Shown here one piece after another: positions 1 to 64,000 of a stretch of 64,000 nt of DNA (position 1 is the stretch's first letter; each line of letters starts with the position of its first letter). This stretch comes from a bacterium (GTDB lineage: Bacteria; UBA10199; 2-02-FULL-50-16; JAJFLM01). The position numbers and the translations under genes are program-made. The stretch covers positions 448,001 through 512,000 of the forward strand of contig CBDCFN010000016.1 in NCBI GenBank assembly GCA_965216315.1. The letters are read 5' to 3'. The notes under the pieces were generated by a model. That model was not told the origin of the DNA, searched no databases, and was given only the letters and a program-made list of their open reading frames with translations.

Positions 1-479
1 CCCGGAATGACGCCGTCTTGCCAGGACATAAAGGCGCGTGCGGGTGGCAATGTCTGTCCATCGGTGGGGAGCGATTGAGTTGGGATGTGGTCGGAGGGAT
101 AACCGGCTCCACTATCATCATTGGCATCGGAGCTGGCGTCGACGATTGGGCCACCATCAGGGCCCCCGTCGCCAGGACCAATAGTGCCATCACGTGCACC
201 GACATATGAGTCATTAAATGAACATCCAGCCAAAAGACATAAGATCGTGCTAAGAATAAGACTCTCTAATAGCGATGAAGAGGCGCTTTCTTTAATTGTT
301 GTAGGATCATGAATAGCTGGCTTTTTAATATGCCTCTGTGGCCGAATATTTGCTGTGGATCCAATTAATTTGGATTCTTGTATTGAGAGCGATGTAAAGG
401 TTTTCTGCGTTTGCAGAGGAGTACTGCAAAGAACAGTTTGTGATAACAACGATGATGATATACCGCTAATAATGTTCAT
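1..479 (-). CDS. LamG-array lipoprotein paralogue, 5' part only (runs off the window edge; absent from the ORF track)
   Basis: Manual translation from the ATG at 479 stays open to the edge: MNIISGISSSLL...LILSTILCLLAG-C(86)...GDGGPDGGPIVDAS...GYPSDHIPTQSLPTDGQTLPPARAFMSWQDGVIP, nearly identical to the module in 3272..5032 and 6667..8124. Confidence 0.85.
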   Translation of the reverse strand, partial: MNIISGISSSLLSQTVLCSTPLQTQKTFTSLSIQESKLIGSTANIRPQRHIKKPAIHDPTTIKESASSSLLESLILSTILCLLAGCSFNDSYVGARDGTIGPGDGGPDGGPIVDASSDANDDSGAGYPSDHIPTQSLPTDGQTLPPARAFMSWQDGVIP

Positions 480-542
480 AAGGCGCAACCGCTAACATTA
501 AAGATAGTCAGGCTATCCAGCAGTATCGCACCTGAATCTAGC

Positions 543-567
543 ATCGTATTTCATTACAAAAAGTTGT
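543..567 (-). promoter_or_regulatory. RCAAC-N16-CGA promoter-like motif, copy 1
   Basis: Minus strand ACAAC-TTTTTGTAATGAAATA-CGAT, upstream of the ATG at 479. Confidence 0.7.
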
Positions 568-664
568 GCAAAACTTCATGAGCTGCTGCGATAGGGCTAT
601 AACTTACTGTTATTATTTCTTTTATAGGAGTACTTTTTTATGGCTGGTAGGCGGTTAGGGCAGG

Positions 665-1888
665 CTAATTGCAAATAGGACTCAATGCTGACATATCATT
701 GGTTTCTTGTCGATTGAGAGCCTCGCGGGCGCAGGTTTCATTGACGATTTCCTGAGCAGTCAGGGAACGATTATAAACCGTGACATCATCAATAATTCCC
801 TCAAAATTATAGAGAGATGCCAGCGGCATCCCAGCTATATCGATAGAACCTCCAATTCGTGCCGGAGCCGGATTGAGAGTTGTGCCCGCCAACGCATCGG
901 ATACAAACGTTACGGCGTCTTCAACTCCATCGACAAAAAGTTTAGCGCCAGCGGCCATCGTGGACCCATTATAAGTGACGGCCACATGATGGGCAGTATT
1001 CGGGGCATTAAAGAGAGTCGTCGAATCGATGCGGAGCCGATCACCGGTGCTGCTGTCACTAACTAAGAAGAAGTTGAGGGTGTCAGTAGAGCTAAAGCCA
1101 AACCAATAACCCCGTTGAAGGGTTGGGTCGGTATAATCAGCCCGTGCAAAGATAGTATGATCGGCGCCCACGGACTGGCGGTTTGCCCAAGCCGAGATGG
1201 TAAAAGAGTTTGTGGCGTCAAAATTCAAAATATCACCGAGTTCAACGAAGTCATTAGTGCCATCGAAGCTGAGGGCGCCTCCGACAAGGCCCGGGACCCA
1301 GGCGGTTGAGGTATCAAAATTAGTCAGGATTCCATTATTTCCGGCACTGCTGGAATCTGTGGCTGTGCTGCCGGTGCCATCGTCCATGCGCCACCAGCCA
1401 AGAAGTGAATCGTCAGTAGAATAAAAACGAATGGCACTATATTCGGAGACTGTATCGTCATTGTATCTTGTGCGAACCTTCCAGTGATAAGTTGTATTTG
1501 GAGTAAGTAGGGGAGTGACATCATAAGCTGTTGCGACCAATTTGCTTCCAGGGCAAGCAGCGCCTTGAATGGAGGTAAGTCCTTCCGTCGTTTGGCATAT
1601 TTCGAAGCTGCTAATGATCTTGTCCGCCGGAACATTAACTGCTTGCCAAGATTGGAAGGAACGCGTCGGAGGAAGCAGCGAACCGTCGGGTGGGAATGTG
1701 AGCGATGGAATACCACTCCCAACGGCGATGCCACCGACTCCTCCTGAGCCGGTCATTCCACCGAGCTGCCCGTCAGAATACTCATCTAGGCCGAGAATCT
1801 CACTACAGCTGGTTGCGCTTAGCCCTAAGCCGAATACGAGGAGTGCTCGACCAGCTGTTGAATTAATACTTGTACCAATTAGAGTCAT
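665..1888 (-). CDS. LamG-like jellyroll domain lipoprotein (FN3-like module type B + LamG)
   Basis: Signal peptide with lipobox-like LSATS-C28; 'YHWKVRTRY' FN3-like strand; LamG motifs 'LLGWWRMDDGTG', 'ALSFDGTND', 'HHVAVTY', 'FEGIIDDVTVYNRSL'. Confidence 0.85.
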   Translation of the reverse strand: MTLIGTSINSTAGRALLVFGLGLSATSCSEILGLDEYSDGQLGGMTGSGGVGGIAVGSGIPSLTFPPDGSLLPPTRSFQSWQAVNVPADKIISSFEICQTTEGLTSIQGAACPGSKLVATAYDVTPLLTPNTTYHWKVRTRYNDDTVSEYSAIRFYSTDDSLLGWWRMDDGTGSTATDSSSAGNNGILTNFDTSTAWVPGLVGGALSFDGTNDFVELGDILNFDATNSFTISAWANRQSVGADHTIFARADYTDPTLQRGYWFGFSSTDTLNFFLVSDSSTGDRLRIDSTTLFNAPNTAHHVAVTYNGSTMAAGAKLFVDGVEDAVTFVSDALAGTTLNPAPARIGGSIDIAGMPLASLYNFEGIIDDVTVYNRSLTAQEIVNETCAREALNRQETNDMSALSPICN

Positions 1889-1890
1889 AC

Positions 1891-3165
1891 CTAATTACAA
1901 ATTGAAGGCAAGGCAGACATGTCATTAGTTTCCTGTCGATTAACGGCCTCGCGCGCACAGGTCTCATTGACGATCTCTTGAGCAGTCAGGGCACGGTTGT
2001 AAACCGTGACATCATCTATGATTCCATCGAAATTATAGAGGGAGGCTGAAGGCATGCCAGTGACATCAACCGATCCACCAATCCGCGCCGGAGCGGGATT
2101 GAGAGTCGTGCCCGCCAACGCATCGGATACAACCGTAACCGTCTCTTCAGTCCCATCCACGAAAAGTTTGGCTCCACTAGCCATCGTGGAGCCGTCATAG
2201 GTCACGGCCACATGATGGGGAGTATTCGGGGTATTAAAGAGAGTCGTCGAATCGATGCGGAGTCGGTTGCCCGTACTGCTGTCACTAACCAAGAAGAGGT
2301 CGAGGGTGTCAGTAGAACTAAAGCCAAACCAATAACCTCGTTGCAGGACGGGATCCGTATAATCAGCCCGTGCAAAGATGGTGTGGTCGGAGCCCGCAGC
2401 CTGGCGGTTGGTCCACGCGGAAATAGTAAAAGGGCTCGAAGCATCAAAGTTCAAGATGTCACCGAGCTCAACGAAGTCGTCAGTGCCATCGAAGGTCAAG
2501 GCCCCGCTGACCAAGCCCGGGACCCAGGCGGTTGAGGTATCAAAATTAGTCAGGGTGCCGTTATTGCCCGCACTGCTGGAATCACTGGCTGTGCTGCCGG
2601 AACCTTCATTGAAGCGCCACCAGCCGAGTAAGGAATTGTCGGTGGAGAAGGAGTGCACGGGGCTGTAGTCCGTACAGTCGGTTCCGCCCGCATCGTAACA
2701 GGTCTGGACCTTCCAAAAATAACTTTGCGATGGGGTTAAAGGATCGATAATACGAAAAAGGTTGGTATCGATCAATTCATTCGGACAGTTCGCGGCGTTT
2801 GAGATAGCGGCTATATTAGCCGCATGGCAGGAACGATACCAGGTGGAATTGCCCTCAGGAACGACACCATCTTGCCAGGATATAAACGCACGCGCAGGCG
2901 GCAATGATTGTTTGTCAGCCGGTTGTGATTGAAGTGGGATGTGATCGGCAGGATAACTGTTGTCGATGGTTCCGCCACTGCCGCCCATTCCGGCTGTTCC
3001 GCCCGTCGTTATCATGCCACCGGTTCCACCGGTAGAGCTCCCTGGAGGATCGCCAATTTTGTCCCGGTCGACTTCAGTTAGGAATGAGCAGCTTGCGACG
3101 CCCATACTGAATCCCAGCGCGAGTGCAAGTCGAGAGCTGGTTGCAGATGCCATGAATCCGTTCAT
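1891..3165 (-). CDS. LamG-like jellyroll domain lipoprotein (module type A + LamG)
   Basis: Strong RBS AAGGAG; GVAS-C26; Gly/Thr linker; same LamG motifs. Confidence 0.85.
   Translation of the reverse strand: MNGFMASATSSRLALALGFSMGVASCSFLTEVDRDKIGDPPGSSTGGTGGMITTGGTAGMGGSGGTIDNSYPADHIPLQSQPADKQSLPPARAFISWQDGVVPEGNSTWYRSCHAANIAAISNAANCPNELIDTNLFRIIDPLTPSQSYFWKVQTCYDAGGTDCTDYSPVHSFSTDNSLLGWWRFNEGSGSTASDSSSAGNNGTLTNFDTSTAWVPGLVSGALTFDGTDDFVELGDILNFDASSPFTISAWTNRQAAGSDHTIFARADYTDPVLQRGYWFGFSSTDTLDLFLVSDSSTGNRLRIDSTTLFNTPNTPHHVAVTYDGSTMASGAKLFVDGTEETVTVVSDALAGTTLNPAPARIGGSVDVTGMPSASLYNFDGIIDDVTVYNRALTAQEIVNETCAREAVNRQETNDMSALPSICN
1946..2748. repeat. Near-identical ~800-bp direct repeat, copy 1 (copy 2 at 3312..4114)
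   Basis: Offset 1366 bp; about 4 substitutions visible by eye; encoded protein segments identical. Confidence 0.9.
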
Positions 3166-3194
3166 ATAATATATCTCCTTCTCCAGTGTGTGGT

Positions 3195-3219
3195 GTCGAC
3201 TAGAGGCAAGAATTGTTGT
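3195..3219 (-). promoter_or_regulatory. RCAAC-N16-CGA promoter-like motif, copy 2
   Basis: Minus strand ACAAC-AATTCTTGCCTCTAGT-CGAC, upstream of the ATG at 3165. Confidence 0.65.
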
Positions 3220-3271
3220 GGAACCGAAATAAAATTCGTTTACTGGAGTAAACAGCTAAAAGGTGCTTATG

Positions 3272-5032
3272 CTATTGACAGGGACTTGGGAGCGGATCCG
3301 AACTCGCAAGAGCCTCGCGCGCACAGGTCTCATTGACGATCTCTTGAGCAGTCAGGGCACGGTTGTAAACCGTGACATCATCTATGATTCCATCGAAATT
3401 ATAGAGGGAGGCTGAAGGCATGCCAGTGACATCAACCGATCCACCAATCCGCGCTGGGGCGGGATTGAGAGTCGTGCCCGCCAACGCATCGGATACAACC
3501 GTAACCGTCTCTTCAGTCCCATCCACAAAAAGTTTAGCTCCACTAGCCATCGTGGAGCCGTCATAGGTCACGGCCACATGATGGGGAGTATTCGGGGTAT
3601 TAAAGAGAGTCGTCGAATCGATGCGGAGTCGGTTGCCCGTACTGCTGTCACTAACCAAGAAGAGGTCGAGGGTGTCAGTAGAACTAAAGCCAAACCAATA
3701 ACCTCGTTGCAGGACGGGATCCGTATAATCAGCCCGTGCAAAGATGGTGTGGTCGGAGCCCGCAGCCTGGCGGTTGGTCCACGCGGAAATAGTAAAAGGG
3801 CTCGAAGCATCAAAGTTCAAGATGTCACCGAGCTCAACGAAGTCGTCAGTGCCATCGAAGGTCAAGGCCCCGCTGACCAAGCCCGGGACCCAGGCGGTTG
3901 AGGTATCAAAATTAGTCAGGGTGCCGTTATTGCCCGCACTGCTGGAATCACTGGCTGTGCTGCCGGAACCTTCATTGAAGCGCCACCAGCCGAGTAAGGA
4001 ATTGTCGGTGGAGAAGGAGTGCACGGGGCTGTAGTCCGTACAGTCGGTTCCGCCCGCATCGTAACAGGTCTGGACCTTCCAAAAATAACTTTGCGATGGG
4101 GTTAAAGGATCGATGACACGGAAGCGATTGGTGTCGATGGTTTCATTGGGGCACTCGTCGGCATCATCGATATCGGCCAGCCCGACCGCGGTGTAACAGG
4201 AACGATACCAGGTGGAGTTGCCTCCTGGAATGACGCCGTCCTGCCAGGACGTAAAGGCGCGCGCGGGTGGCAATGTCTGTCCATCGGTGGGGAGCGATTG
4301 AGTTGGGATGTGGTCGGACGGATAAACAGTTCCAGCATCAGTCATGTCGGCCACATCGTCCGGTCCGTCATCTGTATCAGTATCAAGGACAGCGTCGGGA
4401 GAGGTATCAATTGTTCCATCAGAACTGTCTGTATCAGCCAGGCTGTCACTCGTATTTATGTCAGAAATATCCGCAGATGTATCGGTGATTACATCTGCAT
4501 CGTTTTCATTTATGTCAGGTATGTCAAATTCTACATCTACATCTTGAGGGACGTCTATTAAAGCTATGTCTGTGTCGGCATCTTCGACGCGAGAATCTTG
4601 GATATCTCTTTCCACATCATTAATCGTGTCATCCTCTGCATCTGGAATGAAAAGGTCAGGTAGGGGGGCGTCACCGCCAATCCCGCTATCGAGGAGATCA
4701 GGGTCCAAAGATTCTCCGTCAATTTGGTCAAACCGGCTCAAGTCACCATCAAATTGGCAGCCTGCACTGAAGATTAGGAGTCCTGCGGTAATGCCAAGTA
4801 AACGCTTTGCGAGACTATAGGACCTCTTCGGAGTTTCGACAGTTGATGCAGGGAATCCCGTTCTTTCAGTGAACTGAAAAGTCTGATTACTCTCTGTCGT
4901 AATTGGAATAAAACGAGTCTCATTTGCCTGTTGATGAGTGGGTAGTGTTGCTAAGGTACCAGTTTGTAATGAATTGCTGAGTGCAAGTGACGTTAATGTA
5001 GATGATGTGTTAGATAAGGATATGAAACTCAT
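3272..5032 (-). CDS. LamG-like lipoprotein with long N-terminal leader and Asp-rich linker (module A + LamG)
   Basis: Start moved to the ATG at 5032 (GGAG RBS; the promoter motif lies inside the longer ORF call); FSAG-C92; long Asp/Thr-rich linker; LamG motifs. Confidence 0.85.
   Translation of the reverse strand: MSFISLSNTSSTLTSLALSNSLQTGTLATLPTHQQANETRFIPITTESNQTFQFTERTGFPASTVETPKRSYSLAKRLLGITAGLLIFSAGCQFDGDLSRFDQIDGESLDPDLLDSGIGGDAPLPDLFIPDAEDDTINDVERDIQDSRVEDADTDIALIDVPQDVDVEFDIPDINENDADVITDTSADISDINTSDSLADTDSSDGTIDTSPDAVLDTDTDDGPDDVADMTDAGTVYPSDHIPTQSLPTDGQTLPPARAFTSWQDGVIPGGNSTWYRSCYTAVGLADIDDADECPNETIDTNRFRVIDPLTPSQSYFWKVQTCYDAGGTDCTDYSPVHSFSTDNSLLGWWRFNEGSGSTASDSSSAGNNGTLTNFDTSTAWVPGLVSGALTFDGTDDFVELGDILNFDASSPFTISAWTNRQAAGSDHTIFARADYTDPVLQRGYWFGFSSTDTLDLFLVSDSSTGNRLRIDSTTLFNTPNTPHHVAVTYDGSTMASGAKLFVDGTEETVTVVSDALAGTTLNPAPARIGGSVDVTGMPSASLYNFDGIIDDVTVYNRALTAQEIVNETCAREALASSDPLPSPCQ
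3312..4114. repeat. Near-identical ~800-bp direct repeat, copy 2
   Basis: Matches 1946..2748. Confidence 0.9.
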
Positions 5033-5083
5033 TTTTTTCTCCGCAATACGTATATAGTAATACCGTTCATATTGCGCGAAAGA

Positions 5084-5108
5084 ATCGTATTGTTGGATGG
5101 AAAGTTGC
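5084..5108 (-). promoter_or_regulatory. RCAAC-N16-CGA promoter-like motif, copy 3
   Basis: Minus strand GCAAC-TTTCCATCCAACAATA-CGAT, upstream of the ATG at 5032. Confidence 0.7.
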
Positions 5109-5197
5109 GGAAAAACAAGGTTAGGTGTCAAATAAACTTAACACTTGAATACAAAAGATAGCGATATCTTTAAAGAGAGTGCTACATCACTCAAATA

Positions 5198-6643
5198 TCA
5201 ATTGCATATTGACGGTAAGGGATCAGAGCCAGCGAGAGCTTCGCGCGCGCAAGTCTCATTGACGATTTCCCGAGCAGTGAGGGCTCGATTATAGATCACG
5301 AGATCATCAAGAACTCCATCAAAGCTATAGAGAGAAGCTAAGGGCATTCCACTTGGATCAATAGAGCCACCAATCCGTGCCGAAGCGGAATTGAGGGTCG
5401 TGCCTGTTAATGCATCGGTGACTACAGTGGAGGTTTCTTCAGTTCCGTCGACAAAGAGCCTTGCCCCTGCAGCCATAGTTGAGCCGTCATAGGTGACGGC
5501 AACATGATGAGGAGCGCTGGGGGTATCGAAGACAGTTGTTGAATCAATACGAATCCGGTTTCCGGTACTGCTATCGCTGACGAAGAAGAGATCAAGCGTA
5601 TCAGAAGAGCTGAATCCAAACCAATAACCACGTTGTAGGGCTGGATCCGTATAATCCGCCCTGGCAAAAATAGTATGATCAGACCCAACGGATTGACGGT
5701 TAGTCCAGGCGGAGATTGTATAGGGGGTCGTTGAATCGAAATTTAAAGTATCACCGAGCTCTACAAAGTCATTCGTACCATCAAAGTTTAAGGCCCCACC
5801 AATAAAACCCGGAACCCAGGCGGAAGCGATATCAAAATTAGTCAGGGTGCCGTTATTGTCAGCACCGCTGGAATCACTAGCCGTCATTCCGGAACCTTCA
5901 TTGAAGGTATAGCGTGCAAGCAAGGAGCTATCTGTGTTGACCATGCGCAGGGCACTGCCCATGGAGCGCGAACCATCATCGTATAAAGCTCTTACCTTGA
6001 CATGATAGGTAGAGCTTGGATTTGTAATATTAATTGCACCGAATGGAGACGTTACAGTGTTGCTCTGTGGGCATTCAGTAGAATCATCGATAGATGTAGT
6101 CCCAGTTGTTGTATAGCAAATCTCGTATCCTGCAATAGATCTGCCCGGAGGGAGTGTAGCCGCTGGATCCCAGCGGATAAAAATACGGTTGTTGGGCAAA
6201 GAGATATCTGTTGCAGGAATCGTAATCGTCGAATTGTCGTCAATGACTGGACCACTGTCACCGGCATCATTGGTGCTTCCATCTATATCGGCATCCGGGC
6301 TTGCATCGGGAATGGGTCCTCCATCGGGGCCCCCGTCACCTCCACCATCGATAGTGACACCACGGCCTCTTCCATCTAATAAGCAACCACTGCCAAATAA
6401 ACTGAGCACGCCTCCGATAATGAAAGTCGGTAACACTAAAGCGGCATGGCGAAGTCTGCGCTGGTTTGTTTCGTTGAGTAAGCGCGTCAGTGTCGAATTT
6501 TGCGTCACGGATTCGAGTAGAGGTTGAGCCAAATGGTTCGTGTTCGTTGTACTCGGAAGGCTTGGGGGCAGCTGCTGTAAAGAACTCGCCAGGACGGGCC
6601 GAGCCGACAGTAGGAATGGTGTCATCGGATTGATTAGACGCAT
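5198..6643 (-). CDS. LamG-like lipoprotein with long N-terminal leader (module B + LamG)
   Basis: GGAG RBS; FGSG-C87; 'YHVKVRALY'; LamG motifs; most diverged LamG copy. Confidence 0.85.
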   Translation of the reverse strand: MRLINPMTPFLLSARPVLASSLQQLPPSLPSTTNTNHLAQPLLESVTQNSTLTRLLNETNQRRLRHAALVLPTFIIGGVLSLFGSGCLLDGRGRGVTIDGGGDGGPDGGPIPDASPDADIDGSTNDAGDSGPVIDDNSTITIPATDISLPNNRIFIRWDPAATLPPGRSIAGYEICYTTTGTTSIDDSTECPQSNTVTSPFGAINITNPSSTYHVKVRALYDDGSRSMGSALRMVNTDSSLLARYTFNEGSGMTASDSSGADNNGTLTNFDIASAWVPGFIGGALNFDGTNDFVELGDTLNFDSTTPYTISAWTNRQSVGSDHTIFARADYTDPALQRGYWFGFSSSDTLDLFFVSDSSTGNRIRIDSTTVFDTPSAPHHVAVTYDGSTMAAGARLFVDGTEETSTVVTDALTGTTLNSASARIGGSIDPSGMPLASLYSFDGVLDDLVIYNRALTAREIVNETCAREALAGSDPLPSICN

Positions 6644-6666
6644 GGTTTCTCCAAATTACTCAAGCA

Positions 6667-8124
6667 TCAGTTGCATATAGATGGTAGAGAGCCGGATCCA
6701 GCAAGAGCCTCACGCGCACAAGTCTCATTAGAGATTTCCTGAACAGTCAGGGCCCGATTATAAACAGCGATATCATCAATGATCCCCTCAAAATTATAGA
6801 GAGATGCCAGTGGCATCCCCGCTGTATCGATAGAACCTCCAATCCGTGCCGGGGCGGGATTGAGAGTCGTGCCCGCCAACGCATCGGATACAACCGTAAC
6901 CGTCTCTTCAGTTCCATCCACAAAAAGTTTAGCTCCACTAGCCATCGTGGAGCCGTCATAGGTCACGGCCACATGATGGGGAGTACTAGGTGTGTTAAAG
7001 ACAGTTGTAGAATCGATGCGGAGTCGGTTACCCGTACTGCTGTCACTCACCAAAAAGAGGTTGAGGGTGTCAGTAGAGCTAAAGCCAAACCAATAACCTC
7101 GTTGCAGGACGGGATCCGTATAATCGGCCCGTGCAAAGATAGTATGGTCAGCGCCGACCGACTGGCGGTTGGTCCAAGCCGAGATGGTAAAGGGGGTGGC
7201 TGAGTCAAAATTTAAGATATCACCGAGTTCCACAAAGTCATTGGCACCGTCAAAACTTAGGCCTCCGCCGACAAGGCCTGGATTCCAGGCGGTTGAGGTA
7301 TCAAAATTAGTCAGGGTGCCGTTATTGCCCGCACTGCTGGAATCACTGGCTGTGCTGCCGGAACCTTCATTGAAGCGCCACCAACCGAGCAGAGAATTAT
7401 CAGTCGAGAAGGAACGCACGGGGCTGTAGTCCGTACAGTCGGTTCCGCCCGCATCGTAACAGGTCTGGACCTTCCAGAAATGACTCTGAGCCGGGCTTAA
7501 GGGGTCAATCACGCGGAAACGATTGGTGTCGATGGTCTCATTGGGGCACTCGGTAGTGTCATCGACATCGGTCATGGCCGTGGCATGACAGGAGCGATAC
7601 CAGGTAGAGGCGCCACCTGGGATGACGCCGTCTTGCCATGACATGAAGGCGCGCGTGGGCGCGAGGAGTTGTCCGTCAGCCGGCAACGATTGCGTCGGGA
7701 TGTGATCGGATGGATAACCGGTACCACCGTCTTCGGCATCGCCGGCGTCACCCGGACCGCCATCCATATCGGCATCCGGACTTGCATCGAGGATGGGGCC
7801 TCCATCGGGGCCGCCATCACCACCATCAGGTCGCGGCGGAGCGGTGCCGCTTCGGTCTAAGAAGCAGCCACTACCGAACAGGGCGAGCAGGCCCCCAATC
7901 ACAAAAGCGGGTATGGCTAAGGCAGAGCGGCGGAGCCGCTGCCGGCTTGGCTCACTGAATAAACGCGTCAGCCCAGAATCCGGAGAAACGGGCTCTAGAG
8001 ATATTTGGGTTGGCGCCGAAATGTCAGCTTGAGTCTGGAGGCCAGTTGGCGCTGGTGATACAGAACTCGCTAAGATGGGCTGAGCCGATAGCAGAAAAGA
8101 CGTTGTCTGACTTATTAGGTGCAT
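6667..8124 (-). CDS. LamG-like lipoprotein with long N-terminal leader (module A + LamG)
   Basis: GGAG RBS; FGSG-C87; LamG motifs. Confidence 0.85.
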   Translation of the reverse strand: MHLISQTTSFLLSAQPILASSVSPAPTGLQTQADISAPTQISLEPVSPDSGLTRLFSEPSRQRLRRSALAIPAFVIGGLLALFGSGCFLDRSGTAPPRPDGGDGGPDGGPILDASPDADMDGGPGDAGDAEDGGTGYPSDHIPTQSLPADGQLLAPTRAFMSWQDGVIPGGASTWYRSCHATAMTDVDDTTECPNETIDTNRFRVIDPLSPAQSHFWKVQTCYDAGGTDCTDYSPVRSFSTDNSLLGWWRFNEGSGSTASDSSSAGNNGTLTNFDTSTAWNPGLVGGGLSFDGANDFVELGDILNFDSATPFTISAWTNRQSVGADHTIFARADYTDPVLQRGYWFGFSSTDTLNLFLVSDSSTGNRLRIDSTTVFNTPSTPHHVAVTYDGSTMASGAKLFVDGTEETVTVVSDALAGTTLNPAPARIGGSIDTAGMPLASLYNFEGIIDDIAVYNRALTVQEISNETCAREALAGSGSLPSICN

Positions 8125-8174
8125 GGGTTCTCCAATTCACTCAATTAGTCGCACCTAATTAAGTCTACCCATTC

Positions 8175-8199
8175 ATCGCTCATCCCGGTAAAAAGTTGT
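8175..8199 (-). promoter_or_regulatory. RCAAC-N16-CGA promoter-like motif, copy 4
   Basis: Minus strand ACAAC-TTTTTACCGGGATGAG-CGAT, upstream of the ATG at 8124; IHF-like TTTCAATGAGTTA at 8219..8231. Confidence 0.7.
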
Positions 8200-8222
8200 G
8201 CCTTTTTGGATTGGCGCCTAAC

Positions 8223-9095
8223 TCATTGAAAATATTTGATATTTGAGCTTTTAAAAGTGAAGTAAAAGACGAGGGCAAAGCCCCAACCGGCGAGGACGTC
8301 GATGAAGTAATGGTGATTCAAGTAGACGGCCGCAAATGCGGCCAAGGCGGCATAGAAATGGAAACACCAACGAAAATGCCCCATTATTCTATGGGCGTAG
8401 CAGGCAACCAGCAGGGGGAATGCGGCATGCATGGAGGGAATAGCGCCGAAGACCCAGGCACTGCGTGCATAAGTATTCTGGAAGTGTTCAAAACCGATCA
8501 AATTATCGAAACGAATCAGGCCTGCTGCGGAGCCAGGAATGGCCCAGCCGACCTTGGCAAAGCCATGAGTGGCTACATACCAAGGTGGCGCGGATGGATA
8601 GGCGATGTAGGCAATGAATGCAAAGAGATTCATGAAGAGAAATGCCCAGCGGAAATTATTGAAATAAGGAGAGCGTCTGATCCACAAGTAGAGTGCAAAG
8701 CCGATTGGAATAACTACGTGAGCGGCATAGACAGCCCCAGTAATGATGTCGAGGATATCATTGTTGTGTGCCATGAAGTAGTTCGTTGGAATAAAGCCCT
8801 TATGAAATCCGATGACTTCAAATAACGCGGCTTCAATGCGGTATGGGCTTTCAATGTGAATTGCACCGGCCCAGTCTTTGGGGAAGATGCGGAGTAGATC
8901 GTAGAGAATGCCGAAGAGTGCAAAAGGAAAAAAATCGATCACCCAACGACGTGTCTGCTGGTGGGTTAGATAGAGCCCAATCATGCAGCTGATGAGTAGG
9001 GCGTGTTCCCACCGAAGCCCAATGCTGAGGCTGATGAGACCTAGATAAGCCAGCCAGAAACAAGGAAACCAGCTTTGTTTCAGTATGTTCTCCAT
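8223..9095 (-). CDS. Aur1/inositol phosphorylceramide synthase-like membrane protein (PAP2 superfamily)
   Basis: Multiple TM segments; motifs 'YPSAPPWY', 'AGLIRFD', 'FGAIPSMHAA', 'HHYFIDVLAG'. Confidence 0.8.
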   Translation of the reverse strand: MENILKQSWFPCFWLAYLGLISLSIGLRWEHALLISCMIGLYLTHQQTRRWVIDFFPFALFGILYDLLRIFPKDWAGAIHIESPYRIEAALFEVIGFHKGFIPTNYFMAHNNDILDIITGAVYAAHVVIPIGFALYLWIRRSPYFNNFRWAFLFMNLFAFIAYIAYPSAPPWYVATHGFAKVGWAIPGSAAGLIRFDNLIGFEHFQNTYARSAWVFGAIPSMHAAFPLLVACYAHRIMGHFRWCFHFYAALAAFAAVYLNHHYFIDVLAGWGFALVFYFTFKSSNIKYFQ

Positions 9096-9214
9096 AATAG
9101 AGGCGTACAGGTAGCGTTCGAATCCATGCCTGTCAATGGCGAGCCCGGCAAATCCCTGAGCGGCGTGAGTTTGCTAACATTGTGATATTACTATAGATTT
9201 GCTATTCTACCTTT

Positions 9215-10849
9215 ATGGCACAGACAGCTTCACAGCGGGTATCACCTCGAGCTGAACTCCTGGAACTCCAGAAAAAAATCTTCCAGCGTAATGAGCGCAT
9301 TATACGCACGGAGGCGATTGTGGAAGAACCGGGTTTTGCACTCTATGAACGGCGTTATAAAAAACAAGTTGCTGATTTTGAGCGGGCGGCCCGAGTTGAA
9401 GATGTACTGAAGGCGATTGAGGCCGCCGACATTATCTATCTCGGCGATTATCACACCAATCCGCAATCTCAACGGACTTTACTACGTTTATTGAAACTCG
9501 TTTCAGGTCGGATTCCTCATCTCGCGCTGGGATTGGAACTCGTTAAAGATACACATCAAAAGAGTCTAGATCGGTATTTGGCGAATAAAATCGGAGCTGC
9601 CACGTTTTTAAAGAGAATTGAATTCAAGAAGTATTGGTACTTTGATCTGTGGGATAATTTTAAGCCGATCTTCGACTTTGCTCGCTACCATCGCATTCAG
9701 GTCTATGGAATCGAATCCGCGAAGGTGCAAGATAAGGGCCTCAAAGTTCGCGATGAATATTCAGCGGAGATCATTGCAAAAATTATCGAAGCACAGCCTG
9801 ATTTAAAGCTCTTTATTTTTGTAGGTGACTTGCACATTGCCCCTCAGCATCTGCCAAGAGAAGTCGATAAAGCATTGGTTAGACGAAAGCTCGAGCGTAA
9901 ACGATTGCTCATCTATCAGAATAGCGAGAATATTTATTGGAAGCTGGCGGAACAACGACGTGAGGAAAAAGTTGAGATCGTTCGAGTGGACCAGGAAAGC
10001 TATTGTTTAATGAATACCCCGCCCATCGTGTGGCAGCAGACCTTCTTGAACTGGCTGGAGAACGAAGGAGAAGCGATCGACTATGTGGATGCCAAGCATA
10101 CATTGACGGAACTTTTAGAGCGTGTGGCCGATTTTCTCGAGATTCGTTTGCCTGGAGACTATGATGAATTTGAGGTGTTTACCTGTGGAGATCTGAGTTT
10201 TTTAGAGGCGCTTCGAAAGGACGGAACATTTACGGCAAAAGAACTTAAGGTGATCAAGCATCAGATCCTCTCGTCTGAAAGTTACTTTATTCCACGTAAG
10301 CGGTTTATATATCTTGCCAATGTGTCTATCAATCATGCGGCGGAAGAGGCATCACATTATCTGAAATACTTATGCTCAGGAGAAGAGTTTGAACGAACTT
10401 TATCGGATGCTTTTTATGCGAATACATTGCATGAAGCGATAGGTTTTTTTGGGTCTAAGATTATTAATCACAAAAGAAAATGTATTCATGAAAAACAGCT
10501 CAAAGAATTAGTAGAGTACTTGAGTGCGATTCACCTTCCGGGAAATCGCCGCTTTGAACTGGAAATTGCCTATCTTGTCCGCGAACATAAAAAACTTGAA
10601 CGGCGTAAAAACCCTATGCCCTACCAGGAGACCATTCCTCATCGGACAGAGGTCTTCTTGGGGGCGACCCACATGCTAGGGTATATGCTGGGCGACCGCC
10701 TCTATCACGCCCTGGTTAGCGGAGCGATTAGCAAGAAGGAGATTCGCGCTCTGATGACAAACCCTATGTTGGAAGAGGGGGAGCCATTCCTCATCTATAT
10801 CGATTTGGTGCGAAGGACGCGGATGGTGAAATTACCGCGGCGTTTGTAG
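9215..10849 (+). CDS. ChaN/TIKI-like fold protein with additional C-terminal domain
   Basis: 'IIYLGDYH', 'LALGLELV', 'RDEYSAEII', 'IFVGDLHI' resemble ChaN/EreA-superfamily motifs; no signal peptide. Confidence 0.6.
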   Translation: MAQTASQRVSPRAELLELQKKIFQRNERIIRTEAIVEEPGFALYERRYKKQVADFERAARVEDVLKAIEAADIIYLGDYHTNPQSQRTLLRLLKLVSGRIPHLALGLELVKDTHQKSLDRYLANKIGAATFLKRIEFKKYWYFDLWDNFKPIFDFARYHRIQVYGIESAKVQDKGLKVRDEYSAEIIAKIIEAQPDLKLFIFVGDLHIAPQHLPREVDKALVRRKLERKRLLIYQNSENIYWKLAEQRREEKVEIVRVDQESYCLMNTPPIVWQQTFLNWLENEGEAIDYVDAKHTLTELLERVADFLEIRLPGDYDEFEVFTCGDLSFLEALRKDGTFTAKELKVIKHQILSSESYFIPRKRFIYLANVSINHAAEEASHYLKYLCSGEEFERTLSDAFYANTLHEAIGFFGSKIINHKRKCIHEKQLKELVEYLSAIHLPGNRRFELEIAYLVREHKKLERRKNPMPYQETIPHRTEVFLGATHMLGYMLGDRLYHALVSGAISKKEIRALMTNPMLEEGEPFLIYIDLVRRTRMVKLPRRL

Positions 10850-10873
10850 GAACGCCCTGTTGTTTCCCGGCAT

Positions 10874-10956
10874 CCCTCCCTTTGTAAAGGGAGGTTAGGA
10901 GGGATTTAATTGGCTGTAATTTAAATCCTCCTTGTTCCCCCTTTCAAAAGGGGAGG
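10874..10956. repeat. Inverted pair of REP-like palindromes between convergent genes
   Basis: CCTCCCTTT-GT-AAAGGGAGG...AGGAGGGATTT and inverted AAATCCTCCTT...CCCCTTT-CA-AAAGGGG. Confidence 0.7.
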
Positions 10957-10957
10957 T

Positions 10958-11362
10958 CTAGTTGTCATCTGAATACCAAGTTGCTGGCTGAGGACGGGTA
11001 TCTACATGGAGGTGATTGCGGTAGATGCCAATGCCGGTAAATCCGACGTCACGAGCGTGATTGGCGAGTTCAAGTGGTTTCATCTTTTCTACCCATATGT
11101 CGGCTGCTTTGCCGAGCAGGTGTTGGCTGTGGCGTGCCGGACGGTAGCCTTGGCGGCGTAGCCGCTCCTGGTCGGCCTGGGTTCGGTCTCCACTCGTTAC
11201 ATGGATATCGAGCCCAATTTTATTGGCGAGAGCGTCGAGCTTTTCGCGCACTTCGGGATCCGAAACAGACTTGCCATGGTAGTTAACTGCTCCTGTTTGC
11301 TTGGGTTCGGATAGTTGTCCATTTGTTAGACGAGGTTCGGGAAGTCGGCAAATGTGATGCAT
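10958..11362 (-). CDS. Peptidase M15A/YcbK-like zinc peptidoglycan peptidase
   Basis: 'VTSGDR', 'SQHLLGKAADI', 'GIGIY...HLHVDTR' (His/Asp/His zinc ligands); AAGGAG RBS. Confidence 0.85.
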   Translation of the reverse strand: MHHICRLPEPRLTNGQLSEPKQTGAVNYHGKSVSDPEVREKLDALANKIGLDIHVTSGDRTQADQERLRRQGYRPARHSQHLLGKAADIWVEKMKPLELANHARDVGFTGIGIYRNHLHVDTRPQPATWYSDDN

Positions 11363-11388
11363 AGTGATCTCCTTTGCCGTGATTAACT

Positions 11389-11405
11389 AGCAAATGAGAT
11401 GCCAA
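11389..11405 (-). promoter_or_regulatory. sigma54 (-24/-12) promoter
   Basis: Minus strand TTGGCATCTCATTTGCT = GG-N10-GC, upstream of the M15A gene. Confidence 0.7.
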
Positions 11406-11545
11406 GTTGATGGCGTTGAAATGAGTCGATATTTTCAGCTATTTACCGCGTGAAGAGAGTCAAATTGAATCGCTAAGTTTCATTCTGAGACGCTAATCAT
11501 AATAGTCGAGGCCAAGGTGCGTAATTTGCTCTTCAGTCATGATAA

Positions 11546-11627
11546 TGGGGGTGTGTGCAGAGCCCAACACCCCCAAACCCCCGGATTGGTTCACTCGGAC
11601 GGAGTGAATCCGATCCTCCTTCACAAC
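11546..11627. repeat. Structured intergenic element, family X copy 1
   Basis: G5/C5 hairpin, ACCCCC, GATTGGTTCAC, hairpin with AGTGAAT loop, TTCACAAC; homologous to 18351..18436. Confidence 0.6.
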
Positions 11628-11642
11628 AAGTTAGAGCGTAAA

Positions 11643-12956
11643 TTAATCATAGTACTCTAAACCCAAGTGAGTAATCTGCTCTTCACCCATTAAATAGCGC
11701 AAGGTGTTCTTGAGCTTCATCTGCTGGATGAAGAGATCATGTTCCGGGTAGAGGCCTGCAGCGGCCTGGGGGCTCTTGAAATAGAATGAGAGCCATTCCT
11801 GGATACCTTTCATGCCGGCACGTTTGGCGAGGTCGAGGAACAGGATGAGATCTAAAACCAACGGTGCCGCGAGGATGGAGTCCTTGCAGAGAAAATCCAC
11901 CTTGATCTGCATTTTCTCGCCGAGCCACCCGAAAATATCGATATTGTCCCAGCCTTCTTTGTTGTCACCGCGAGGCGGGTAATAGTTGATCCGGACTTTG
12001 TGATAAATATCCCCGTAAAGATCCGGATACAGTTCCGGTTGCAGGATGGAGTCGAGGACGCCGAGTTTACTTTCTTCCTTGGTCTTGAAGGAGCTCGGGT
12101 CATCAAGGACTTCACCGTCGCGATTTCCTAAAATATTCGTTGAAAACCAGCCCTCGACGCCCAGGCAGCGGGCCTTAAAGCCGGGGGATAAGATCGTTTT
12201 CATCAGGGTCTGTCCGGTTTTGAAGTCTTTTCCGCAGATCGGTGTGCTGAATTCCTTGGACAGATCGATCATGGCCGGGAAATCGGCAGACAGATTCGGG
12301 GCGCCATTGGCGTAGGGAATACCGAGTTTGCAGGCCGCATAGGCATAAACCATGCTCGGGGCAATATTGGGGTCGTTATTTTCCAGCCCTTTTTCAAAGG
12401 CGGCGAGATCGTTATGCACTGCCGTCGGTTCAATGAAGACCTCAGTCGAGCCACACCAGATCATAACGAGGCGGTCGATGTTCTTTTTTGTTCGGAATTT
12501 TTCGATGTCCTCTATTAATTGATCCGCTAAGGCCTTTTTGTTGGCGCCTTTTTTAACGTTTGGGCCATCAAGCCGTTTGACGTAATCGCGATCAAACACG
12601 GCCGGCATGGGGCGGATTTCTTCGAGTGGTTCGCGAATGGAGTCGAGCAGTTCTTTGGGGAGAACGCCGGCGTGCGAGGCGGCTTCATAGGCGTTTTCTT
12701 CAAAAATATCCCAGGCCAAAAATTCAATGTCATGCAATTTGGCAAGCGGAGCAAAGTCTTTAATGAAAGGAGTCCGGTTTTCAGTGCGCTTGCCAAGTCG
12801 TATGGTTCCCATTTGAGTGAGGGACCCGATTGGTTTGGATAATCCTTGGCGAATCGCTTCGACACCGGCGACAAAAGTTGTACTGACAGCACCAAGTCCC
12901 ACTAAGAGAACGCCGAGTTTACCGTCGGCCGGTTCAATATTCTTATTTATTTCCAT
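11643..12956 (-). CDS. ino1: myo-inositol-1-phosphate synthase
   Basis: 'GLGAVSTT', 'WCGSTE', 'GKDFKTGQT', 'NILGNRDG', 'GDNKEGWD', 'DSILAAPLVLDL'. Confidence 0.95.
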   Translation of the reverse strand: MEINKNIEPADGKLGVLLVGLGAVSTTFVAGVEAIRQGLSKPIGSLTQMGTIRLGKRTENRTPFIKDFAPLAKLHDIEFLAWDIFEENAYEAASHAGVLPKELLDSIREPLEEIRPMPAVFDRDYVKRLDGPNVKKGANKKALADQLIEDIEKFRTKKNIDRLVMIWCGSTEVFIEPTAVHNDLAAFEKGLENNDPNIAPSMVYAYAACKLGIPYANGAPNLSADFPAMIDLSKEFSTPICGKDFKTGQTLMKTILSPGFKARCLGVEGWFSTNILGNRDGEVLDDPSSFKTKEESKLGVLDSILQPELYPDLYGDIYHKVRINYYPPRGDNKEGWDNIDIFGWLGEKMQIKVDFLCKDSILAAPLVLDLILFLDLAKRAGMKGIQEWLSFYFKSPQAAAGLYPEHDLFIQQMKLKNTLRYLMGEEQITHLGLEYYD

Positions 12957-13098
12957 CGTCCCATTATCTCCTTTTTCGACGCCCTTAGACTAAATGAATC
13001 CCCTCGCTAACACAGCCAGCCGCTGCCTGTAAACCCCTATGAAATATAAGGTTGTTCTGACTCGCTTTGCGAAAAATTTCAAAAAAACCAGGCTTGGC

Positions 13099-13125
13099 GC
13101 AACTTTTTGAGGTGGGTCGCGATAA
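13099..13125 (+). promoter_or_regulatory. RCAAC-N16-CGA promoter-like motif, copy 5
   Basis: GCAAC-TTTTTGAGGTGGGTCG-CGATAA, upstream of 13168. Confidence 0.75.
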
Positions 13126-13167
13126 GGGGATTACTAGCTAACTTAGTGATACTTAAAGGGAATTGCT

Positions 13168-13509
13168 GTGATTTTTCGTGCAATTAAAAATATATTCTCG
13201 CTCTTGCCCCATCTCACGCAGCAGGGGGCCATTGAGAAAGAGAAAAAGAAGGAAAAGCCGCGTCTTCTGGATGTGATGCAGGCGCGCTTTCTCTCTGAAG
13301 AGGCCCGGCGGCGCAATGTTGAGTTGTCGGCACTGATCAAGAACAACGGTAACATTGTTGCCGATGAAGCCTTGCAAGAGGGAGTGGAGAAGAAAGTGAA
13401 CGCCTTGATGGCGCCCCACTATCAGCATCCCGAGATCATGGATGAAGTGACGGAAAAATTGACCGACGTTGCGCGTCACGATCCGTATTATCGCCGCTGG
13501 TTCAGCTGA
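13168..13509 (+). CDS. Hypothetical protein (113 aa, helical)
   Basis: GTG start with AAAGGGA RBS; fills the gap; preceded by the promoter motif. Confidence 0.65.
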   Translation: MIFRAIKNIFSLLPHLTQQGAIEKEKKKEKPRLLDVMQARFLSEEARRRNVELSALIKNNGNIVADEALQEGVEKKVNALMAPHYQHPEIMDEVTEKLTDVARHDPYYRRWFS

Positions 13510-13529
13510 TCATATTTTCACCAATACGC

Positions 13530-15062
13530 TTATAGACTTTCACCTCGGTCGAGTGAACGATACTGGATCGCTTCGGCGATGTGCTTTGCTTCAATATTCG
13601 GGCTGGATGAAAGGTCGGAGATCGTGCGCGCTACGCGCAAGATACGATCATAGGCGCGGGCCGAGAGACCGAGGCCTTCAACGGCTTTTTTCATGAGTGA
13701 CCGACTTTTGCTGTCAAGGGAGCAGAACTTTCTTAAGTGTGGGACCCGCATTTTCGCATTGCAAAAAGGTCCTCTGACTCCGAAACGGTCACGTTGTATT
13801 TTGCGAGCCGCAAGGACACGTCTCGCAATTGCAGCGGACTCTTCCCCCTCCTTCTTTCTGGATAATTCATCGTAGCTCAAAGCCGGGACTTCAATGTGGA
13901 GGTCGATGCGATCGAGGATGGGCCCGGAGATGCGATTGCGGTATTTTATGCGGTCATAGAGCGTACATTTGCATGAGTGCGTCGAACTGCCGAGATGCCC
14001 GCACTTGCAAGGATTCATTGCGGCAATTAGCATGAAAGCGGCGGGATAGGTCAGGGTCGAGAGGGCGCGTGCGATGGTGATTCTCCCACTCTCTAAGGGC
14101 TGACGTAGCAGTTCCATGACATGACGTTGAAACTCAGGGAATTCATCAAGAAATAAAACTCCGTTGTGGGCGAAGCTGACTTCACCGGGTCGCGGGATGG
14201 GGCCGCCGCCGATAAGGCCGGCGTTACTGACGGAGCTGTGAGGGGAGCGGAAGGGGCGCGTGCGAATCAGGGGTTGATCGGGGTCGAGCTTGCCGACAAC
14301 GCTATAAATTTTAGTGGTTTCAAGGGACTCCTCTAGGTTCATAGATGGCAGGATGGTCGGCACGCGTTCCGCCAGCATGGTTTTTCCGGAACCGGGAGGG
14401 CCGATGAGCAAGATATTGTGCCCGCCGGCAACGGCGACTTCGATGGCGCGTCGCGCTTGCAATTGGCCTTTGATGTCGGAGTAGTCCTGCGTGATTCGAG
14501 TGGATGCTTTCTCTTGTGACGGATTCCCCTGGTAAACCGGAAAATCGCGTTCCCGTGTCAGTGCTTGGACGACATCTTGGAGGTTTTTGACGGGAGCCAG
14601 TTGGAGTCCCTTGACGACGGCGGCTTCATGCGCGTTGGCTTCCGGAAGGATGAGTCGGCAGGGGCCTTTTTTTCGGGCCATGATGGCAATAGGAAGCGCC
14701 CCCGGGACGGGCTTGATGCGGCCATCCAGACAAAGTTCCCCGAGGAACAATTTATCTTCAAAACTGATCTCCCCGAAACATTCCGACGCTGCCATGAGTC
14801 CCACGGCGATCGGCAGGTCAAAGGCGGTTCCTTGCTTTTTAATATCCGCCGGAGAGAGGTTGATGGTGATTTTTTGGTTTTCGAAGTGGTAGCCGCAATT
14901 CTTGATGGCGGCAGTCACACGGTTGCGGCTTTCTTTGACGGCGCCTTCTGCCAGCCCGACGGTCATCCAAGAGGGGAGGCCGAAGCGCACGTCTACTTCA
15001 ACATCGATAGAGTAGGCGTTGATACCGATAAGTCCGGCAGAGGGAACGGATGCGAGGGCCAT
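13530..15062 (-). CDS. comM: YifB/ComM Mg-chelatase-like AAA+ ATPase
   Basis: 'INLSPADIKKQGTAFDLPIA', Walker A 'GPPGSGKT', 'RPFRSPH', 'GVLFLDEFPEF', 'ISGPILDRID'. Confidence 0.95.
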   Translation of the reverse strand: MALASVPSAGLIGINAYSIDVEVDVRFGLPSWMTVGLAEGAVKESRNRVTAAIKNCGYHFENQKITINLSPADIKKQGTAFDLPIAVGLMAASECFGEISFEDKLFLGELCLDGRIKPVPGALPIAIMARKKGPCRLILPEANAHEAAVVKGLQLAPVKNLQDVVQALTRERDFPVYQGNPSQEKASTRITQDYSDIKGQLQARRAIEVAVAGGHNILLIGPPGSGKTMLAERVPTILPSMNLEESLETTKIYSVVGKLDPDQPLIRTRPFRSPHSSVSNAGLIGGGPIPRPGEVSFAHNGVLFLDEFPEFQRHVMELLRQPLESGRITIARALSTLTYPAAFMLIAAMNPCKCGHLGSSTHSCKCTLYDRIKYRNRISGPILDRIDLHIEVPALSYDELSRKKEGEESAAIARRVLAARKIQRDRFGVRGPFCNAKMRVPHLRKFCSLDSKSRSLMKKAVEGLGLSARAYDRILRVARTISDLSSSPNIEAKHIAEAIQYRSLDRGESL

Positions 15063-15065
15063 CGC

Positions 15066-15584
15066 TTAAAAGCCTATCTTTCGGATCGGTTTTTCAGAGG
15101 GCGCCATTAATTCGCGGATTGCGTTGACTAATAATCGAATATCCTCATCCTGTTCTGAGAGTTTGTGTTCAACTCGAGACAGTCGAAGCGATAGTTCGGC
15201 ATTTTGTGCCACCATTTCTCTCATTTTAATGAAGGTCTTGACGATTTGGATGCTCGCTAAGACGGCTGTTTTGCTGTTCAATATATTGGCTAACATTATA
15301 GCGCCGTATTCCGTGAAGGCGTAAGGTAAGCTAGTGGAATGTTTTAGATTTTTGAACCGGTCGCAAATTGCGACCAGTTCAGCCTTTTCTGAGCTGCTTA
15401 CTTGAAACATAAAATCCTCATCTGGAAAGCGATTACGGTTTCTTTTGACCTGTTCATTGAGGCGCTTGGTCGTGACGCCGTAGATCTTGGCGAGATCGGC
15501 ATCGAGCATGACCTTTTGCCCGCGAATGAGCAGAATCGCCTGTTTGATCCGCTCCAGAGGGATGACTGATGCATTCTTCGGCAT
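15066..15584 (-). CDS. ORF6N-domain DNA-binding protein
   Basis: 'IRGQKVMLDADLAKIYGVTTKRLNEQVKRN..RFP.DFMF', 'PYAFTEYG', C-terminal 'IGF'; start uncertain (15584 or 15602). Confidence 0.9.
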   Translation of the reverse strand: MPKNASVIPLERIKQAILLIRGQKVMLDADLAKIYGVTTKRLNEQVKRNRNRFPDEDFMFQVSSSEKAELVAICDRFKNLKHSTSLPYAFTEYGAIMLANILNSKTAVLASIQIVKTFIKMREMVAQNAELSLRLSRVEHKLSEQDEDIRLLVNAIRELMAPSEKPIRKIGF

Positions 15585-15665
15585 GGAAGGCCCTATATGC
15601 AAAAGAGATGCCGCCGTGAGAAGCGCCGGGAGATCCTTTATTGTTAAAGGCTAGAGATGGATATG

Positions 15666-15697
15666 AAAAAGGGGCGCCATTTATGGCGCCCCTTTTT
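15666..15697. terminator. Intrinsic terminator (bidirectional type) after the beta-helix gene
   Basis: AAAAAGGGGCGCCAT-TT-ATGGCGCCCCTTTTT. Confidence 0.85.
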
Positions 15698-15750
15698 GAA
15701 GAGCAGATTCGATTCAATTTGGGACCCGCGGGTCCGAATATGAATCGTGC

Positions 15751-18090
15751 TTAATTACGTCGACGACGCAGGCCGAGTAGCGCGGCCGTCGTGCCGAACA
15801 GCCAGAAAAGGGCCGAGGCACTGCTTGGTGCCGTCATTGAAGCAAGGCTGCAACCGCCACTGCCGAGACAATTGCCGCCATTGCAGTCACAAGCGTCGCC
15901 GATTCCGTCCTCGTCTGCATCCGCCTGATCAGCATTGCTAACCTCAGTGCAGTTATCAACGTCATCAGGAATGCCGTCACCATCTTCGTCTCCAGAGCTT
16001 GGTGTTGATATCGAATCGAGATCGCAGGCGTCTCCAATGCCATCGCCATCGGCATCCGTCTGATCCGCATTGGACACATTAGGGCAATTATCCGTGGCAT
16101 TATCCTCACCGTCGCCGTCGGTGTCGCTTTCGGCAATGCAGACGGCGCTACAGCCATCTCCATTGTCATTATTGCCGTCGTCGCATATTTCACCGGCATC
16201 TATAATGCCGTTGCCGCAGCCAAACTCAGTAGCACCGATATCCGAGGTGATGGTACCATCTCCATCTCCGTCAATCCGACCGACACCTACTTGATCGGTA
16301 GCAGGAGCATCCGCGTCGTCACCCGAGTCTATTGCCGGACTCCCGCTTTCAAGGTAGTGTGCTCCTGTGGGAATTCCGTTGGCCGGGTCACCGCCATTGG
16401 CCGGGATTAGAGCCGTCAGCATTGGGTCTATTTCATTTCCCAATGCTCCTTCGATGTCATTAAGACTAGTGTCGAAGTTTTCATCGTCACAACCCTCATT
16501 CGTTCCGAGTATGTTGTTCCCACCTGAGGTTACCGGATTCCCATTCGTACCGCAGTCGGGAGCCGACGTTGCATCAAAATTGCCCGCGATGATCGAATTG
16601 GTAACCGTGAATGTTCCCGCAGATGCTTCTAAATGGATGCCGCCGCCGTCACCGTTGCCGTCAAAATCGGAGTCAGCCTGGTTGTTCGTAATGGTGACGT
16701 TCAAGAGGGTTACGGTAGCGGTGCTAGTGTCGTTGTTGATGCCGCCTCCGCTTCTACCTGAGCTGTTGCCGCTGATAGTCGAATTGGTGACAACAACCGC
16801 TCCTCCATCGGCCTGGATCCCTCCGCCATCATTAGACGAACTGTGATTATTAGAGATAGTAGAGTCTGTAACGGTGAGGCTGCCGCCACCTTCACTTTCA
16901 ATGCCACCGCCTTCGCTCGAAGCGGTATTCCCATCGACCGTTGTGCCGGTGACGGTGGTTGTTATTCCTGTGGCTTCGATTCCTCCTCCGTCGCCAAGTA
17001 ATGCATCATTATTGGCGATCGTACTATTTGTGATAGTTAGTAAAGTTTTACTGATGTCACCCGTTGCATCTCCGTCCGCTGCAATGCCTCCGCCTCCACC
17101 ATCAGAAATGTTTCGGATAATTGATGTGCCCGTAATCGTGGCTGTGGTCGTGAATGCCGCATTGTTGTTAAAAACCATTATGCCGCCGGCCTTACTTGTT
17201 ATTGTTTCATTGTCTGAAATGACTGAATCAGTCACGGCCAAGGTGGTTCCTGAGTTCAAATATATGCCACCGCCTTGATCGTTGGCTTCATTTTGGGAAA
17301 TAGTGCTTGATGTTATAGTAACGCTGGAACCATTGTCGGTGACATAGATACCGCCTCCATTTTCGGTGTCTACATCAGCACCCGTATCTGATGTGCGGTT
17401 GTCACTGATGATACTGCCAGTGATTTCAACGACTGAACCGTCTTCCACATGTACGCCGCCTCCCGTGCCGTCTTCTGCTATGTTGTTGTTGATCAGGCTA
17501 TTTTGGATAATGACCGTGCCGGTGTTGCTTTGGTTATTGTCGACCCGGATGCCGCCGCCGTTTCCTCCTCCACTGTCCCCCGTGTCGTTATTTTGGATAA
17601 CAACCGAATCGAGAATGACGTTAGCATCATAATCATCGGCACGGAAACCGCGAAACCCGCCTGTAAGGGTTAGGCCGGAAATAGTGTGGGGACCTGGGGG
17701 CGCGAAACCGGTGTCGTGATCGACCTCCATTACAATGTTGCCGTTGCTATTATTATCGATAATCAGTGAATCGGCGCCCGGGCCCTGTACGGCCACCGGA
17801 GTATCCAAGATGATTGTGGCATTTGTCGTGATGGTGGTTCCGGATCCCGCAGGAAAAACGGTAGAGTCAAAAATGATAGTATCAGGTGTGTTGTCCAGAT
17901 CTGCTGTTTCAATAGCATCGAGGATATCGCAGTTTCCAGCTCCAGTACACGTGGCCGCGCAGTCAACACCTCCCCCTCCACCTGTAAAGGAAATGTTATT
18001 GACGCAGATATCAGCCGCGTGTGCCGCGTGAGAGGACATTATTGCAGCGATGCCTGCGAAGGTAAAATAAACAAGTGGCCTTAATAGCAT
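15751..18090 (-). CDS. Secreted parallel beta-helix (Pmp-like, choice-of-anchor Q type) protein with Cys-rich repeat, TSP3 repeats and GC-CTERM tail
   Basis: Signal peptide AHA-A; many 'GGGI' repeats; 'SPAIDSG...DQ.G..R...DIGATE'; '[16 protein letters not shown]'; '[24 protein letters not shown]' twice; 'GGCSL' + TM + RRRR. Confidence 0.85.
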
Positions 18091-18350
18091 GACTAATCTC
18101 CCCCTGAAAAATGAATGCTTGGATAATAAATAGGTTAGATTTAATAATTTTATTGTTCTGGTGATAATAGGTCAATTTAAAAGGCAAATTAAGTGTACCG
18201 TGGTACACGATTAATTATTAACATATTGATATGTTAGAAAGATTTGGAATGAATCGAGATTCTCGATCACAATCAGTTTGTAAAGTTGTCCTATTCGGCC
18301 TCTTATTCGGTTAACCAGCGTTCCGTATCGATCGCCGCCAGTTTTCATAG

Positions 18351-18436
18351 CAGGGGGCACCAGTAAACCCTCGCCCCCTGTACCCCCCCCTGATGGGTTC
18401 ACGCACCCTGAAGTGAATTCAGCGTGCGTTCACAAC
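18351..18436. repeat. Structured intergenic element, family X copy 2
   Basis: CAGGGGGC/GCCCCCTG hairpin, ACCCCCCCC, GATGGGTTCAC, hairpin with AGTGAAT loop, TTCACAAC. Confidence 0.6.
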
Positions 18437-18452
18437 CACTTTGCATGGCGGC

Positions 18453-19391
18453 TTAACTTTCTTGCTCTTGGAGCCATCTTTCCGCATCGATCGCCGCCAT
18501 ACATCCTGATCCGGCGGCGGTGATGGCCTGGCGGTAGCGATGGTCCTGGACATCCCCGCAGGCGAAAACGCCGGGGATGTTTGTGCGGGTGTTATCACTG
18601 GTTTTGATATAGCCCGCTTCATCGAGCTCGATTTGGCCTTTAAAGATTTCGGTATTCGGATCATGGCCGATCGCGACAAAAAGCGCCTGGCAGTCGAGCG
18701 TTTGTTCTTCTCCCGTCTTGACGTTTTTGATGCGAATTCCCTCGACCTCTTTGTCGCCAATAACCTCTTCGACGACGGAGTCCCAGACGACGCTGATCTT
18801 GTCATGATTAAGCGCACGGTCCTGCATAATCTTTGAGCCGCGCAGTTGGTCGCGGCGATGGATCAAGCGAACGTCGGTTCCGAACTTGGTGAGAAAGATT
18901 GCCTCTTCGAGCGCCGTATCACCCCCTCCGACGACAACGATGCGTTGATCGCGAAAAAAAGCGCCATCGCAGGTCGCGCAGGTGGAGACGCCTTTGCCGC
19001 GAAGTCGGGTTTCCGACTCAAGGCCCAGCCAACGCGCGCTGGAGCCCGTCGAGAGGATTACCGATTTGGCGCGGTATTCGTCGTTGCCGACTTTAACGAG
19101 AAAAGGCTTCTGGGAAAAATCCACTTCGGTGACATCTTTGCTGATAAAACGCGTGCCGAAACGTTCGGCTTGTTTGCGGAGATCCGCCATCATTTCCGGG
19201 CCCATCACACCTTCGGGATAACCGGGAAAGTTTTCGACGTCGGTCGTGAGCATGAGTTGCCCACCAGATTGATAGCCTTCGATCATTAAAGGATCGAGGT
19301 CCGCACGGGCATTGTAGATAGCCGCGGTCAGTCCTGCCGGGCCGCTGCCAATAATGATGATGTTTTCGACTTTCTGCTCAAGTTCTGTCAT
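18453..19391 (-). CDS. trxB: Thioredoxin reductase
   Basis: 'IIGSGPAGLTAAIY', 'CATCDG', 'GGGDTALEEA', 'YRQAITAAGSGC'. Confidence 0.97.
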   Translation of the reverse strand: MTELEQKVENIIIIGSGPAGLTAAIYNARADLDPLMIEGYQSGGQLMLTTDVENFPGYPEGVMGPEMMADLRKQAERFGTRFISKDVTEVDFSQKPFLVKVGNDEYRAKSVILSTGSSARWLGLESETRLRGKGVSTCATCDGAFFRDQRIVVVGGGDTALEEAIFLTKFGTDVRLIHRRDQLRGSKIMQDRALNHDKISVVWDSVVEEVIGDKEVEGIRIKNVKTGEEQTLDCQALFVAIGHDPNTEIFKGQIELDEAGYIKTSDNTRTNIPGVFACGDVQDHRYRQAITAAGSGCMAAIDAERWLQEQES

Positions 19392-19550
19392 TTCGGTATC
19401 TCCGCAGTTGTTTGATTCTTAGGGCCTCAATAGGTTTCATTTCCTTCATTTGCCGCTGTTAAGGACTCTCTCTCTTAGCGACGTGTCTCTGAGAATGCAA
19501 TGCCTATCCAAAAGTGTAAAAAACTGAATGATTTTAGCTAGATATTTGAC

Positions 19551-19577
19551 GCAACAAAATGAGGGGAGTGCCGAAAC
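19551..19577 (+). promoter_or_regulatory. RCAAC-N16-CGA promoter-like motif, copy 6
   Basis: GCAAC-AAAATGAGGGGAGTGC-CGAAAC, about 10 nt before the ATG at 19587. Confidence 0.65.
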
Positions 19578-19586
19578 CGGCGTTGG

Positions 19587-22500
19587 ATGACTCTTTTTCT
19601 CGCCACCAGCATGCAGCCCATGATGGCACTCGCAGCCGGAGCTCCCGTGACCACCAGTGGGCTGAGCCAGCACCTCAATGGGGCCTTGCGCACCTATGAG
19701 CGGACCCAACGACTCAATGATCTCATCCAAGCTGTCGAGGGCGGTTTGGCTCAGGCGCAAGAACTGACCATCAGGGATCGTTGGACCGCGCCGCAGCTCG
19801 CTCATTTAGCCCATGCCCTTTCCGGGCTGACGCGCCAGCATCAGAGTTTTTTGCTCGCTGATTCACAAGCGTCGGAGCCCCAGATGTCATTGTTGTTTAA
19901 AGAAACGGAAAATGTGATCGAAGCGCTGACCTCTACGGATGACTCACTGATTGTTAGTTCAGATGATCCGGATGATCTGGTTAATTGGTCCCAAGTTGCG
20001 GATGACTATGAACAGTTGCTTGATTCAGGTATTTTTCAGCGAGGTCATTTTCCTCTCCTGCATGGTCTTGGCCAGATGGGACTCTCATTAGGGGCTCGGA
20101 TTGCGCTGAAGTTAGATGGTGCGCAATGGTTTGGCCGTCTTACGGACACTCAACTCGAACATTCAGCCGAAGTTTATTTGTATGGACGTTCGCGGGGTCG
20201 CGATCCGGAGCCGACGAGTTTACTCAATAGTCATCATCGGGTGCCGGAAAAACAATTGCAGGCCGAGCATGGTTGGATCCATCAGGCTGTCAGAGGCATC
20301 GGCCGGAGCGAGCGGCGCGAACAGCAACGCGTCTCTCCATTTCAAGTGACCGGTATTCCATCGAAAGAGTTTGTCAAAGAACTCTATAAGGATGATTACA
20401 GTTTTATGAAGCAGATGCCCGAAGGGGCTATTTTGGTCAGTCCTATCAAGTCTTATATCGCTCCGGACGTTTATTTTAAGATACTCAAAGATTATGCAGC
20501 GGCGCGCAAACAGCGTAATGATGAATCAGAGCCGATTCGCGTCCAAGGGGGCGCGTCGATGGAGGATATCTACGACATGGTTCGGTATATTACGAACCGG
20601 AATGACATCAAGACCGTCCATATTGGTGGTGAATATTTTGCAAAAAATCTTTACATGTATTCAGAAGAGCCGCCACGCCACACAGAACTAGTGTTTGCAT
20701 CGAAAGATATTGAAGCGGCCGAACAGGCGGCACGCTATTTCCGTATTCCGGGACAATTAGAAGTCAGCATCACCGATGACGTTAGTACCGTGATGCTCGG
20801 CGGGGTCATGAAGAATATTGCGGCTTATGCGATGGGCTTTACGGATTTAGAGGAGATGGAACGACTGTATAAGGCCGGCGATGAGACTAACTGTCAGTTG
20901 TATATTGAGACGGGGGACGGAGAAAATGGCTATGTCGATGATCCCCGTAAGTTATCAGGACGTCGTCGCCGTTGGTGGAAGATCCTGGTTGATATTGCTG
21001 AAGGGGTCAAAGGTGAACCGGTCGATCCGCCGCGGGAAGTGTTAAAGGATTTTTGCGGCTGTACTATTTTCAACCGGGATCTGGTTGCGGATCTTTTCCG
21101 TGCCGTTCGCATCAGCTATGATCGGGCGCAGCGCCGTCAGAGCGAGAGTGCTTGGCAGGAATTTCGTGAGGCCGTGCAACAATTTCGAGATCGCGTAGGG
21201 GATTTTGCAAACAGCCGAAATAGACGTGGTGGGCTCCTTCACGCCATGGCGATTTTTGTCAAAGAAGAACTCAAGCGGCCGGAAGAAGCAGCGCTCTTGT
21301 TCTGGGAAAAGACGGTCGAAGGCTATCAGGCCATGCGCGGCTTGCGGGCGACTTTGAGTGATATAGATCCGTTTCTAGCGTCGAGACTGGATATCGGGTT
21401 TAAGCGTTTCTACACAGAGCACGGTGTGCCGCTTCATCCTGAATTAGATCCGCTTGAACCCAAAGCGATTCGCGATGCCGTGATGCAGGGCATAGAGAAT
21501 ACGAATTTTGTTTCGAGTCAGCCGATGTTGGTATCAGCGCGACGGGTCAAAGAGATTTTACAAATACCTTGGTTGACACGAACGGCCTATAATTTTCTCA
21601 AGAACAAGATCAGGGATCTGCAAGATCACATTGCGACTCCCGATCGAGAGCGTGGTCGTGTCGAGCGTGATTTTCGTTTGTTTGATCGGGCGTTGCAATT
21701 ATTCGATGCAGGTATGCTGGTTCGGGCGGGAGATCATATCGCAACAGAACCTGTGCACCCTTATCGGCACATTACGCGTTTTGAAGGTCGCGTGGATCAG
21801 GGGAAAGGTGACGGGATTCACCACTATCATATCGGAATTGAAGGTGATCAGGGGCTTGATCGTGTGCGTGATGTCTCTCTGCTTTTGTCACATCACCAAG
21901 CTCGTTCGGAGCCAACTGAAATTCATATTGAGATCGAAATTTTTGATGCGACGCGCGAGATGCCGCGCGTCTTATGGGCGATGCAAAACGTGGCCAACCG
22001 ATTCCGGGGAAATCAGGATGCGCCGATTAATGTTGATTTTGTCTTCCATACACCAACGGGAAGTCCGCGTTTGAAGGTAACTTCTGAGTTGGCGCAAGAG
22101 ACTCCGGATCATTGGCAGTTTCGTTATGAGCGTGGCATGGATTATCTCATTAGTGCGACCGGTCTCAACTACGATGAATTGACGAGCCATTTCAAACATC
22201 ACGTTAAGATGATTAATTCGATCGTTGGTAAGGATAGCTGGGTTGGTTTAGGCGCGACCAACGTGGGTCAGTATTCAACCGCCTTCAGGGATGCTTTGCA
22301 GGTAGCCGGTGAAAAGGCTTTCTTTGGAGTTTATAGTGATCCCGAACAGGAATACCCTGATGAAGTGGTCGTGGCCCATTTTGATTCCGATGGGGACCTG
22401 CGTTTATATGATAGCCGCATCCAAGAGCTCATGGCGCGTGATTCGGAACGACCTCAAGCCAATGGCAATCAAGAGGAGCGCGATTGGGACGCTTATTTCC

Positions 22501-22787
22501 GCGGACTTCCGGTCGAGCAATATAAAGAGGCCTATGAACGGTTGACGGGTAAGTCATATGGTGAGCTGCTTCCGCTCAATATTTATTTTCCATTGGAAGA
22601 GGTCCTGGTTGGCAATCGCGATGCACGACTTTCACCTCCACGGCTTTTTGTATTTCTGCAAAATTTGAAGGGCGCAAAAGCGAGAGAATTTGCGGAGTGG
22701 ATGGAGCCGCGGCATTTTAGAGAGCCCAATGATCAACTCTATTTGGATATTCGAGATAAAGTTTTAAGTATGCTCCGTTCCATGTAA
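19587..22787 (+). CDS. 1066-aa protein with internal divergent GpsA-like (NAD(P)-dependent glycerol-3-phosphate dehydrogenase) domain
   Basis: In GpsA order: 'HGLGQMGLSLG' (GxGxxG), 'VYLYGR', 'HIGGEYFAK', 'TDDVSTVMLGGVMKNIAAYAMG', 'SRNRRGG', 'KTVEGY'. Confidence 0.7.
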   Translation: MTLFLATSMQPMMALAAGAPVTTSGLSQHLNGALRTYERTQRLNDLIQAVEGGLAQAQELTIRDRWTAPQLAHLAHALSGLTRQHQSFLLADSQASEPQMSLLFKETENVIEALTSTDDSLIVSSDDPDDLVNWSQVADDYEQLLDSGIFQRGHFPLLHGLGQMGLSLGARIALKLDGAQWFGRLTDTQLEHSAEVYLYGRSRGRDPEPTSLLNSHHRVPEKQLQAEHGWIHQAVRGIGRSERREQQRVSPFQVTGIPSKEFVKELYKDDYSFMKQMPEGAILVSPIKSYIAPDVYFKILKDYAAARKQRNDESEPIRVQGGASMEDIYDMVRYITNRNDIKTVHIGGEYFAKNLYMYSEEPPRHTELVFASKDIEAAEQAARYFRIPGQLEVSITDDVSTVMLGGVMKNIAAYAMGFTDLEEMERLYKAGDETNCQLYIETGDGENGYVDDPRKLSGRRRRWWKILVDIAEGVKGEPVDPPREVLKDFCGCTIFNRDLVADLFRAVRISYDRAQRRQSESAWQEFREAVQQFRDRVGDFANSRNRRGGLLHAMAIFVKEELKRPEEAALLFWEKTVEGYQAMRGLRATLSDIDPFLASRLDIGFKRFYTEHGVPLHPELDPLEPKAIRDAVMQGIENTNFVSSQPMLVSARRVKEILQIPWLTRTAYNFLKNKIRDLQDHIATPDRERGRVERDFRLFDRALQLFDAGMLVRAGDHIATEPVHPYRHITRFEGRVDQGKGDGIHHYHIGIEGDQGLDRVRDVSLLLSHHQARSEPTEIHIEIEIFDATREMPRVLWAMQNVANRFRGNQDAPINVDFVFHTPTGSPRLKVTSELAQETPDHWQFRYERGMDYLISATGLNYDELTSHFKHHVKMINSIVGKDSWVGLGATNVGQYSTAFRDALQVAGEKAFFGVYSDPEQEYPDEVVVAHFDSDGDLRLYDSRIQELMARDSERPQANGNQEERDWDAYFRGLPVEQYKEAYERLTGKSYGELLPLNIYFPLEEVLVGNRDARLSPPRLFVFLQNLKGAKAREFAEWMEPRHFREPNDQLYLDIRDKVLSMLRSM

Positions 22788-22833
22788 TCTTAGGGCTTGA
22801 ACATCCCCCCTTGTATGCTTATGCACATTAGTT

Positions 22834-23850
22834 GTGAGGTTTAAGTGGCTGACGCTTCTGTTGTGTCTTGTTTGCTGTGGGTTCGGCTACGAAACTCATG
22901 CGCAGGAACACGCGTCGCATGGTCCTATTTCGATGCGGAGTCAAAACCCCCTCTATCTCCTGTTCTTAACGCCCCGGCCGGAACGGGCGCGTCTCTTGAA
23001 ACACGGTGAATTGCGCCTGTCGGCGCGAGGCCCTTATTCGAATATATTTGAACAGGGTTCCAATGCCATTTCCAGCGTTGATCTTGACTTGGATATGGAG
23101 CTGTTTCGTCCGAGCTTTTTGCTGGAGTGGGGTTTTTTACCCGGTTGGGAGTTTGGGATTGAGCTGCCGTTTATCCATTTTTATGGCGGGTTTTTGGATG
23201 CTTTTGTGCAGGACTTTCATCGCACCTTCGGAGTGCCGAATGGCGGGCGGGATCTGGTTCCCAATGGACGCTTCTCCTATCGAGTGAGTCAGGGTGGCCA
23301 GGACCTCTACTCTACAGGGAGTCAGGTCATTCAACCTTCGGCTCTAATCTTTCACGTGAAGCGGCATTTCTTGGAGGAGGGCGCTAGGCGTCCATCACTG
23401 ACGGGGACACTCTATCTAAAGGTACCAACCGGCAATTCCGGTAAAGGCCTCGGGAGTGGGGCGCCCGATATCGGTGTTAACGTGGCGGCCGAGAAGAGTT
23501 ATAAGCGCATTCATACCTATGCCAATCTCGGTTGGTCTTTGCTCGGAGCCGCCGATTTAGGCTTAGATCCTTTTTTGAATGCCGTGCTTTGGACGTGGAT
23601 GGTTGGGTTTGAGGTGACGGCCTGGTCCCATCATTTGGGTGTTATTGCCCAACTGCAGGGTGACGGTTCGCTGTTTGATGGCACTGGTATTCAGGCGATG
23701 GATCAGGGTAATCTGATGCTGACGATCGGTTTCGCGGGGCAAGAGGGCCCGTGGGGGTGGAAGGCGGCCTTTGCCGAGGATCCGAGCGGTCAGGGGCCCA
23801 CCGTGGATTTTTCCGTCTACTTTGAGGTCAACTATACCTGGGATTTGTAG
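22834..23850 (+). CDS. Outer-membrane beta-barrel-like protein (DUF3187-like)
   Basis: Signal peptide; 'GPISMRSQNP', 'GGFLDAFVQDFHRTFG', 'LKVPTG...GLGSG..D', amphipathic aromatic C-terminal strand. Confidence 0.7.
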   Translation: MRFKWLTLLLCLVCCGFGYETHAQEHASHGPISMRSQNPLYLLFLTPRPERARLLKHGELRLSARGPYSNIFEQGSNAISSVDLDLDMELFRPSFLLEWGFLPGWEFGIELPFIHFYGGFLDAFVQDFHRTFGVPNGGRDLVPNGRFSYRVSQGGQDLYSTGSQVIQPSALIFHVKRHFLEEGARRPSLTGTLYLKVPTGNSGKGLGSGAPDIGVNVAAEKSYKRIHTYANLGWSLLGAADLGLDPFLNAVLWTWMVGFEVTAWSHHLGVIAQLQGDGSLFDGTGIQAMDQGNLMLTIGFAGQEGPWGWKAAFAEDPSGQGPTVDFSVYFEVNYTWDL

Positions 23851-23870
23851 GGGCGCCGCTTGCTGCGCCC
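23847..23870 (+). repeat. GTAG-type REP-like hairpin
   Basis: GTAG followed by GGGCGC-N8-GCGCCC; the TAG is the stop codon of the preceding gene. Confidence 0.45.
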
Positions 23871-23874
23871 AACA

Positions 23875-24297
23875 TCAGAACGGGATATCATCGCCGCCGC
23901 CAGAACCTGCATCAAATGCCGGGGGTTCCGATGGCGGCATGTGATCCGGCGCCGCACTGCCGGCCCCGCGTCCACCGCTCAAAAATTGAACGTTCTGTGC
24001 GATGACCTCGGTCGTGTAGCGCTTGCCACCGTTCTGGTCTTCCCACTGCCGGGTCTGCAAACGCCCTTCAATAAAGACTTGGCGGCCCTTACTCAGGAAC
24101 TCTTTGCAGTTTTCGGCCTGCCGGCCCCAGACAACAATGCGGTGCCATTCCGTTTCTTCTTGGGCCTGCCCGTCCTTGCTGGTCCAGCGGCGGCTGGTCG
24201 CAATGTTGAAATTGCAGACGGACTGTCCACTTGTAGTCGTTCGGATCTCCGGATCCGATCCAAGGTTTCCGATGAGGAGTACTTTATTTAAGCTCAT
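23875..24297 (-). CDS. ssb: Single-stranded DNA-binding protein
   Basis: '[14 protein letters not shown]', '[10 protein letters not shown]', C-terminal 'DDIPF'. Confidence 0.97.
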
Positions 24298-24509
24298 GGT
24301 TGAGGGACTAAAGCGAAAGCGGGCCCGGAGTCAACGGTATTTTATTTATACGAATTCTTGACTTTTTTCGCACAATTGCATAATTTCGCGCGTAATTTCT
24401 CGGAAATATTGAGGAATGCAGCATTTCGGAACTTAGGGACCGGCCATTTTGGCCATAAATTTTGCAGTAATTAAACGAAACACTTTACCTTTTCTAAGGA
24501 GGCGGGAGC

Positions 24510-24950
24510 ATGAAGAGACAGTGGCTTCAACTCAGTTTGGTTATCGGATTAGCCTTTGTGACGCTTGTGGCGGTTGGTTGTCAGCAACAGCCGCGTCCAC
24601 GTCGCGCTAAGCCGGTGGCCTCATTACAAAGAATTCATTTCGACTATGATCGTTCAGCGATCAAATCAGAGTACCAGTCAGTTCTTCAAGGGAATGCGTC
24701 TTGGATGAGATCTCATTCGAGTTCACGTGTGATTATTGAAGGGCATTGCGATGAACGCGGCAGCACCGAGTACAATATTGCTCTGGGTTGGCGTCGTGCT
24801 CGTTCGACTAAGAACTATCTTGTATCTCTTGGAATCAGTCCCTCGCGTTTGATCACTAAGAGTTACGGCGAAGAGAGACCTCTCTGCATGCAGAGCAACG
24901 AGAGCTGCTGGTGGAAGAACCGGCGTGCCGAGTTCCTGCAGGCGAGATAA
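24510..24950 (+). CDS. pal: Peptidoglycan-associated lipoprotein (OmpA-like domain)
   Basis: VAVG-C lipobox; 'IHFDYD', 'IEGHCDERGSTEYNIALG', 'SYGEERP', 'NRRAEF'; directly upstream of cpoB. Confidence 0.9.
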   Translation: MKRQWLQLSLVIGLAFVTLVAVGCQQQPRPRRAKPVASLQRIHFDYDRSAIKSEYQSVLQGNASWMRSHSSSRVIIEGHCDERGSTEYNIALGWRRARSTKNYLVSLGISPSRLITKSYGEERPLCMQSNESCWWKNRRAEFLQAR

Positions 24951-24991
24951 TCAGTTTAGTCTCTTTCGCTTCGTCGATCCGAAATTCTGTT

Positions 24992-25038
24992 AAAGGCCAC
25001 AGGGTCGGTCTGAAAAGGCCGGGCCCTGTGGCCTTTTT
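24992..25038 (+). terminator. Intrinsic terminator after pal
   Basis: AAAGGCCACAGGG...CCCTGTGGCCTTTTT. Confidence 0.75.
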
Positions 25039-25094
25039 GTATACCTGATAATTTAGTTGGCATATCTGCCGTCAATTGATAGGTGATTGCGGCG

Positions 25095-25886
25095 ATGAAA
25101 CGATTCCTTCCATTGTTGACGGCTTGCCTCGTGATGGCCGTTGTGACCGTCGCTACACCTCAACCCCTTGAGGCTGCTTCACCTGAGAGGCGAATTAAAG
25201 CGCTTGAAGCCCAGTTTAAAGATTTTGTTGAGTCGGGTAAGCATAATAAGCAGCGCCTTGCTGAGGCCTTGGCAGTCTTCGATCAAGTCAAAGAAGACAT
25301 TGCGGCGATGCGTGGCGAAATCCAAAAAATCCGTCATGAAGTGAATGCCGATGCAACGGCACGGGGCAGCCAGATTAGTAAGATGGAGCATCAGCTGGGG
25401 CGTATGGAAGAGCGTTTGGAGGACATGAACCAAGCGGTTAAAGACGTCGCCGAGTTTAAGGGGAAGGGCTCAGAGTCAAAACGGCAGGTAGCGGAAAGGC
25501 TGCTTTATGAAGAGGCCTTTAGCGAGTTGACCCAAAAAAATTATAAAACCGCTGGGCGGTTATTCCAAAATTTCCTTAAAAAATACCCTAAAAGCAAATT
25601 AGCGGATAATGCGCAGTACTGGAAGGGTGAATGTCTTTTTGCTCAGGGCGATTATGAGAAAGCGGTCCTTGAATTTCAAAAAGTCATCAAACGCTATCCA
25701 AAGGGAAACAAGGCGGCTGCTGCGATGCTGAAGCAGGGCTACTCTTTTGTCGAGTTGAAGGCCTATGCCGACGGCAAGGCCTTTCTTGAGCTTGTAATCG
25801 CTAAATATCCAAAGTCAAAAGAGGCGCTGCGCGCCAAAGAAAAGCTCGTTGAAGTCAATAAACTGATCAAGAAATCGTCTACTTAA
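25095..25886 (+). CDS. cpoB: Tol-Pal system protein CpoB/YbgF
   Basis: Signal peptide, coiled coil, TPR motifs 'LADNAQYWKGE' and 'YPKGNKAAAAMLKQG'. Confidence 0.88.
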   Translation: MKRFLPLLTACLVMAVVTVATPQPLEAASPERRIKALEAQFKDFVESGKHNKQRLAEALAVFDQVKEDIAAMRGEIQKIRHEVNADATARGSQISKMEHQLGRMEERLEDMNQAVKDVAEFKGKGSESKRQVAERLLYEEAFSELTQKNYKTAGRLFQNFLKKYPKSKLADNAQYWKGECLFAQGDYEKAVLEFQKVIKRYPKGNKAAAAMLKQGYSFVELKAYADGKAFLELVIAKYPKSKEALRAKEKLVEVNKLIKKSST

Positions 25887-25892
25887 AATAAA

Positions 25893-26825
25893 ATGATCCA
25901 GGCAGAGGGACTCACGAAATACTACGGAGACTTTCGAGCCGTTCAAGATGTTACTTTTTCCATTAATGCGGGTGAGATCGTTGGACTTCTGGGGCCCAAT
26001 GGTGCCGGTAAGACGACGACCTTGCGGCTTCTGACCGGGTATATGGCGCCGACTGCCGGCCAGGTGCACATTGGTGGTTATGATGTCTTTGAGCAGGCGC
26101 TACAAGCCAAGCAGCTGATTGGCTATTTGCCCGAACATCCCCCTATTTATCCTGAACTGACGGTTAGAGAATATGTTCAATTCGCCGCTGAGTTGCATGG
26201 AGTGGCCCGCTCGGAGCGAAGTGAGCGAATTGACGAGGCGCTCGAGCGAACCTCGCTGGTGGATGTGCAGGCGCGTCTTATCGGGAATCTCTCGCGGGGA
26301 TTTCAACAGCGGACGGGCCTGGCCCAAGTGCTCGTTAAAAATCCAAAGGTTTTGATTTTAGATGAGCCGACAGTCGGTCTTGATCCAAAACAAATTGCAG
26401 ATATACGTTCGCTGATCACAGGGCTGGCAGGTGACTATACGGTGATTCTTTCCAGTCACATTCTGCAAGAGGTGAGCGCCAGTTGTGATAGGGTGATTAT
26501 TATTAATAAAGGACAAGTCGTTGCGCAGGGATCGCAGCAGGATCTCTTGCAACGGCAGCAAAAACAAAAGCTTTATCAACTCAAGCTAAAGGGTCCACGG
26601 CCGGAAGAGGCTCAAAAAATACTGTCGTCATTAGTGAGCGTCGACCAAGTGCAATTAGGGAAGTCTTCGGATCTAACCGAATTACAAATTGTATCGCATG
26701 CAAATGGTCAATTTCAGGAAGAATTATTTCACGTATTGTCTGAGAAAAAGTGGATTCCTTATGAACTAGCACCGGTGCGCTCGAACCTTGAAGATCTTTT
26801 CCTGCGATTGACCGAGGATGAATAA
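25893..26825 (+). CDS. ABC transporter ATP-binding protein (GldA-like)
   Basis: Walker A 'GPNGAGKTT', signature-like 'LSRGFQQR', 'LDEPTVGLDPKQ'. Confidence 0.92.
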   Translation: MIQAEGLTKYYGDFRAVQDVTFSINAGEIVGLLGPNGAGKTTTLRLLTGYMAPTAGQVHIGGYDVFEQALQAKQLIGYLPEHPPIYPELTVREYVQFAAELHGVARSERSERIDEALERTSLVDVQARLIGNLSRGFQQRTGLAQVLVKNPKVLILDEPTVGLDPKQIADIRSLITGLAGDYTVILSSHILQEVSASCDRVIIINKGQVVAQGSQQDLLQRQQKQKLYQLKLKGPRPEEAQKILSSLVSVDQVQLGKSSDLTELQIVSHANGQFQEELFHVLSEKKWIPYELAPVRSNLEDLFLRLTEDE

Positions 26826-26828
26826 AGA

Positions 26829-27524
26829 ATGCTTGCTTTAATGAAAAAAGATCTACGTATTTATTTTGCATCTCCATTAGCATACCTAACGCTTGCGCTT
26901 TTTCTCTTTTTAACGGGTTTTGCATTTAGCTCGCAGCTGGTGCAGATGACTCCCGGACAACTTCCGGAAGCATCTATGCGTGGCATGATCTATTTTATCG
27001 CCGTTATTCTCTTGTTTATGGTTCCTTTATTTACAATGCGGACTTTTTCTGAAGAGTCGCGTTTGCAAACAATGGAATTACTCAGAACGGCGCCGATTTC
27101 TGATGTCCAGATTGTCCTCGCAAAATTTATGGGCGCATTTGTTTTTATGTCAGTGCTTCTTTTGAGCACCGTTATATTTCCGCTGATCATGTATTGGAAA
27201 GCGCAGCCGGATACAGGCCCTATGTTGACATCCTATCTCGGGATTTGGTTGGCAGGTGGGGCCTTTGTTTCGCTGGGTGTTTTCATCTCGAGCCTGATGC
27301 GTTCTCCTATGCTGGCCGCCCTGCTAAGCTTTGTTGCTCTCCTTATGTTGTGGTTTGTTGGAGGGCTTGAGCAGAGTTGGGCGGCGCATATTTCCATTAT
27401 TCGGCATCTCGAGAGCTTTTCTATTGGCGTCTTATCAATGAAAGATTTATCTTATTACGTATTATTTATTGGGACCTTCTTGTTTTTAACCGTTCGCTGG
27501 CTTGAGGCATCACGATGGAGGTGA
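26829..27524 (+). CDS. ABC-2 permease (GldF-like)
   Basis: 'KDLRIYFASPLAY', 'PLFTMRTFSEE....TMELLRTAP', about 6 TM segments. Confidence 0.88.
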   Translation: MLALMKKDLRIYFASPLAYLTLALFLFLTGFAFSSQLVQMTPGQLPEASMRGMIYFIAVILLFMVPLFTMRTFSEESRLQTMELLRTAPISDVQIVLAKFMGAFVFMSVLLLSTVIFPLIMYWKAQPDTGPMLTSYLGIWLAGGAFVSLGVFISSLMRSPMLAALLSFVALLMLWFVGGLEQSWAAHISIIRHLESFSIGVLSMKDLSYYVLFIGTFLFLTVRWLEASRWR

Positions 27525-28960
27525 AGAGGACATCAGCAAAAGAGTATGCGCGCAAACGCCGGTTTAAATATGGTGCCTATGCCTTGATAGTGACAACCTC
27601 GATCGTTGGTCTTTTTGTGGTGGCGTATGTTGGAGCAAGTCGAACAAATTGGCGTTTTGATTTTACGGAAAACAGTTCCTTCACTTTGTCCGAGCAGACA
27701 TTGAGCGTGCTTGATCAGCTTAAAGAGCCGATCATGATACGGGCATTTTTTCGACGTGGTGGAGATATTGACCAAGTCTTTATTCGGCGCAAGGTTGACG
27801 ATGTGTTACGTGAATATGCAGCCCGAAGCCGTCACATTGATTACGCAATGGTGGATCCTGATGTTGGCTTGGAACAAACAGTGTCCTATGGCATTCAGCA
27901 AGATGGAACCATTGTATTTCAGTCAGCAAATCGACGGAAAGACATATATCAGTCTGTCCTGTTCAACTATCCGAGTCTTGCAGATGAGTCGGTTCCTCTC
28001 TTTGTCGGTGAATCACTCTTTACGAATGCTATTCTAAGTCTCAATCAGGAGGATACGCCGAGCGTGTGCCTTCTGGAAGGGCATGGTGAGAGGGATACGA
28101 CTTCGCCCGAAGCGGATGGGTTGAGCCAACTCATGTCCGTCTTGAAAAATGAGAATTATTTGGTGGAGTCCGTATCCATGGGGACGGATGTCGACTGGCA
28201 TAAGCGCTGCGATCTCTTGATAGTGGCAGGGCCGAAACTCGGGTTTCATGCGGTAGAAGACCGCAGGCTTAAACGCTATCTACTGGACGGAAAAAAACTC
28301 ATATTGATGGTGGATCCGCAGACGCAGCCACAACTTAAGGAAACCCTGGCAACCGTCGGTATCGTATTTGAACCGGCAGTGATTTTCGATCCGGACCGGC
28401 ACTTTGTATTAGGAGCACATTATCCTACGGCTAAAGTACTACAACATGAGATTACCGACAGAATCCTGCAATTAAAATTGAGCCCCGTTTTCTATCTCGC
28501 GCGCCCTTTAAGTGTGAAATTGCCGGATGAAGAATCATTTGAAGCGGCGAAACTTCTCCTGACGAGTCCTGTCGCCTGGGGTGAGACGCAGCTCAAGGCC
28601 CAGACAAAGGCGACGCCAGATCCAAAGGAGGACTTCAAAGGGCCCCTAGCCATGGCCGTTGCGCTGGTGCAAAAGCAGGGAGAAGCGGAGCGGCCGTCGG
28701 CATTATTATATGGAGATTCTAATTTCATAACAAATGGCCTCATCCAAGTTCCTGGTAACAAAGATCTGTTTCTTAATGGGGTTGCATGGTTGCTGGGCCA
28801 ACAAGCGCAAATATCAATTCGGCCGCGTCAACCGGATTTTCGCCCTCTTGTGCTGGAGCCTGAGACGACTCGGTGGGTCGCATTAACGACAGAGGTTATT
28901 TATCCCGGTTTGATATTGAGCGGTGGGCTATTTTATTGGTGGCGGCGGAAGAGACGATGA
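27515..28960 (+). CDS. GldG-like ABC auxiliary protein
   Basis: 'DFTENSSFTLSEQT', 'EGHGE', 'GNKDLFLNGVAWL', C-terminal TM + WWRRKRR. Confidence 0.88.
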   Translation: MEVKRTSAKEYARKRRFKYGAYALIVTTSIVGLFVVAYVGASRTNWRFDFTENSSFTLSEQTLSVLDQLKEPIMIRAFFRRGGDIDQVFIRRKVDDVLREYAARSRHIDYAMVDPDVGLEQTVSYGIQQDGTIVFQSANRRKDIYQSVLFNYPSLADESVPLFVGESLFTNAILSLNQEDTPSVCLLEGHGERDTTSPEADGLSQLMSVLKNENYLVESVSMGTDVDWHKRCDLLIVAGPKLGFHAVEDRRLKRYLLDGKKLILMVDPQTQPQLKETLATVGIVFEPAVIFDPDRHFVLGAHYPTAKVLQHEITDRILQLKLSPVFYLARPLSVKLPDEESFEAAKLLLTSPVAWGETQLKAQTKATPDPKEDFKGPLAMAVALVQKQGEAERPSALLYGDSNFITNGLIQVPGNKDLFLNGVAWLLGQQAQISIRPRQPDFRPLVLEPETTRWVALTTEVIYPGLILSGGLFYWWRRKRR

Positions 28961-29490
28961 AGTTGTTTGTCAAAGCAACTCTGTATGCGGTGGCTTTCGT
29001 AGCCGCCTTATTTTTTTTAATGAAAGGACAGGAAGATCACGGTGAACTTCATCTGTGGGAGTTCAGTATTGAAGAAATTCAGTCTGTAGCTATCACTTCA
29101 GTTGAACAGAAGTATCAGGTTAAACGTGAACAAGGAAAATGGAAAATTGATATCGCCGGTGATTCTTGGGAAGGCGATGAGAACGCGATAAGCCTGTGGT
29201 TGCGACCGCTCTTGCATCCACACGCCAAAGCCATCTTGGGCGGCTCGAAGGAGGCCATTCTCAATTACGAAGATTATGGCTTGGTGAATCCTTCATCGCG
29301 AATCATTATCCATTTAAATGCGGGTAAGAAGTGGGAGCTATTAATTGGACGCCGCAGTCCTTTGGGGGATAGTTATTATGTTCAACCTGCGGGTGTTTCG
29401 GCGGTATACCTGCTGTCAATTGACGAGTTGAGAGAGTTTCTGGATGGAAAGGTAGAACGGCTTAAGGCGAAGGCGTCCACTCGCCCTTGA
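28957..29490 (+). CDS. DUF4340-like protein
   Basis: ATGA overlap with the preceding gene; N-terminal TM; 'DYGLVNP', 'LLIGRRSPLGDSYYV'; usual fourth gene of Gld-type ABC operons. Confidence 0.75.
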   Translation: MKLFVKATLYAVAFVAALFFLMKGQEDHGELHLWEFSIEEIQSVAITSVEQKYQVKREQGKWKIDIAGDSWEGDENAISLWLRPLLHPHAKAILGGSKEAILNYEDYGLVNPSSRIIIHLNAGKKWELLIGRRSPLGDSYYVQPAGVSAVYLLSIDELREFLDGKVERLKAKASTRP

Positions 29491-30721
29491 GTCGTTTGAG
29501 TTCATATTTTACAATGGTCCTCAGTATTTTAGGCTCGACCCAACCGCTAAGATAGCGACCATTGATGTAGATAGCCGGTGTACCGCTAATTTTGATCGAA
29601 TTACCGAGTTCGACATCTTGAGCAAGACGACCTTCAATTTGATTTGAAGCAATGCATTCTCCCAGCGCTGCTGCAGTCATTCCGATCTCAGGCGCAAGCG
29701 TTTTCGTCAATAGACTATGGGAAATGCGTTTTTGGTTTTCAAAGATGAGGTCATGAAACTTCCAGAATGCCAAGTCACCCTTCTCCTGGTAAACACATAG
29801 TGCGGCCTTAGCTGCAATGCAAGCGGCGGGGTGCATTGCTTGTTGCATCGCCGGATTACATGACTGATCAAGGGGATAATTATTGAAAACGATGCGCACG
29901 TCGTTGCGAAACTTACCTAAATAAGGTTTGAGGCTGAATGCGGCGCGGCGGCAGAAGGGGCATTGAAAGTCGCTAAATTCCGCTATGGTTATCGGAGCCT
30001 CTTTGTTACCTAAAATTGGTTTCCCTTCCGTTGGAATTTCTATGGGCTCTTGACTGTAAAAATGACGAAGTAATGATTGCTCGCTAAATTGAGGCGGACC
30101 CGAATGCGCTCGTTCATTGAGGCCAAAAAAGAACAGGATGCCCACGCCAAAAATGACAATGCTAGATACAAGGTACTGAACAAATGAAGTGCGTTTCGTC
30201 TCTTCATCGGGCGCCTTGAATGTGCGACTAAAATAATCTCCGATAAAATGGATGAGTTTCCAGATTGGCGTCTTGGTAGCGATTAAAAGCAAGATGAAAA
30301 TCGCGACTGCCAAGATGTGAGAGCCCATGCAAAAAAGGCAGATGATGCGGAGCTTTGCCGTCAGGAGATAGGCCATATAGAGGCTATAGAGTGCCGCGGC
30401 ACCGCTGGCGAGCAGTAGGAATTCGAGAATGGAGCGCTGGCGTTGCGAGGAGGCGAGCGCCCAGATTAGCAAAATAGCCGCTACGGCATAATAAAGGAAA
30501 CCCAGCTCAGAGTTAGGGATATTAAGTACATGGGCATATTCGCTCGTTAAGGCGGTATCGCAGTCGATAAAGGAGGAAAGCGTGCAAAAACTCTTTTGCA
30601 TCAGGCCTTCATTGGCAATGCGATAATGCTGGGCCGTGAGAAGGGCCGTATCAATCAGGCCGAGGATCGCTGCAAAAAGGCTTGCGAAAATCCATTTTCG
30701 AGGTGATGATTCTTGCGCCAT
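29462..30721 (-). CDS. VKOR-DsbA (thioredoxin-fold) fusion
   Basis: VKOR 'FC......C...LTS' and 'CLFC' in the TM region; DsbA 'EFSDFQCPFC' and cis-Pro 'GTPA'; start probably 30721. Confidence 0.9.
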   Translation of the reverse strand: MAQESSPRKWIFASLFAAILGLIDTALLTAQHYRIANEGLMQKSFCTLSSFIDCDTALTSEYAHVLNIPNSELGFLYYAVAAILLIWALASSQRQRSILEFLLLASGAAALYSLYMAYLLTAKLRIICLFCMGSHILAVAIFILLLIATKTPIWKLIHFIGDYFSRTFKAPDEETKRTSFVQYLVSSIVIFGVGILFFFGLNERAHSGPPQFSEQSLLRHFYSQEPIEIPTEGKPILGNKEAPITIAEFSDFQCPFCRRAAFSLKPYLGKFRNDVRIVFNNYPLDQSCNPAMQQAMHPAACIAAKAALCVYQEKGDLAFWKFHDLIFENQKRISHSLLTKTLAPEIGMTAAALGECIASNQIEGRLAQDVELGNSIKISGTPAIYINGRYLSGWVEPKILRTIVKYELKRLKGEWTPSP

Positions 30722-30752
30722 GAAGCTCAGTTTAATAGCGAAAAGGGTGGTA

Positions 30753-31502
30753 ATGATCAAGCATGTGCTGATTCTAGCCGTATTATTCTTAATTCCTCAA
30801 CCGGGTATGGCCGCGATAGATACGGTGGAAGGTCTTCATCGGGAGGTTTCGGCTCGCCTAGCCGCTTTCGAAGAGGAGCTGTCACTGCGGGAACGTCGGA
30901 CGATGAACCGGGTGTCCTGGAAAGAACGGATGTCGCTGTCCCCGGGGCTTCGTGATAAATATCAGCAGTGGCACCAGTTGCTCGAGCAGGAAGAAAAATG
31001 GCGGAAAGGAATTGAACTCAAGCAAGAGCTCTTGGCATTACACGATAAGGCTATGGCGAGCCGTCAAGAGGTGCAGGCTGAAGCGGACCGCATCAGCCGC
31101 GAGGTGCTTGAGATTATGTATCGTTACCGCAAGGAATGGAAGATGCTCAATATGGCCCTGTTTCAGAATATGCTCATTAATATGAAACTTAAAGACAAGG
31201 GTTTTTGCTGGCATTGGGTGGAAAAATTTGTGGGTACTTTACGGCCGATTGGATTTAAGCATTTTGATTTTCATTGGGGTGTCGCGTATGAGGGGAAGTT
31301 GCGGGAGAATAATGCCCTTGTCATTGTGAGCCTCGGGTCCCCTTTCGAAACGGGACTGGCTATCGATGCATGGCGCTCATCGGGGAGGCCGTTTTGGCGA
31401 CTGGTCAAAAAAGATCGTTTCCCTTGGGTCAAGCGCGATGAGTCGCAAATTGAAATCGGCGAATATGATGAAGAAGCAGATGTATCTGCCAAGCAGCAAT
31501 AG
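30753..31502 (+). CDS. Hypothetical exported protein (coiled coil + 'GFCWHW...IDAWRSSG' domain)
   Basis: Signal-peptide-like MIKHVLILAVLFLIPQPGMA; first gene upstream of prmA. Confidence 0.7.
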   Translation: MIKHVLILAVLFLIPQPGMAAIDTVEGLHREVSARLAAFEEELSLRERRTMNRVSWKERMSLSPGLRDKYQQWHQLLEQEEKWRKGIELKQELLALHDKAMASRQEVQAEADRISREVLEIMYRYRKEWKMLNMALFQNMLINMKLKDKGFCWHWVEKFVGTLRPIGFKHFDFHWGVAYEGKLRENNALVIVSLGSPFETGLAIDAWRSSGRPFWRLVKKDRFPWVKRDESQIEIGEYDEEADVSAKQQ

Positions 31503-31508
31503 CATTTC

Positions 31509-32390
31509 ATGTCACAACACGAATATCAGGTTATAAGCCTCACGGTATCTCCGGAAGATACGGATTGGGTTCAGGGTGAACTCTATGCACAGGGTTGCCT
31601 TGGCTTGATTGAGGAGGAGGGGGCAGCAGGGCAGGTCATATTAAAGGCGTACTTCGAAATTGATGAAAAGATTGGTGAGCGACTCAAATATTTTAATTCG
31701 AATCTTCCGTCGGCATGTAAGGCGGCAGAGATCAAGCTAAACGCCTCGGACTTTAAACCTGCGCCCTTCGAACCGATTCAGTTGGCCGGTGATTTCTGGA
31801 TTGTTCCGCCGGAGGACATGCTCGTAGATGCTGAAAAGTCGGGTGATCAGCTTGCAAGGCCCGGCTTTGCCGAGTCGCGCAGCAAGCTCGAAGGAGCTTG
31901 CGTAGTGATAAGGCCCGGCATGGCCTTCGGAACCGGCCGCCATGAAACGACTCAGCTTTGTGCCGAGGCTATGCTCAAAATGGATCCAGTGCCAGGCTCA
32001 CTATTAGATGTTGGGACGGGCAGTGGCGTGCTGGCAATACTGGCCAGGAAGTTGGGTGTAGAAAAGGTCGTTGCGGTTGAGATTTCCGAAGACGCACGTG
32101 CGAATGCACGCGAGAATTTTACGCTCAATCAGATTGAGGACATTGAATTGTGCGGAAACATAAATGATGTATCGGAACAATTTGAAGTTGTCATCGCGAA
32201 TATCCTGACGCCGACGATATTGCAGCTTAGGGAGCAACTTCTAGCTCGGATGAATCCAGCTAGCAGGCTGATTCTCTCTGGCATTGCCGGCAAGAAAGAA
32301 GCGGAGCAAATAGAAGCAAATTTCTCCGATTTAAATTTGCAGGTGCGCGTTGAAAAAGCTGAGTGGCACTGTTTTGTTTATCGATTGTAG
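31509..32390 (+). CDS. prmA: Ribosomal protein L11 methyltransferase
   Basis: 'PGMAFGTGRHETT', 'LDVGTGSGVLAI', 'ANIL', 'LILSGI'. Confidence 0.93.
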   Translation: MSQHEYQVISLTVSPEDTDWVQGELYAQGCLGLIEEEGAAGQVILKAYFEIDEKIGERLKYFNSNLPSACKAAEIKLNASDFKPAPFEPIQLAGDFWIVPPEDMLVDAEKSGDQLARPGFAESRSKLEGACVVIRPGMAFGTGRHETTQLCAEAMLKMDPVPGSLLDVGTGSGVLAILARKLGVEKVVAVEISEDARANARENFTLNQIEDIELCGNINDVSEQFEVVIANILTPTILQLREQLLARMNPASRLILSGIAGKKEAEQIEANFSDLNLQVRVEKAEWHCFVYRL

Positions 32391-32393
32391 GGT

Positions 32394-33392
32394 CTACAAA
32401 GGGGGTGCAAAAAACTCTGGCCCAACGGGCGTCTTGATTTCAATCTCTAGGGCGCGATCCATTTCCCTGAAGTCATTTTCATTTAAGCGAACACTGAGAG
32501 CTCCCGCATTGGCTTCCGCCTGGGATGCATTGCGGGCTCCGACGAGAGCACAGCTGACACCTGGTTGTTGGTAGGTCCAGGCAATAGCGAGCTGCCCAAC
32601 CGTACAATTTTTACGTTCGGCAATTTTCTCGAGGCGCCTTATGGCCTTTAAATACTGCGGCCGCCTATCCGCCTTAAACTTTGGATCTGCCCGCCGCAAA
32701 TCGCCTTTAGGAAACTCGGTCTCTTTAGTGATGCGTCCGCTTAACAGTCCGCGGCAGAGAGCTCCATAGGTCAAAGTAGCGATACTGTGTTCATGGCAAA
32801 ACGGGAGTATTTCAACTTCGGCGTTTCGTTCAAACAAATTGTACGGTGGCTGATTAGAGGCCAGTTGATGAGTTGAAAGGCACTGAGCCAGTTGTGAGGT
32901 TGAAAAGTTGCTGACCCCAAAAGCCCGTATCTTTCCATTTTGTTTTAATTGTTCCAGTGCTTCCAGTGACTCATTGAAAGGTGTCGCTGGATCGGGCCAG
33001 TGGATTTGCATGAGATCGATGACGTCTGTTTGTAAGCGTCGAAGACTCGCATCGACTTCGCTGTGAATCCTGTCAGGGGATGAGTTGCGGCGAATATTGT
33101 GTTTGTCGTCACTCCATTCAAGGCCGCATTTGCTGGCGAGGAAGACTTGATTGCGAAGTTGATGAGCCCTTAGGGTGCGTCCGACAATTTCCTCGGCGTG
33201 ACCGAAGCCATAGATAGGAGCCGTATCGATGAGAGTGACACCATTGCGGAGCGAAGCCACGATGGCCCCTGCGCTTGAGGCTTCGTTAGTGCCGCCCCAA
33301 TGGAGGCCACCAATTGCCCAGGTGCCGAGTCCGACGGCGGGGATGGATAGCCCGGATTCGGCGAGGGGGCGCTGATTCTTTGACTCGTTCAT
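32394..33392 (-). CDS. Aldo/keto reductase
   Basis: 'GLGTWAIGG', 'DTAPIYG', 'SLRRLQTDVIDLMQIHWPD', 'GVSNF'; start 33392 or 33425. Confidence 0.93.
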   Translation of the reverse strand: MNESKNQRPLAESGLSIPAVGLGTWAIGGLHWGGTNEASSAGAIVASLRNGVTLIDTAPIYGFGHAEEIVGRTLRAHQLRNQVFLASKCGLEWSDDKHNIRRNSSPDRIHSEVDASLRRLQTDVIDLMQIHWPDPATPFNESLEALEQLKQNGKIRAFGVSNFSTSQLAQCLSTHQLASNQPPYNLFERNAEVEILPFCHEHSIATLTYGALCRGLLSGRITKETEFPKGDLRRADPKFKADRRPQYLKAIRRLEKIAERKNCTVGQLAIAWTYQQPGVSCALVGARNASQAEANAGALSVRLNENDFREMDRALEIEIKTPVGPEFFAPPL

Positions 33393-33487
33393 CTCTTTGA
33401 TATTTATAAGGAAATTGCGTCTCATGCAACGATAAAATCCCTTAAGACCTTGCTAATGGGGTCAGATTCTGTTTGTCATAACTTGTT

Positions 33488-35353
33488 ATGACTCTCGCCC
33501 GGTGGTTCGTTGTTGTCGTCTATCTTATTCCCATCATGGGGACTCTCATCAATATGGGGCGACGCATCCGATCTCTCTGGTCGTTTGGTGGAGAAGTCCG
33601 ACAGCATATTCCCAAGAACCCAGTCTCGCGTACCTTGAAAAAATGGTCGGCCGCTATTCGCGGGGCTTGGTCTAAGTTTTTAAAGCAATATGGTCCGAGT
33701 TTGCGGGTGCGTGATGTCAATGCGGCACTAGGGAAATTCGAGTATCTCTTCGGGCACATGCGCGATTATACGGTGGGTGTTGTGATGACCGGTGGGGCCG
33801 TCTTTAATCTGACGATGTGTCTCTTGGTTAGTTCAGAGAATGTAAGCACTTATTTTTATGATGCCTTTTACTTCGGTGTCTTTGCATTGCTTTCACTCTA
33901 TACCTACCGCCGTCACGTGAACACGGGGCTTAAAATGACAGAGTTTATGCGGACCAATCCCTGGGTTCATCCGCAAGAATTCTTTGACATTTATTATCGA
34001 CGCCTTGGTCCCTTATATGAACCGATTCCGGTCAAGGCTGAGCGCGTTGTTGATCCTGAAGATGTTTCTTATTTAAGCGGGAAGTCGGCAGAGACGGGAT
34101 ATGGTCGGCTCGCATATGGTTTTTATGATACCGCTATTTTTGCGCGCAGTGCATTTAAAGCCTTAGACGAACTTGGTTCCATCTACGGAAACGAAGTCTT
34201 TGATGTCATGGCCAGTCTATGGGGCTCTCGCATGATTCAACTATTCCGTTCGAGCATGAGAGTGACAGGAGCTGAGAAATTTCAGGAGGTTGAGGGGAAA
34301 GTTATCCTGGTCTTCAATCATAAGTCTCATTTGGACTTTGTCTTAAACTTTTTTGCCTTGTCCAAGGCGCGGCTTAAAAATGGCCAACCGTTGCGTCCGC
34401 GCTATATGGCCGCCAAAGATCATTTTGTTGATAACAAATTTATTTATGAAGGAATCGGCGTCGGACGTCTCATCGAAAATGTCGATATGGTCTTTGTAGA
34501 TCGTACCGGTAAGGGAGCAGATGCCATCCAGCAGGCGGCGGATATCTTAACGCGTCGCGATGTTTCAATTGCGATGTATCCGCAAGGAACACGCGCTTAT
34601 GGCAACATCGGTTCACATCGCGAGCGACGTGATGCCGGTTTTTATACCGCGGGATCAGCCAAGAGTCTGCGCAAAGAACTCGGGCATCTCAAAAAAGGCT
34701 GTGCTTTCTTGGCCTTGGATACGGCAATTGCTTTGCATAAACAGGGTAGTCAGGAACCGGTGAATCTGGTGTTCGTCGGTATCGAAGGCACAGCTGATCT
34801 CGTTCCGAAAGGGTCGATGAAAGTGAGGACGGAGTCTGAAGTTTCTTTTAATATAGGCAATATTGTACGGATTATGCCGGACGAAGTGGTTGACTACGCT
34901 AAGCCGGGACCAGAAGGACCGGTGACAGATGCGGAACGACGTTACCAGGACCGTGTGGGTCAGTTGATGCGCGTCATCAACGATGGCCTCATCCAGGCTC
35001 TCAACTTGCATACTGAATTGAGCGACCGCTTTATCTCGGATGTTCGCGAGCATAATCTCGTAGCGGCGGGGAGCTGGATGCAGATCAAGAATGCTTTGGT
35101 TTCATGGGACCAGCACGGTGAACTACTGCCTTTTCAAGTACTCGATCGCATCTATGCGCTCGATCCCAACTATCGTGATAAGTACTTGCAGCGTGCCGCG
35201 GAACTTTTCGTCCAAGAGACACCGGAGGCTGCTGACTTAGAGGCTCTCAACGGAGAGGTGATCGATTTCCTTCTCAAGACGCGAGGAAAGGTCATGAAGC
35301 GAGCGATGATGAGCGAGAAGAATCGCGAAAAGAAGCTGAAAAAAGCTTCCTAA
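33488..35353 (+). CDS. PlsC-family acyltransferase with N-terminal membrane domain
   Basis: 'NHKSHLD' (HX4D), 'FVDR', 'YPQGTR'. Confidence 0.8.
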   Translation: MTLARWFVVVVYLIPIMGTLINMGRRIRSLWSFGGEVRQHIPKNPVSRTLKKWSAAIRGAWSKFLKQYGPSLRVRDVNAALGKFEYLFGHMRDYTVGVVMTGGAVFNLTMCLLVSSENVSTYFYDAFYFGVFALLSLYTYRRHVNTGLKMTEFMRTNPWVHPQEFFDIYYRRLGPLYEPIPVKAERVVDPEDVSYLSGKSAETGYGRLAYGFYDTAIFARSAFKALDELGSIYGNEVFDVMASLWGSRMIQLFRSSMRVTGAEKFQEVEGKVILVFNHKSHLDFVLNFFALSKARLKNGQPLRPRYMAAKDHFVDNKFIYEGIGVGRLIENVDMVFVDRTGKGADAIQQAADILTRRDVSIAMYPQGTRAYGNIGSHRERRDAGFYTAGSAKSLRKELGHLKKGCAFLALDTAIALHKQGSQEPVNLVFVGIEGTADLVPKGSMKVRTESEVSFNIGNIVRIMPDEVVDYAKPGPEGPVTDAERRYQDRVGQLMRVINDGLIQALNLHTELSDRFISDVREHNLVAAGSWMQIKNALVSWDQHGELLPFQVLDRIYALDPNYRDKYLQRAAELFVQETPEAADLEALNGEVIDFLLKTRGKVMKRAMMSEKNREKKLKKAS

Positions 35354-36193
35354 TTATTCCACAAATTCAGGAATGACATTTTCAGGAAGAATGCCTTTAT
35401 TGAAGCCTTCATCGAGCAAGAGCTCAACAGCTTTCTTGCCCTTGTCTCCGTAGCCGAGCGTCCAGTGATTGACGTACATGGAGACGAAGGCGTCGGTTTG
35501 CTCTTCGTTCATGCCGCGGGCGAACTGACGGGCATAGGGAATCGACTCTTCTTTGTTGTTGAGGCCGAGCTGGATGCTTTCTTTGAGGAGTGCATCTAAT
35601 TTTCTAATCAGTTCATCACCGAGGTCTTTGCGGATAATGTTGCAGCCTAATGGGAGGGGGAGTTGGGTCTGTTCGAACCACCACTCACCCATGTCCAGTA
35701 ACTTGCGAAAGCCTTCGGCTTCGTAAGTGAGTTGCCCTTCATGGATGATGAGGCCGACGGGATATTCACCGGTTTGGACCTTGGTTAAAATCTGATCGAA
35801 AGGGACAACGTCATATTGAATGTTAGGTTCCCATAGTCGTAAGGCAAGTAGGGCCGTCGTCCACTCACCGGGGACGGCGACTTTCATTTTTCGTGCGTCA
35901 TCAAGTGTTAAATTTTCACGCGCGACCAACATGGGGCCATATTGCTCACCGAAGCTGGCGCCACTCGACATGATCTTGTAGCGATCTCGAATATAAGGAT
36001 AGGCGTGAAACGAAATCGCGCTGATCTCGTAGATGCCCTTCATGGCGGCCTGATTAAGGGTTTCAATGTCCGTCAGGGTGTGTTCGAGACGATAGCCGGG
36101 TAATGTGAGCCGGTCCGTTGCGAGGGCCCAGAACATGAAGGCATCGTCGGAATCGGGGCTGTGGGCGATTTTGATGAGTTGGTCGTCGCTCAT
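35354..36193 (-). CDS. mqnD: 1,4-dihydroxy-6-naphthoate synthase (futalosine pathway)
   Basis: 'AHSPDSDDAFMF', 'DIETLN', 'GLIIHEGQLTY', 'LPLPLG', 'MYVN'; start reassigned to 36193. Confidence 0.88.
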   Translation of the reverse strand: MSDDQLIKIAHSPDSDDAFMFWALATDRLTLPGYRLEHTLTDIETLNQAAMKGIYEISAISFHAYPYIRDRYKIMSSGASFGEQYGPMLVARENLTLDDARKMKVAVPGEWTTALLALRLWEPNIQYDVVPFDQILTKVQTGEYPVGLIIHEGQLTYEAEGFRKLLDMGEWWFEQTQLPLPLGCNIIRKDLGDELIRKLDALLKESIQLGLNNKEESIPYARQFARGMNEEQTDAFVSMYVNHWTLGYGDKGKKAVELLLDEGFNKGILPENVIPEFVE

Positions 36194-36247
36194 GGAGGGG
36201 GGGTTAGACCATAGTGGATGGGAGTCGTCAAGTGGGCACATTTATGT

Positions 36248-36439
36248 CGGGTCCCTCTGGGCGGGTCCTGCCCTCCCGTGAGAGTTTGTGACTCCCTCGC
36301 CTCGCTGTGCTGGCTCGGTCTCGCTCGCAAAACTCTCACTCGGGTCACCCGCCACACTTGAACGCCGGGTGGTTCGAGCTTCCTTCGGACCGTCTGCATT
36401 TAGAGACGCAGCCGAAGGTTTGCGAAGAACCAGGACCCG
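36248..36439. other. 192-nt multi-stem structured intergenic element (ncRNA or repeat candidate)
   Basis: Closing stem CGGGTCC/GGACCCG; GGCGGGT/ACCCGCC; GTGAGAGTTT/AAACTCTCAC; CTTGAAC/GTTCGAG; CCTTCGG/CCGAAGG. Confidence 0.55.
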
Positions 36440-36461
36440 GCGCAATTGAGCATGTCGATGT

Positions 36462-37307
36462 TCATAAGGGTATTGTAGAGAATAAAAACAGGAACTTGGC
36501 GACTAGTTCCCCAACGAAGATAAAAGCGACCCCGACGTACATGATGCCGGTAACGGATTGATTGCCATCCGCACGGGCTGAGGCCCAGGCGATATAAGCC
36601 GTTACTGCGGGAATCGCGAGGCCGACGATAATGCGTTGCCAAAAGAAGATGCCATACCCGCCCATTGACGTGAGTATCTTGATCGTTTCGTGATCCGGAC
36701 CGGAGCCGGTGTAGAGCCAGAGCCACGTGACTCCGACAGTGAGTATTTTGAGAATCAGCGTGCCTCCCAGGATTACAGACGTACGGACAAGCAGCCGCTT
36801 CGGCATCACGCCGTTGATGAAATACCAGCGGCCGAAGATCATCCCGATGAGAAATCCCCCGAGCAATAACGCCGCAGTTACAAAATTAATGGGGATGAGC
36901 GCCGCAGGAACGGTCAAGGTCGATTCCTTGGGAATAAACAGCAGACTGTCAAAGGCGACGGCCGGCAATGCTAAGAACGAGGCACTGTTAAGCCACATTT
37001 TGATAGGTTTTGTTTGAGAGAAGCGTGTGCAGAGCCACGCGACAAAAGCTAATGCGGCAATGATTCCATAGAGACCGTTGACATAGGGATAAGAACTCAG
37101 GTGGCTACCGAATCCAAAATTTTCCGGCAGAGTGAAAGGGTGTTTCCAGCGCATGAAAAGAGCGGCAGTGATAAATGCGAAAGACAGAAATGAAATTGTT
37201 TTGAAGAACAATCGATCGACTTGGTCCTTCGGTAAAAAAAGGCAGAGAAACACCATGCCGCAGGCGCTTTGCAACAGAAAAAGATTGAGTATAAAGGTAA
37301 TGCTCAT
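36462..37307 (-). CDS. Polytopic membrane protein of unknown function
   Basis: About 8 hydrophobic segments; 'GMIFGRWY', 'NQSVTGIMYV'. Confidence 0.75.
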   Translation of the reverse strand: MSITFILNLFLLQSACGMVFLCLFLPKDQVDRLFFKTISFLSFAFITAALFMRWKHPFTLPENFGFGSHLSSYPYVNGLYGIIAALAFVAWLCTRFSQTKPIKMWLNSASFLALPAVAFDSLLFIPKESTLTVPAALIPINFVTAALLLGGFLIGMIFGRWYFINGVMPKRLLVRTSVILGGTLILKILTVGVTWLWLYTGSGPDHETIKILTSMGGYGIFFWQRIIVGLAIPAVTAYIAWASARADGNQSVTGIMYVGVAFIFVGELVAKFLFLFSTIPL

Positions 37308-37389
37308 GGCGGGCCTGGGGCTATCATGCCGTACTGAATATGTCTAGTGGGGTTGATTTCAGGCGATTCATGTGATTGCTTGCTCCTCC

Positions 37390-38037
37390 ATGACGCCCAT
37401 TGATCTCATTATTTTTGATTTGGACGGGACTCTCATCGATTCGAGGAAGGATATCGCCCATTGTGTCAACTGGGTGCTGGGTGATATGGGCCTTCCCGCT
37501 ATTGATCACGAGACAATCTATTCTTATGTGGGCCACGGTGTTCGTGATCTGATGGCCGGCGCGTTGGAAGCCGCCCACGGCGATCACAGCTATGAACGTG
37601 CTTTGGAGCTGTTTGATAAACACTACACAGAACATTTGCTGGATCATACGGCTCTGTTTGAAGGAATGCCGGAAGTTTTGCAGCGCTTTCGCGACAAGGC
37701 AATGGCGGTAATTACTAATAAACCGCAGAAATATACGGATAGCATCATCTCTGGTCTTGGTTTGAATGATTATTTCAAAACCGTGCTGGGTCGCGAAGCA
37801 TGCCCCAATCCTAAACCGCATCCGGAGCCTGTACTCAAGGTGTTGGAGTCACTACCTAACCGGAAAGAACGGAGCATCATTATTGGTGATACTGAAGTGG
37901 ATATTGAGGCCGGTAAACAGGCGGGTATTTTGACCTGCGGCGTTCTCTTTGGTTTTGGCAAAGAAGAACTCGTGCGTGCTGCCGAACCCGATTATATTGT
38001 CGAGGATGTAAATGCTTTGATGGAATTGCTTGCATGA
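37390..38037 (+). CDS. HAD-family phosphatase (phosphoglycolate phosphatase-like)
   Basis: 'FDLDGTLIDS', 'TNKP', 'KPHPEP', 'IGDTEVDIEAG'. Confidence 0.92.
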   Translation: MTPIDLIIFDLDGTLIDSRKDIAHCVNWVLGDMGLPAIDHETIYSYVGHGVRDLMAGALEAAHGDHSYERALELFDKHYTEHLLDHTALFEGMPEVLQRFRDKAMAVITNKPQKYTDSIISGLGLNDYFKTVLGREACPNPKPHPEPVLKVLESLPNRKERSIIIGDTEVDIEAGKQAGILTCGVLFGFGKEELVRAAEPDYIVEDVNALMELLA

Positions 38038-38043
38038 GGAGAG

Positions 38044-38556
38044 ATGGCCAAGATCATTAAAAAGATATTTAATGGTCGCATTGTTGATCTTCGGATTGAA
38101 CAGCATCGTTTGCCGAATGGCGTGACGCATGATTTCGAAATCGTACGTCATTTGCCGGCGGCAGCTGTCTTGCCTGTCATGGGAGATCAAATCCTTTTGA
38201 TCAAACAGTATCGTCCGGCGATTGGTAAGCGTGTCTGGGAAATTCCTGCAGGCTTAGTTGAGGAGAGTGAAAGTCCTCTCAGCTGTGTGAAGCGGGAATT
38301 GAGAGAAGAGACCGGTTACCGGGGTGAGAATTTTCGTAAGCTAGGGATTATTTATTCAGCCTGCGGCTTTACGGATGAAAAGATTATCATTTATCAGTGC
38401 GATATAGGCGAGAAGGGCGATAATTCTCTTGAGCTGACGGAAGATATAACCGTTCACCTTCTTGTTGTGGATCAAGTTCGTGAGATGTTAGAGCAGGGTG
38501 AGATCAAGGATTCAAAGACGGTGATTGCCCTGCAGCATTACTTTTTGTCTCCTTGA
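38044..38556 (+). CDS. NUDIX hydrolase (ADP-ribose pyrophosphatase-like)
   Basis: 'QYRP', Nudix box 'EIPAGLVEESESPLSCVKRELREETGY', 'IKDSKT'. Confidence 0.92.
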   Translation: MAKIIKKIFNGRIVDLRIEQHRLPNGVTHDFEIVRHLPAAAVLPVMGDQILLIKQYRPAIGKRVWEIPAGLVEESESPLSCVKRELREETGYRGENFRKLGIIYSACGFTDEKIIIYQCDIGEKGDNSLELTEDITVHLLVVDQVREMLEQGEIKDSKTVIALQHYFLSP

Positions 38557-38591
38557 TTTTTATTCACGAGTATTAGAAACTCCCGCGCAAG

Positions 38592-40271
38592 ATGGCAAAA
38601 CAACTTAATAAATATAGTGCACGGATCACGCAGGACCGCGATCAACCCGCCTCGCAGGCAATGCTTTATGGCATTGGCCTTACCGAGGAAGATCTCGCCA
38701 AGCCTTTTGTGGGGGTTGCGAGTACCGGCTATGACGGGAATACCTGTAACATGCATCTCAATGGGTTGGCTAAGTTGGCCAAGGAAAGCTGCTTAGAAGC
38801 AGGGATGGTCGGACTCATCTTTCACACGATTGGGGTCAGTGACGGTATTTCAATGGGTACCGAGGGGATGAATTATTCACTGCAGTCCCGCGAGATTATA
38901 GCCGACTCCATTGAAACCGTGATGAACGCCCATTGGTATGATGCGAATATTTCCGTTGTCGGATGTGATAAAAACATGCCGGGCTCCGTGATTGCGATGG
39001 GGCGTCTCAACCGTCCAAGCATTATGATTTATGGCGGGACAATTAGTCCGGGAAAATTCCACGACAAGGTGCTTGATATCGTGTCGGCCTTTGAAGGTTT
39101 GGGTGAATTCGTGGGCGGTAAAATCGATGAACCCGAGCTTAAAGGCATTCTTAAAAATGCCTGTCCTGGTGCCGGGGCCTGCGGGGGGATGTACACAGCG
39201 AATACGATGGCATCGGCGATTGAAACACTCGGGATGAGTTTGCCGTATAGTTCTTCATATCCTGCAACGAGCGAAGAAAAGCTTGCAGAGTGTCGCCAGG
39301 TGGGGGCTGCTATTAGGAATTTACTTGAAAAGGACATTAAGCCCGCCGATATCATGACGCGCAAAGCCTTCGAAAATGCAATCACAATCGTGATGGCATT
39401 AGGTGGCTCAACAAACGCCGTATTACATCTAATTGCGATGGCGAAGTCCGTCGATGTCCCGCTGACGATTGATGATTTCCAGGTGATCAGCGATAGAACG
39501 CCGTATATCGCTGATCTGAAACCGAGTGGCAAGTATGTGATGGAGGATCTCTGCCATGTCGGTGGAGTTCCAGCCGTTCAAAAATTGCTCCTTAAAGAAG
39601 GTTTGTTAGCGGGGGATTGCCTCACGGTGACGGGAAAGACCTTAGCTGAGAACTTAGAGTCACTGCCGGGTCTCAAGGAAGGGCAGCCCATTATCTTTCC
39701 GCTATCGCAGCCAATCAAGCCGAGCGGCCATCTGCAGATTTTGTATGGCAATATTGCCGAGCAGGGTGCGGTTGCTAAAATTACGGGTAAAGAGGGGACT
39801 GCTTTTACGGGCACAGCCCGTGTATTTGACAGCGAAGAAGAAGCGATCGAGGCGCTTGAGGCCAAGCAGATCAAGCCCGGCGACGTACTTGTCATTCGTT
39901 ATGAAGGGCCGAAAGGGGGGCCGGGCATGAGTGAAATGCTTAAAGTGACGGCCGTCGTGATGGGGCTTGGGCTTGGCAAAGAAGTTGCGCTAATAACGGA
40001 CGGTCGTTTTTCGGGTGGAACCCATGGTTTTGTTGTCGGCCACATAACGCCGGAGGCACAAGTGGGCGGTGTCATGGCAATTATTGAAGACGGAGATGAA
40101 ATTACGATTGATGCGGAGCAGAGAGTGTTGAACCTCAATGTTTCGGCTGAGATTATTCAGGCCCGTTTTAATGATTGGAAGGCCCCACCGCTTAAGGTCA
40201 AGCGCGGCACACTTCACAAGTTCTTTAAAACTGTTGCTTCGGCGTCGGAAGGATGCGTGACGGATGCGTGA
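38592..40271 (+). CDS. ilvD: Dihydroxy-acid dehydratase
   Basis: 'CNMHL', 'VSDGISMG', 'GCDKNMPG', '[12 protein letters not shown]', 'TDGRFSGG'. Confidence 0.97.
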
Positions 40272-40279
40272 CGATTGAG

Positions 40280-40693
40280 CTATTTGACTAAGAGTACTCC
40301 CATCGTGATTAAAAAGACGCCGATCACCCGACTCAGACTGAGTGGCTCCCCAAGAAACAAAACTGAATAGAATAATGTAAAGACGGGTGCGACGGCAACG
40401 AGCGGAACTACACGGGAAGCCAAGTCTCCTTGCAATACAGAAAAATATAACCATAGAAAAACCGTCGCCATCAGTGCCGGGATGACAATCCATAGATAGG
40501 TGCGGCCACTGAAATCGCCAAAGGAACGATATTGCCCGGTGAAAAAAGAGATCAGCAAGAGAAGAATGCAGATGAGACAGCTACGGATTGTGAAAACGGC
40601 TAGGGGGGACGCTTCTTTTAAGCTAAGCTTTTCAAAGATGGCTCCTAAGCCCATCATCGCGGCCACGATCAGTGGCAGGCCAATCTCTTTCAT
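40280..40693 (-). CDS. Single-repeat EamA/DMT-family membrane protein
   Basis: About 5 TM segments; 'ASRVVPL', 'LFLGEPLS'. Confidence 0.8.
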   Translation of the reverse strand: MKEIGLPLIVAAMMGLGAIFEKLSLKEASPLAVFTIRSCLICILLLLISFFTGQYRSFGDFSGRTYLWIVIPALMATVFLWLYFSVLQGDLASRVVPLVAVAPVFTLFYSVLFLGEPLSLSRVIGVFLITMGVLLVK

Positions 40694-40785
40694 GGCATAG
40701 ACTTTTCCGGCAACACCTTGAAAAGTCAAGGGAGTATAGGGACTTGGGCGTTGACTTTGAATCCGGGCTTGTGTACTTATGGACT

Positions 40786-40834
40786 CTCACGTCAGGCGTG
40801 AGTGCTTTTTGGGTTTCACGTCAGGCGTGAAACC
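40786..40834 (+). promoter_or_regulatory. Twin palindromes TCACG-TCAGG-CGTGA in the ferredoxin leader
   Basis: Identical 15-mers at 40787..40801 and 40816..40830. Confidence 0.6.
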
Positions 40835-40852
40835 ATAATCGAGGAGGATGAA

Positions 40853-41152
40853 ATGGCCTACGTTATTACCGAAAAATGCTTGGGAGAAAGATATGCAACA
40901 TGCGTTGATGTCTGTCCGGTCAACTGCATTTATCCTGGTGATTACAAAGACGAAGTCTTCATGGTTATCGATCCGGAAATTTGTATCGATTGCGGCGCCT
41001 GTCTCCCGGAATGTCCGATTGAGGCCATTGTCGCCTCAGAAGATGAGTCGCCGGATTGGGCCAAGATCAATGCGGAGTTGACGCCTGCTTACAAGGACAA
41101 TCCTCCCGTGGAGCCACGCCCGGCCAATGATCCGCCGCGGAAGCAGCATTAA
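40853..41152 (+). CDS. Ferredoxin (7Fe/FdxA-type)
   Basis: GAGGAGG RBS; 'MAYVITEKC...CVDVCPVNCI', 'CIDCGACLPECP'. Confidence 0.93.
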   Translation: MAYVITEKCLGERYATCVDVCPVNCIYPGDYKDEVFMVIDPEICIDCGACLPECPIEAIVASEDESPDWAKINAELTPAYKDNPPVEPRPANDPPRKQH

Positions 41153-41176
41153 ATCTCGAATGAAATTGTGTAAATA

Positions 41177-42631
41177 TTATTTCGGGGGGGCTTTCCCTCC
41201 TGATTCTATCTCGACCAATTGACTCATAAAGTGCGTATGCGCACCGGCAATAATCCTGGGGATAGATTTTGGATCAAGCACGCCAATGCCTTTTACGGGA
41301 AGAACAAGCTCCCAAACTTCTACTTGTGGATCATCACGTAGGATTTGCAGGTGATCTTCAATGCGGGCGCGACGCATCAAATCCGCGACATGACTTGACC
41401 ACTTAAGAATATCGACAAACGGCAGGCGCCGAATCAGTTTGTTGCGAAATATCTTCCAGCCCGACACTTGTGGGAATAAATTGACAGCGAGAATAAAGAG
41501 TTTTTTTTGTTTCGTCAGTTGTTTCTTTTGATCGATCTTCCACTTGCGGTAAACACTGACAAGCGGGACCTCTTCGGCAGTGCCGCCGTCCACATAGATG
41601 CTGGAAGTCTTTCCTTTTTTGATGACGCGGGGGACATAAAGAATGGGGATTGAGCTTGAAGCGAGGACGGCATCGATGGCACTGACGCTGTGAATGAGTT
41701 CACCATAATCTTGTTTGCGTACTTTCAGCGGGGTAAGGACTTCATTGCGTTTGCGATGCAAGTTGTAAGCAATGCAGTAGAGAGGCTTCTCGACTTTTCT
41801 ATCTTTGGCTAAACGGGTGACCGCATTTTGAATGACCTTTTGGATGTCCATAAAGCCTTTGAGTGCAAACGGGTTGGAAGGGAGCAACCATTCTACGGCT
41901 AAATTTTTCAGGACCTGTGCCTTTGATGGGGAAAGGATCATGTCATAACGCTCGTTGTAGAGATCATAGCCGTCGTGCTCCATGGCGTCCGGGCTGACCC
42001 CGAGGGCAAACATCAACGCGGCGATGGAGCCGCCGCTGCATCCCCACAGTTCATCGATATGTTCACGACCTTCTAGTAGATCGATTATTTTGAGGACCGC
42101 CGCATGAGCAAAGAGACGCAGGCCGCCGCCGCCGAGCGAGAGGACGAAACGCGTCGAAGGATCGGACATGCGCCGCCGGAGTTTTTTGAGTCGGTCGCGC
42201 GCCTGCGGGACCTTGGGGGGGCGCTGGGCAAGTCGCCAGCGATAATTGCGGCGGCCACCGGGTCGGTCTAGGATGAAGCTCTCCTTCAATTCTTCGTCGG
42301 TGCGCCCCAGATAGACCGGTGTGGGGATGCGTCCGGCCTGTTCCTCCGCCATGCAACGCGTCATAATCTCGTTTTGGACGTCCGGAGGGGGCAAACTGTG
42401 GAGGATTGCCTCAAAAGGAAAAATAATGCGGGTCGGTAGCGTGTCTTGGCTAAATACTCTAATTATATGAAATGATTCTGGAAACAGCTCCTGGAGTTGG
42501 CTGTGGCTGCGCTCGGAGAGAAACAGGCTGCCGTCGGCGGCGGGGTGAAAACGCCAATGATCTCGATAGCGCTTCTCGAGCGGTCTATCCGAGTTCAAAC
42601 TGACCTGGTAGATTGTCCCCAACCAACTCAA
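41177..42631 (-). CDS. Patatin-like phospholipase with N-terminal extension
   Basis: 'LSLGGGGLR', nucleophile 'GCSGG', 'ASSSIP', 'VDGG'; start uncertain. Confidence 0.85.
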   Translation of the reverse strand: MSWLGTIYQVSLNSDRPLEKRYRDHWRFHPAADGSLFLSERSHSQLQELFPESFHIIRVFSQDTLPTRIIFPFEAILHSLPPPDVQNEIMTRCMAEEQAGRIPTPVYLGRTDEELKESFILDRPGGRRNYRWRLAQRPPKVPQARDRLKKLRRRMSDPSTRFVLSLGGGGLRLFAHAAVLKIIDLLEGREHIDELWGCSGGSIAALMFALGVSPDAMEHDGYDLYNERYDMILSPSKAQVLKNLAVEWLLPSNPFALKGFMDIQKVIQNAVTRLAKDRKVEKPLYCIAYNLHRKRNEVLTPLKVRKQDYGELIHSVSAIDAVLASSSIPILYVPRVIKKGKTSSIYVDGGTAEEVPLVSVYRKWKIDQKKQLTKQKKLFILAVNLFPQVSGWKIFRNKLIRRLPFVDILKWSSHVADLMRRARIEDHLQILRDDPQVEVWELVLPVKGIGVLDPKSIPRIIAGAHTHFMSQLVEIESGGKAPPK

Positions 42632-42723
42632 CTTATCAAAAAAAACCGCAAGGACAAAGGCTTGAAGCGGGTCTGAAAATTCGTTATTTTTTTAGAGAAA
42701 GGCAAAAAATAAATTTTTAATGA

Positions 42724-42736
42724 TATCAATGAGTTA
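42724..42736 (+). promoter_or_regulatory. IHF-binding consensus site
   Basis: TATCAATGAGTTA matches WATCAANNNNTTR, with an upstream A/T tract. Confidence 0.55.
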
Positions 42737-42768
42737 CGATGATTTGCGAAGATTTGCTAAAATTGTTG

Positions 42769-42796
42769 GCAACCTGCAAATCGAAGGGGCCGATAA
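42769..42796 (+). promoter_or_regulatory. RCAAC-N17-CGA promoter-like motif, copy 7
   Basis: GCAAC...GCCGATAA (perfect sigma28 -10 box), upstream of 42867. Confidence 0.7.
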
Positions 42797-42866
42797 CCCT
42801 ATTAAGGAAACCACTGCGCCCAACGTGCGCGGATTGAACTGGAGAGACCGAGTTAGGTTATAAACA

Positions 42867-44615
42867 ATGCCACCGATTCAGTTACAAATTGTAAATGGCT
42901 ACGTTGTTGCGACGGGAGGAGGGATCAATTCAACCCTCTCGATGCCGTTGCGCACAGAAGATGCCGGCTTGTCGGCATCTCAGTTAGAGATCTCCAATTA
43001 TTTTTCTAATGCCGATCTTATTGGCGCGGGTGCCAATCTTACCTCTAACAACTTAGGAGGTTCCGGGCTCACCGGTGATGTCGAAGATTATACCCTTCAC
43101 GTCTGTACTGATGATGCGGATGTTCAGGCGCGGCAACGGGCCGCAATTTCCTCACAAATGGGAACGGACCCGAATGACGATTCGCAACGCGCGCGCCACG
43201 AGATGGCCCGCGTTATGTTGGAATCGCTGCCCGAGTCAGAGCGAGCAGATGTCCTGCGCGAACTTCTGAATGCTCCGGATATTATCGCCGCCAGACTCAT
43301 AGTTCTAAGGGCGCTTCATGGCATTCATGAACTAATCGGACATACCGGTTGTAGTTGCCACGAGGATATTCAAGCGCTTGAGGCACAACAGCAGGTAGCG
43401 CAGAACCAGCAACAAAATGCTGTTCAAACGGTTCGTCAGCTGCAAAGAGATGGCGCGCTCGATGAGCAGTCACAACAGGTCGCCCAACAGTATATTGACA
43501 ACCATCCGGATAGTAGTACGTCGGCTCAACTCCAGAGTGCCTTAAGCGGTGGTTCAGACTCTCAATCAGGAGGGGGTAGTGGTGACAGCGCCGCGGCCGG
43601 GGATTCCGGCAATAGCGGCGCCGGCAGCACAAATGATGGCGTGCCGGTTGCCTTTAACGGCTCCGATGCAACTCATTCCGATAATGGCTCTTCAGCTGGC
43701 GTTCAGACTGTCGGTTACGTCGTGGAGAATGAAGACGGATCTGTAAACGTCATCGGTGTTCAGTCTTCAACGACGGATGCCAGCGATGACCACGTGGTCG
43801 TTCCTCAGGGGTCGGGAAGCAATGGGAGCAATATAGTGATTGCCAGCTACAATAATGGCGGTCTTCCGACGGACCCGGCGGATATTTCGGTTGCCGGCGC
43901 GAATAATGTTTATGCGATTACCGTCGATCCAATCTCGCAGTCGGCCTTTCTCGTCAGTGCGGATGGGACTCATGCGGCAATTCCAAATGATGCTTCAAAT
44001 CCGCTTGTTCAAGGCGGTCTCCAGTTAGTTGCAACCGATCATGGTGTTGCCATTAATGGTACGGATCATGATGATGATACGGACGGTGTCGTCTTGACGG
44101 CGTTTAATTCAGCCGACTCTGATCATAGCCACGCAGTGGGATTTCCTTTTGCCGGTATAGGCACCAGTCCCGTGCAGGGTGACAGCGATTCGCCTTTTGG
44201 CACCGGGAACGGATTCTCTTTTGCTGGCTTCGGTCGCAGCCGCTCCACGTCAGGGCTTGGTAGTTTTGGTGGTTTCTTTGGTTCGCCTAACGAATTTGTT
44301 GCGGGTAACTCAGTGACTCTGGCCCAGTTTAATCCCGCCTTCTTAGGCGTGGCGGCCGGCGTTGCCGGTGCCGGACAAACGATTCGAACGGTTGACGGCC
44401 AGGTAATGTTTGTACCCCATTCGGGCCGCTCCGCTCAGGGTCACAGCGTTGTGGCCTCCATCTCAGGTCGCGGTGATTCAGGTCATGGCCTGACGCGGGA
44501 CGGTGGTGGCGGCAGTGGAGCCAGTGATGAAGGTGATGATGATCAACCTGATGATCAGCCGGCCTTGTTTCAATTTGACGATGATCTCCAAGACGGTGCG
44601 TCCGTCATCGCCTAA
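42867..44615 (+). CDS. Hypothetical low-complexity protein (582 aa; Gln-, Gly/Ser- and Asp-rich)
   Basis: Long ORF filling the gap; no Sec signal; acidic C-terminus. Confidence 0.8.
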   Translation: MPPIQLQIVNGYVVATGGGINSTLSMPLRTEDAGLSASQLEISNYFSNADLIGAGANLTSNNLGGSGLTGDVEDYTLHVCTDDADVQARQRAAISSQMGTDPNDDSQRARHEMARVMLESLPESERADVLRELLNAPDIIAARLIVLRALHGIHELIGHTGCSCHEDIQALEAQQQVAQNQQQNAVQTVRQLQRDGALDEQSQQVAQQYIDNHPDSSTSAQLQSALSGGSDSQSGGGSGDSAAAGDSGNSGAGSTNDGVPVAFNGSDATHSDNGSSAGVQTVGYVVENEDGSVNVIGVQSSTTDASDDHVVVPQGSGSNGSNIVIASYNNGGLPTDPADISVAGANNVYAITVDPISQSAFLVSADGTHAAIPNDASNPLVQGGLQLVATDHGVAINGTDHDDDTDGVVLTAFNSADSDHSHAVGFPFAGIGTSPVQGDSDSPFGTGNGFSFAGFGRSRSTSGLGSFGGFFGSPNEFVAGNSVTLAQFNPAFLGVAAGVAGAGQTIRTVDGQVMFVPHSGRSAQGHSVVASISGRGDSGHGLTRDGGGGSGASDEGDDDQPDDQPALFQFDDDLQDGASVIA

Positions 44616-45448
44616 TTGCCTAATTCTTCCGTTAATGCGCGACGCATGATTTCCACATCAGCAGCTTGTTTAAACCACAATCGAAACGCCTCGGCTCCTT
44701 GATAGAGTAACATTCCAAGCCCGCCATGAGTTGTATAGCCGGCCTGCTTTGCCTCATGTAGCAGTGGTGTCTCGGCAGGGGCATAGACGAGGTCCGAAAC
44801 CAGAGCATGTTGGGGTAATTGGCTGAGATCCAACTGTTCAAAACGGGTTCCGCCGAGCCCGACGGCGGTGGCATTCAGTAAAAGATCACTTTTCTTGAGA
44901 TACGCTGGCAATTGTTTCCATGCGACAAAAGAGATGCGATCCACGAACAATTTGCCCAGTTCGTTGCAAAGCGCTTCTGCTTTGTCAGGGCTGCGGTTAG
45001 CAATATAGAGCTGCTGAACGTCGTGCTCCAGTAACCCATAGGCGACCGCTCGCGCGGCGCCTCCGGCACCGAGGACGGTGACGACTTTGCCGTGTGGTTT
45101 CCATTGCTTCTCTTCTTGTAGGGAGCGAATATACCCGATGGCATCCGTATTATGGCCCGTCAATTGGCCTTGTACGTTGACGACAGTATTGACGGCTCCG
45201 ATTGCTTCGGCTTCAGGTGATATCTCGTCCAAATAAGCCATAATGTCTTGCTTATGAGGAATAGTGATATTGAAGCCTAGAAAATTTTCGCGCCGGACTC
45301 TATCGACAAAGCTTGCTAGCTCATCGGCTTTGATGTGGAATGCTTTGTAAGTTGCATCAATTTCAGCCGCTTTGATTGCTGCCATTTGCATGACAGGTGA
45401 TAAGGAGTGCTCAATAGGGTCTCCGATGACGCCGAGGACGTATGTCAT
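44612..45448 (-). CDS. aroE: Shikimate dehydrogenase
   Basis: 'GDPIEHSLSP', 'NITIPHK', 'GAVNT', 'NTD', 'GAGGAARA', 'GLGMLLYQG'. Confidence 0.96.
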   Translation of the reverse strand: MTYVLGVIGDPIEHSLSPVMQMAAIKAAEIDATYKAFHIKADELASFVDRVRRENFLGFNITIPHKQDIMAYLDEISPEAEAIGAVNTVVNVQGQLTGHNTDAIGYIRSLQEEKQWKPHGKVVTVLGAGGAARAVAYGLLEHDVQQLYIANRSPDKAEALCNELGKLFVDRISFVAWKQLPAYLKKSDLLLNATAVGLGGTRFEQLDLSQLPQHALVSDLVYAPAETPLLHEAKQAGYTTHGGLGMLLYQGAEAFRLWFKQAADVEIMRRALTEELGN

Positions 45449-46377
45449 GGTGAATGCCCCTGAAAATAGCGCCGCGCTCTCGAAATGTCTTTATTGATTT
45501 CTCCGATCAGTTCTTCAGGCGAATTGAAGGGTCGCTCAGGCCGGAGCCGTGCAACGAATTCCAAGCGCACTTCTTTATGGCTAATTTTTTTGTTGAAATT
45601 AAGCAGGTGAGTTTCTATGCGCAGCTCGCTCCCGTGGAATGTTGGCCGGGTTCCAATGTTTGTCACGCTGTTATAACGTCGGTTCCCCAGGCGGGCACGT
45701 GTTGCATAGACACCGTTCGCAGGGAGAAGTTCATTGTCTGTTTCAAGATTAGCAGTTGGAAACCCCATCTGGCGACCAAGCCCATCGCCTTTGACGATGC
45801 GACCATCGATAAAATACGGGCGTCCCAGCAATAAAACGGCGAGGTCGACGTTGCCGTCTTGAATTTGTTGCCGGATAACCGTGCTAGACACTAGATACCC
45901 ATTGGTCAGGAAAGCATCTATGATGGTCACTTTGATTCCGTGTTTTTGACCGAGTTCCGACAATAGGGCCGTCGTACCTTTTCTTTCGCTTCCAAAAGTA
46001 AAGTCGTAGCCGACAATTACTTCTTGGGCGCGACATCTCTCGACAAGGATTTTATTGAAGAAGGATTCCGGTGTCAGGTTGCTGAAAGACTTATTAAATT
46101 TCTCAACGATACATATGTCGATGCCGCTGGCCTTTAATAGTTCCAGTTTTTGGCTTCGTGTATTTAAGAGTGGAGGGCATGCTTTAGGGAATAGAATGCG
46201 GACCGGATGGGGGTCAAAAGTGTAAACGACAGCCTTTTTTTTTAGCCGACGAGCCTGCGTGCGACATTTTTTGAGTAGGGATTGATGTCCTAGGTGGACA
46301 CCATCAAAAACCCCCATAGTGACAACTGTATTTTTTAATTTACCTTCGGCCGGTTTGGATCCATTAAATACTTTCAT
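45445..46377 (-). CDS. ribF: Bifunctional riboflavin kinase/FAD synthetase
   Basis: 'GVFDGVHLGH', 'VGYDFTFG', 'VSSTVIR', 'GFPTAN', 'NIGTRPTF'. Confidence 0.96.
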   Translation of the reverse strand: MKVFNGSKPAEGKLKNTVVTMGVFDGVHLGHQSLLKKCRTQARRLKKKAVVYTFDPHPVRILFPKACPPLLNTRSQKLELLKASGIDICIVEKFNKSFSNLTPESFFNKILVERCRAQEVIVGYDFTFGSERKGTTALLSELGQKHGIKVTIIDAFLTNGYLVSSTVIRQQIQDGNVDLAVLLLGRPYFIDGRIVKGDGLGRQMGFPTANLETDNELLPANGVYATRARLGNRRYNSVTNIGTRPTFHGSELRIETHLLNFNKKISHKEVRLEFVARLRPERPFNSPEELIGEINKDISRARRYFQGHSP

Positions 46378-46385
46378 CGAGTTTT

Positions 46386-49079
46386 CTAATCCTTTGGTCT
46401 CCATACAATCCAACGCTTGCGGGCAGTTAGGTCCTGCTTGTCTTTAACGATGACGTTGATTCGATTGAGTCCCGGCTCTAAGGGGACCGTTACATCAAAG
46501 GGGGCGGTGCTATTGGCCTCAGCACCGATTGATTCGTAGAAGACTTTATCGAAGTTAGCGAAGACGTATATTTCTTTAATTTTATCGTCGTCGGTGGCCA
46601 TGCCGGAAAATTGGTATTTCTTCTTATCGCGCCAAAAAGGTTGCTCGGGAAGATCGACTTTCAGGTTTGGAGGCTCTTGCCATTGGCTCATCGGAGGAGA
46701 GTATTTATCTTTAGTTTCAGCCAGGATCAGCCGGTCATGTAATGAATAGCCGGTGTTCCTGTCCTCGATGGCGACTATCATGCGAGCTTCATTTAAGGGA
46801 AGGTCCGGTTTGAGGTGGATTGTCAGAGAGGCCTCGGTCGATTTTCCTGGCTCAATCGGATCCAATTTGGCGCGTCCCTTTTTAAGGATGACATGGCTTT
46901 TTTCTTGGTTGGCGAGATTAAGGACGGGTTCTTTAGCTGCCGCGGTGCCAATATTGCGAATGGAAAATACTAATTCAATATCCTGGCCCGGTTTAATTTC
47001 TTGTTTCGGGTTTTTGAGCGCCCACTGATAAGTAAAGCGCGGGTCTTTTGCCTCCTGAATGTCGATAGGTATTTCCGTTGTTTCAGGGACATGTCCGTGT
47101 AGCTCCTGGAATTTAATATTGATTGGAATTCTTTGCGCCGGAATTGTCGCTGGAATTTTTACGTCTACGGAACGTTGTTGTGATTCACCCGGATTGATGC
47201 GGCCTAGCGGAAATTCTAGGTCTGAAAATAATGGATTTTCACTCTCTGTAACGGCAAGGAGACGATAAAAGGGGCCGTTCCCATTATTCTTAACGGAAAT
47301 ATGGATCTTAATATCCTGATCGCCAACTAACGTTTTGATTTTTTTATCTTTTGAAGAAAACCAAAGTTTGAGATCCGCCTTCGGCTCACCTTTTTTTGGA
47401 CCTTTTGACCAGTCAATATTCTCCTTTTTGAGGGCTTCAATGAGGACTTTGTCTTGTTCGGCTTCTATTTCGGAGATAATTTTTGAGACAGCTTTTAACT
47501 CCGATTCTTTGTTTGGTGATACGCCATGCCTGAGGATGCGTGTTGCTAATTCGACTGGATAATCATGTGAAAGTTGGACGGTGCCGGTAATGTTTTCAGG
47601 TTTTTCAGTTGTGTCTAGATAAGAGAGTTTAAACTTGGCTTCTTTGGGTTTATTGCCATCATCCTTTTTATCAAAACGTTTTTCCAGATCATGTTCGCGG
47701 CGTGCTTGGTTTTCTACAAGGTCGATCCTCTTGTCCGAGACCTGCTGTGGCATCATTAGGACATCGGGCATGATCCCAGCAGTTTGGACGTCCTCCGTGC
47801 CAGCCGCGAGATATTTGGCTATGGTGAGCTTTAAGGCAGAACCGTCTTTCAAATCGTAAAGCGTTTGGACAGTTCCCTTGCCAAAGGTGCGATTGCCTAA
47901 AATAATGGCTCGCCCATGCGATTGGATGGCCCCCGCAAGAATTTCGGAAGCCGAAGCACTGCCCTCGTTAACGAGGACAACGACAGGGATTGATTCGTAA
48001 ACGTCGTTGCGACGCGCTCGATCTTCTTCGTGCAGCTGATTGCTGAGTCCAACTGTGCTAACGATAATACCATCTTCTAGAAAGGCATCAGCCATAGAAA
48101 CCGATTGATCGAGTAGCCCTCCAGGATTGTTGCGCAGATCTAAAATGATTCCGTCCAGTCCTTTCGTACGGGAAGAGAGGCGGCGAAGGGAACGATGAAA
48201 CTCTGAAAGAGTGTCTTCTTGAAAGTTCTTAATCTTGACTAAGGCAATTTTTTCATTTGGTAATAATTCAGCTTTAACAGAATCAATGGTGATAAGAGCT
48301 CGGCGAATCGTGAAACTTAAGGGGTCCGGGACGTTTTCGCGCTTGATGAGCACGGTGACTATTGTTCCGATTTTCCCACGCAACCTTTCGACGGCTTCAG
48401 TAAGCGTCATGTTGATAGTTGGTTCGTCTTCAATCTGAATAATGCGATCGGCAGCTTTAAGTCCTGCGCGGAAGGCGGGAGTTCCTTCCAGTGGAGAAAT
48501 TACTGTAAGGTAGCCATCTCGAATGCCGATGGCGATACCGACTCCCCCAAAGTTACCGCTTGTGCCAATTTTAAATTCTGAATAAATTTTTGGACGCAGG
48601 AATGTACTGTGAGGGTCTAGGGCGGAAACAACGCCACCGATTAATAAATATTCAACGTTTTCTTCAGTCGTGTTTTCGTCGTCTTTAGGGAGATTGGCTT
48701 TAACAAAATCGACTATGTGTCCCAAGAAATTGGGAAGGTTTCTTAGCTCAAGTTCCGGAGGAACGTCGAAGCGCCGCGACTTGCCGGAGACCTCAATAAT
48801 AACCTTGTCGTCACCTTTCCATCGCACCATGACGGGAGCCAGTCCTTGCTGCATGATATGAAGTGCCTTTTTAAGCATCTCCCGGTTGTCCAGTGTGTCT
48901 GGGGCGACGTAGTTGTTATGGATGTAGTAGGCCACTCGCTTAAGGACCCTGAGATTGTTTTGGGCCTGGCCGGTGGCATCCCAGCGGCGGGGAAGACGGT
49001 ATTGGACATAAAGGTATGAGACCACGATGGCCACAATCACAACGAGCGTGGCGAAGAAGGTCTTTTTGACAAGTCGCAT
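46386..49079 (-). CDS. Carboxy-terminal processing protease (S41A, PDZ) with extra C-terminal beta-sandwich domains
   Basis: 'LDPHS', 'GGVGI', 'DLRNNPGGLL', 'SASASEI', 'TFGKGTVQ'; start reassigned to 49079 (GGAG RBS, N-terminal TM). Confidence 0.92.
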   Translation of the reverse strand: MRLVKKTFFATLVVIVAIVVSYLYVQYRLPRRWDATGQAQNNLRVLKRVAYYIHNNYVAPDTLDNREMLKKALHIMQQGLAPVMVRWKGDDKVIIEVSGKSRRFDVPPELELRNLPNFLGHIVDFVKANLPKDDENTTEENVEYLLIGGVVSALDPHSTFLRPKIYSEFKIGTSGNFGGVGIAIGIRDGYLTVISPLEGTPAFRAGLKAADRIIQIEDEPTINMTLTEAVERLRGKIGTIVTVLIKRENVPDPLSFTIRRALITIDSVKAELLPNEKIALVKIKNFQEDTLSEFHRSLRRLSSRTKGLDGIILDLRNNPGGLLDQSVSMADAFLEDGIIVSTVGLSNQLHEEDRARRNDVYESIPVVVLVNEGSASASEILAGAIQSHGRAIILGNRTFGKGTVQTLYDLKDGSALKLTIAKYLAAGTEDVQTAGIMPDVLMMPQQVSDKRIDLVENQARREHDLEKRFDKKDDGNKPKEAKFKLSYLDTTEKPENITGTVQLSHDYPVELATRILRHGVSPNKESELKAVSKIISEIEAEQDKVLIEALKKENIDWSKGPKKGEPKADLKLWFSSKDKKIKTLVGDQDIKIHISVKNNGNGPFYRLLAVTESENPLFSDLEFPLGRINPGESQQRSVDVKIPATIPAQRIPINIKFQELHGHVPETTEIPIDIQEAKDPRFTYQWALKNPKQEIKPGQDIELVFSIRNIGTAAAKEPVLNLANQEKSHVILKKGRAKLDPIEPGKSTEASLTIHLKPDLPLNEARMIVAIEDRNTGYSLHDRLILAETKDKYSPPMSQWQEPPNLKVDLPEQPFWRDKKKYQFSGMATDDDKIKEIYVFANFDKVFYESIGAEANSTAPFDVTVPLEPGLNRINVIVKDKQDLTARKRWIVWRPKD

Positions 49080-49272
49080 TATAAGCTCCGCAAATTCTCC
49101 ATTATCATTTAACCCGACTAAATCATTTAAGATTTTGGGACAAGTTAAAAAAACGAATCTTGCAGATCCGGCATAGACTGATTTATGGTACACTGCCGGG
49201 AGTTGGCAAGGTGCCACCTCCCCCCCTAAGTTGGATCTTGATGTCGAATTGTAACTAAAGGAGCCGTAATTA

Positions 49273-49935
49273 ATGAGGGACCGAACTCGCCTGGGAGCGG
49301 GTGGCTTTTGGATGTTAAGGGTACTGCTCGTTGGTGTGTTCAGTTGGTTGATGACCGGAGGATCGGCTCAAGCCACGATGACGCTGCCGATGCGGTTTGA
49401 CGAAATTGTCCGGCAGTCAGGACAGGCATTTGTCGGGCGCTGTGTCTCCCTTGACTATGGGATCGATGAAAACGGGATCCCGGCGGCTTATATAGAATTT
49501 GAGGTGAGCCAGCCGATCAAAGGTGTTTCAACGGACCGGGTCACTTTGAAGCAGTATGGACTGATTCCCCAGCCTCAGGCTGACCATCTTCTGCCCGATG
49601 TTGGCTATTACGAGTCCGGTATCGTTTCTTTAAAGACGATGCAGGGTTCCGGCGGTTCCTATCGGATCGACGAAGAGCTCGTCTTATTCCTCTATCCGGC
49701 GAGCAAACTTGGGTTTAGCTCGCCGGTTGGTTTTGGCCAGGGTCTCTTCAGGGTGAGACGGACCCATGATGGGCGCGAGTATGTTGCCAATAGCTTTCAA
49801 AATGCTTTTCTCGGTCGTATCGGAAAACCCAATGCATCTGTTTCAGCCTATCAAAATAATCATTCTCAACTGACGAACGCATTAGAACTAGATTCTTTGC
49901 TCGAGTGGGCCTCACGTCTCCGGGAGGGGTCATGA
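49273..49935 (+). CDS. Exported partner protein 1 (paralogue of 51329..51961)
   Basis: Signal peptide AQA-T; 'DEIVRQSGQAFVGRC', 'VSQPIKG', 'EELVLFL', 'SPVGFGQGLFRV'. Confidence 0.75.
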   Translation: MRDRTRLGAGGFWMLRVLLVGVFSWLMTGGSAQATMTLPMRFDEIVRQSGQAFVGRCVSLDYGIDENGIPAAYIEFEVSQPIKGVSTDRVTLKQYGLIPQPQADHLLPDVGYYESGIVSLKTMQGSGGSYRIDEELVLFLYPASKLGFSSPVGFGQGLFRVRRTHDGREYVANSFQNAFLGRIGKPNASVSAYQNNHSQLTNALELDSLLEWASRLREGS

Positions 49936-51329
49936 AGCCCGTCTTGGTAAGAAGTATGTTGATTGTGGTTCTTATCTCAACGGTAGGTGCTGGGCCGATT
50001 CTTGTCGATACGGTGATTACGGGCGATGCCGTTGTTTGGAAAGATGGTCTTGTCACGTACAATCCTGAAACGACGACTGACGGGGTGGGAGGAGAACTTG
50101 GACGTTTAAGCAATGAAGAAGCACGCGGACTAATCACGGAAATTTTTGATAAATGGTCCAATGTCACCTTGCCGAGCGGCACTGTTGAGGTGAGCACTGT
50201 CAACTTGACGGTCGAAGAAGGTGCCAGCCTCGGCAATGTCGATACGAGCAATCTGAATGATCATTTTACTTACTGTCCGCCGACGGAATTCTGTCCCGAT
50301 ACTGATCCGCCTTTTATTCGCGGAAGTGCGCGTAGTGGAGAGAGTCCACTTTTATTTGATTCGGATGGGAGCCTGACCGATATGATACTCGGTTCGGGCG
50401 CCAGTAATAACATTCTTGGTTTTGCCGGCCCGCGAGTCGTTGCGCGCGAATCATCGAACCTTTTTATCGTTGAGGCGCAAGCCGTCTTGAATGGACGCTT
50501 TATTGATTGTGCTCCAGATGCCGATGCGGCGGATGCCTGTCAAACGCCTGAAGTTTCGGTTGATGCCTTCAAGGCCGTTGTATTCCATGAAATGGGACAT
50601 TTCCTTGGATTGGATCACACGCAAGTCAACCTTGACCAGCTCAATGCCGCTTTATCGGGAGATTCAGCAGCTGCGAGTCACGTTGCGACTATGTCCGCGC
50701 TTTTTGTTGGGAAAGAGCAACTAGAACCGCACTATGATGATAAGGTAGCGATTAGTACGCTGTATCCGTCAGCGATTTTTTTGAGCGATTTTTGTGCAAT
50801 TACCGGGACCGTGTTTCAGTCCAATGGGTTGACAGCCGTGCAAGGTGTTAACGTGATTGCACGCCATGTTGGTGATCCATTAGTTGAAGCCACAAGTTTT
50901 GTCTCCGGGTCGCTTTTTACCGGGTCGCAAGATTGTTCTGTTGCCACCGGGGGGTTCGTATTGCGAGGGATCCGGCCGCGTTCAAGTTATACGCTCGAAG
51001 TCGAGCCTATTTCACCGATATTTCAGGGTGGGTCGAGTGTGGAGCCCTGCGATCCGCCGCAAGCGGGTTTTGATGCTCAAGTCGCAACGGGGACGTTTTC
51101 ATGTGAAAGTGGGGGGCAAGATGTTACGGTAGGAACGGCTCAGGGAACCGACTTTGTTACGACCAAAGGCCAAAGCGGTAGCGACGGATCAAGCGGAGCT
51201 GCGGGGGCAGGGAGCGGCTGTAGCTTGAATCCAGAGGGTCGTAGAAGTTCCTCTTTCCTTTTATTAGGGGTTCTTCTATTATTGTGGAGGTTACGAAGTC
51301 GGGTTTTCATAAAAAAAGAAATGGGGTGA
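49932..51329 (+). CDS. Matrixin-like metzincin protease 1 with GC-CTERM tail
   Basis: 'HEMGHFLGLDH', Met-turn 'ATM', C-terminal 'GSGCSL' + TM + basic residues; ATGA overlap with the partner gene. Confidence 0.85.
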   Translation: MKPVLVRSMLIVVLISTVGAGPILVDTVITGDAVVWKDGLVTYNPETTTDGVGGELGRLSNEEARGLITEIFDKWSNVTLPSGTVEVSTVNLTVEEGASLGNVDTSNLNDHFTYCPPTEFCPDTDPPFIRGSARSGESPLLFDSDGSLTDMILGSGASNNILGFAGPRVVARESSNLFIVEAQAVLNGRFIDCAPDADAADACQTPEVSVDAFKAVVFHEMGHFLGLDHTQVNLDQLNAALSGDSAAASHVATMSALFVGKEQLEPHYDDKVAISTLYPSAIFLSDFCAITGTVFQSNGLTAVQGVNVIARHVGDPLVEATSFVSGSLFTGSQDCSVATGGFVLRGIRPRSSYTLEVEPISPIFQGGSSVEPCDPPQAGFDAQVATGTFSCESGGQDVTVGTAQGTDFVTTKGQSGSDGSSGAAGAGSGCSLNPEGRRSSSFLLLGVLLLLWRLRSRVFIKKEMG

Positions 51330-51961
51330 TGCTTGTGCGTCGTTTTCTAATTGTTGGAATAGCTATTTTAATAGTGAGTTTTTCTGTCGGTCAGTCCAAG
51401 GCAACTATGGTCCTGTCGGTTAATCTGGAACAGATGACTGAGACAGCGGACCGGATTTTTTTAGGGACCGTGCAGTCTGTCGAAGATGCCTATGATTCGG
51501 ATGGGCGTTGGTGTCAATTTGTGACATTTTCCATCATTGAAACGTATAAAGGGAATCTTTCTTCAAATTTAAAGATCAAACAGGTTAATTCAAAACCAAC
51601 AGATACGGACGATGAGACTATCGTGCGCAGCACGATGTTTCAGGGGGTTCCTCAGTATAAAGTAGGTGAGGAGGTCGTTGTTTTTCTTCACGGCGACAGT
51701 CCAATAGGTTTTACGAGTCCGGTTGGGCTCAGCCAGGGCGCGTTTCGGGTTGTCAAAGATGACAATGGCGGTAAGAAACTTGTGAATGGGGCCGGCAATT
51801 TAGGGCTCTTTAAGAAGATGAAGGCGACTCCCGCACTCAAGGCTCAGGGGATTGATTCAGTACGCTTCCAGGCATTGAGTACTTCACCTAAGGATCTTTA
51901 CCTTGATCAAATGCGTTCGATGCTAAAGGCATTGACTCAAAAGAAAGCGGCAAAGGAGTAG
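51329..51961 (+). CDS. Exported partner protein 2
   Basis: Signal peptide SKA-T; 'LEQMTETADRIFLGTV', 'ETYKG', 'GEEVVVFL', 'SPVGLSQGAFRV'; TGATG overlap. Confidence 0.78.
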   Translation: MLVRRFLIVGIAILIVSFSVGQSKATMVLSVNLEQMTETADRIFLGTVQSVEDAYDSDGRWCQFVTFSIIETYKGNLSSNLKIKQVNSKPTDTDDETIVRSTMFQGVPQYKVGEEVVVFLHGDSPIGFTSPVGLSQGAFRVVKDDNGGKKLVNGAGNLGLFKKMKATPALKAQGIDSVRFQALSTSPKDLYLDQMRSMLKALTQKKAAKE

Positions 51962-51967
51962 CCCAAC

Positions 51968-53290
51968 ATGCGTATGAAGCCCATTTTTTCCTTATTTCTG
52001 CTCTTGGTTGCATTCCCTGTGACTGCCCTGGGATATGGTCCCAATGTTATTACCAGTAGTGGCATCGTGACATGGCAGCTGCCGGTCATTATTGATGTTG
52101 AGGGTGACCAGATAAAAAACTGTGATGGTGGCGCGACAGTTGATTTAAGTAATCACATCGCTAATGCGGCAAGTATTTGGACTGGAGCACCGGAAACAGG
52201 CTTAACGACACAAGTTCGTACTATCACGAGTGGCGGGAATCCACTGAGTGTTGACGAAACGAATTATTGCGACGTTATGTTTGATCAAGGCTCTTGTCAA
52301 TTTGGGGGGAATCAAAGTGGTCCCGCCGACGGTGGTTTTAATCCCATTGTTTATGATGAAGACGGCGCGATTACTGACCTGTTCTTTGGTGTCAACGCCA
52401 AGCAAAGCACGCTGGGATTTGCCGGCATTGTCTTGCGTGAGACGGGATCACTCAATGCTGCCAAGGGTGAAGGCGTTATTAACCTTTTTTGCATGGATCC
52501 CTGTGCCGGCTCCTCTTGTACGGCGACTTTTTCTGCGAATGATGTCCTCGCCTTTGTTGTCCACGAACTTGGTCATTTTTTCGGCATGAATCATACTCAG
52601 GTCAACTTTGATCAAACTAATGAAAGCTTTACCTCGACAATGTTCGCCGTATTTGATCCGGATTCAGTAGCGGATATCACGACATTAGAACGCGATGACG
52701 AGGTTGGAATTGCTGATTTATATCCGAATGGAGGCAATGATCTTGACGATAATTTTTGCGCGGTGACGGGGACAGTTCTCGATGAAAACGGGGATGAGTT
52801 TCAGTGTGCTAATATCATTGTGCGTAATACGAATACGACTGGGAGTAAGAATCTTGCCGATGCCATAAGTTTTGTTTCGGGAGGAGATCGGGAAGGTGGC
52901 ACTGCGGCGAGTGGGCGTGGGGCATTTACGGTGCGCGGTTTGGCCCCGGGGGAAACCTATCAAGTAACGGTCCAGCAAATTGATACGACCTTCCCGTTAA
53001 ATGCTTCCTCTTCGGGTATTGTCCCGTGCAACGGAGGGAACGGAAATCCGACGCCTCCTGAGTTTACGTCGCAAACGCTGAGTGAAACGGTCACGTGCCA
53101 GGCGGCCGGTTCAAGTCTCGTTGCGGTTGGAAATAGCCAGCAGCTGACGGTCAGTGAAGGGGATACTATCACCCTTTCCGATATAACCCTCACAGACACG
53201 AATAAAAATGTGGCATCTGGAAGTGGGAGCGGCGGAATTGGTGGTGGCGGGAGTGCCGGTAGCAGTAGCGGCTGCAGCCTCATTCGCTGA
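51968..53290 (+). CDS. Matrixin-like metzincin protease 2 ending in GCSLIR
   Basis: Signal peptide; 'HELGHFFGMNH', Met-turn 'STM'; paralogue of 49932..51329. Confidence 0.85.
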   Translation: MRMKPIFSLFLLLVAFPVTALGYGPNVITSSGIVTWQLPVIIDVEGDQIKNCDGGATVDLSNHIANAASIWTGAPETGLTTQVRTITSGGNPLSVDETNYCDVMFDQGSCQFGGNQSGPADGGFNPIVYDEDGAITDLFFGVNAKQSTLGFAGIVLRETGSLNAAKGEGVINLFCMDPCAGSSCTATFSANDVLAFVVHELGHFFGMNHTQVNFDQTNESFTSTMFAVFDPDSVADITTLERDDEVGIADLYPNGGNDLDDNFCAVTGTVLDENGDEFQCANIIVRNTNTTGSKNLADAISFVSGGDREGGTAASGRGAFTVRGLAPGETYQVTVQQIDTTFPLNASSSGIVPCNGGNGNPTPPEFTSQTLSETVTCQAAGSSLVAVGNSQQLTVSEGDTITLSDITLTDTNKNVASGSGSGGIGGGGSAGSSSGCSLIR

Positions 53291-53341
53291 TATTGGGAAG
53301 AACTTTACAATTGGCCGGAGCTTTCCTAAGGTCCGGCTCCT

Positions 53342-54469
53342 ATGAAAGCTCGGCAGACGCGTGAAATTTCCATTGGTCGGCATCGGCTCGGTGGATCCAA
53401 TCCTATTCTAGTGCAATCCATGGCGGCGACGCCGACACGGGATGTTGCGGCGACGTTGCGGCAGGTTCACATTTTGGAGACCGCAGGTGCGGATCTGATC
53501 CGAATCGCTGTCGATACACCGCGCGATTTGGAGGCCTTGCGCGAAATTAGAGACCAGACTGAAGCGGCCCTGGTTGTCGACCTGCAAGAGAATTATCAGC
53601 TGGCTCAGGATGTAGCGCCTTTGGTCCAAAAGTTTCGTTACAACCCGGGCCATCTTCATCATCGCGAACGTGAGAAGACTATTGAGCAAAAAGTCGCCTG
53701 GTTGGCAGATGTGGCAACGAAACATAACTGTGCCATTCGTGTCGGTGTCAATTGCGGCTCGATCGATCCGAAGATACTTGAACGTTACCCGGATGATGAT
53801 GACGCAGCTCTCGTAGCCTCCGCAACAGAACATTGTAATTTTTTGGATGAGATAGGGTTTAAAAATTATCTCGTTTCCTTGAAAGATTCGGATCCCAATA
53901 CGGTTATTGAAGTCAATAAGCAGTTTGCCGCGGAGCGACCCGATGTCCCCCTGCATCTTGGTGTCACCGAGGCCGGGATGCCACCTGAAGGCGTGATAAA
54001 AACACGTATTGCGTTTGAGCAGCTACTGTCTCGTGGAATTGGCGATACCGTTCGGGTTTCGCTGACAGTTCCTTTTGATGACAAGGGTCAGGAAATCGAA
54101 GTCGCTCGTGAAATCATCGATGACATTGAGCATGGCCGGTTTCGTTCGGTCCCTGTCTTTGAGAATAATGGGCTTAATATTATTTCCTGCCCTTCTTGCT
54201 CACGGGTTGAAAATGAGAAATTTGTGGAGCTGGCTCAGGAAGTCAAAAAGGTGACCGAGTATGCCAAGGACCATGATTTGACTATCGCTGTTATGGGCTG
54301 TCGCGTGAATGGTCCCGGCGAGACGGATGACGCGGATCTGGGTCTCTGGTGTGCACCGACGGTAGTCAATCTGAAGAAAAAGGAAGATTTGATTGGAACT
54401 TTTTCTTATGAAGAGATAATTCCTCGTTTGAAAAAGGAACTCGACAACCTCATTAATAATACACAATAA
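53342..54469 (+). CDS. ispG: HMBPP synthase
   Basis: 'ILVQSM', 'RYNPG', 'IRVGVNCGS', '[10 protein letters not shown]', 'SCPSCSR', '[12 protein letters not shown]'. Confidence 0.96.
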
Positions 54470-54484
54470 GGCGTACCTAATTGT

Positions 54485-56182
54485 ATGCGCTTTAGCCAAT
54501 CTCTTATAGTAACCCGCCGCGACGCTCCGGCGGATGCCGAAACAATCTCCCATCAGCTGATGGTGCGGGCGGGTTTTATTCGTAAGCTGGCGTCCGGGAT
54601 TTATACTTATTTGCCGCTTTGTCTGCGGACGTTACGCAAGATTGAGCAAATCATCCGTGAAGAGTTGAATGCTGCGGGGGCACAAGAATTACTGATGCCT
54701 GTCGTGATGCCGGCGAGTCTCTGGAAAGAATCCGAGCGCTGGGATTTTTATGGGAAAGAATTGCTCCGCTTCAAAGATCGCAAGGACAATGATTTTTGTC
54801 TTGGACCGACACACGAAGAAGCGATTACAGATCTGGTTCGCAATGACGTCAAATCATATCGCCAATTACCGCTTAACCTTTATCAAATTCAGACGAAGTT
54901 TCGCGATGAAATCCGGCCGCGTTTTGGCCTGATGCGGGGGCGCGAGTTCATCATGAAAGACGGTTATAGCTTTGATGCGAATGAGGAGACCGCTCGAGTG
55001 ACGTATCAGAAAATGTATGATGCTTATATGCGGATCTTTGAGCGCTGCGGTCTTGAATTTCGTCCCGTCGATGCGATGACGGGGGCTATCGGTGGGTCTT
55101 TGAGTCATGAATTTCAAGTCCTGGCCGAGACGGGAGAGGATCCCATCCTGGCGAGTTCGGAGACCGACTATGCGGCGAATATCGAGAAGGCACCGTTGGA
55201 CCCGACAGTTGATTTAGAGAGCGTATCAATGGAGTCGGGTCGGAATGAAAAGGTTGAGACGCCGAAGTTAACGAGTGTCGAGGAGGTAGCCTCATTTCTC
55301 GGTGTCGGACAGGATGGCCTCGTGAAAACCCTCGTTTTTGAGACCGATGCGGGGCCAATTGCGGCACTAGTCCGCGGCGATCAAGAGCTCGTTGAAGAAA
55401 AGCTCAAATTGGTTAGTGGTGTCGAACAACTCGTGATGGCCTCCGAAAAAACGATCCATGATATTGGCAGTGCTGTGGGTTTTACGGGTCCGCTGGGTCT
55501 GAAGATTCCGGTTTATGCGGATTACGGGGTGGCGGCGATGAAGGATTTCGTAGTCGGCGCGAATGAAAGAGATGTGCACCTCAAGAACGTGAATTTAGGT
55601 GATTTTGAAGTGAAGGGTTTCTTCGATCTCAGGCGAGCCGTCGCTGGGGATCCTTGTCCTGAAGGCGGTGTTTATGAAGGATTCCGTGGCATTGAAGTAG
55701 GCCATGTCTTTTATCTCGGTGACAAATACTCGCGCTCCATGAAGGCCGTTTTCTTGGATGAGCAAGGGAAAGAACAGTACATGGTCATGGGTTGTTATGG
55801 TATCGGTGTGGGTCGAACCGCGGCAGCGGCGATTGAGCAGAATCATGATGAGTCGGGAATCATTTGGCCGCGCAGTATTGCTCCCTACGAAGTGGTTCTG
55901 ATTTCGCTGAAGGTGGAAGATGCCGAGGTCGCACGCGTTTCTAAGGAGCTTTATCAGCGCTTGCAAACTGCGGGAGTCGAAATCATTTGGGATGATCGTA
56001 AAGAATCTCCAGGGGTTAAGTTTAAAGATGCGGATTTGATTGGATTTCCATTTCAAATCGTCGTAGGGGTGCGAGGTCTTCAGGATAAGCAGGTAGAGAT
56101 CAAGAATCGCCAGACGGGCGAGAAGGTTTCCGTGGCCCTGGACCAGGTTGAAACCGCAGTGAAGCAGCGGTTGGAGGAGTAA
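54485..56182 (+). CDS. proS: Prolyl-tRNA synthetase (with editing insertion)
   Basis: 'LGPTHEE', 'KFRDEIRPRFGLMRGREF', 'IEVGHVF', 'MGCYGIGV'. Confidence 0.98.
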   Translation: MRFSQSLIVTRRDAPADAETISHQLMVRAGFIRKLASGIYTYLPLCLRTLRKIEQIIREELNAAGAQELLMPVVMPASLWKESERWDFYGKELLRFKDRKDNDFCLGPTHEEAITDLVRNDVKSYRQLPLNLYQIQTKFRDEIRPRFGLMRGREFIMKDGYSFDANEETARVTYQKMYDAYMRIFERCGLEFRPVDAMTGAIGGSLSHEFQVLAETGEDPILASSETDYAANIEKAPLDPTVDLESVSMESGRNEKVETPKLTSVEEVASFLGVGQDGLVKTLVFETDAGPIAALVRGDQELVEEKLKLVSGVEQLVMASEKTIHDIGSAVGFTGPLGLKIPVYADYGVAAMKDFVVGANERDVHLKNVNLGDFEVKGFFDLRRAVAGDPCPEGGVYEGFRGIEVGHVFYLGDKYSRSMKAVFLDEQGKEQYMVMGCYGIGVGRTAAAAIEQNHDESGIIWPRSIAPYEVVLISLKVEDAEVARVSKELYQRLQTAGVEIIWDDRKESPGVKFKDADLIGFPFQIVVGVRGLQDKQVEIKNRQTGEKVSVALDQVETAVKQRLEE

Positions 56183-56187
56183 GTATT

Positions 56188-57189
56188 ATGCGAAGTGAAA
56201 AATTAATTGTCGCCCTCGATTTCTCCAAAGAATCGGATGCCAAGGCGATGGTGCGGACTCTCAAAAAAGACGTAACGCTTTTTAAGATAGGTCTTCAGCT
56301 CTTTACAAAAGCAGGGCCGGCAATCATTAAGGCTGTGCAAAAAGGAGATCATAAAGTTTTTCTCGACCTCAAGTTTCACGATATTCCGCACACGGTGGCC
56401 AAATCAGTGATGGAAGCGACACAGCACGGTGTCTATATGCTCACGGTCCACGCGATGGGTGGCAAGGAAATGATGGAGCGGGCGGTCGAGGCGGCGAATG
56501 ACGCGGCCGAACAGCTGGGATTGATTCGACCGAAGATCGTTGCGGTGACGGTACCTACGAGTCGCCAAGATGTCGGCGAATTGGGGATTCAGGCCTCCGT
56601 TGAAGATACGGTTGTCAAGTTAGCCAAGCTGGCGCATGAGGCCGGATGTGATGGCGTGGTCTGTTCGCCACGTGAGATCAACGTGATACGAGCGGCCTGT
56701 GGGCCGGACTTTCTCATTGTAACGCCAGGGATTCGGCTTGGCGATGAAGAGGCCGATGATCAAAAGCGAGTGGACACGCCGAAAGCCGCCTTTGAAGCGG
56801 GTGCGAATTACATTGTGGTGGGGCGCCCCATTCTCAGGGCTTCGGATCCGGTGCGGGCGGTGCAAAAGATAAACGCGTCCGTCCATGGTCTCGATCCTCA
56901 TCTCGTGGCTGAGTCGGCTCCGGAAGAGGCCCCTCCACCTGAAGAGCCTGCGCCAGAAGTGACGGCCGAGCCAACGCCCGAGTCCGCACCTGAACCCGCA
57001 CTCGAGAAACCGGTAGAAGAAGTCACCGTAGCGCCTGCTGTTGAGGCAGGCGATGAAAACGAAGCCACCCTTAAGCTAGCGGAAGAGGCGGCGGAGGCAC
57101 CGGAAACTGCGGAACCATCGATTGCAGCGTCACCGGAGCCAGCGGCGGAACCGGTGGATGAGGGTGGCGAGACGCCGACAGGCAGCTGA
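56188..57189 (+). CDS. pyrF: Orotidine-5'-phosphate decarboxylase with acidic Pro/Ala-rich C-terminal tail
   Basis: 'LIVALD', 'FLDLKFHDIPHTV', 'VTPGIR', 'IVVGRPI'. Confidence 0.95.
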   Translation: MRSEKLIVALDFSKESDAKAMVRTLKKDVTLFKIGLQLFTKAGPAIIKAVQKGDHKVFLDLKFHDIPHTVAKSVMEATQHGVYMLTVHAMGGKEMMERAVEAANDAAEQLGLIRPKIVAVTVPTSRQDVGELGIQASVEDTVVKLAKLAHEAGCDGVVCSPREINVIRAACGPDFLIVTPGIRLGDEEADDQKRVDTPKAAFEAGANYIVVGRPILRASDPVRAVQKINASVHGLDPHLVAESAPEEAPPPEEPAPEVTAEPTPESAPEPALEKPVEEVTVAPAVEAGDENEATLKLAEEAAEAPETAEPSIAASPEPAAEPVDEGGETPTGS

Positions 57190-57281
57190 GGAGAAGAGAC
57201 CCCGTTTTTGGGTCTCGGCCCCTGTTAAGCACGTTCAAGTAGGCCGGGTGTTCCGGAACAGTTTCTTGAAAAATTTAATAA

Positions 57282-57336
57282 TATCAAATAGTTAAATAAT
57301 CTCCCTCTCTTGGGCCTATATGGCAGCTTATTTGCT
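57282..57336 (+). promoter_or_regulatory. IHF site plus sigma54 promoter
   Basis: TATCAAATAGTTA (57282..57294) and TGGCAGCTTATTTGCT (57321..57336, GG-N10-GC). Confidence 0.72.
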
Positions 57337-57348
57337 TTACTTAGGGGT

Positions 57349-57681
57349 ATGGATTTTCTGCGCCCCATCGCTGAGGAACAAGAGAGGCAGCCGGTCCCCG
57401 CCCTGAGCCCGGATGAAGCGGTCCAGCTCAGCACAGAGGTTCTGAGCCTCAAGCTTCAGCTAACGCAGGCGGCTATGTGCCACGAATATGCGCGCATGGA
57501 GTATGAGCGGTCGGTTTGTGTTATCCGACGGGGTGAACTCCTCGACGAAATGGAGATGTATCACGGTGACTACCTCGAGGCGCGAGCACGGCTCGGCCAC
57601 TGCAATCCGGCTCTCTTGTCTGAGTTAGAGTTGGAGATCCGTAGCCAAAAGACCCTTGTCTTTGGCTCACTTCATTCGTAA
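57349..57681 (+). CDS. Hypothetical helical protein (110 aa)
   Basis: ATG at 57349 directly after the sigma54 promoter. Confidence 0.65.
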   Translation: MDFLRPIAEEQERQPVPALSPDEAVQLSTEVLSLKLQLTQAAMCHEYARMEYERSVCVIRRGELLDEMEMYHGDYLEARARLGHCNPALLSELELEIRSQKTLVFGSLHS

Positions 57682-57778
57682 TAGGGGCTCGCGTCGCCCC
57701 CTCCACCGGCAAAGCCGGACGGAGCCTCCCCCTCTCACTCGCGTTGCTCGTTATTGACCAACATGTTATGCGACTTGG

Positions 57779-58516
57779 ATGCCCACGTATCTCGCAGGTC
57801 GCCATGCGGTTTTCCACGCCGTGAAGGCGGGACGACGTCCCGTGCGGACGATTTATTTGCAGGCAGGAATCAACGAGCGCGAAGTCCGGCCTTTACTTGA
57901 ATTGGCGCGGAGCCAGGGGATTCCCGTCGAGACAGTGCCCAAGGACTTTTTTGCGCGTCATTTGTCGGTGGAGACTCATCAGGGGGTCGCGGCGGCGGCT
58001 GAGGAGTTGCCGGTCATCGATCTGGAAGCCCTATTGGCAAAGCTGCCGAGTGAGGCTCCTCAGCGGCTCCTGCTGCTGGATAGCGTCGAGGACCCCCATA
58101 ATTTCGGGGCGCTGATGCGCTCGGCTCTTTCTTTCGGGTTTCAAGGGGTCATCTGGCCGCGGCGGCGGAGTGCGCCCCTTAGTGCGGTGGCCGTCAAGGC
58201 GGCCGCCGGCGCGGCCGAATATCTCCACTTAGTGCGCGTCGGCAATCTCAATCAAGCCATGGAGGCCCTCAAGGCACGACAATACTGGATCTATGGAAGC
58301 GTCGCTGAAGGGGGGCAAGACCCGCAAAGCGAGGATTTTCCTCGCTCCGCCGCTCTCGTTATAGGTTCAGAAGGACGCGGCCTCCATCGCCTGGTCCAGG
58401 AACGCTGTGATGCCCTATTGACGATACCCTGCGAGGGACCCCTTGAGTCACTTAATGCCTCCGTCGCGGGGGCCCTGCTCATGGCGGCGATGCGCTCGCA
58501 AAATCACTCGACTTAG
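57779..58516 (+). CDS. rlmB: 23S rRNA 2'-O-methyltransferase (TrmH/SpoU family)
   Basis: 'HQGVAA', 'LDSVEDPHNFGALMRSA', 'IGSEGRG', 'ESLNASVA'. Confidence 0.93.
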   Translation: MPTYLAGRHAVFHAVKAGRRPVRTIYLQAGINEREVRPLLELARSQGIPVETVPKDFFARHLSVETHQGVAAAAEELPVIDLEALLAKLPSEAPQRLLLLDSVEDPHNFGALMRSALSFGFQGVIWPRRRSAPLSAVAVKAAAGAAEYLHLVRVGNLNQAMEALKARQYWIYGSVAEGGQDPQSEDFPRSAALVIGSEGRGLHRLVQERCDALLTIPCEGPLESLNASVAGALLMAAMRSQNHST

Positions 58517-58539
58517 GTCTCCAAAGTGTCTAGAATTCC

Positions 58540-58569
58540 TTGACAAAATCTTTGGAACTCAATTAAAAC
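58540..58569 (+). promoter_or_regulatory. Possible sigma70 promoter of the tRNA-tuf operon
   Basis: TTGACA at 58540; TTAAAA/TAAAAC 17-18 nt downstream. Confidence 0.4.
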
Positions 58570-58725
58570 CCCTAAACCTTTTCGGTCTGAGGTCTGATTC
58601 AGTAGAGAAAGAAGAATTCCTTAATAATATCCACTGGTTAAGCTGGTCGGAAGGAGCTCTTTTTTTGCTGAAATTTTGTGCATTGGGTTGAGTGAAAAGG
58701 ATCGAGACGATGGCATTTTGGCTTG

Positions 58726-58798
58726 GCCGACGTAGCTCAGTTGGTAGAGCAACTGATTTGTAATCAGTAGGTCGCCGGTTCGACCCCGGCCGTCGGCT
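58726..58798 (+). tRNA. tRNA-Thr(TGT)
   Basis: Cloverleaf: GCCGACG/CGTCGGC acceptor, ACTGA-TTTGTAA-TCAGT, GGTTCGA; no encoded CCA. Confidence 0.96.
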
Positions 58799-58803
58799 CA
58801 CAT

Positions 58804-58880
58804 TTCGCGAAGTGAAAGCGCAGCTTCCACTTCGCTTGAGTTAAGGGGAAGAAAGACTCTCTCCCTTAACAACCCCCCAT
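58804..58880 (+). repeat. Structured repeat Y, copy 1 (inverted partner at 59010..59089)
   Basis: TTCGCG..GAAAGCGCAGCTTCC..AGTTAAGGG..CTCTCTCCCTTAACAA. Confidence 0.75.
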
Positions 58881-59009
58881 CGTGAGTGGGGAGTACAATT
58901 TGGGTTTTTAAATTTGGCTGGCCGGCCGCACGGGAGAGTGCGGCTTCGGTTCGGCCCCGTTCTTTTTAAATTGGGTACTTTTAGGGGGGGGAAATAACCG
59001 CTTCCACAG

Positions 59010-59089
59010 ATGAGGGATTGTTAAGGGAGAGAGCGGTATCTCTCCCTTGACTAAAGTCAAACGGAAGCTGTGCTTTCGTTTGGCGCGAA
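59010..59089 (-). repeat. Structured repeat Y, copy 2
   Basis: Reverse complement TTCGCG..GAAAGCACAGCTTCC..AGTCAAGGG..CTCTCTCCCTTAACAA. Confidence 0.75.
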
Positions 59090-59172
59090 GGAGAGATGCC
59101 CGAGTGGCTAAAGGGGGCAGGCTGTAAACCTGCTGGCTTCGGCCTACGGTGGTTCGAATCCACCTCTCTCCA
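59090..59172 (+). tRNA. tRNA-Tyr(GTA)
   Basis: GGAGAGA/TCTCTCC acceptor, GCAGG-CTGTAAA-CCTGC, long variable arm. Confidence 0.96.
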
Positions 59173-59173
59173 C

Positions 59174-59247
59174 GCGGGAGTAGCTCAGTTGGCTAGAGCA
59201 TCAGCCTTCCAAGCTGAGGGTCGCGGGTTCGAGCCCCGTCTCCCGCT
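59174..59247 (+). tRNA. tRNA-Gly(TCC)
   Basis: GCGGGAG/CTCCCGC acceptor, TCAGC-CTTCCAA-GCTGA. Confidence 0.96.
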
Positions 59248-59248
59248 C

Positions 59249-59321
<73 letters not shown>

Positions 59322-59377
59322 CAGTGATTTTTTAAATTGAGGTGAGGACTAAATTTAATTTCTGAAGGAGAGATCCC

Positions 59378-60568
<1,191 letters not shown>

Positions 60569-60575
60569 GGCAGTT

Positions 60576-60725
60576 ATGAGAATTATAATCCAACTCGAAT
60601 GCACGGAGTGTAAACGACGCAATTATTCGACGAAAAAGAATAAGCGCACCACGCCGGACCGTATTGAAATTAAGAAGTATTGTCCGACATGCCGTAAGCA
60701 CATTGTGCATAAGGAGACGAAGTAA
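60576..60725 (+). CDS. rpmG: 50S ribosomal protein L33 (Zn-ribbon type; 49 aa, below the ORF-track cutoff)
   Basis: Manual translation [49 protein letters not shown]; synteny. Confidence 0.95.
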
Positions 60726-60743
60726 AGAGACCCTGCTCCCTGT

Positions 60744-60816
60744 AGGGGAGTAGCTCAATTGGTAGAGCACCGGTCTCCAAAACCGGGGGTTGCAGGTTCG
60801 ATCCCTGTCTCCCCTG
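60744..60816 (+). tRNA. tRNA-Trp(CCA)
   Basis: AGGGGAG/CTCCCCT acceptor, CCGGT-CTCCAAA-ACCGG. Confidence 0.96.
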
Positions 60817-60842
60817 CAGAGGGCAGGGGGAATGAGAAAAGG

Positions 60843-61217
60843 ATGCAGTCACAGAAGATAGTCAATTTATCACTGGTTCTTGCGGGAATCGGAGTCTTTT
60901 TATTCTTCAGTAATGCTTTTTCAGCGCTCTGGAGTCTAGCAAGTCTGCCGCGCATGCCCGAGTGGATTGTTACGCCTCCCGACATTCTGAGTTTTGTTGT
61001 GGTGGCGGCTGCAGGAATCATTGTCCGGCGACATAATAAGGCGAATACATTTTTGAATGAGGTAACCGTTGAGCTCTCAAAAGTGACCTGGCCTGACAAC
61101 AAGGAAACCGTCATTTCTACCGGTGTTAGCTGTGTGTTGGTTGTCATTTGTTCGGTGATCTTGTTCGGATTTGACAGTCTCTGGGGCGTGATCATGCGAG
61201 GGATCTTTTCGATATGA
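60843..61217 (+). CDS. secE: Preprotein translocase subunit SecE (3-TM type)
   Basis: 'FLNEVTVELSKVTWP'; lies between tRNA-Trp and nusG; start reassigned to 60843. Confidence 0.93.
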   Translation: MQSQKIVNLSLVLAGIGVFLFFSNAFSALWSLASLPRMPEWIVTPPDILSFVVVAAAGIIVRRHNKANTFLNEVTVELSKVTWPDNKETVISTGVSCVLVVICSVILFGFDSLWGVIMRGIFSI

Positions 61218-61750
61218 GTGAAGAGCATAAGTGGTATGTCGTACATACCTATTCCGGTTTTGAGCAGAAGGCCAAGATGGCTTTGGAGGAAAAAATTAAG
61301 TCGGCCAAGATGGACGAGATGTTCTCAGATATTTTGGTCCCTTCGGAATCATTGGTGGAGATCAAAAAAGGGGTCAAGAAGACGACAAGCCGTAAATTTT
61401 TTCCGGGGTACATGCTCGTTAAGATGGAGCTCAACGATTATACCTGGCACCTCGTAAAGAGTGTGCCAAAGGTAACTGGTTTTGTCGGGACGTCTCAGCG
61501 ACCCCCGAGCGTTCCCGATGAAGAAGTGGAAAGAATTACGACGCAGATTAGCGAAGGGACATTAAAGCCGAAACCGAAAATAAGTTTTGAAAAGGGTGAG
61601 AGTATCAGGGTGATCGATGGCCCATTCACCAATTTTAACGGGATTGTTGATGAGGTGAAGCCCGAAAAAGGCAAGGTAAAGGTCTTAGTAAGTATTTTTG
61701 GGCGTTCCACGCCGGTGGAACTCGATTTTATGCAGCTAGAAAAAAATTAA
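61214..61750 (+). CDS. nusG: Transcription termination/antitermination factor NusG
   Basis: 'WYVVHTYSGFE', 'FFPGY', KOW 'VIDGPF', 'IFGRSTPVELDF'. Confidence 0.98.
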   Translation: MSEEHKWYVVHTYSGFEQKAKMALEEKIKSAKMDEMFSDILVPSESLVEIKKGVKKTTSRKFFPGYMLVKMELNDYTWHLVKSVPKVTGFVGTSQRPPSVPDEEVERITTQISEGTLKPKPKISFEKGESIRVIDGPFTNFNGIVDEVKPEKGKVKVLVSIFGRSTPVELDFMQLEKN

Positions 61751-61830
61751 CGGAGTTTAGTCAAGCTTTAAGCTGTGCTTGAAGCGCGAAACAAATTCGT
61801 AGCGTAGCGAAGAAGTTGTGGAGTAAAAAG

Positions 61831-62262
61831 ATGGCACCCCCGAAGAAAGTCATGTCTTACATTAAATTGCAGTGTCCTGGCGGACAGGCTAATCCGTCCC
61901 CACCGGTTGGTCCGGCCCTAGGCCAACATGGCGTCAATATCATGGAGTTTTGCAAGGCCTTCAATGCAAAGACGCAAGATCAGCAAGGGACGATTTTCCC
62001 TGTTGTCATCACAGTATACGCAGATCGTTCGTTTACGTTTATTGTAAAGTCTCCACCGGCCAGTGTTTTGTTGATGAAAGCTCTCAAGGTCAAGAAGGGG
62101 TCCGGTACTCCCAATAAGAATAAAATTGGCAAGGTGACGCGTAAGCAGATCGAGGAAATAGTCGAAATAAAAAAGGACGATCTTAATGCCCGAGATGTGG
62201 ATGCGGCCGCCAAGATTATTGAAGGGACGGCGCGCAGCATGGGGATAGAGGTGGCAGGATAA
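61831..62262 (+). CDS. rplK: 50S ribosomal protein L11
   Basis: '[23 protein letters not shown]', 'GTARSMG'. Confidence 0.98.
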
Positions 62263-62942
62263 TGGGAAAAAAGTACGCAGTAGCGGCAGAAAAAGTCGAT
62301 CGTAACATCACCTATAGCTTAGAAGATGGGCTTAAGCTGGTTACGGAAACGAATGTTGCTAAGTTTGACGAGAGCGTCGATGTTGTTATCCGCTTGGGTG
62401 TTGATGCGCGCAAATCTGACCAGATGGTTCGTGGAGCCGTGACATTGCCGCAGGGTCTCGGCAAAGAAGTTCGCGTGGTTGTTTTTGCAAAAGGTGAAGC
62501 CGGAAATCAGGCAAGTGCTGCAGGCGCCGAGCATGTTGGGGTCGAGGATCTTGTCGAAAAGATTAATGGTGGTTGGACTGATTTTGATCGGGTGATTGCC
62601 ACTCCGGACCTGATGGCTCAGGTCAGTAAGTTAGGTCGCGTCTTGGGGCCGCGGGGTTTGATGCCTAATCCGAAGACGGGGACCGTGACGACGGATGTCG
62701 AAAAGGCCGTCAAGGAGGCTAAGCAAGGTAAGGTCCAGTTTAAAATCGATAAGGCGGGACTCGTGCACGCTTCAATTGGCAAAGTTAGTTTTGGCGGCGA
62801 GCGACTTAAAGAAAACCTCCATGCCTTGGTCGATGCACTGAAGCGGGCAAAGCCTGCGACAGCCAAGGGAGTTTATATTAGGAAAGTGTCGGTATCGACG
62901 ACAATGGGTCCGGGGATTACGTTGGATCGAAGTGTTTTCTAG
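62262..62942 (+). CDS. rplA: 50S ribosomal protein L1
   Basis: 'KFDESV', '[15 protein letters not shown]', 'TTMGPG'. Confidence 0.98.
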
Positions 62943-62959
62943 GATGGGCGGAGACGGAT

Positions 62960-63475
62960 ATGAATCGAACTGAAAAACAAGCGAAGGTAGCGGAGCTTCA
63001 AGATCAATATAAAGCCGCGGCGGCGATCTTTTTGAGTGACTATCGTGGATTGACGGTCGCTGAAATGACCGAAATTCGTGATGAACTGATGAAAGTTCAA
63101 TCACGGATGCAGGTCGTGAAAAATCGTTTAATGAAACGAGCCCTGGCGGATGCCTCTGTTTCGGAATTGGATGAGCATTTAACGGGGCCAACAGCGATTG
63201 CTTTTGTTGATGAAGATCCTGTCGGAGCGGCCAAGGTGCTGGCCAAATTCCAGAAAGAGTTTGAGGCTCTAGAGATTAGAGCGGGGGTCATGAAGGGTGA
63301 GGTTATCGATGCCAAGCAAATCGAAGCCCTTTCAAAGCTGCCTTCAAGAGAAGAGCTTTATGCAAAATTATTGGGAACTTTGTCAGCCCCGGCGAGCAAT
63401 ATGGTTCGGGTCTTACAAGGTAATGCTGAAAAATTAGTAAGAGTTCTCGCCGCCGTGCGAGACACAAAGGAATAG
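62960..63475 (+). CDS. rplJ: 50S ribosomal protein L10
   Basis: 'DYRGLTV', 'VVKNRL', 'LPSREEL'. Confidence 0.97.
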   Translation: MNRTEKQAKVAELQDQYKAAAAIFLSDYRGLTVAEMTEIRDELMKVQSRMQVVKNRLMKRALADASVSELDEHLTGPTAIAFVDEDPVGAAKVLAKFQKEFEALEIRAGVMKGEVIDAKQIEALSKLPSREELYAKLLGTLSAPASNMVRVLQGNAEKLVRVLAAVRDTKE

Positions 63476-63494
63476 GAAGTTTTAGGAGGAAATT

Positions 63495-63872
63495 ATGGCT
63501 ACGGTATCTCGTGAAGACATCGTTGAATCACTAAAGGCCATGCCGCTTCTCGAAGTGGCCGAGCTGGTCAAAGAACTCGAAGACGTTTTTGGCGTTTCTG
63601 CAGCGGCTCCCGTTGCGGTAGCTGCTGCGGCTGCGGGTGGTGAAGCAGCGGCTGAGGAAAAGGATTCTTTCGACGTTGTATTAGCTGCTGCGGGCGACAA
63701 TAAGATCGGAGCGATCAAAGAAGTTCGTGCGATTACAGGACTTGGTCTCAAAGAAGCTAAGGATCTGGTTGAAGGAGCACCTAAGGCAATTAAAGAAGGT
63801 GTGCCGAAGGAAGAGGCGGAAAAACTTAAAGAGCAGCTCGAAAAGGCTGGCGCAAAGGTCGAGCTTAAGTAG
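63495..63872 (+). CDS. rplL: 50S ribosomal protein L7/L12
   Basis: '[12 protein letters not shown]', '[15 protein letters not shown]'. Confidence 0.98.
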
Positions 63873-63994
63873 GAGTGCCTACTTTATTGAGGGTTCCTCA
63901 AAAGGGTTCCCGGTCTGTTCTTGAGAAAATGAGTAGCGACAAGGGGCGCACGTGCGCCCTAGCGCTGTTTGAATGTAATTAAAGAGAGGTCTTT

Positions 63995-64000
63995 ATGCCC
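63995..64000 (+). CDS. Probable start of RNA polymerase beta subunit (only 2 codons visible)
   Basis: GAGG RBS + ATG after rplL; identity as rpoB rests on synteny only. Confidence 0.4.

What the first reader, a model, noticed from the sequence alone, without database searches (positions are those of the whole stretch)
543..42796. Candidate alternative-sigma regulon: RCAAC-N16-CGA upstream of seven accessory/orphan units
Seen: the bipartite motif occurs at 543-567(-), 3195-3219(-), 5084-5108(-), 8175-8199(-), 13099-13125(+) and 19551-19577(+), each with exactly 16 nt between CAAC and CGA, and at 42769-42796(+) with 17 nt and a perfect GCCGATAA. Every copy is intergenic, on the coding strand and about 10-70 nt before a start codon. 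I noticed none before housekeeping genes, though this was not an exhaustive scan. Known: written as RCAACTTT-N11-NNCGATAA it has the geometry of the sigma28/FliA consensus TAAAGTTT-N11-GCCGATAA but a different -35 box. IHF-like sites lie upstream of three copies (600-612, 8219-8231, 42724-42736). Inference: a FliA-family sigma factor with altered region-4 specificity drives a non-flagellar programme (LamG lipoproteins with long leaders, a GpsA-hybrid protein, a low-complexity protein, a small orphan). This could be a lifestyle-stage or host/prey-interaction export regulon.
Basis: partly seen in the sequence, partly recalled or inferred. Interest (0 to 1): 0.85.

Follow-up and report, generated by a model that had tools for sequence, protein, structure and literature searches.

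The report
Secretion-linked sigma factor's giant regulon
The repeated motif is a real promoter, most likely read by a rewired flagellar-type sigma factor whose gene sits inside a protein-injection (type III secretion) gene cluster; it marks about 300 genes in this bacterium and recurs across its whole uncultivated phylum, giving a ready list of candidate injected proteins.

Summary
All seven sites are real, and they belong to something larger. The genome (probably phylum UBA10199) has about 300 genes with cRCAACTTTT-N-gcCGATAA upstream, on the coding strand and spacer-specific (160 of 818 tandem gaps versus 9 reversed). In 87 of 297, an ATG sits at the sigma28 +1 position. The motif is enriched in 93 of 93 phylum genomes.

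The one FliA-like sigma is encoded inside a non-flagellar, secretin-less type III secretion cluster. It keeps the -10 reader but has a changed -35 helix (ESRVSQ to KSWTSR) and is found in 91 of 93 genomes. The same sigma clade, SctV and motif co-occur in Myxococcota.

Spacer-18 sites precede T3SS parts and lipoproteins. Spacer-16 sites precede orphans and extra enzyme copies with uncharged leaders (LLAS, in this family only). A neighbouring small protein is modelled binding the sigma.

The sigma assignment is well supported (about 0.9); export of the cargo is inferred (about 0.5). IHF is not supported. There are no RNA data, and Myxococcus xanthus could not be tested. Word and genome look-ups showed no earlier scan finding of this.

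The parts
543..567 (-). Promoter, spacer-16 class (ACAAC-N16-CGAT), before a LamG-family gene that runs off the window end
   Evidence: matrix score 17.5; ATG at 479, 64 nt downstream
3..479 (-). 5' part of a LamG-cluster gene: uncharged S/T/L leader, then an internal lipoprotein-like signal near residue 85
665..1888 (-). LamG (PF13385) lipoprotein, probable operon partner of 1891-3165
   Evidence: operon link inferred from the 3-nt gap
1891..3165 (-). LamG lipoprotein
3195..3219 (-). Promoter, spacer-16 class
   Evidence: score 15.6; ATG 30 nt downstream
3272..5032 (-). LamG protein with an uncharged leader and a long acidic linker
5084..5108 (-). Promoter, spacer-16 class
   Evidence: score 16.0; ATG 52 nt downstream
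5198..6643 (-). LamG protein with a V-L-A-S-S leader and an internal basic-hydrophobic-Cys stretch; probable operon partner of 6667-8124
   Evidence: internal signal read from the sequence
6667..8124 (-). LamG protein with an I-L-A-S-S leader and an internal lipoprotein-like signal near residue 86
8175..8199 (-). Promoter, spacer-16 class
   Evidence: score 20.7; ATG 51 nt downstream
13099..13125 (+). Promoter, spacer-16 class, near-consensus
   Evidence: score 23.7
13168..13509 (+). 113-aa orphan; its homologue in G023 (another family) carries the same promoter
   Evidence: no family; L196, 32% identity
19551..19577 (+). Promoter, spacer-16 class; ATG 12 nt after CGA, so a near-leaderless transcript is inferred
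19587..22787 (+). 1066-aa protein with an uncharged leader; weak GpsA-like segment at residues 340-425
42724..42736 (+). Exact IHF consensus; not enriched genome-wide, so not counted as part of the promoter design
42769..42796 (+). Promoter, spacer-17, with a perfect GCCGATAA
   Evidence: score 19.6; ATG 73 nt downstream
42867..44615 (+). 582-aa low-complexity orphan
   Evidence: no family

Best explanation
The motif is the -35/-10 promoter of a diverged sigma28 (G000:C16:350583-351410) encoded inside a Myxococcus-like, secretin-less non-flagellar T3SS cluster. Step 1 (strongly supported, about 0.9): region 2.4 still reads GCCGATAA, while a rebuilt 4.2 helix reads RCAAC instead of TAAAG, which would keep it separate from canonical FliA in relatives that have both. 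Step 2 (pattern shown): it serves two promoter types, spacer 18 before T3SS parts and lipoproteins and spacer 16 before about 200 orphans and extra enzyme copies, many on leaderless transcripts. An order of use (machine first, cargo second) is inferred only. Step 3 (inferred, about 0.6): the small protein encoded just upstream binds the sigma and gates it, as an anti-sigma or cofactor. Step 4 (inferred, about 0.5): spacer-16 proteins with uncharged S/T/P-rich N-termini are T3SS substrates delivered into another cell, more likely bacterial than eukaryotic. It works like the HrpL/hrp-box regulon, built from a flagellar sigma.
For: Strand, position and spacer specificity. In-frame ATG peak at the sigma28 +1 position: 87 of 297 at 9-13 nt versus 8 other ATGs in those bins (numbering from PMC12784957). 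Single FliA-like sigma inside the T3SS cluster. Helix SKSW(T/V)SRLH in 47 of 48 loci. One base-reading residue of P. aeruginosa sigma28 (Q228) maps to R here (mapping inferred). Motif in 93 of 93 and sigma in 91 of 93 phylum genomes. Five of 5 flagellated relatives tested carry a second, canonical FliA, and 0 of 13 flagellin upstream regions have the CAAC box. In Myxococcota, spacer-16 beats the spacer-13 control in 13 of 14 genomes with this sigma type (289 versus 138 hits) but in 5 of 12 without (93 versus 117), and 13 of the 14 have an SctV/FlhA-family hit, 9 full-length at 46-48% identity. Of 20 site-genes in three close relatives with a G000 homologue, 17 map to site-genes. Leader enrichment: 63 of 293 versus 22 of 2049. 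Site-free housekeeping counterparts exist for the extra enzymes. Probable needle subunit in the cluster. Sigma-partner model score 0.78, best control 0.00; that mark was reached by 116 of 157 solved and 2 of 215 mismatched pairs; runs agree in at least 66% of contacts, partner pLDDT at least 63.
Against: No transcript or binding data. No SctC over the cut-off in 46 genomes, so the route across the outer membrane is unknown; Myxo-type systems were argued not to secrete outside the cell (PMC3459982). The needle match is weak (best E 0.0025, no Pfam hit, model pLDDT 55.7). The LLAS leader is confined to this family: 15 of 26 in G025, 1 of 9 in G024, 0 of 10 in G023, 3 of 41 in ten genomes of other families. 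The large spacer-18 class is seen only in G000 and G064, and the bare pattern shows it only weakly in relatives' T3SS loci (78 at 18, 77 at 17, 38-62 elsewhere). In Myxococcota a site precedes sctV in only 2 of the 9 full-length loci, and there is no spacer peak across 14 loci. Some sites precede ordinary genes. The complex was folded for a relative's pair (L022); the G000 counterpart is matched by position and 17% identity only. Related genomes are not independent samples.
Confidence: 0.7

Rival explanations
1. Same sigma and promoter, but a life-stage programme (like Bdellovibrio attack phase or Streptomyces WhiG) whose products mostly stay in the cell. The leaders would be internal targeting tags, and the extra lipid and carbon enzymes would build a storage or resting form.
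For: Bdellovibrio FliA controls 92 of 140 attack-phase promoters, many non-flagellar (PMC3627812). The set includes a single-chain acetyl-CoA carboxylase, a FAS-like protein, acyl-CoA synthetase, malic enzyme, acyltransferase and DAG kinase, some over 2,500 aa. No dedicated secretin.
Against: The sigma gene sits next to SctL and SctN in 25 of 26 long loci. T3SS genes carry conserved sites. N-termini after spacer-16 sites in other families are P/T/S-rich, K/E-poor and rarely signal peptides (3 of 41 versus 76 of 388), as recalled for T3SS substrates.
Confidence: 0.25
2. The leaders are unusual Sec signal peptides cut after L-L-A, and the cargo leaves by Sec and the type II system; the T3SS link is regulatory only.
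For: Small residues flank the motif as at signal-peptidase sites. A type II secretion cluster with GspD is present.
Against: Only 1 of 63 leaders has K/R in the first ten residues, and median peak hydrophobicity is 1.58 against 2.68 for spacer-18 signal peptides. Many cargo enzymes need ATP, NAD(P) or CoA. The gsp genes carry no sites.
Confidence: 0.1
3. The motif is read by another factor: the RpoH-like sigma, one of two ECF sigmas, or RpoD with an activator.
For: Those sigmas are present, and no binding was measured.
Against: The -10 box and spacing match sigma28. The motif follows the SKSW-type sigma in a second phylum. Sigma54-like and sigma70-like boxes are scarce before site-genes (4 and 8 of 249 versus 72 and 79 of 984).
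Confidence: 0.05
4. Chance matches or a dispersed repeat.
For: The bare pattern is weak within the window, and some G145 sites share spacer sequence.
Against: Spacers are unconserved in G000, the strand bias survives cross-validation, convergent gaps have 3+3 of 106, and ATGs peak at +1.
Confidence: 0.01

Closest known systems
Canonical sigma28/FliA (E. coli, P. aeruginosa; PMC12784957 and bioRxiv 2020.01.02.893370, passages read)
   Same: Same -10 box GCCGATAA, same spacing, homologous protein (best PDB hits WhiG and FliA).
   Different: -35 is RCAAC, not TAAAG. The 4.2 helix is KSW(T/V)SR, not ESRVSQ. It scores under the TIGR02479 cut-off (133 versus 189.6 bits), falls in a separate group in trees, and G000 has no flagellin.
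Bdellovibrio FliA attack-phase regulon (PMC3627812, passages read)
   Same: A sigma28 turned into a global regulator of many non-flagellar, uncharacterised genes.
   Different: Bdellovibrio keeps the canonical TTAAG-N16-CCGATA box and controls flagella. Here the box is new, the sigma sits in an injectisome-type cluster, and there are two spacer classes.
HrpL and the hrp box of Pseudomonas syringae (search listing only; details recalled)
   Same: A sigma encoded with a T3SS whose promoter marks both the machine and scattered substrate genes.
   Different: HrpL is an ECF sigma with a regulon of tens of genes; this is a group-3 sigma with about 300 promoters, and export is not shown.
Myxococcus xanthus T3SS* (mxan_2434-2464; PMC10433427, PMC12075869, PMC3459982, passages read)
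   Same: SctJ, L, N, Q, R, S, T, U, V, an FHA/SctD-like protein, several LcrH-like chaperones, no secretin.
   Different: T3SS* is described as needleless, whereas this cluster has a probable SctF. Whether M. xanthus has this sigma type and motif could not be tested; that its cluster holds a FliA-like gene is recalled only.
FlgM-FliA and RsiG-WhiG anti-sigma pairs
   Same: A small neighbouring protein with a disordered-looking N-terminus, modelled binding the sigma.
   Different: No sequence match to FlgM or RsiG among solved structures. The modelled interface centres on sigma residues 116-160 and leaves the -35 helix unnamed.

Membership tests
sigma28 (FliA/WhiG) family | Group-3 sigma with regions 2 and 4, closest to FliA/WhiG | tested here: met
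   (PF04542 and PF04545; best families FliA/WhiG)
sigma28 (FliA/WhiG) family | Score over the TIGR02479 cut-off | tested here: not met
   133 versus 189.6 bits
sigma28 (FliA/WhiG) family | -10 box GCCGATAA | tested here: met
sigma28 (FliA/WhiG) family | -35 box TAAAG read by an ESRVSQ helix | tested here: not met
   TAAAG-N-CGAT shows no spacer peak beyond codon periodicity; helix is KSWTSR
sigma28 (FliA/WhiG) family | Controls flagellin; held by FlgM | tested here: not met
   No flagellin in G000; 0 of 13 relatives' flagellin regions carry the motif; neighbour has no FlgM match
sigma28 (FliA/WhiG) family | Directs transcription from the motif | not testable with these tools
   Indirect only: ATG peak at +1 and covariation
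Non-flagellar T3SS | Export apparatus, ATPase and inner ring; SctV closer to HrcV than to FlhA | tested here: met
   HrcV 806 bits, over its cut-off; FlhA 698, under its cut-off; SctN over the TIGR02546 cut-off, though also over a FliI model
Non-flagellar T3SS | Dedicated secretin SctC | tested here: not met
   0 of 46 genomes over the TIGR02516 cut-off; G000's one strong secretin is GspD-like. A divergent SctC could score under the cut-off.
Non-flagellar T3SS | Needle subunit SctF | tested here: inconclusive
   A 25-sequence profile hits T3SS chains at the C-terminus in 8 of 16 PDB hits, best E 0.0025; Atlas cluster with PF09392 in 11% of members; no Pfam hit
Non-flagellar T3SS | Translocon | tested here: inconclusive
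   Three LcrH/SycD-like proteins under cut-off, next to unassigned 600-aa proteins
T3SS effector regulon (HrpL-like) | Motif before both machine genes and scattered accessory genes | tested here: met
T3SS effector regulon (HrpL-like) | Products are translocated by the T3SS | not testable with these tools
   N-terminal composition only

The most novel reading that the evidence does not exclude
A whole uncultivated phylum lives by injecting several hundred proteins, including duplicate lipid, carbon, signalling and transcription enzymes, into bacterial host or prey cells through a secretin-less injectisome. One re-specified sigma28, gated by a new partner protein, schedules machine and cargo by promoter spacer length. 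The same sigma-promoter pair may flag the still unknown effectors of the myxobacterial T3SS*.
Probability: 0.3. Interest if true: 0.93.

Novelty: new variant of a known kind. Interest (0 to 1): 0.78.

Why it matters
It gives a natural case of a sigma factor changing its -35 specificity when flagellar export machinery became an injectisome, with a simple helix-swap test. It gives a first handle on how UBA10199 bacteria live: about 15% of coding DNA sits directly under one T3SS-linked promoter, 22% with operon partners. It also offers a sequence tag for listing candidate substrates of secretin-less T3SSs, whose effectors are stated to be unknown in M. xanthus (PMC10433427). Culturable myxobacteria with this sigma type exist, for example Sandaracinus amylolyticus, so the idea can be tested at the bench.

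Tried and rejected
IHF as part of the design: no enrichment. A TAAC-N5-GTTA activator site: 2 of 295, no genome-wide peak. No conserved upstream box was found for the spacer-18 class. LLAS as a phylum-wide signal: rejected, family-level only. Canonical TAAAG promoters before relatives' flagellins: clear at only one of 13 regions, so a canonical FliA regulon was not demonstrated there. RNA evidence: no RNA holder listed; no reads were laid. M. xanthus: no genome handle was reached, plasmids held only distant FliA hits, the recalled locus tag had no occurrence, and the primary T3SS* paper is not held. Needle candidate: single-sequence PDB search blank, fold model too poor to search. Sigma partner versus FlgM: no match. 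Partner versus the window orphan at 13168: no similarity. The 1066-aa protein had no useful PDB hit. Eukaryote-type effector domains (ankyrin, F-box, U-box, LRR): none among 234 proteins scanned.
Full report
Observation. In the window alone the bare pattern is weak: 11 hits at spacer 16 against 4-7 at other spacers. I therefore tested the whole genome, G000 (2.96 Mb, 16 contigs, 98% complete). Genes were called with a home-made model (2,580 genes), which mis-started two of the seven window genes, so gene counts are approximate.

Genome-wide test. RCAAC-N16-CGA has 220 intergenic hits, 194 within 200 nt upstream of a same-strand gene; spacers 12-15, 19 and 20 give 7-21 and 2-10; spacers 17 and 18 give 46/34 and 37/26. 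The consensus is cRCAACTTTT-N-gcCGATAAg with an unconserved spacer. With a matrix, 160 of 818 tandem gaps have a coding-strand site against 9 reversed and 4-7 in shuffles; convergent gaps have 3+3 of 106. Because that matrix was trained on the same gaps, I cross-validated: 61 versus 4 in 477 held-out gaps and 46 versus 0 in 341. In all 297 genes carry a site, 464 with probable operon partners (15% and 22% of coding bases), spread evenly and with ordinary GC3. None of 45 tRNAs has one.

It behaves as a promoter. In-frame ATGs peak 9-13 nt after CGA (87 of 297 genes; 25 at exactly 10 nt), against 8 other ATGs in those bins. In the P. aeruginosa sigma28 complex GCCGATAA spans -15 to -8 (PMC12784957, passages), so 10 nt puts the ATG at +1. 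These look like leaderless transcripts, which is indirect evidence for the start site. IHF boxes are not enriched.

The sigma. G000 has five sigma70-family genes and a sigma54. One is FliA-like (C16:350583-351410), scoring under the family cut-off. Against solved WhiG and FliA it keeps region 2.4 but reads GLSKSWTSRLH where they read GV(S/T)ESRVSQ(L/I)H. P. aeruginosa S224 and Q228 read the -35 bases; by my mapping S is kept and Q becomes R. E. coli R220 contacts the -35 backbone (bioRxiv 2020.01.02.893370, passages) and would map to W. Which change causes TAAAG to become RCAAC is not shown. The gene lies among SctJ, L, N, O, Q, R, S and T homologues, with SctV nearby and SctU elsewhere. There is no flagellin.

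The phylum. Two record titles among 47 loci with close relatives name UBA10199, so I take that as the probable phylum. RCAACTT-N14-CGAT occurs 8-97 times in each of 93 genomes against 0-9 for a wrong spacer. The sigma is single-copy in 91 of 93, and in 63 of 63 good genomes. The helix is SKSW(T/V)SRLH in 47 of 48 loci including G000's own, and SctL and SctN lie beside it in 25 of 26 long loci. Flagellin passes its cut-off in 11 of 93. All 5 of those 11 that I tested have a second, canonical FliA (helix read in 4 of 5), and none of 13 flagellin upstream regions has the CAAC box. Of 20 site-genes in G023, G024 and G025 with a G000 homologue, 17 map to site-genes, against a background of 297 of 2,580.

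A second phylum. In 61 genomes sampled around G093, 23 had a sigma hit. Of the 20 loci read, 14 have a W-type helix and 6 a canonical one. Named relatives are Myxococcales, Polyangiaceae and Sandaracinus, so this is probably Myxococcota. RCAAC-N16-CGATA beats the N13 control in 13 of the 14 W-type genomes (289 versus 138) and in 5 of 12 others (93 versus 117; six canonical and six without a hit, the latter picked by me). Nine of the 14 have a full-length SctV at 46-48% identity, four a partial hit and one none; among the 12 others full-length hits are 37-39%, though three also have 48-55% partial hits. A site precedes sctV in G121 and G139 but not in the other seven full-length loci, and 14 such loci show no spacer peak. 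W-type sigmas of both phyla group apart from canonical FliA (99/96, with a long-branch warning), also with the helix removed and no outgroup. Related genomes are not independent, so the p-values overstate.

Two promoter types. Without a spacer prior, 207 genes have spacer 16, 36 spacer 17 and 22 spacer 18. Spacer-18 sites read GCAACTC and are more GC-rich. Sixteen of the 22 precede proteins flagged as having classical signal peptides (one probably a miscall) and none a leader; two precede T3SS-cluster genes. In 46 relatives' T3SS loci the matrix finds 94 spacer-18 sites against 24 at 16 and 5-18 elsewhere, at conserved positions; the bare pattern shows this only weakly. A large strict spacer-18 set occurs only in G000 (16) and G064 (14), with 0-4 in the other 39.

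The cargo. Of 234 site or leader proteins scanned, 170 have no Pfam hit at 1e-7, against 10 of 50 controls from the same regions. These came from the densest regions. I left out three leader hits that looked like ordinary membrane or Sec proteins, one 40-aa ORF, nine proteins over the size cap and 20 of 70 drawn controls. Hits include phosphofructokinase, glutamate dehydrogenase, cysteine desulfurase, RtcB, a weak RelA/SpoT match, malic enzyme, a single-chain acetyl-CoA carboxylase fused to a biotin ligase, a FAS-like protein, acyl-CoA synthetase, kinases, histidine kinases, cyclases, a helicase with a sigma70 region 4, and a lytic transglycosylase. For many of the enzymes checked, a site-free counterpart exists in the genome. 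A promoter-blind rule finds an uncharged leader ending in (L/V/A)LA(S/A) in 63 of 293 site-genes, 12 of 166 downstream genes and 22 of 2,049 others. These leaders lack the basic start and hydrophobic core of signal peptides. The LLAS form is family-level; other families show P/T/S-rich, K/E-poor N-termini without it.

The machine and its switch. No SctC passes its cut-off in 46 genomes, as described for the Myxococcus T3SS* (PMC3459982, PMC10433427, PMC12075869, passages). A profile of 25 orthologues of C16:347385 hits T3SS chains, mostly the needle proteins MxiH and PrgI, at its C-terminus, so a needle subunit is probable but unproven. A fast-evolving protein of about 100-125 aa precedes the sigma in most loci read. 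For the L022 pair the model supports binding: 0.78 against a best control of 0.00, a mark reached by 116 of 157 solved and 2 of 215 mismatched pairs, with at least 66% contact agreement and partner pLDDT at least 63. The counts hold only roughly because my own alignments were used. It does not show binding, and the G000 counterpart is matched mainly by position.

Mechanism. Shown: the motif, its promoter-like anatomy, its range, its covariation with a T3SS-associated sigma, and two spacer classes with different gene content. Inferred: that this sigma reads it (about 0.9), that the neighbour gates it (about 0.6), and that spacer-16 products are injected (about 0.5), more likely into bacteria since no ankyrin, F-box, U-box or LRR domain appeared in 234 proteins. 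The main rival is a life-stage programme whose products stay inside.

Novelty. Nine full-text searches showed no paper describing this sigma type, its promoter or a UBA10199 T3SS regulon, judged from listings (one search listed 23 of 27 papers). Look-ups of earlier scan findings gave nothing on this motif (one search showed 8 of 58 notes on this genome). It is a new variant of known kinds: it works like HrpL and Bdellovibrio FliA but is not canonical FliA.

Noticed in passing
L022:10001-10789 residues 149-156; G000:C16:350583-351410: The modelled partner-binding patch on the sigma is centred on a nearly invariant L-A-S, the same three letters that end the cargo leaders in this family. It may be coincidence, since this is conserved region 3, or a shared chaperone-type recognition motif.
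   Followed up: no
window 3-479, 5198-6643, 6667-8124 (-): LamG proteins carry an uncharged leader followed 40-60 residues later by a complete-looking lipoprotein signal; 3 of 97 leader proteins pass a strict rule versus 9 of 1,589 others. Two-step targeting is possible.
   Followed up: partly
G000:C16:1632121-1639854 (L229): 2,577-aa single-chain acetyl-CoA carboxylase (with ACC_central) fused to a biotin ligase domain, with leader and promoter; separate AccC-like and BirA-like genes exist.
   Followed up: partly
G000:C16:91474-94470 (L083): Helicase with a sigma70 region 4 that is 54% identical to the genome's own RpoD region 4, under a spacer-16 promoter.
   Followed up: no
G000:C16:97715, 105078, 284396, 2280780: Several DUF4423/TIGR02147 regulator genes carry the promoter; these regulators are the subject of earlier scan notes on this genome.
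   Followed up: no
G000:C16:2161715-2185583 (L078, L094): A run of about ten Pfam-less paralogue-like genes, most with near-perfect sites (scores 23-26) and Cys-containing N-termini instead of the LLAS leader.
   Followed up: no
genome-wide: Sigma54-type boxes precede 72 of 984 non-site genes versus 14 on the reverse strand, suggesting a second large regulon.
   Followed up: no
window 49273-53290 (+): Two tandem pairs of a small exported protein plus a zinc-protease-like protein, the first ending in a MYXO-CTERM-like tail (name recalled); no promoter of this type.
   Followed up: no
G145: About 45 GCAAC-N16-CCGATA sites with partly shared spacers, several near contig ends; may be a promoter-bearing repeat.
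   Followed up: no
G000:C16:1468133-1468974 (L227): Small gene pair under a spacer-18 site whose first gene starts like the translocator-like gene C16:368233 of the T3SS cluster.
   Followed up: no

Follow-up and report, generated by a model that had tools for sequence, protein, structure and literature searches.

A gene in the 64,000-nt window (the whole stretch of bacterial DNA analysed) encodes a 1066-residue protein, P0001, which is, judging from its sequence, an old and heavily rebuilt duplicate of glycerol-3-phosphate dehydrogenase (GPDH). Our preferred reading, held tentatively, is that P0001 may be an active NAD(P)H-dependent DHAP reductase, made in a sigma-28-like stage and exported in a tagged enzyme set. 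Its fold, family, residue conservation, promoter and leader, the export machine and the other enzymes of the set were computed in the source genome (2.96 Mb, 98% complete) and its relatives. The features of the locus are collected in Table 1.

Table 1. Features of the P0001 locus, given in positions of the window.
Feature	Position	Strand	Remarks
Thioredoxin-reductase-like neighbour, divergent	18453..19391	-	named by eye; same place in G001
Sigma-28 (FliA)-type promoter variant, GCAAC - 14 nt - GCCGAAAC	19551..19577	+	9 nt before ATG
Gene for P0001, 1066 aa	19587..22787	+	from the sequence; three full-length homologues, 36-38% identity
Uncharged leader, residues 1-34, S/T/A/L-rich, contains L-A-A-G	19587..19688	+	first charged residue is 35
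Four-helix bundle, residues 22-121, generic fold, poorly conserved	19650..19949	+	
GpsA/GPD1-family dehydrogenase domain, residues 147-617, with insertions	20025..21437	+	
Rossmann glycine motif GLGQMG, residues 160-165	20064..20081	+	aligned to GAGAWG of GpsA
SPIKS, residues 285-289; K288 corresponds to the SxxKG lysine (Lys120 of human GPD1)	20439..20453	+	
K409-N410, catalytic lysine motif (Lys204 of human GPD1)	20811..20816	+	aligned to ELCGALKN of 2PLA
D488-x3-C492-T493, presumed counterpart of GpsA D-x3-T-C	21048..21065	+	register by eye
Helical hairpin insertion, residues 494-542 (~4 residues in GpsA)	21066..21212	+	immediately ahead of the phosphate grip
S543-R544-N545, phosphate-binding motif (Arg269 of human GPD1)	21213..21221	+	aligned to LSRN of GpsA
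C-terminal region 1, residues 618-840, helices and alpha/beta sheet	21438..22106	+	
C-terminal region 2, residues 841-1066, alpha/beta	22107..22784	+	conserved W885, G914, G973, P1002, E1004
DUF3187 neighbour, downstream	22834..23850	+	46 nt after the P0001 stop

Fold, family and distribution of P0001

The structural model of P0001 matched solved GPDHs over the whole two-domain fold, with 292-335 residues aligned at 2.9-3.3 Å. Both the Rossmann domain and the helical substrate domain superposed, and the model was far nearer to GPDHs than to any other family in the structure comparison. This fold is common to GpsA/GPD1 (EC 1.1.1.94, 1.1.1.8; PF01210 and PF07479; 3K96, 1TXG, 1EVY, 1X0V), which also carry the same Rossmann motif, both lysines, the Asn, the Asp as placed by eye, the Arg-Asn pair and the EG motif in the same order. 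An earlier note on this DNA had proposed a GpsA origin for the domain from a series of landmarks; all of these were found in P0001 in GpsA order, and the origin was borne out both by alignment to GpsA and by the structure match. Its remark that the SKG motif was not recognisable did not hold, as SPIKS, with K288, aligns to SASKG.

The divergence from GpsA/GPD1 was nevertheless extensive: identity was 11-17%, the domain spans about 470 residues instead of 330, and in P0001 it sits between the leader and bundle and a 450-aa tail. In a quick tree, the family formed a long-branch group separate from the phylum's own GpsA, with branch lengths of more than 2 changes per column. When P0001 alone was searched, Pfam NAD_Gly3P_dh_C was matched at E 0.033, and all nine NCBIfam matches (best E 3.4e-4) were GPDH models. 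In the profile check named in the earlier note, the models that matched were GPDH ones and the scores stayed under the cut-offs (14.8 bits against 25 for Pfam; 19.9 against 257 for the best NCBIfam match, all nine being far below). Hence, P0001 is a derived homologue rather than an annotated GpsA. A single-sequence PDB search with P0001 retrieved no GPDH.

A canonical 341-aa gpsA was located elsewhere in the source genome (C16:668508-669533), so that P0001 is not its only gpsA; neither of the two outcomes by which the earlier note would have been refuted was therefore observed. With 1066 aa and this canonical gene present, P0001 is not a stand-alone GpsA of about 330 aa serving as the cell's source of glycerol-3-phosphate; it is GpsA-like by fold and residues, and not GpsA by family cut-off, size or role. 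The match to another multi-domain GPDH, Dunaliella DsGPDH (PDB 6IUY), spanned the GPDH part only. In DsGPDH the GPDH part is paired with a phosphatase domain, and no phosphatase match of this kind was found in the flanks of P0001.

The dehydrogenase domain was the most conserved part of the protein (148 of 471 columns invariant among four orthologues). The flanks, described before as unrelated regions, are not random, as the C-terminal region (residues 618-1066) was confidently modelled and is conserved in most family members. No convincing match to residues 618-1066 was obtained, a PDB profile search gave none for C-terminal region 2, and hhalign of residues 841-1066 against 6 GNAT domains of the source genome returned a probability of 0.1. 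G027 and G028 have a shortened C-terminal region and G003 a different one in its place, the dehydrogenase domain being retained in all three.

P0001 was not the orphan it had been taken for. Besides the full-length homologues, 15 matches came from searching 1.84 billion representatives with a profile, 12 of which were more distant proteins of 626-1683 aa, and a second profile search added 14 new relatives. The distant relatives align to P0001 motif by motif over residues 150-1066. The P0001 gene was present in 3/3 genomes of its genome family, and matches to the module were counted in 16 of the 93 genomes of the phylum, in five genome families (our own tally, in which G040 has the tail part only). 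Four of these 16 genomes (G002, G003, G040 and G041) gave no canonical gpsA match; across the phylum, gpsA was missing at cut-off from 35/93 genomes. A literature search found no protein of this giant GPDH-derived kind. Separately, G003 encodes a third type of giant GPDH-derived protein (L099:4264-7476, minus strand; 1070 aa) with different flanks; it keeps more GpsA-like motifs and possibly represents a separate recruitment. The large relatives at L064, L065, L066, L101 and L102 (families f8, f9 and f18) adjoin a polA-like gene, named by eye, and often form a tandem pair.

DUF3187 directly follows the gene in 3/3 genomes of the P0001 genome family, and DUF3187 and ssb lie downstream at both orthologous loci. 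The thioredoxin-reductase-like neighbour keeps its position at the one orthologous locus that covers this side and is not thought to be part of P0001 function. Elsewhere in the window, a 779-aa secreted repeat protein (15751-18090, minus strand) showed choice-of-anchor Q, cysteine-rich acidic repeat and thrombospondin-3-like matches and, by eye, a myxobacterial-type sorting tail at its end. A 621-aa protein with a PlsC-type acyltransferase domain is encoded about 11 kb downstream of the P0001 gene (33488-35353, plus strand).

Active-site residues and the lysine swap

In human GPD1, Arg269 and Lys120 are described as binding DHAP and Lys204 as polarising it (PMC11148179), and Asp260 and Thr264 are given as key residues in a docking study (PMC11187211). 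By alignment, the equivalents of Lys120, Lys204 and Arg269 in P0001 were K288, K409 and R544. Residues were counted in 33 family members, several of them close relatives, after exclusion of P0005, from which most of the domain is absent: K409, N410, D488, R544, N545, T576 and G579 were invariant (33/33), and E578 and C492 were each kept in 32/33. The catalytic set was thus retained in all 33 despite identities of only about 16-20% between subfamilies.

The counterpart of Lys120 showed an exchange with position 406, three residues before K409. The combination K288/G406 occurred in 11 members and G288/K406 in 22, and never were both lysines or neither found (33/33). In the quick tree, P0013 (swapped) was sister to P0010 (unswapped) with 100% SH-aLRT, which indicates that the exchange, or a return from it, took place at least twice. 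We read this pattern, which is drawn from the alignment, as selection to keep a single lysine at a single spatial position.

Furthermore, several positions departed from GpsA. The family has D-x3-C-T for the D-x3-T-C of GpsA GDLxxTC, with Thr replaced by Cys in 32/33, in a register set by eye; the distance of this motif from the preceding helix is 15 residues against 14 in GpsA, and hhalign put the GpsA motif elsewhere. E, Y or F stands at the SGPN/S residue. A helical hairpin of about 45 residues precedes the Arg-Asn phosphate grip (model helices 497-517 and 520-535) and was found across the protein family. The Thr-to-Cys change, the lost SGPN/S residue and the large insertion mean that another substrate may be possible. 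No acidic residue was found at the end of the second strand in P0001 and, following the rule by which its absence suits NADPH or both cofactors, use of either NADPH or both would fit. The dehydrogenase domain is very probably catalytically active, and DHAP is reasonably likely to be its substrate.

Promoter, leader and export context

The sigma28-like promoter reported previously upstream of the gene is real. The boxes and spacer of GCAAC-N14-GCCGAAA were unchanged upstream of both orthologues compared, and a 14-nt spacer was the genome-wide peak, with 34 sites against 1-13 at each of 24 other spacings. There was no clear Shine-Dalgarno sequence upstream of the P0001 ATG. In total, 59 promoter sites were found in the source genome, with an ORF downstream of 48, and the same promoter class preceded three genes at the far end of a type III cluster; we infer that it is read by the FliA-like sigma of that cluster. 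In other families, the strict pattern stood before 3/5 large relatives (one upstream region being incomplete), 0/4 further relatives and 2/14 carrier proteins. A second promoter-like site of this class, with a 15-nt spacer, lies at position 42770 (plus strand) of the window, before an ORF at 42867. In the attack-phase regulon of Bdellovibrio bacteriovorus FliA, as described in PMC3627812, a sigma-28-type -10 box, CCGATA, likewise drives many non-flagellar genes, and FliA drives a whole life stage and not exported proteins alone; the -35 is GCAAC with a 14-nt spacer here and TTAAG-N16 in Bdellovibrio. The source genome also differs in having no flagellin, none being found there when searched.

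Type III signals are typically disordered, S/T-rich and charge-poor N-termini, a compositional rule that is not specific. The N-terminus of P0001 conforms to it, with pLDDT below 50 for residues 1-13. At least 20 uncharged residues opened 48% of the promoter-linked ORFs (n=48) against 10% of 1040 background ORFs, and the leaders of promoter-linked genes were poor in K/R (0.042 against 0.107) and rich in S/T. The pattern of an uncharged stretch ending in L/M-A-A/S-G/S/A/T was present in 11/48 promoter-linked ORFs, 49/1040 long ORFs and 4/4 orthologues; because this pattern was formulated with the data already in view, its p-value is inflated. The leader of P0001 is described as a candidate export or targeting tag. 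Across the genome, about 50 long ORFs open with uncharged leaders that are rich in S, T and L and terminate in L-A-(A/S)-(S/G/T), and these leaders are candidates for a new targeting signal.

In other genome families, the module was joined to another N-terminal carrier, about 350 aa long. Unrelated cargo, such as adenylate cyclases, kinases and patatin, had the same leader or carrier. First-look carrier candidates numbered 70-94 per genome in eight genomes, of which 6 per genome were scored, and the 14 carrier proteins scanned comprised 4 kinases, 4 aminotransferases, 2 acyltransferases, 1 one-chain carboxylase, 1 permease and 2 with nothing known. In family f8, the N-terminal carrier of the dehydrogenase module also occurs with acyltransferases, kinases, aminotransferases and a one-chain carboxylase as its cargo. 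Since the dehydrogenase was found behind both leader and carrier, it acts as swappable cargo behind two unrelated tags; a membrane permease as cargo would be odd for injection. In families f8 and f18 (e.g. L149-L160), the cargo behind the shared carrier varies widely, a whole carboxylase and an amino-acid permease being among it.

In the type III cluster (C16:339-372 kb), SctV and SctN scored over cut-off and a FliA-like sigma was encoded; SctJ, L, Q, R, T and SycD-like matches were under cut-off, and five genes beside the SycD-like chaperones had no assignment. No needle component matched over cut-off in the source genome (best E 0.14), and no secretin was found inside the cluster, both secretin matches being outside it. 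The T3SS* of Myxococcus xanthus, as presented in PMC12075869, is without secretin, needle and translocon and is needed for prey lysis, effector delivery being only proposed. The two systems are alike in having export apparatus and sorting-platform genes with no needle match or cluster secretin, and they differ in the FliA-like sigma inside the cluster here; T3SS* cargo is not established in that account. SctV was present in 91/93 genomes of the phylum, so its co-occurrence with the module says nothing. Export of P0001 is probable from its leader and context. The resemblance to an effector suggested by the earlier note is supported by context, namely the needle-less cluster with its FliA-like sigma and the shared uncharged leader; P0001 is a candidate for, and not a member of, the type III effectors.

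Tagged lipid enzymes and alternative readings

Among the 40 of the 48 promoter-linked proteins that were scanned, 21 had no Pfam match and 4 were clearly lipid-type enzymes: a FAS-I-like chain, a PlsC-type acyltransferase, a patatin and a HAD hydrolase. The FAS-I-like chain (L103, C15:370001-381568, plus strand; 3856 aa) shares the leader type and promoter class, as does the PlsC-type acyltransferase. It gave acyltransferase, MaoC and reductase matches, and its ketosynthase region was missed by Pfam; residues 3277-3511 hold, by eye, Cys-His-His motifs that we take to be the ketosynthase triad. Additionally, a one-chain protein resembling acetyl-CoA carboxylase, with a biotin ligase joined to its C-terminal end (L161, C16:1632124-1639980, minus strand), showed biotin carboxylase, biotin carrier, ACC central and carboxyl transferase matches; it has a near-consensus promoter and an uncharged leader, and its start falls outside the strict leader pattern list. 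ACC-central matches occurred in 22/93 genomes of the phylum and 0/14 controls. One-chain carboxylases were present in 11/16 module genomes against 11/77 others, a difference driven in large part by kinship, as 8 of the 11 belong to one family. ACP was present in the source genome, and FabF, FabA/Z and PlsY gave no match there; since neither FabF nor FabA/Z was matched, the FAS-I-like chain may be its own only synthase. FabF-like matches were found in 7/93 genomes of the phylum which, beside the near-universal SctV, points to a widely host- or prey-dependent phylum.

In the mechanism we propose, P0001 would be made from the promoter read by the FliA-like sigma of the needle-less type III cluster, and its uncharged leader would mark it for export, most simply through the type III machine, into a prey or host cell. 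There, the central domain would bind NAD(P)H and reduce DHAP to glycerol-3-phosphate with the usual Lys/Lys/Asn/Asp/Arg set. It would thereby supply the glycerol backbone for the similarly tagged one-chain lipid enzymes (the carboxylase with fused biotin ligase, the type I fatty-acid synthase and the acyltransferase) and drain the target's triose phosphate and reductant. We infer both the target cell and the joint lipid pathway.

P0001 could instead be a stage-specific isoenzyme that stays in the cell, where one life stage (attack, growth on a host or a resting form) is under the control of the sigma-28-like factor, P0001 supplies glycerol-3-phosphate, the cell makes its own lipids through the one-chain carboxylase and the synthase, and the leader targets an internal site or compartment. 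The absence of FabF and FabA/Z matches, which may leave the FAS-I-like protein as the only synthase, is compatible with this, as are the role of Bdellovibrio FliA as a global stage regulator described in PMC3627812, the missing needle match and cluster secretin, and the four genomes that have the module without a canonical gpsA match. We nevertheless consider it unlikely: the source genome has a normal gpsA, gpsA is absent at cut-off from more than a third of the phylum anyway, the leader or carrier is also attached to adenylate cyclases, kinases and patatin, and a divergence this extreme is unusual for a house enzyme.

The remaining alternatives concern what the domain does. An exported P0001 with a changed job might act on a bulkier phosphorylated substrate (e.g. 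acyl-DHAP or a sugar phosphate), or might simply harm the target by depleting its NAD(P)H and triose phosphate, in either case with no part in a joint lipid pathway. The helical insertion adjoining the phosphate grip, the Cys and E/Y/F substitutions and the conserved 450-residue C-terminal region that accompanies the domain would suit such a change; with all the GPD1 residues that hold and polarise DHAP kept, and a structure so much nearer to GPDHs than to other families, it seems rather improbable. Very weak Pfam and NCBIfam matches, many insertions and the conservation of the C-terminal region in most members would also be expected of a catalytically dead scaffold or metabolite sensor, in which the GPDH fold would do no more than bind NAD(P)H or glycerol-3-phosphate and so regulate the C-terminal region, the real output. 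Against that reading stand an invariant catalytic lysine, the compensatory lysine swap and the three genomes in which the C-terminal region is shortened or replaced while the dehydrogenase domain remains, and we give it little credence.

The preferred reading, that of an active and exported DHAP reductase, has a further-reaching form, which we regard as speculative and doubtful: a bacterium without standard fatty-acid synthesis would export a lipid factory through a needle-less type III machine and build its own lipids in another cell from host metabolites. This factory would consist of the self-biotinylating carboxylase, the synthase, P0001 as the glycerol-3-phosphate step and the acyltransferase.

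The family of giant proteins defined here contains a deeply diverged, apparently working GPDH that Pfam and NCBIfam miss, and its lysine swap offers a clean natural case of an active-site residue shifting between two positions. P0001 also provides needle-less type III systems with a concrete candidate cargo that can be assayed. If the lipid-factory proposal is true, P0001 would be the first anabolic dehydrogenase serving as cargo in such a pathway found in our literature search. If the tagged lipid enzymes are exported together, a host-dependent bacterium would feed in a new way, by building lipids in another cell and not only by taking them.
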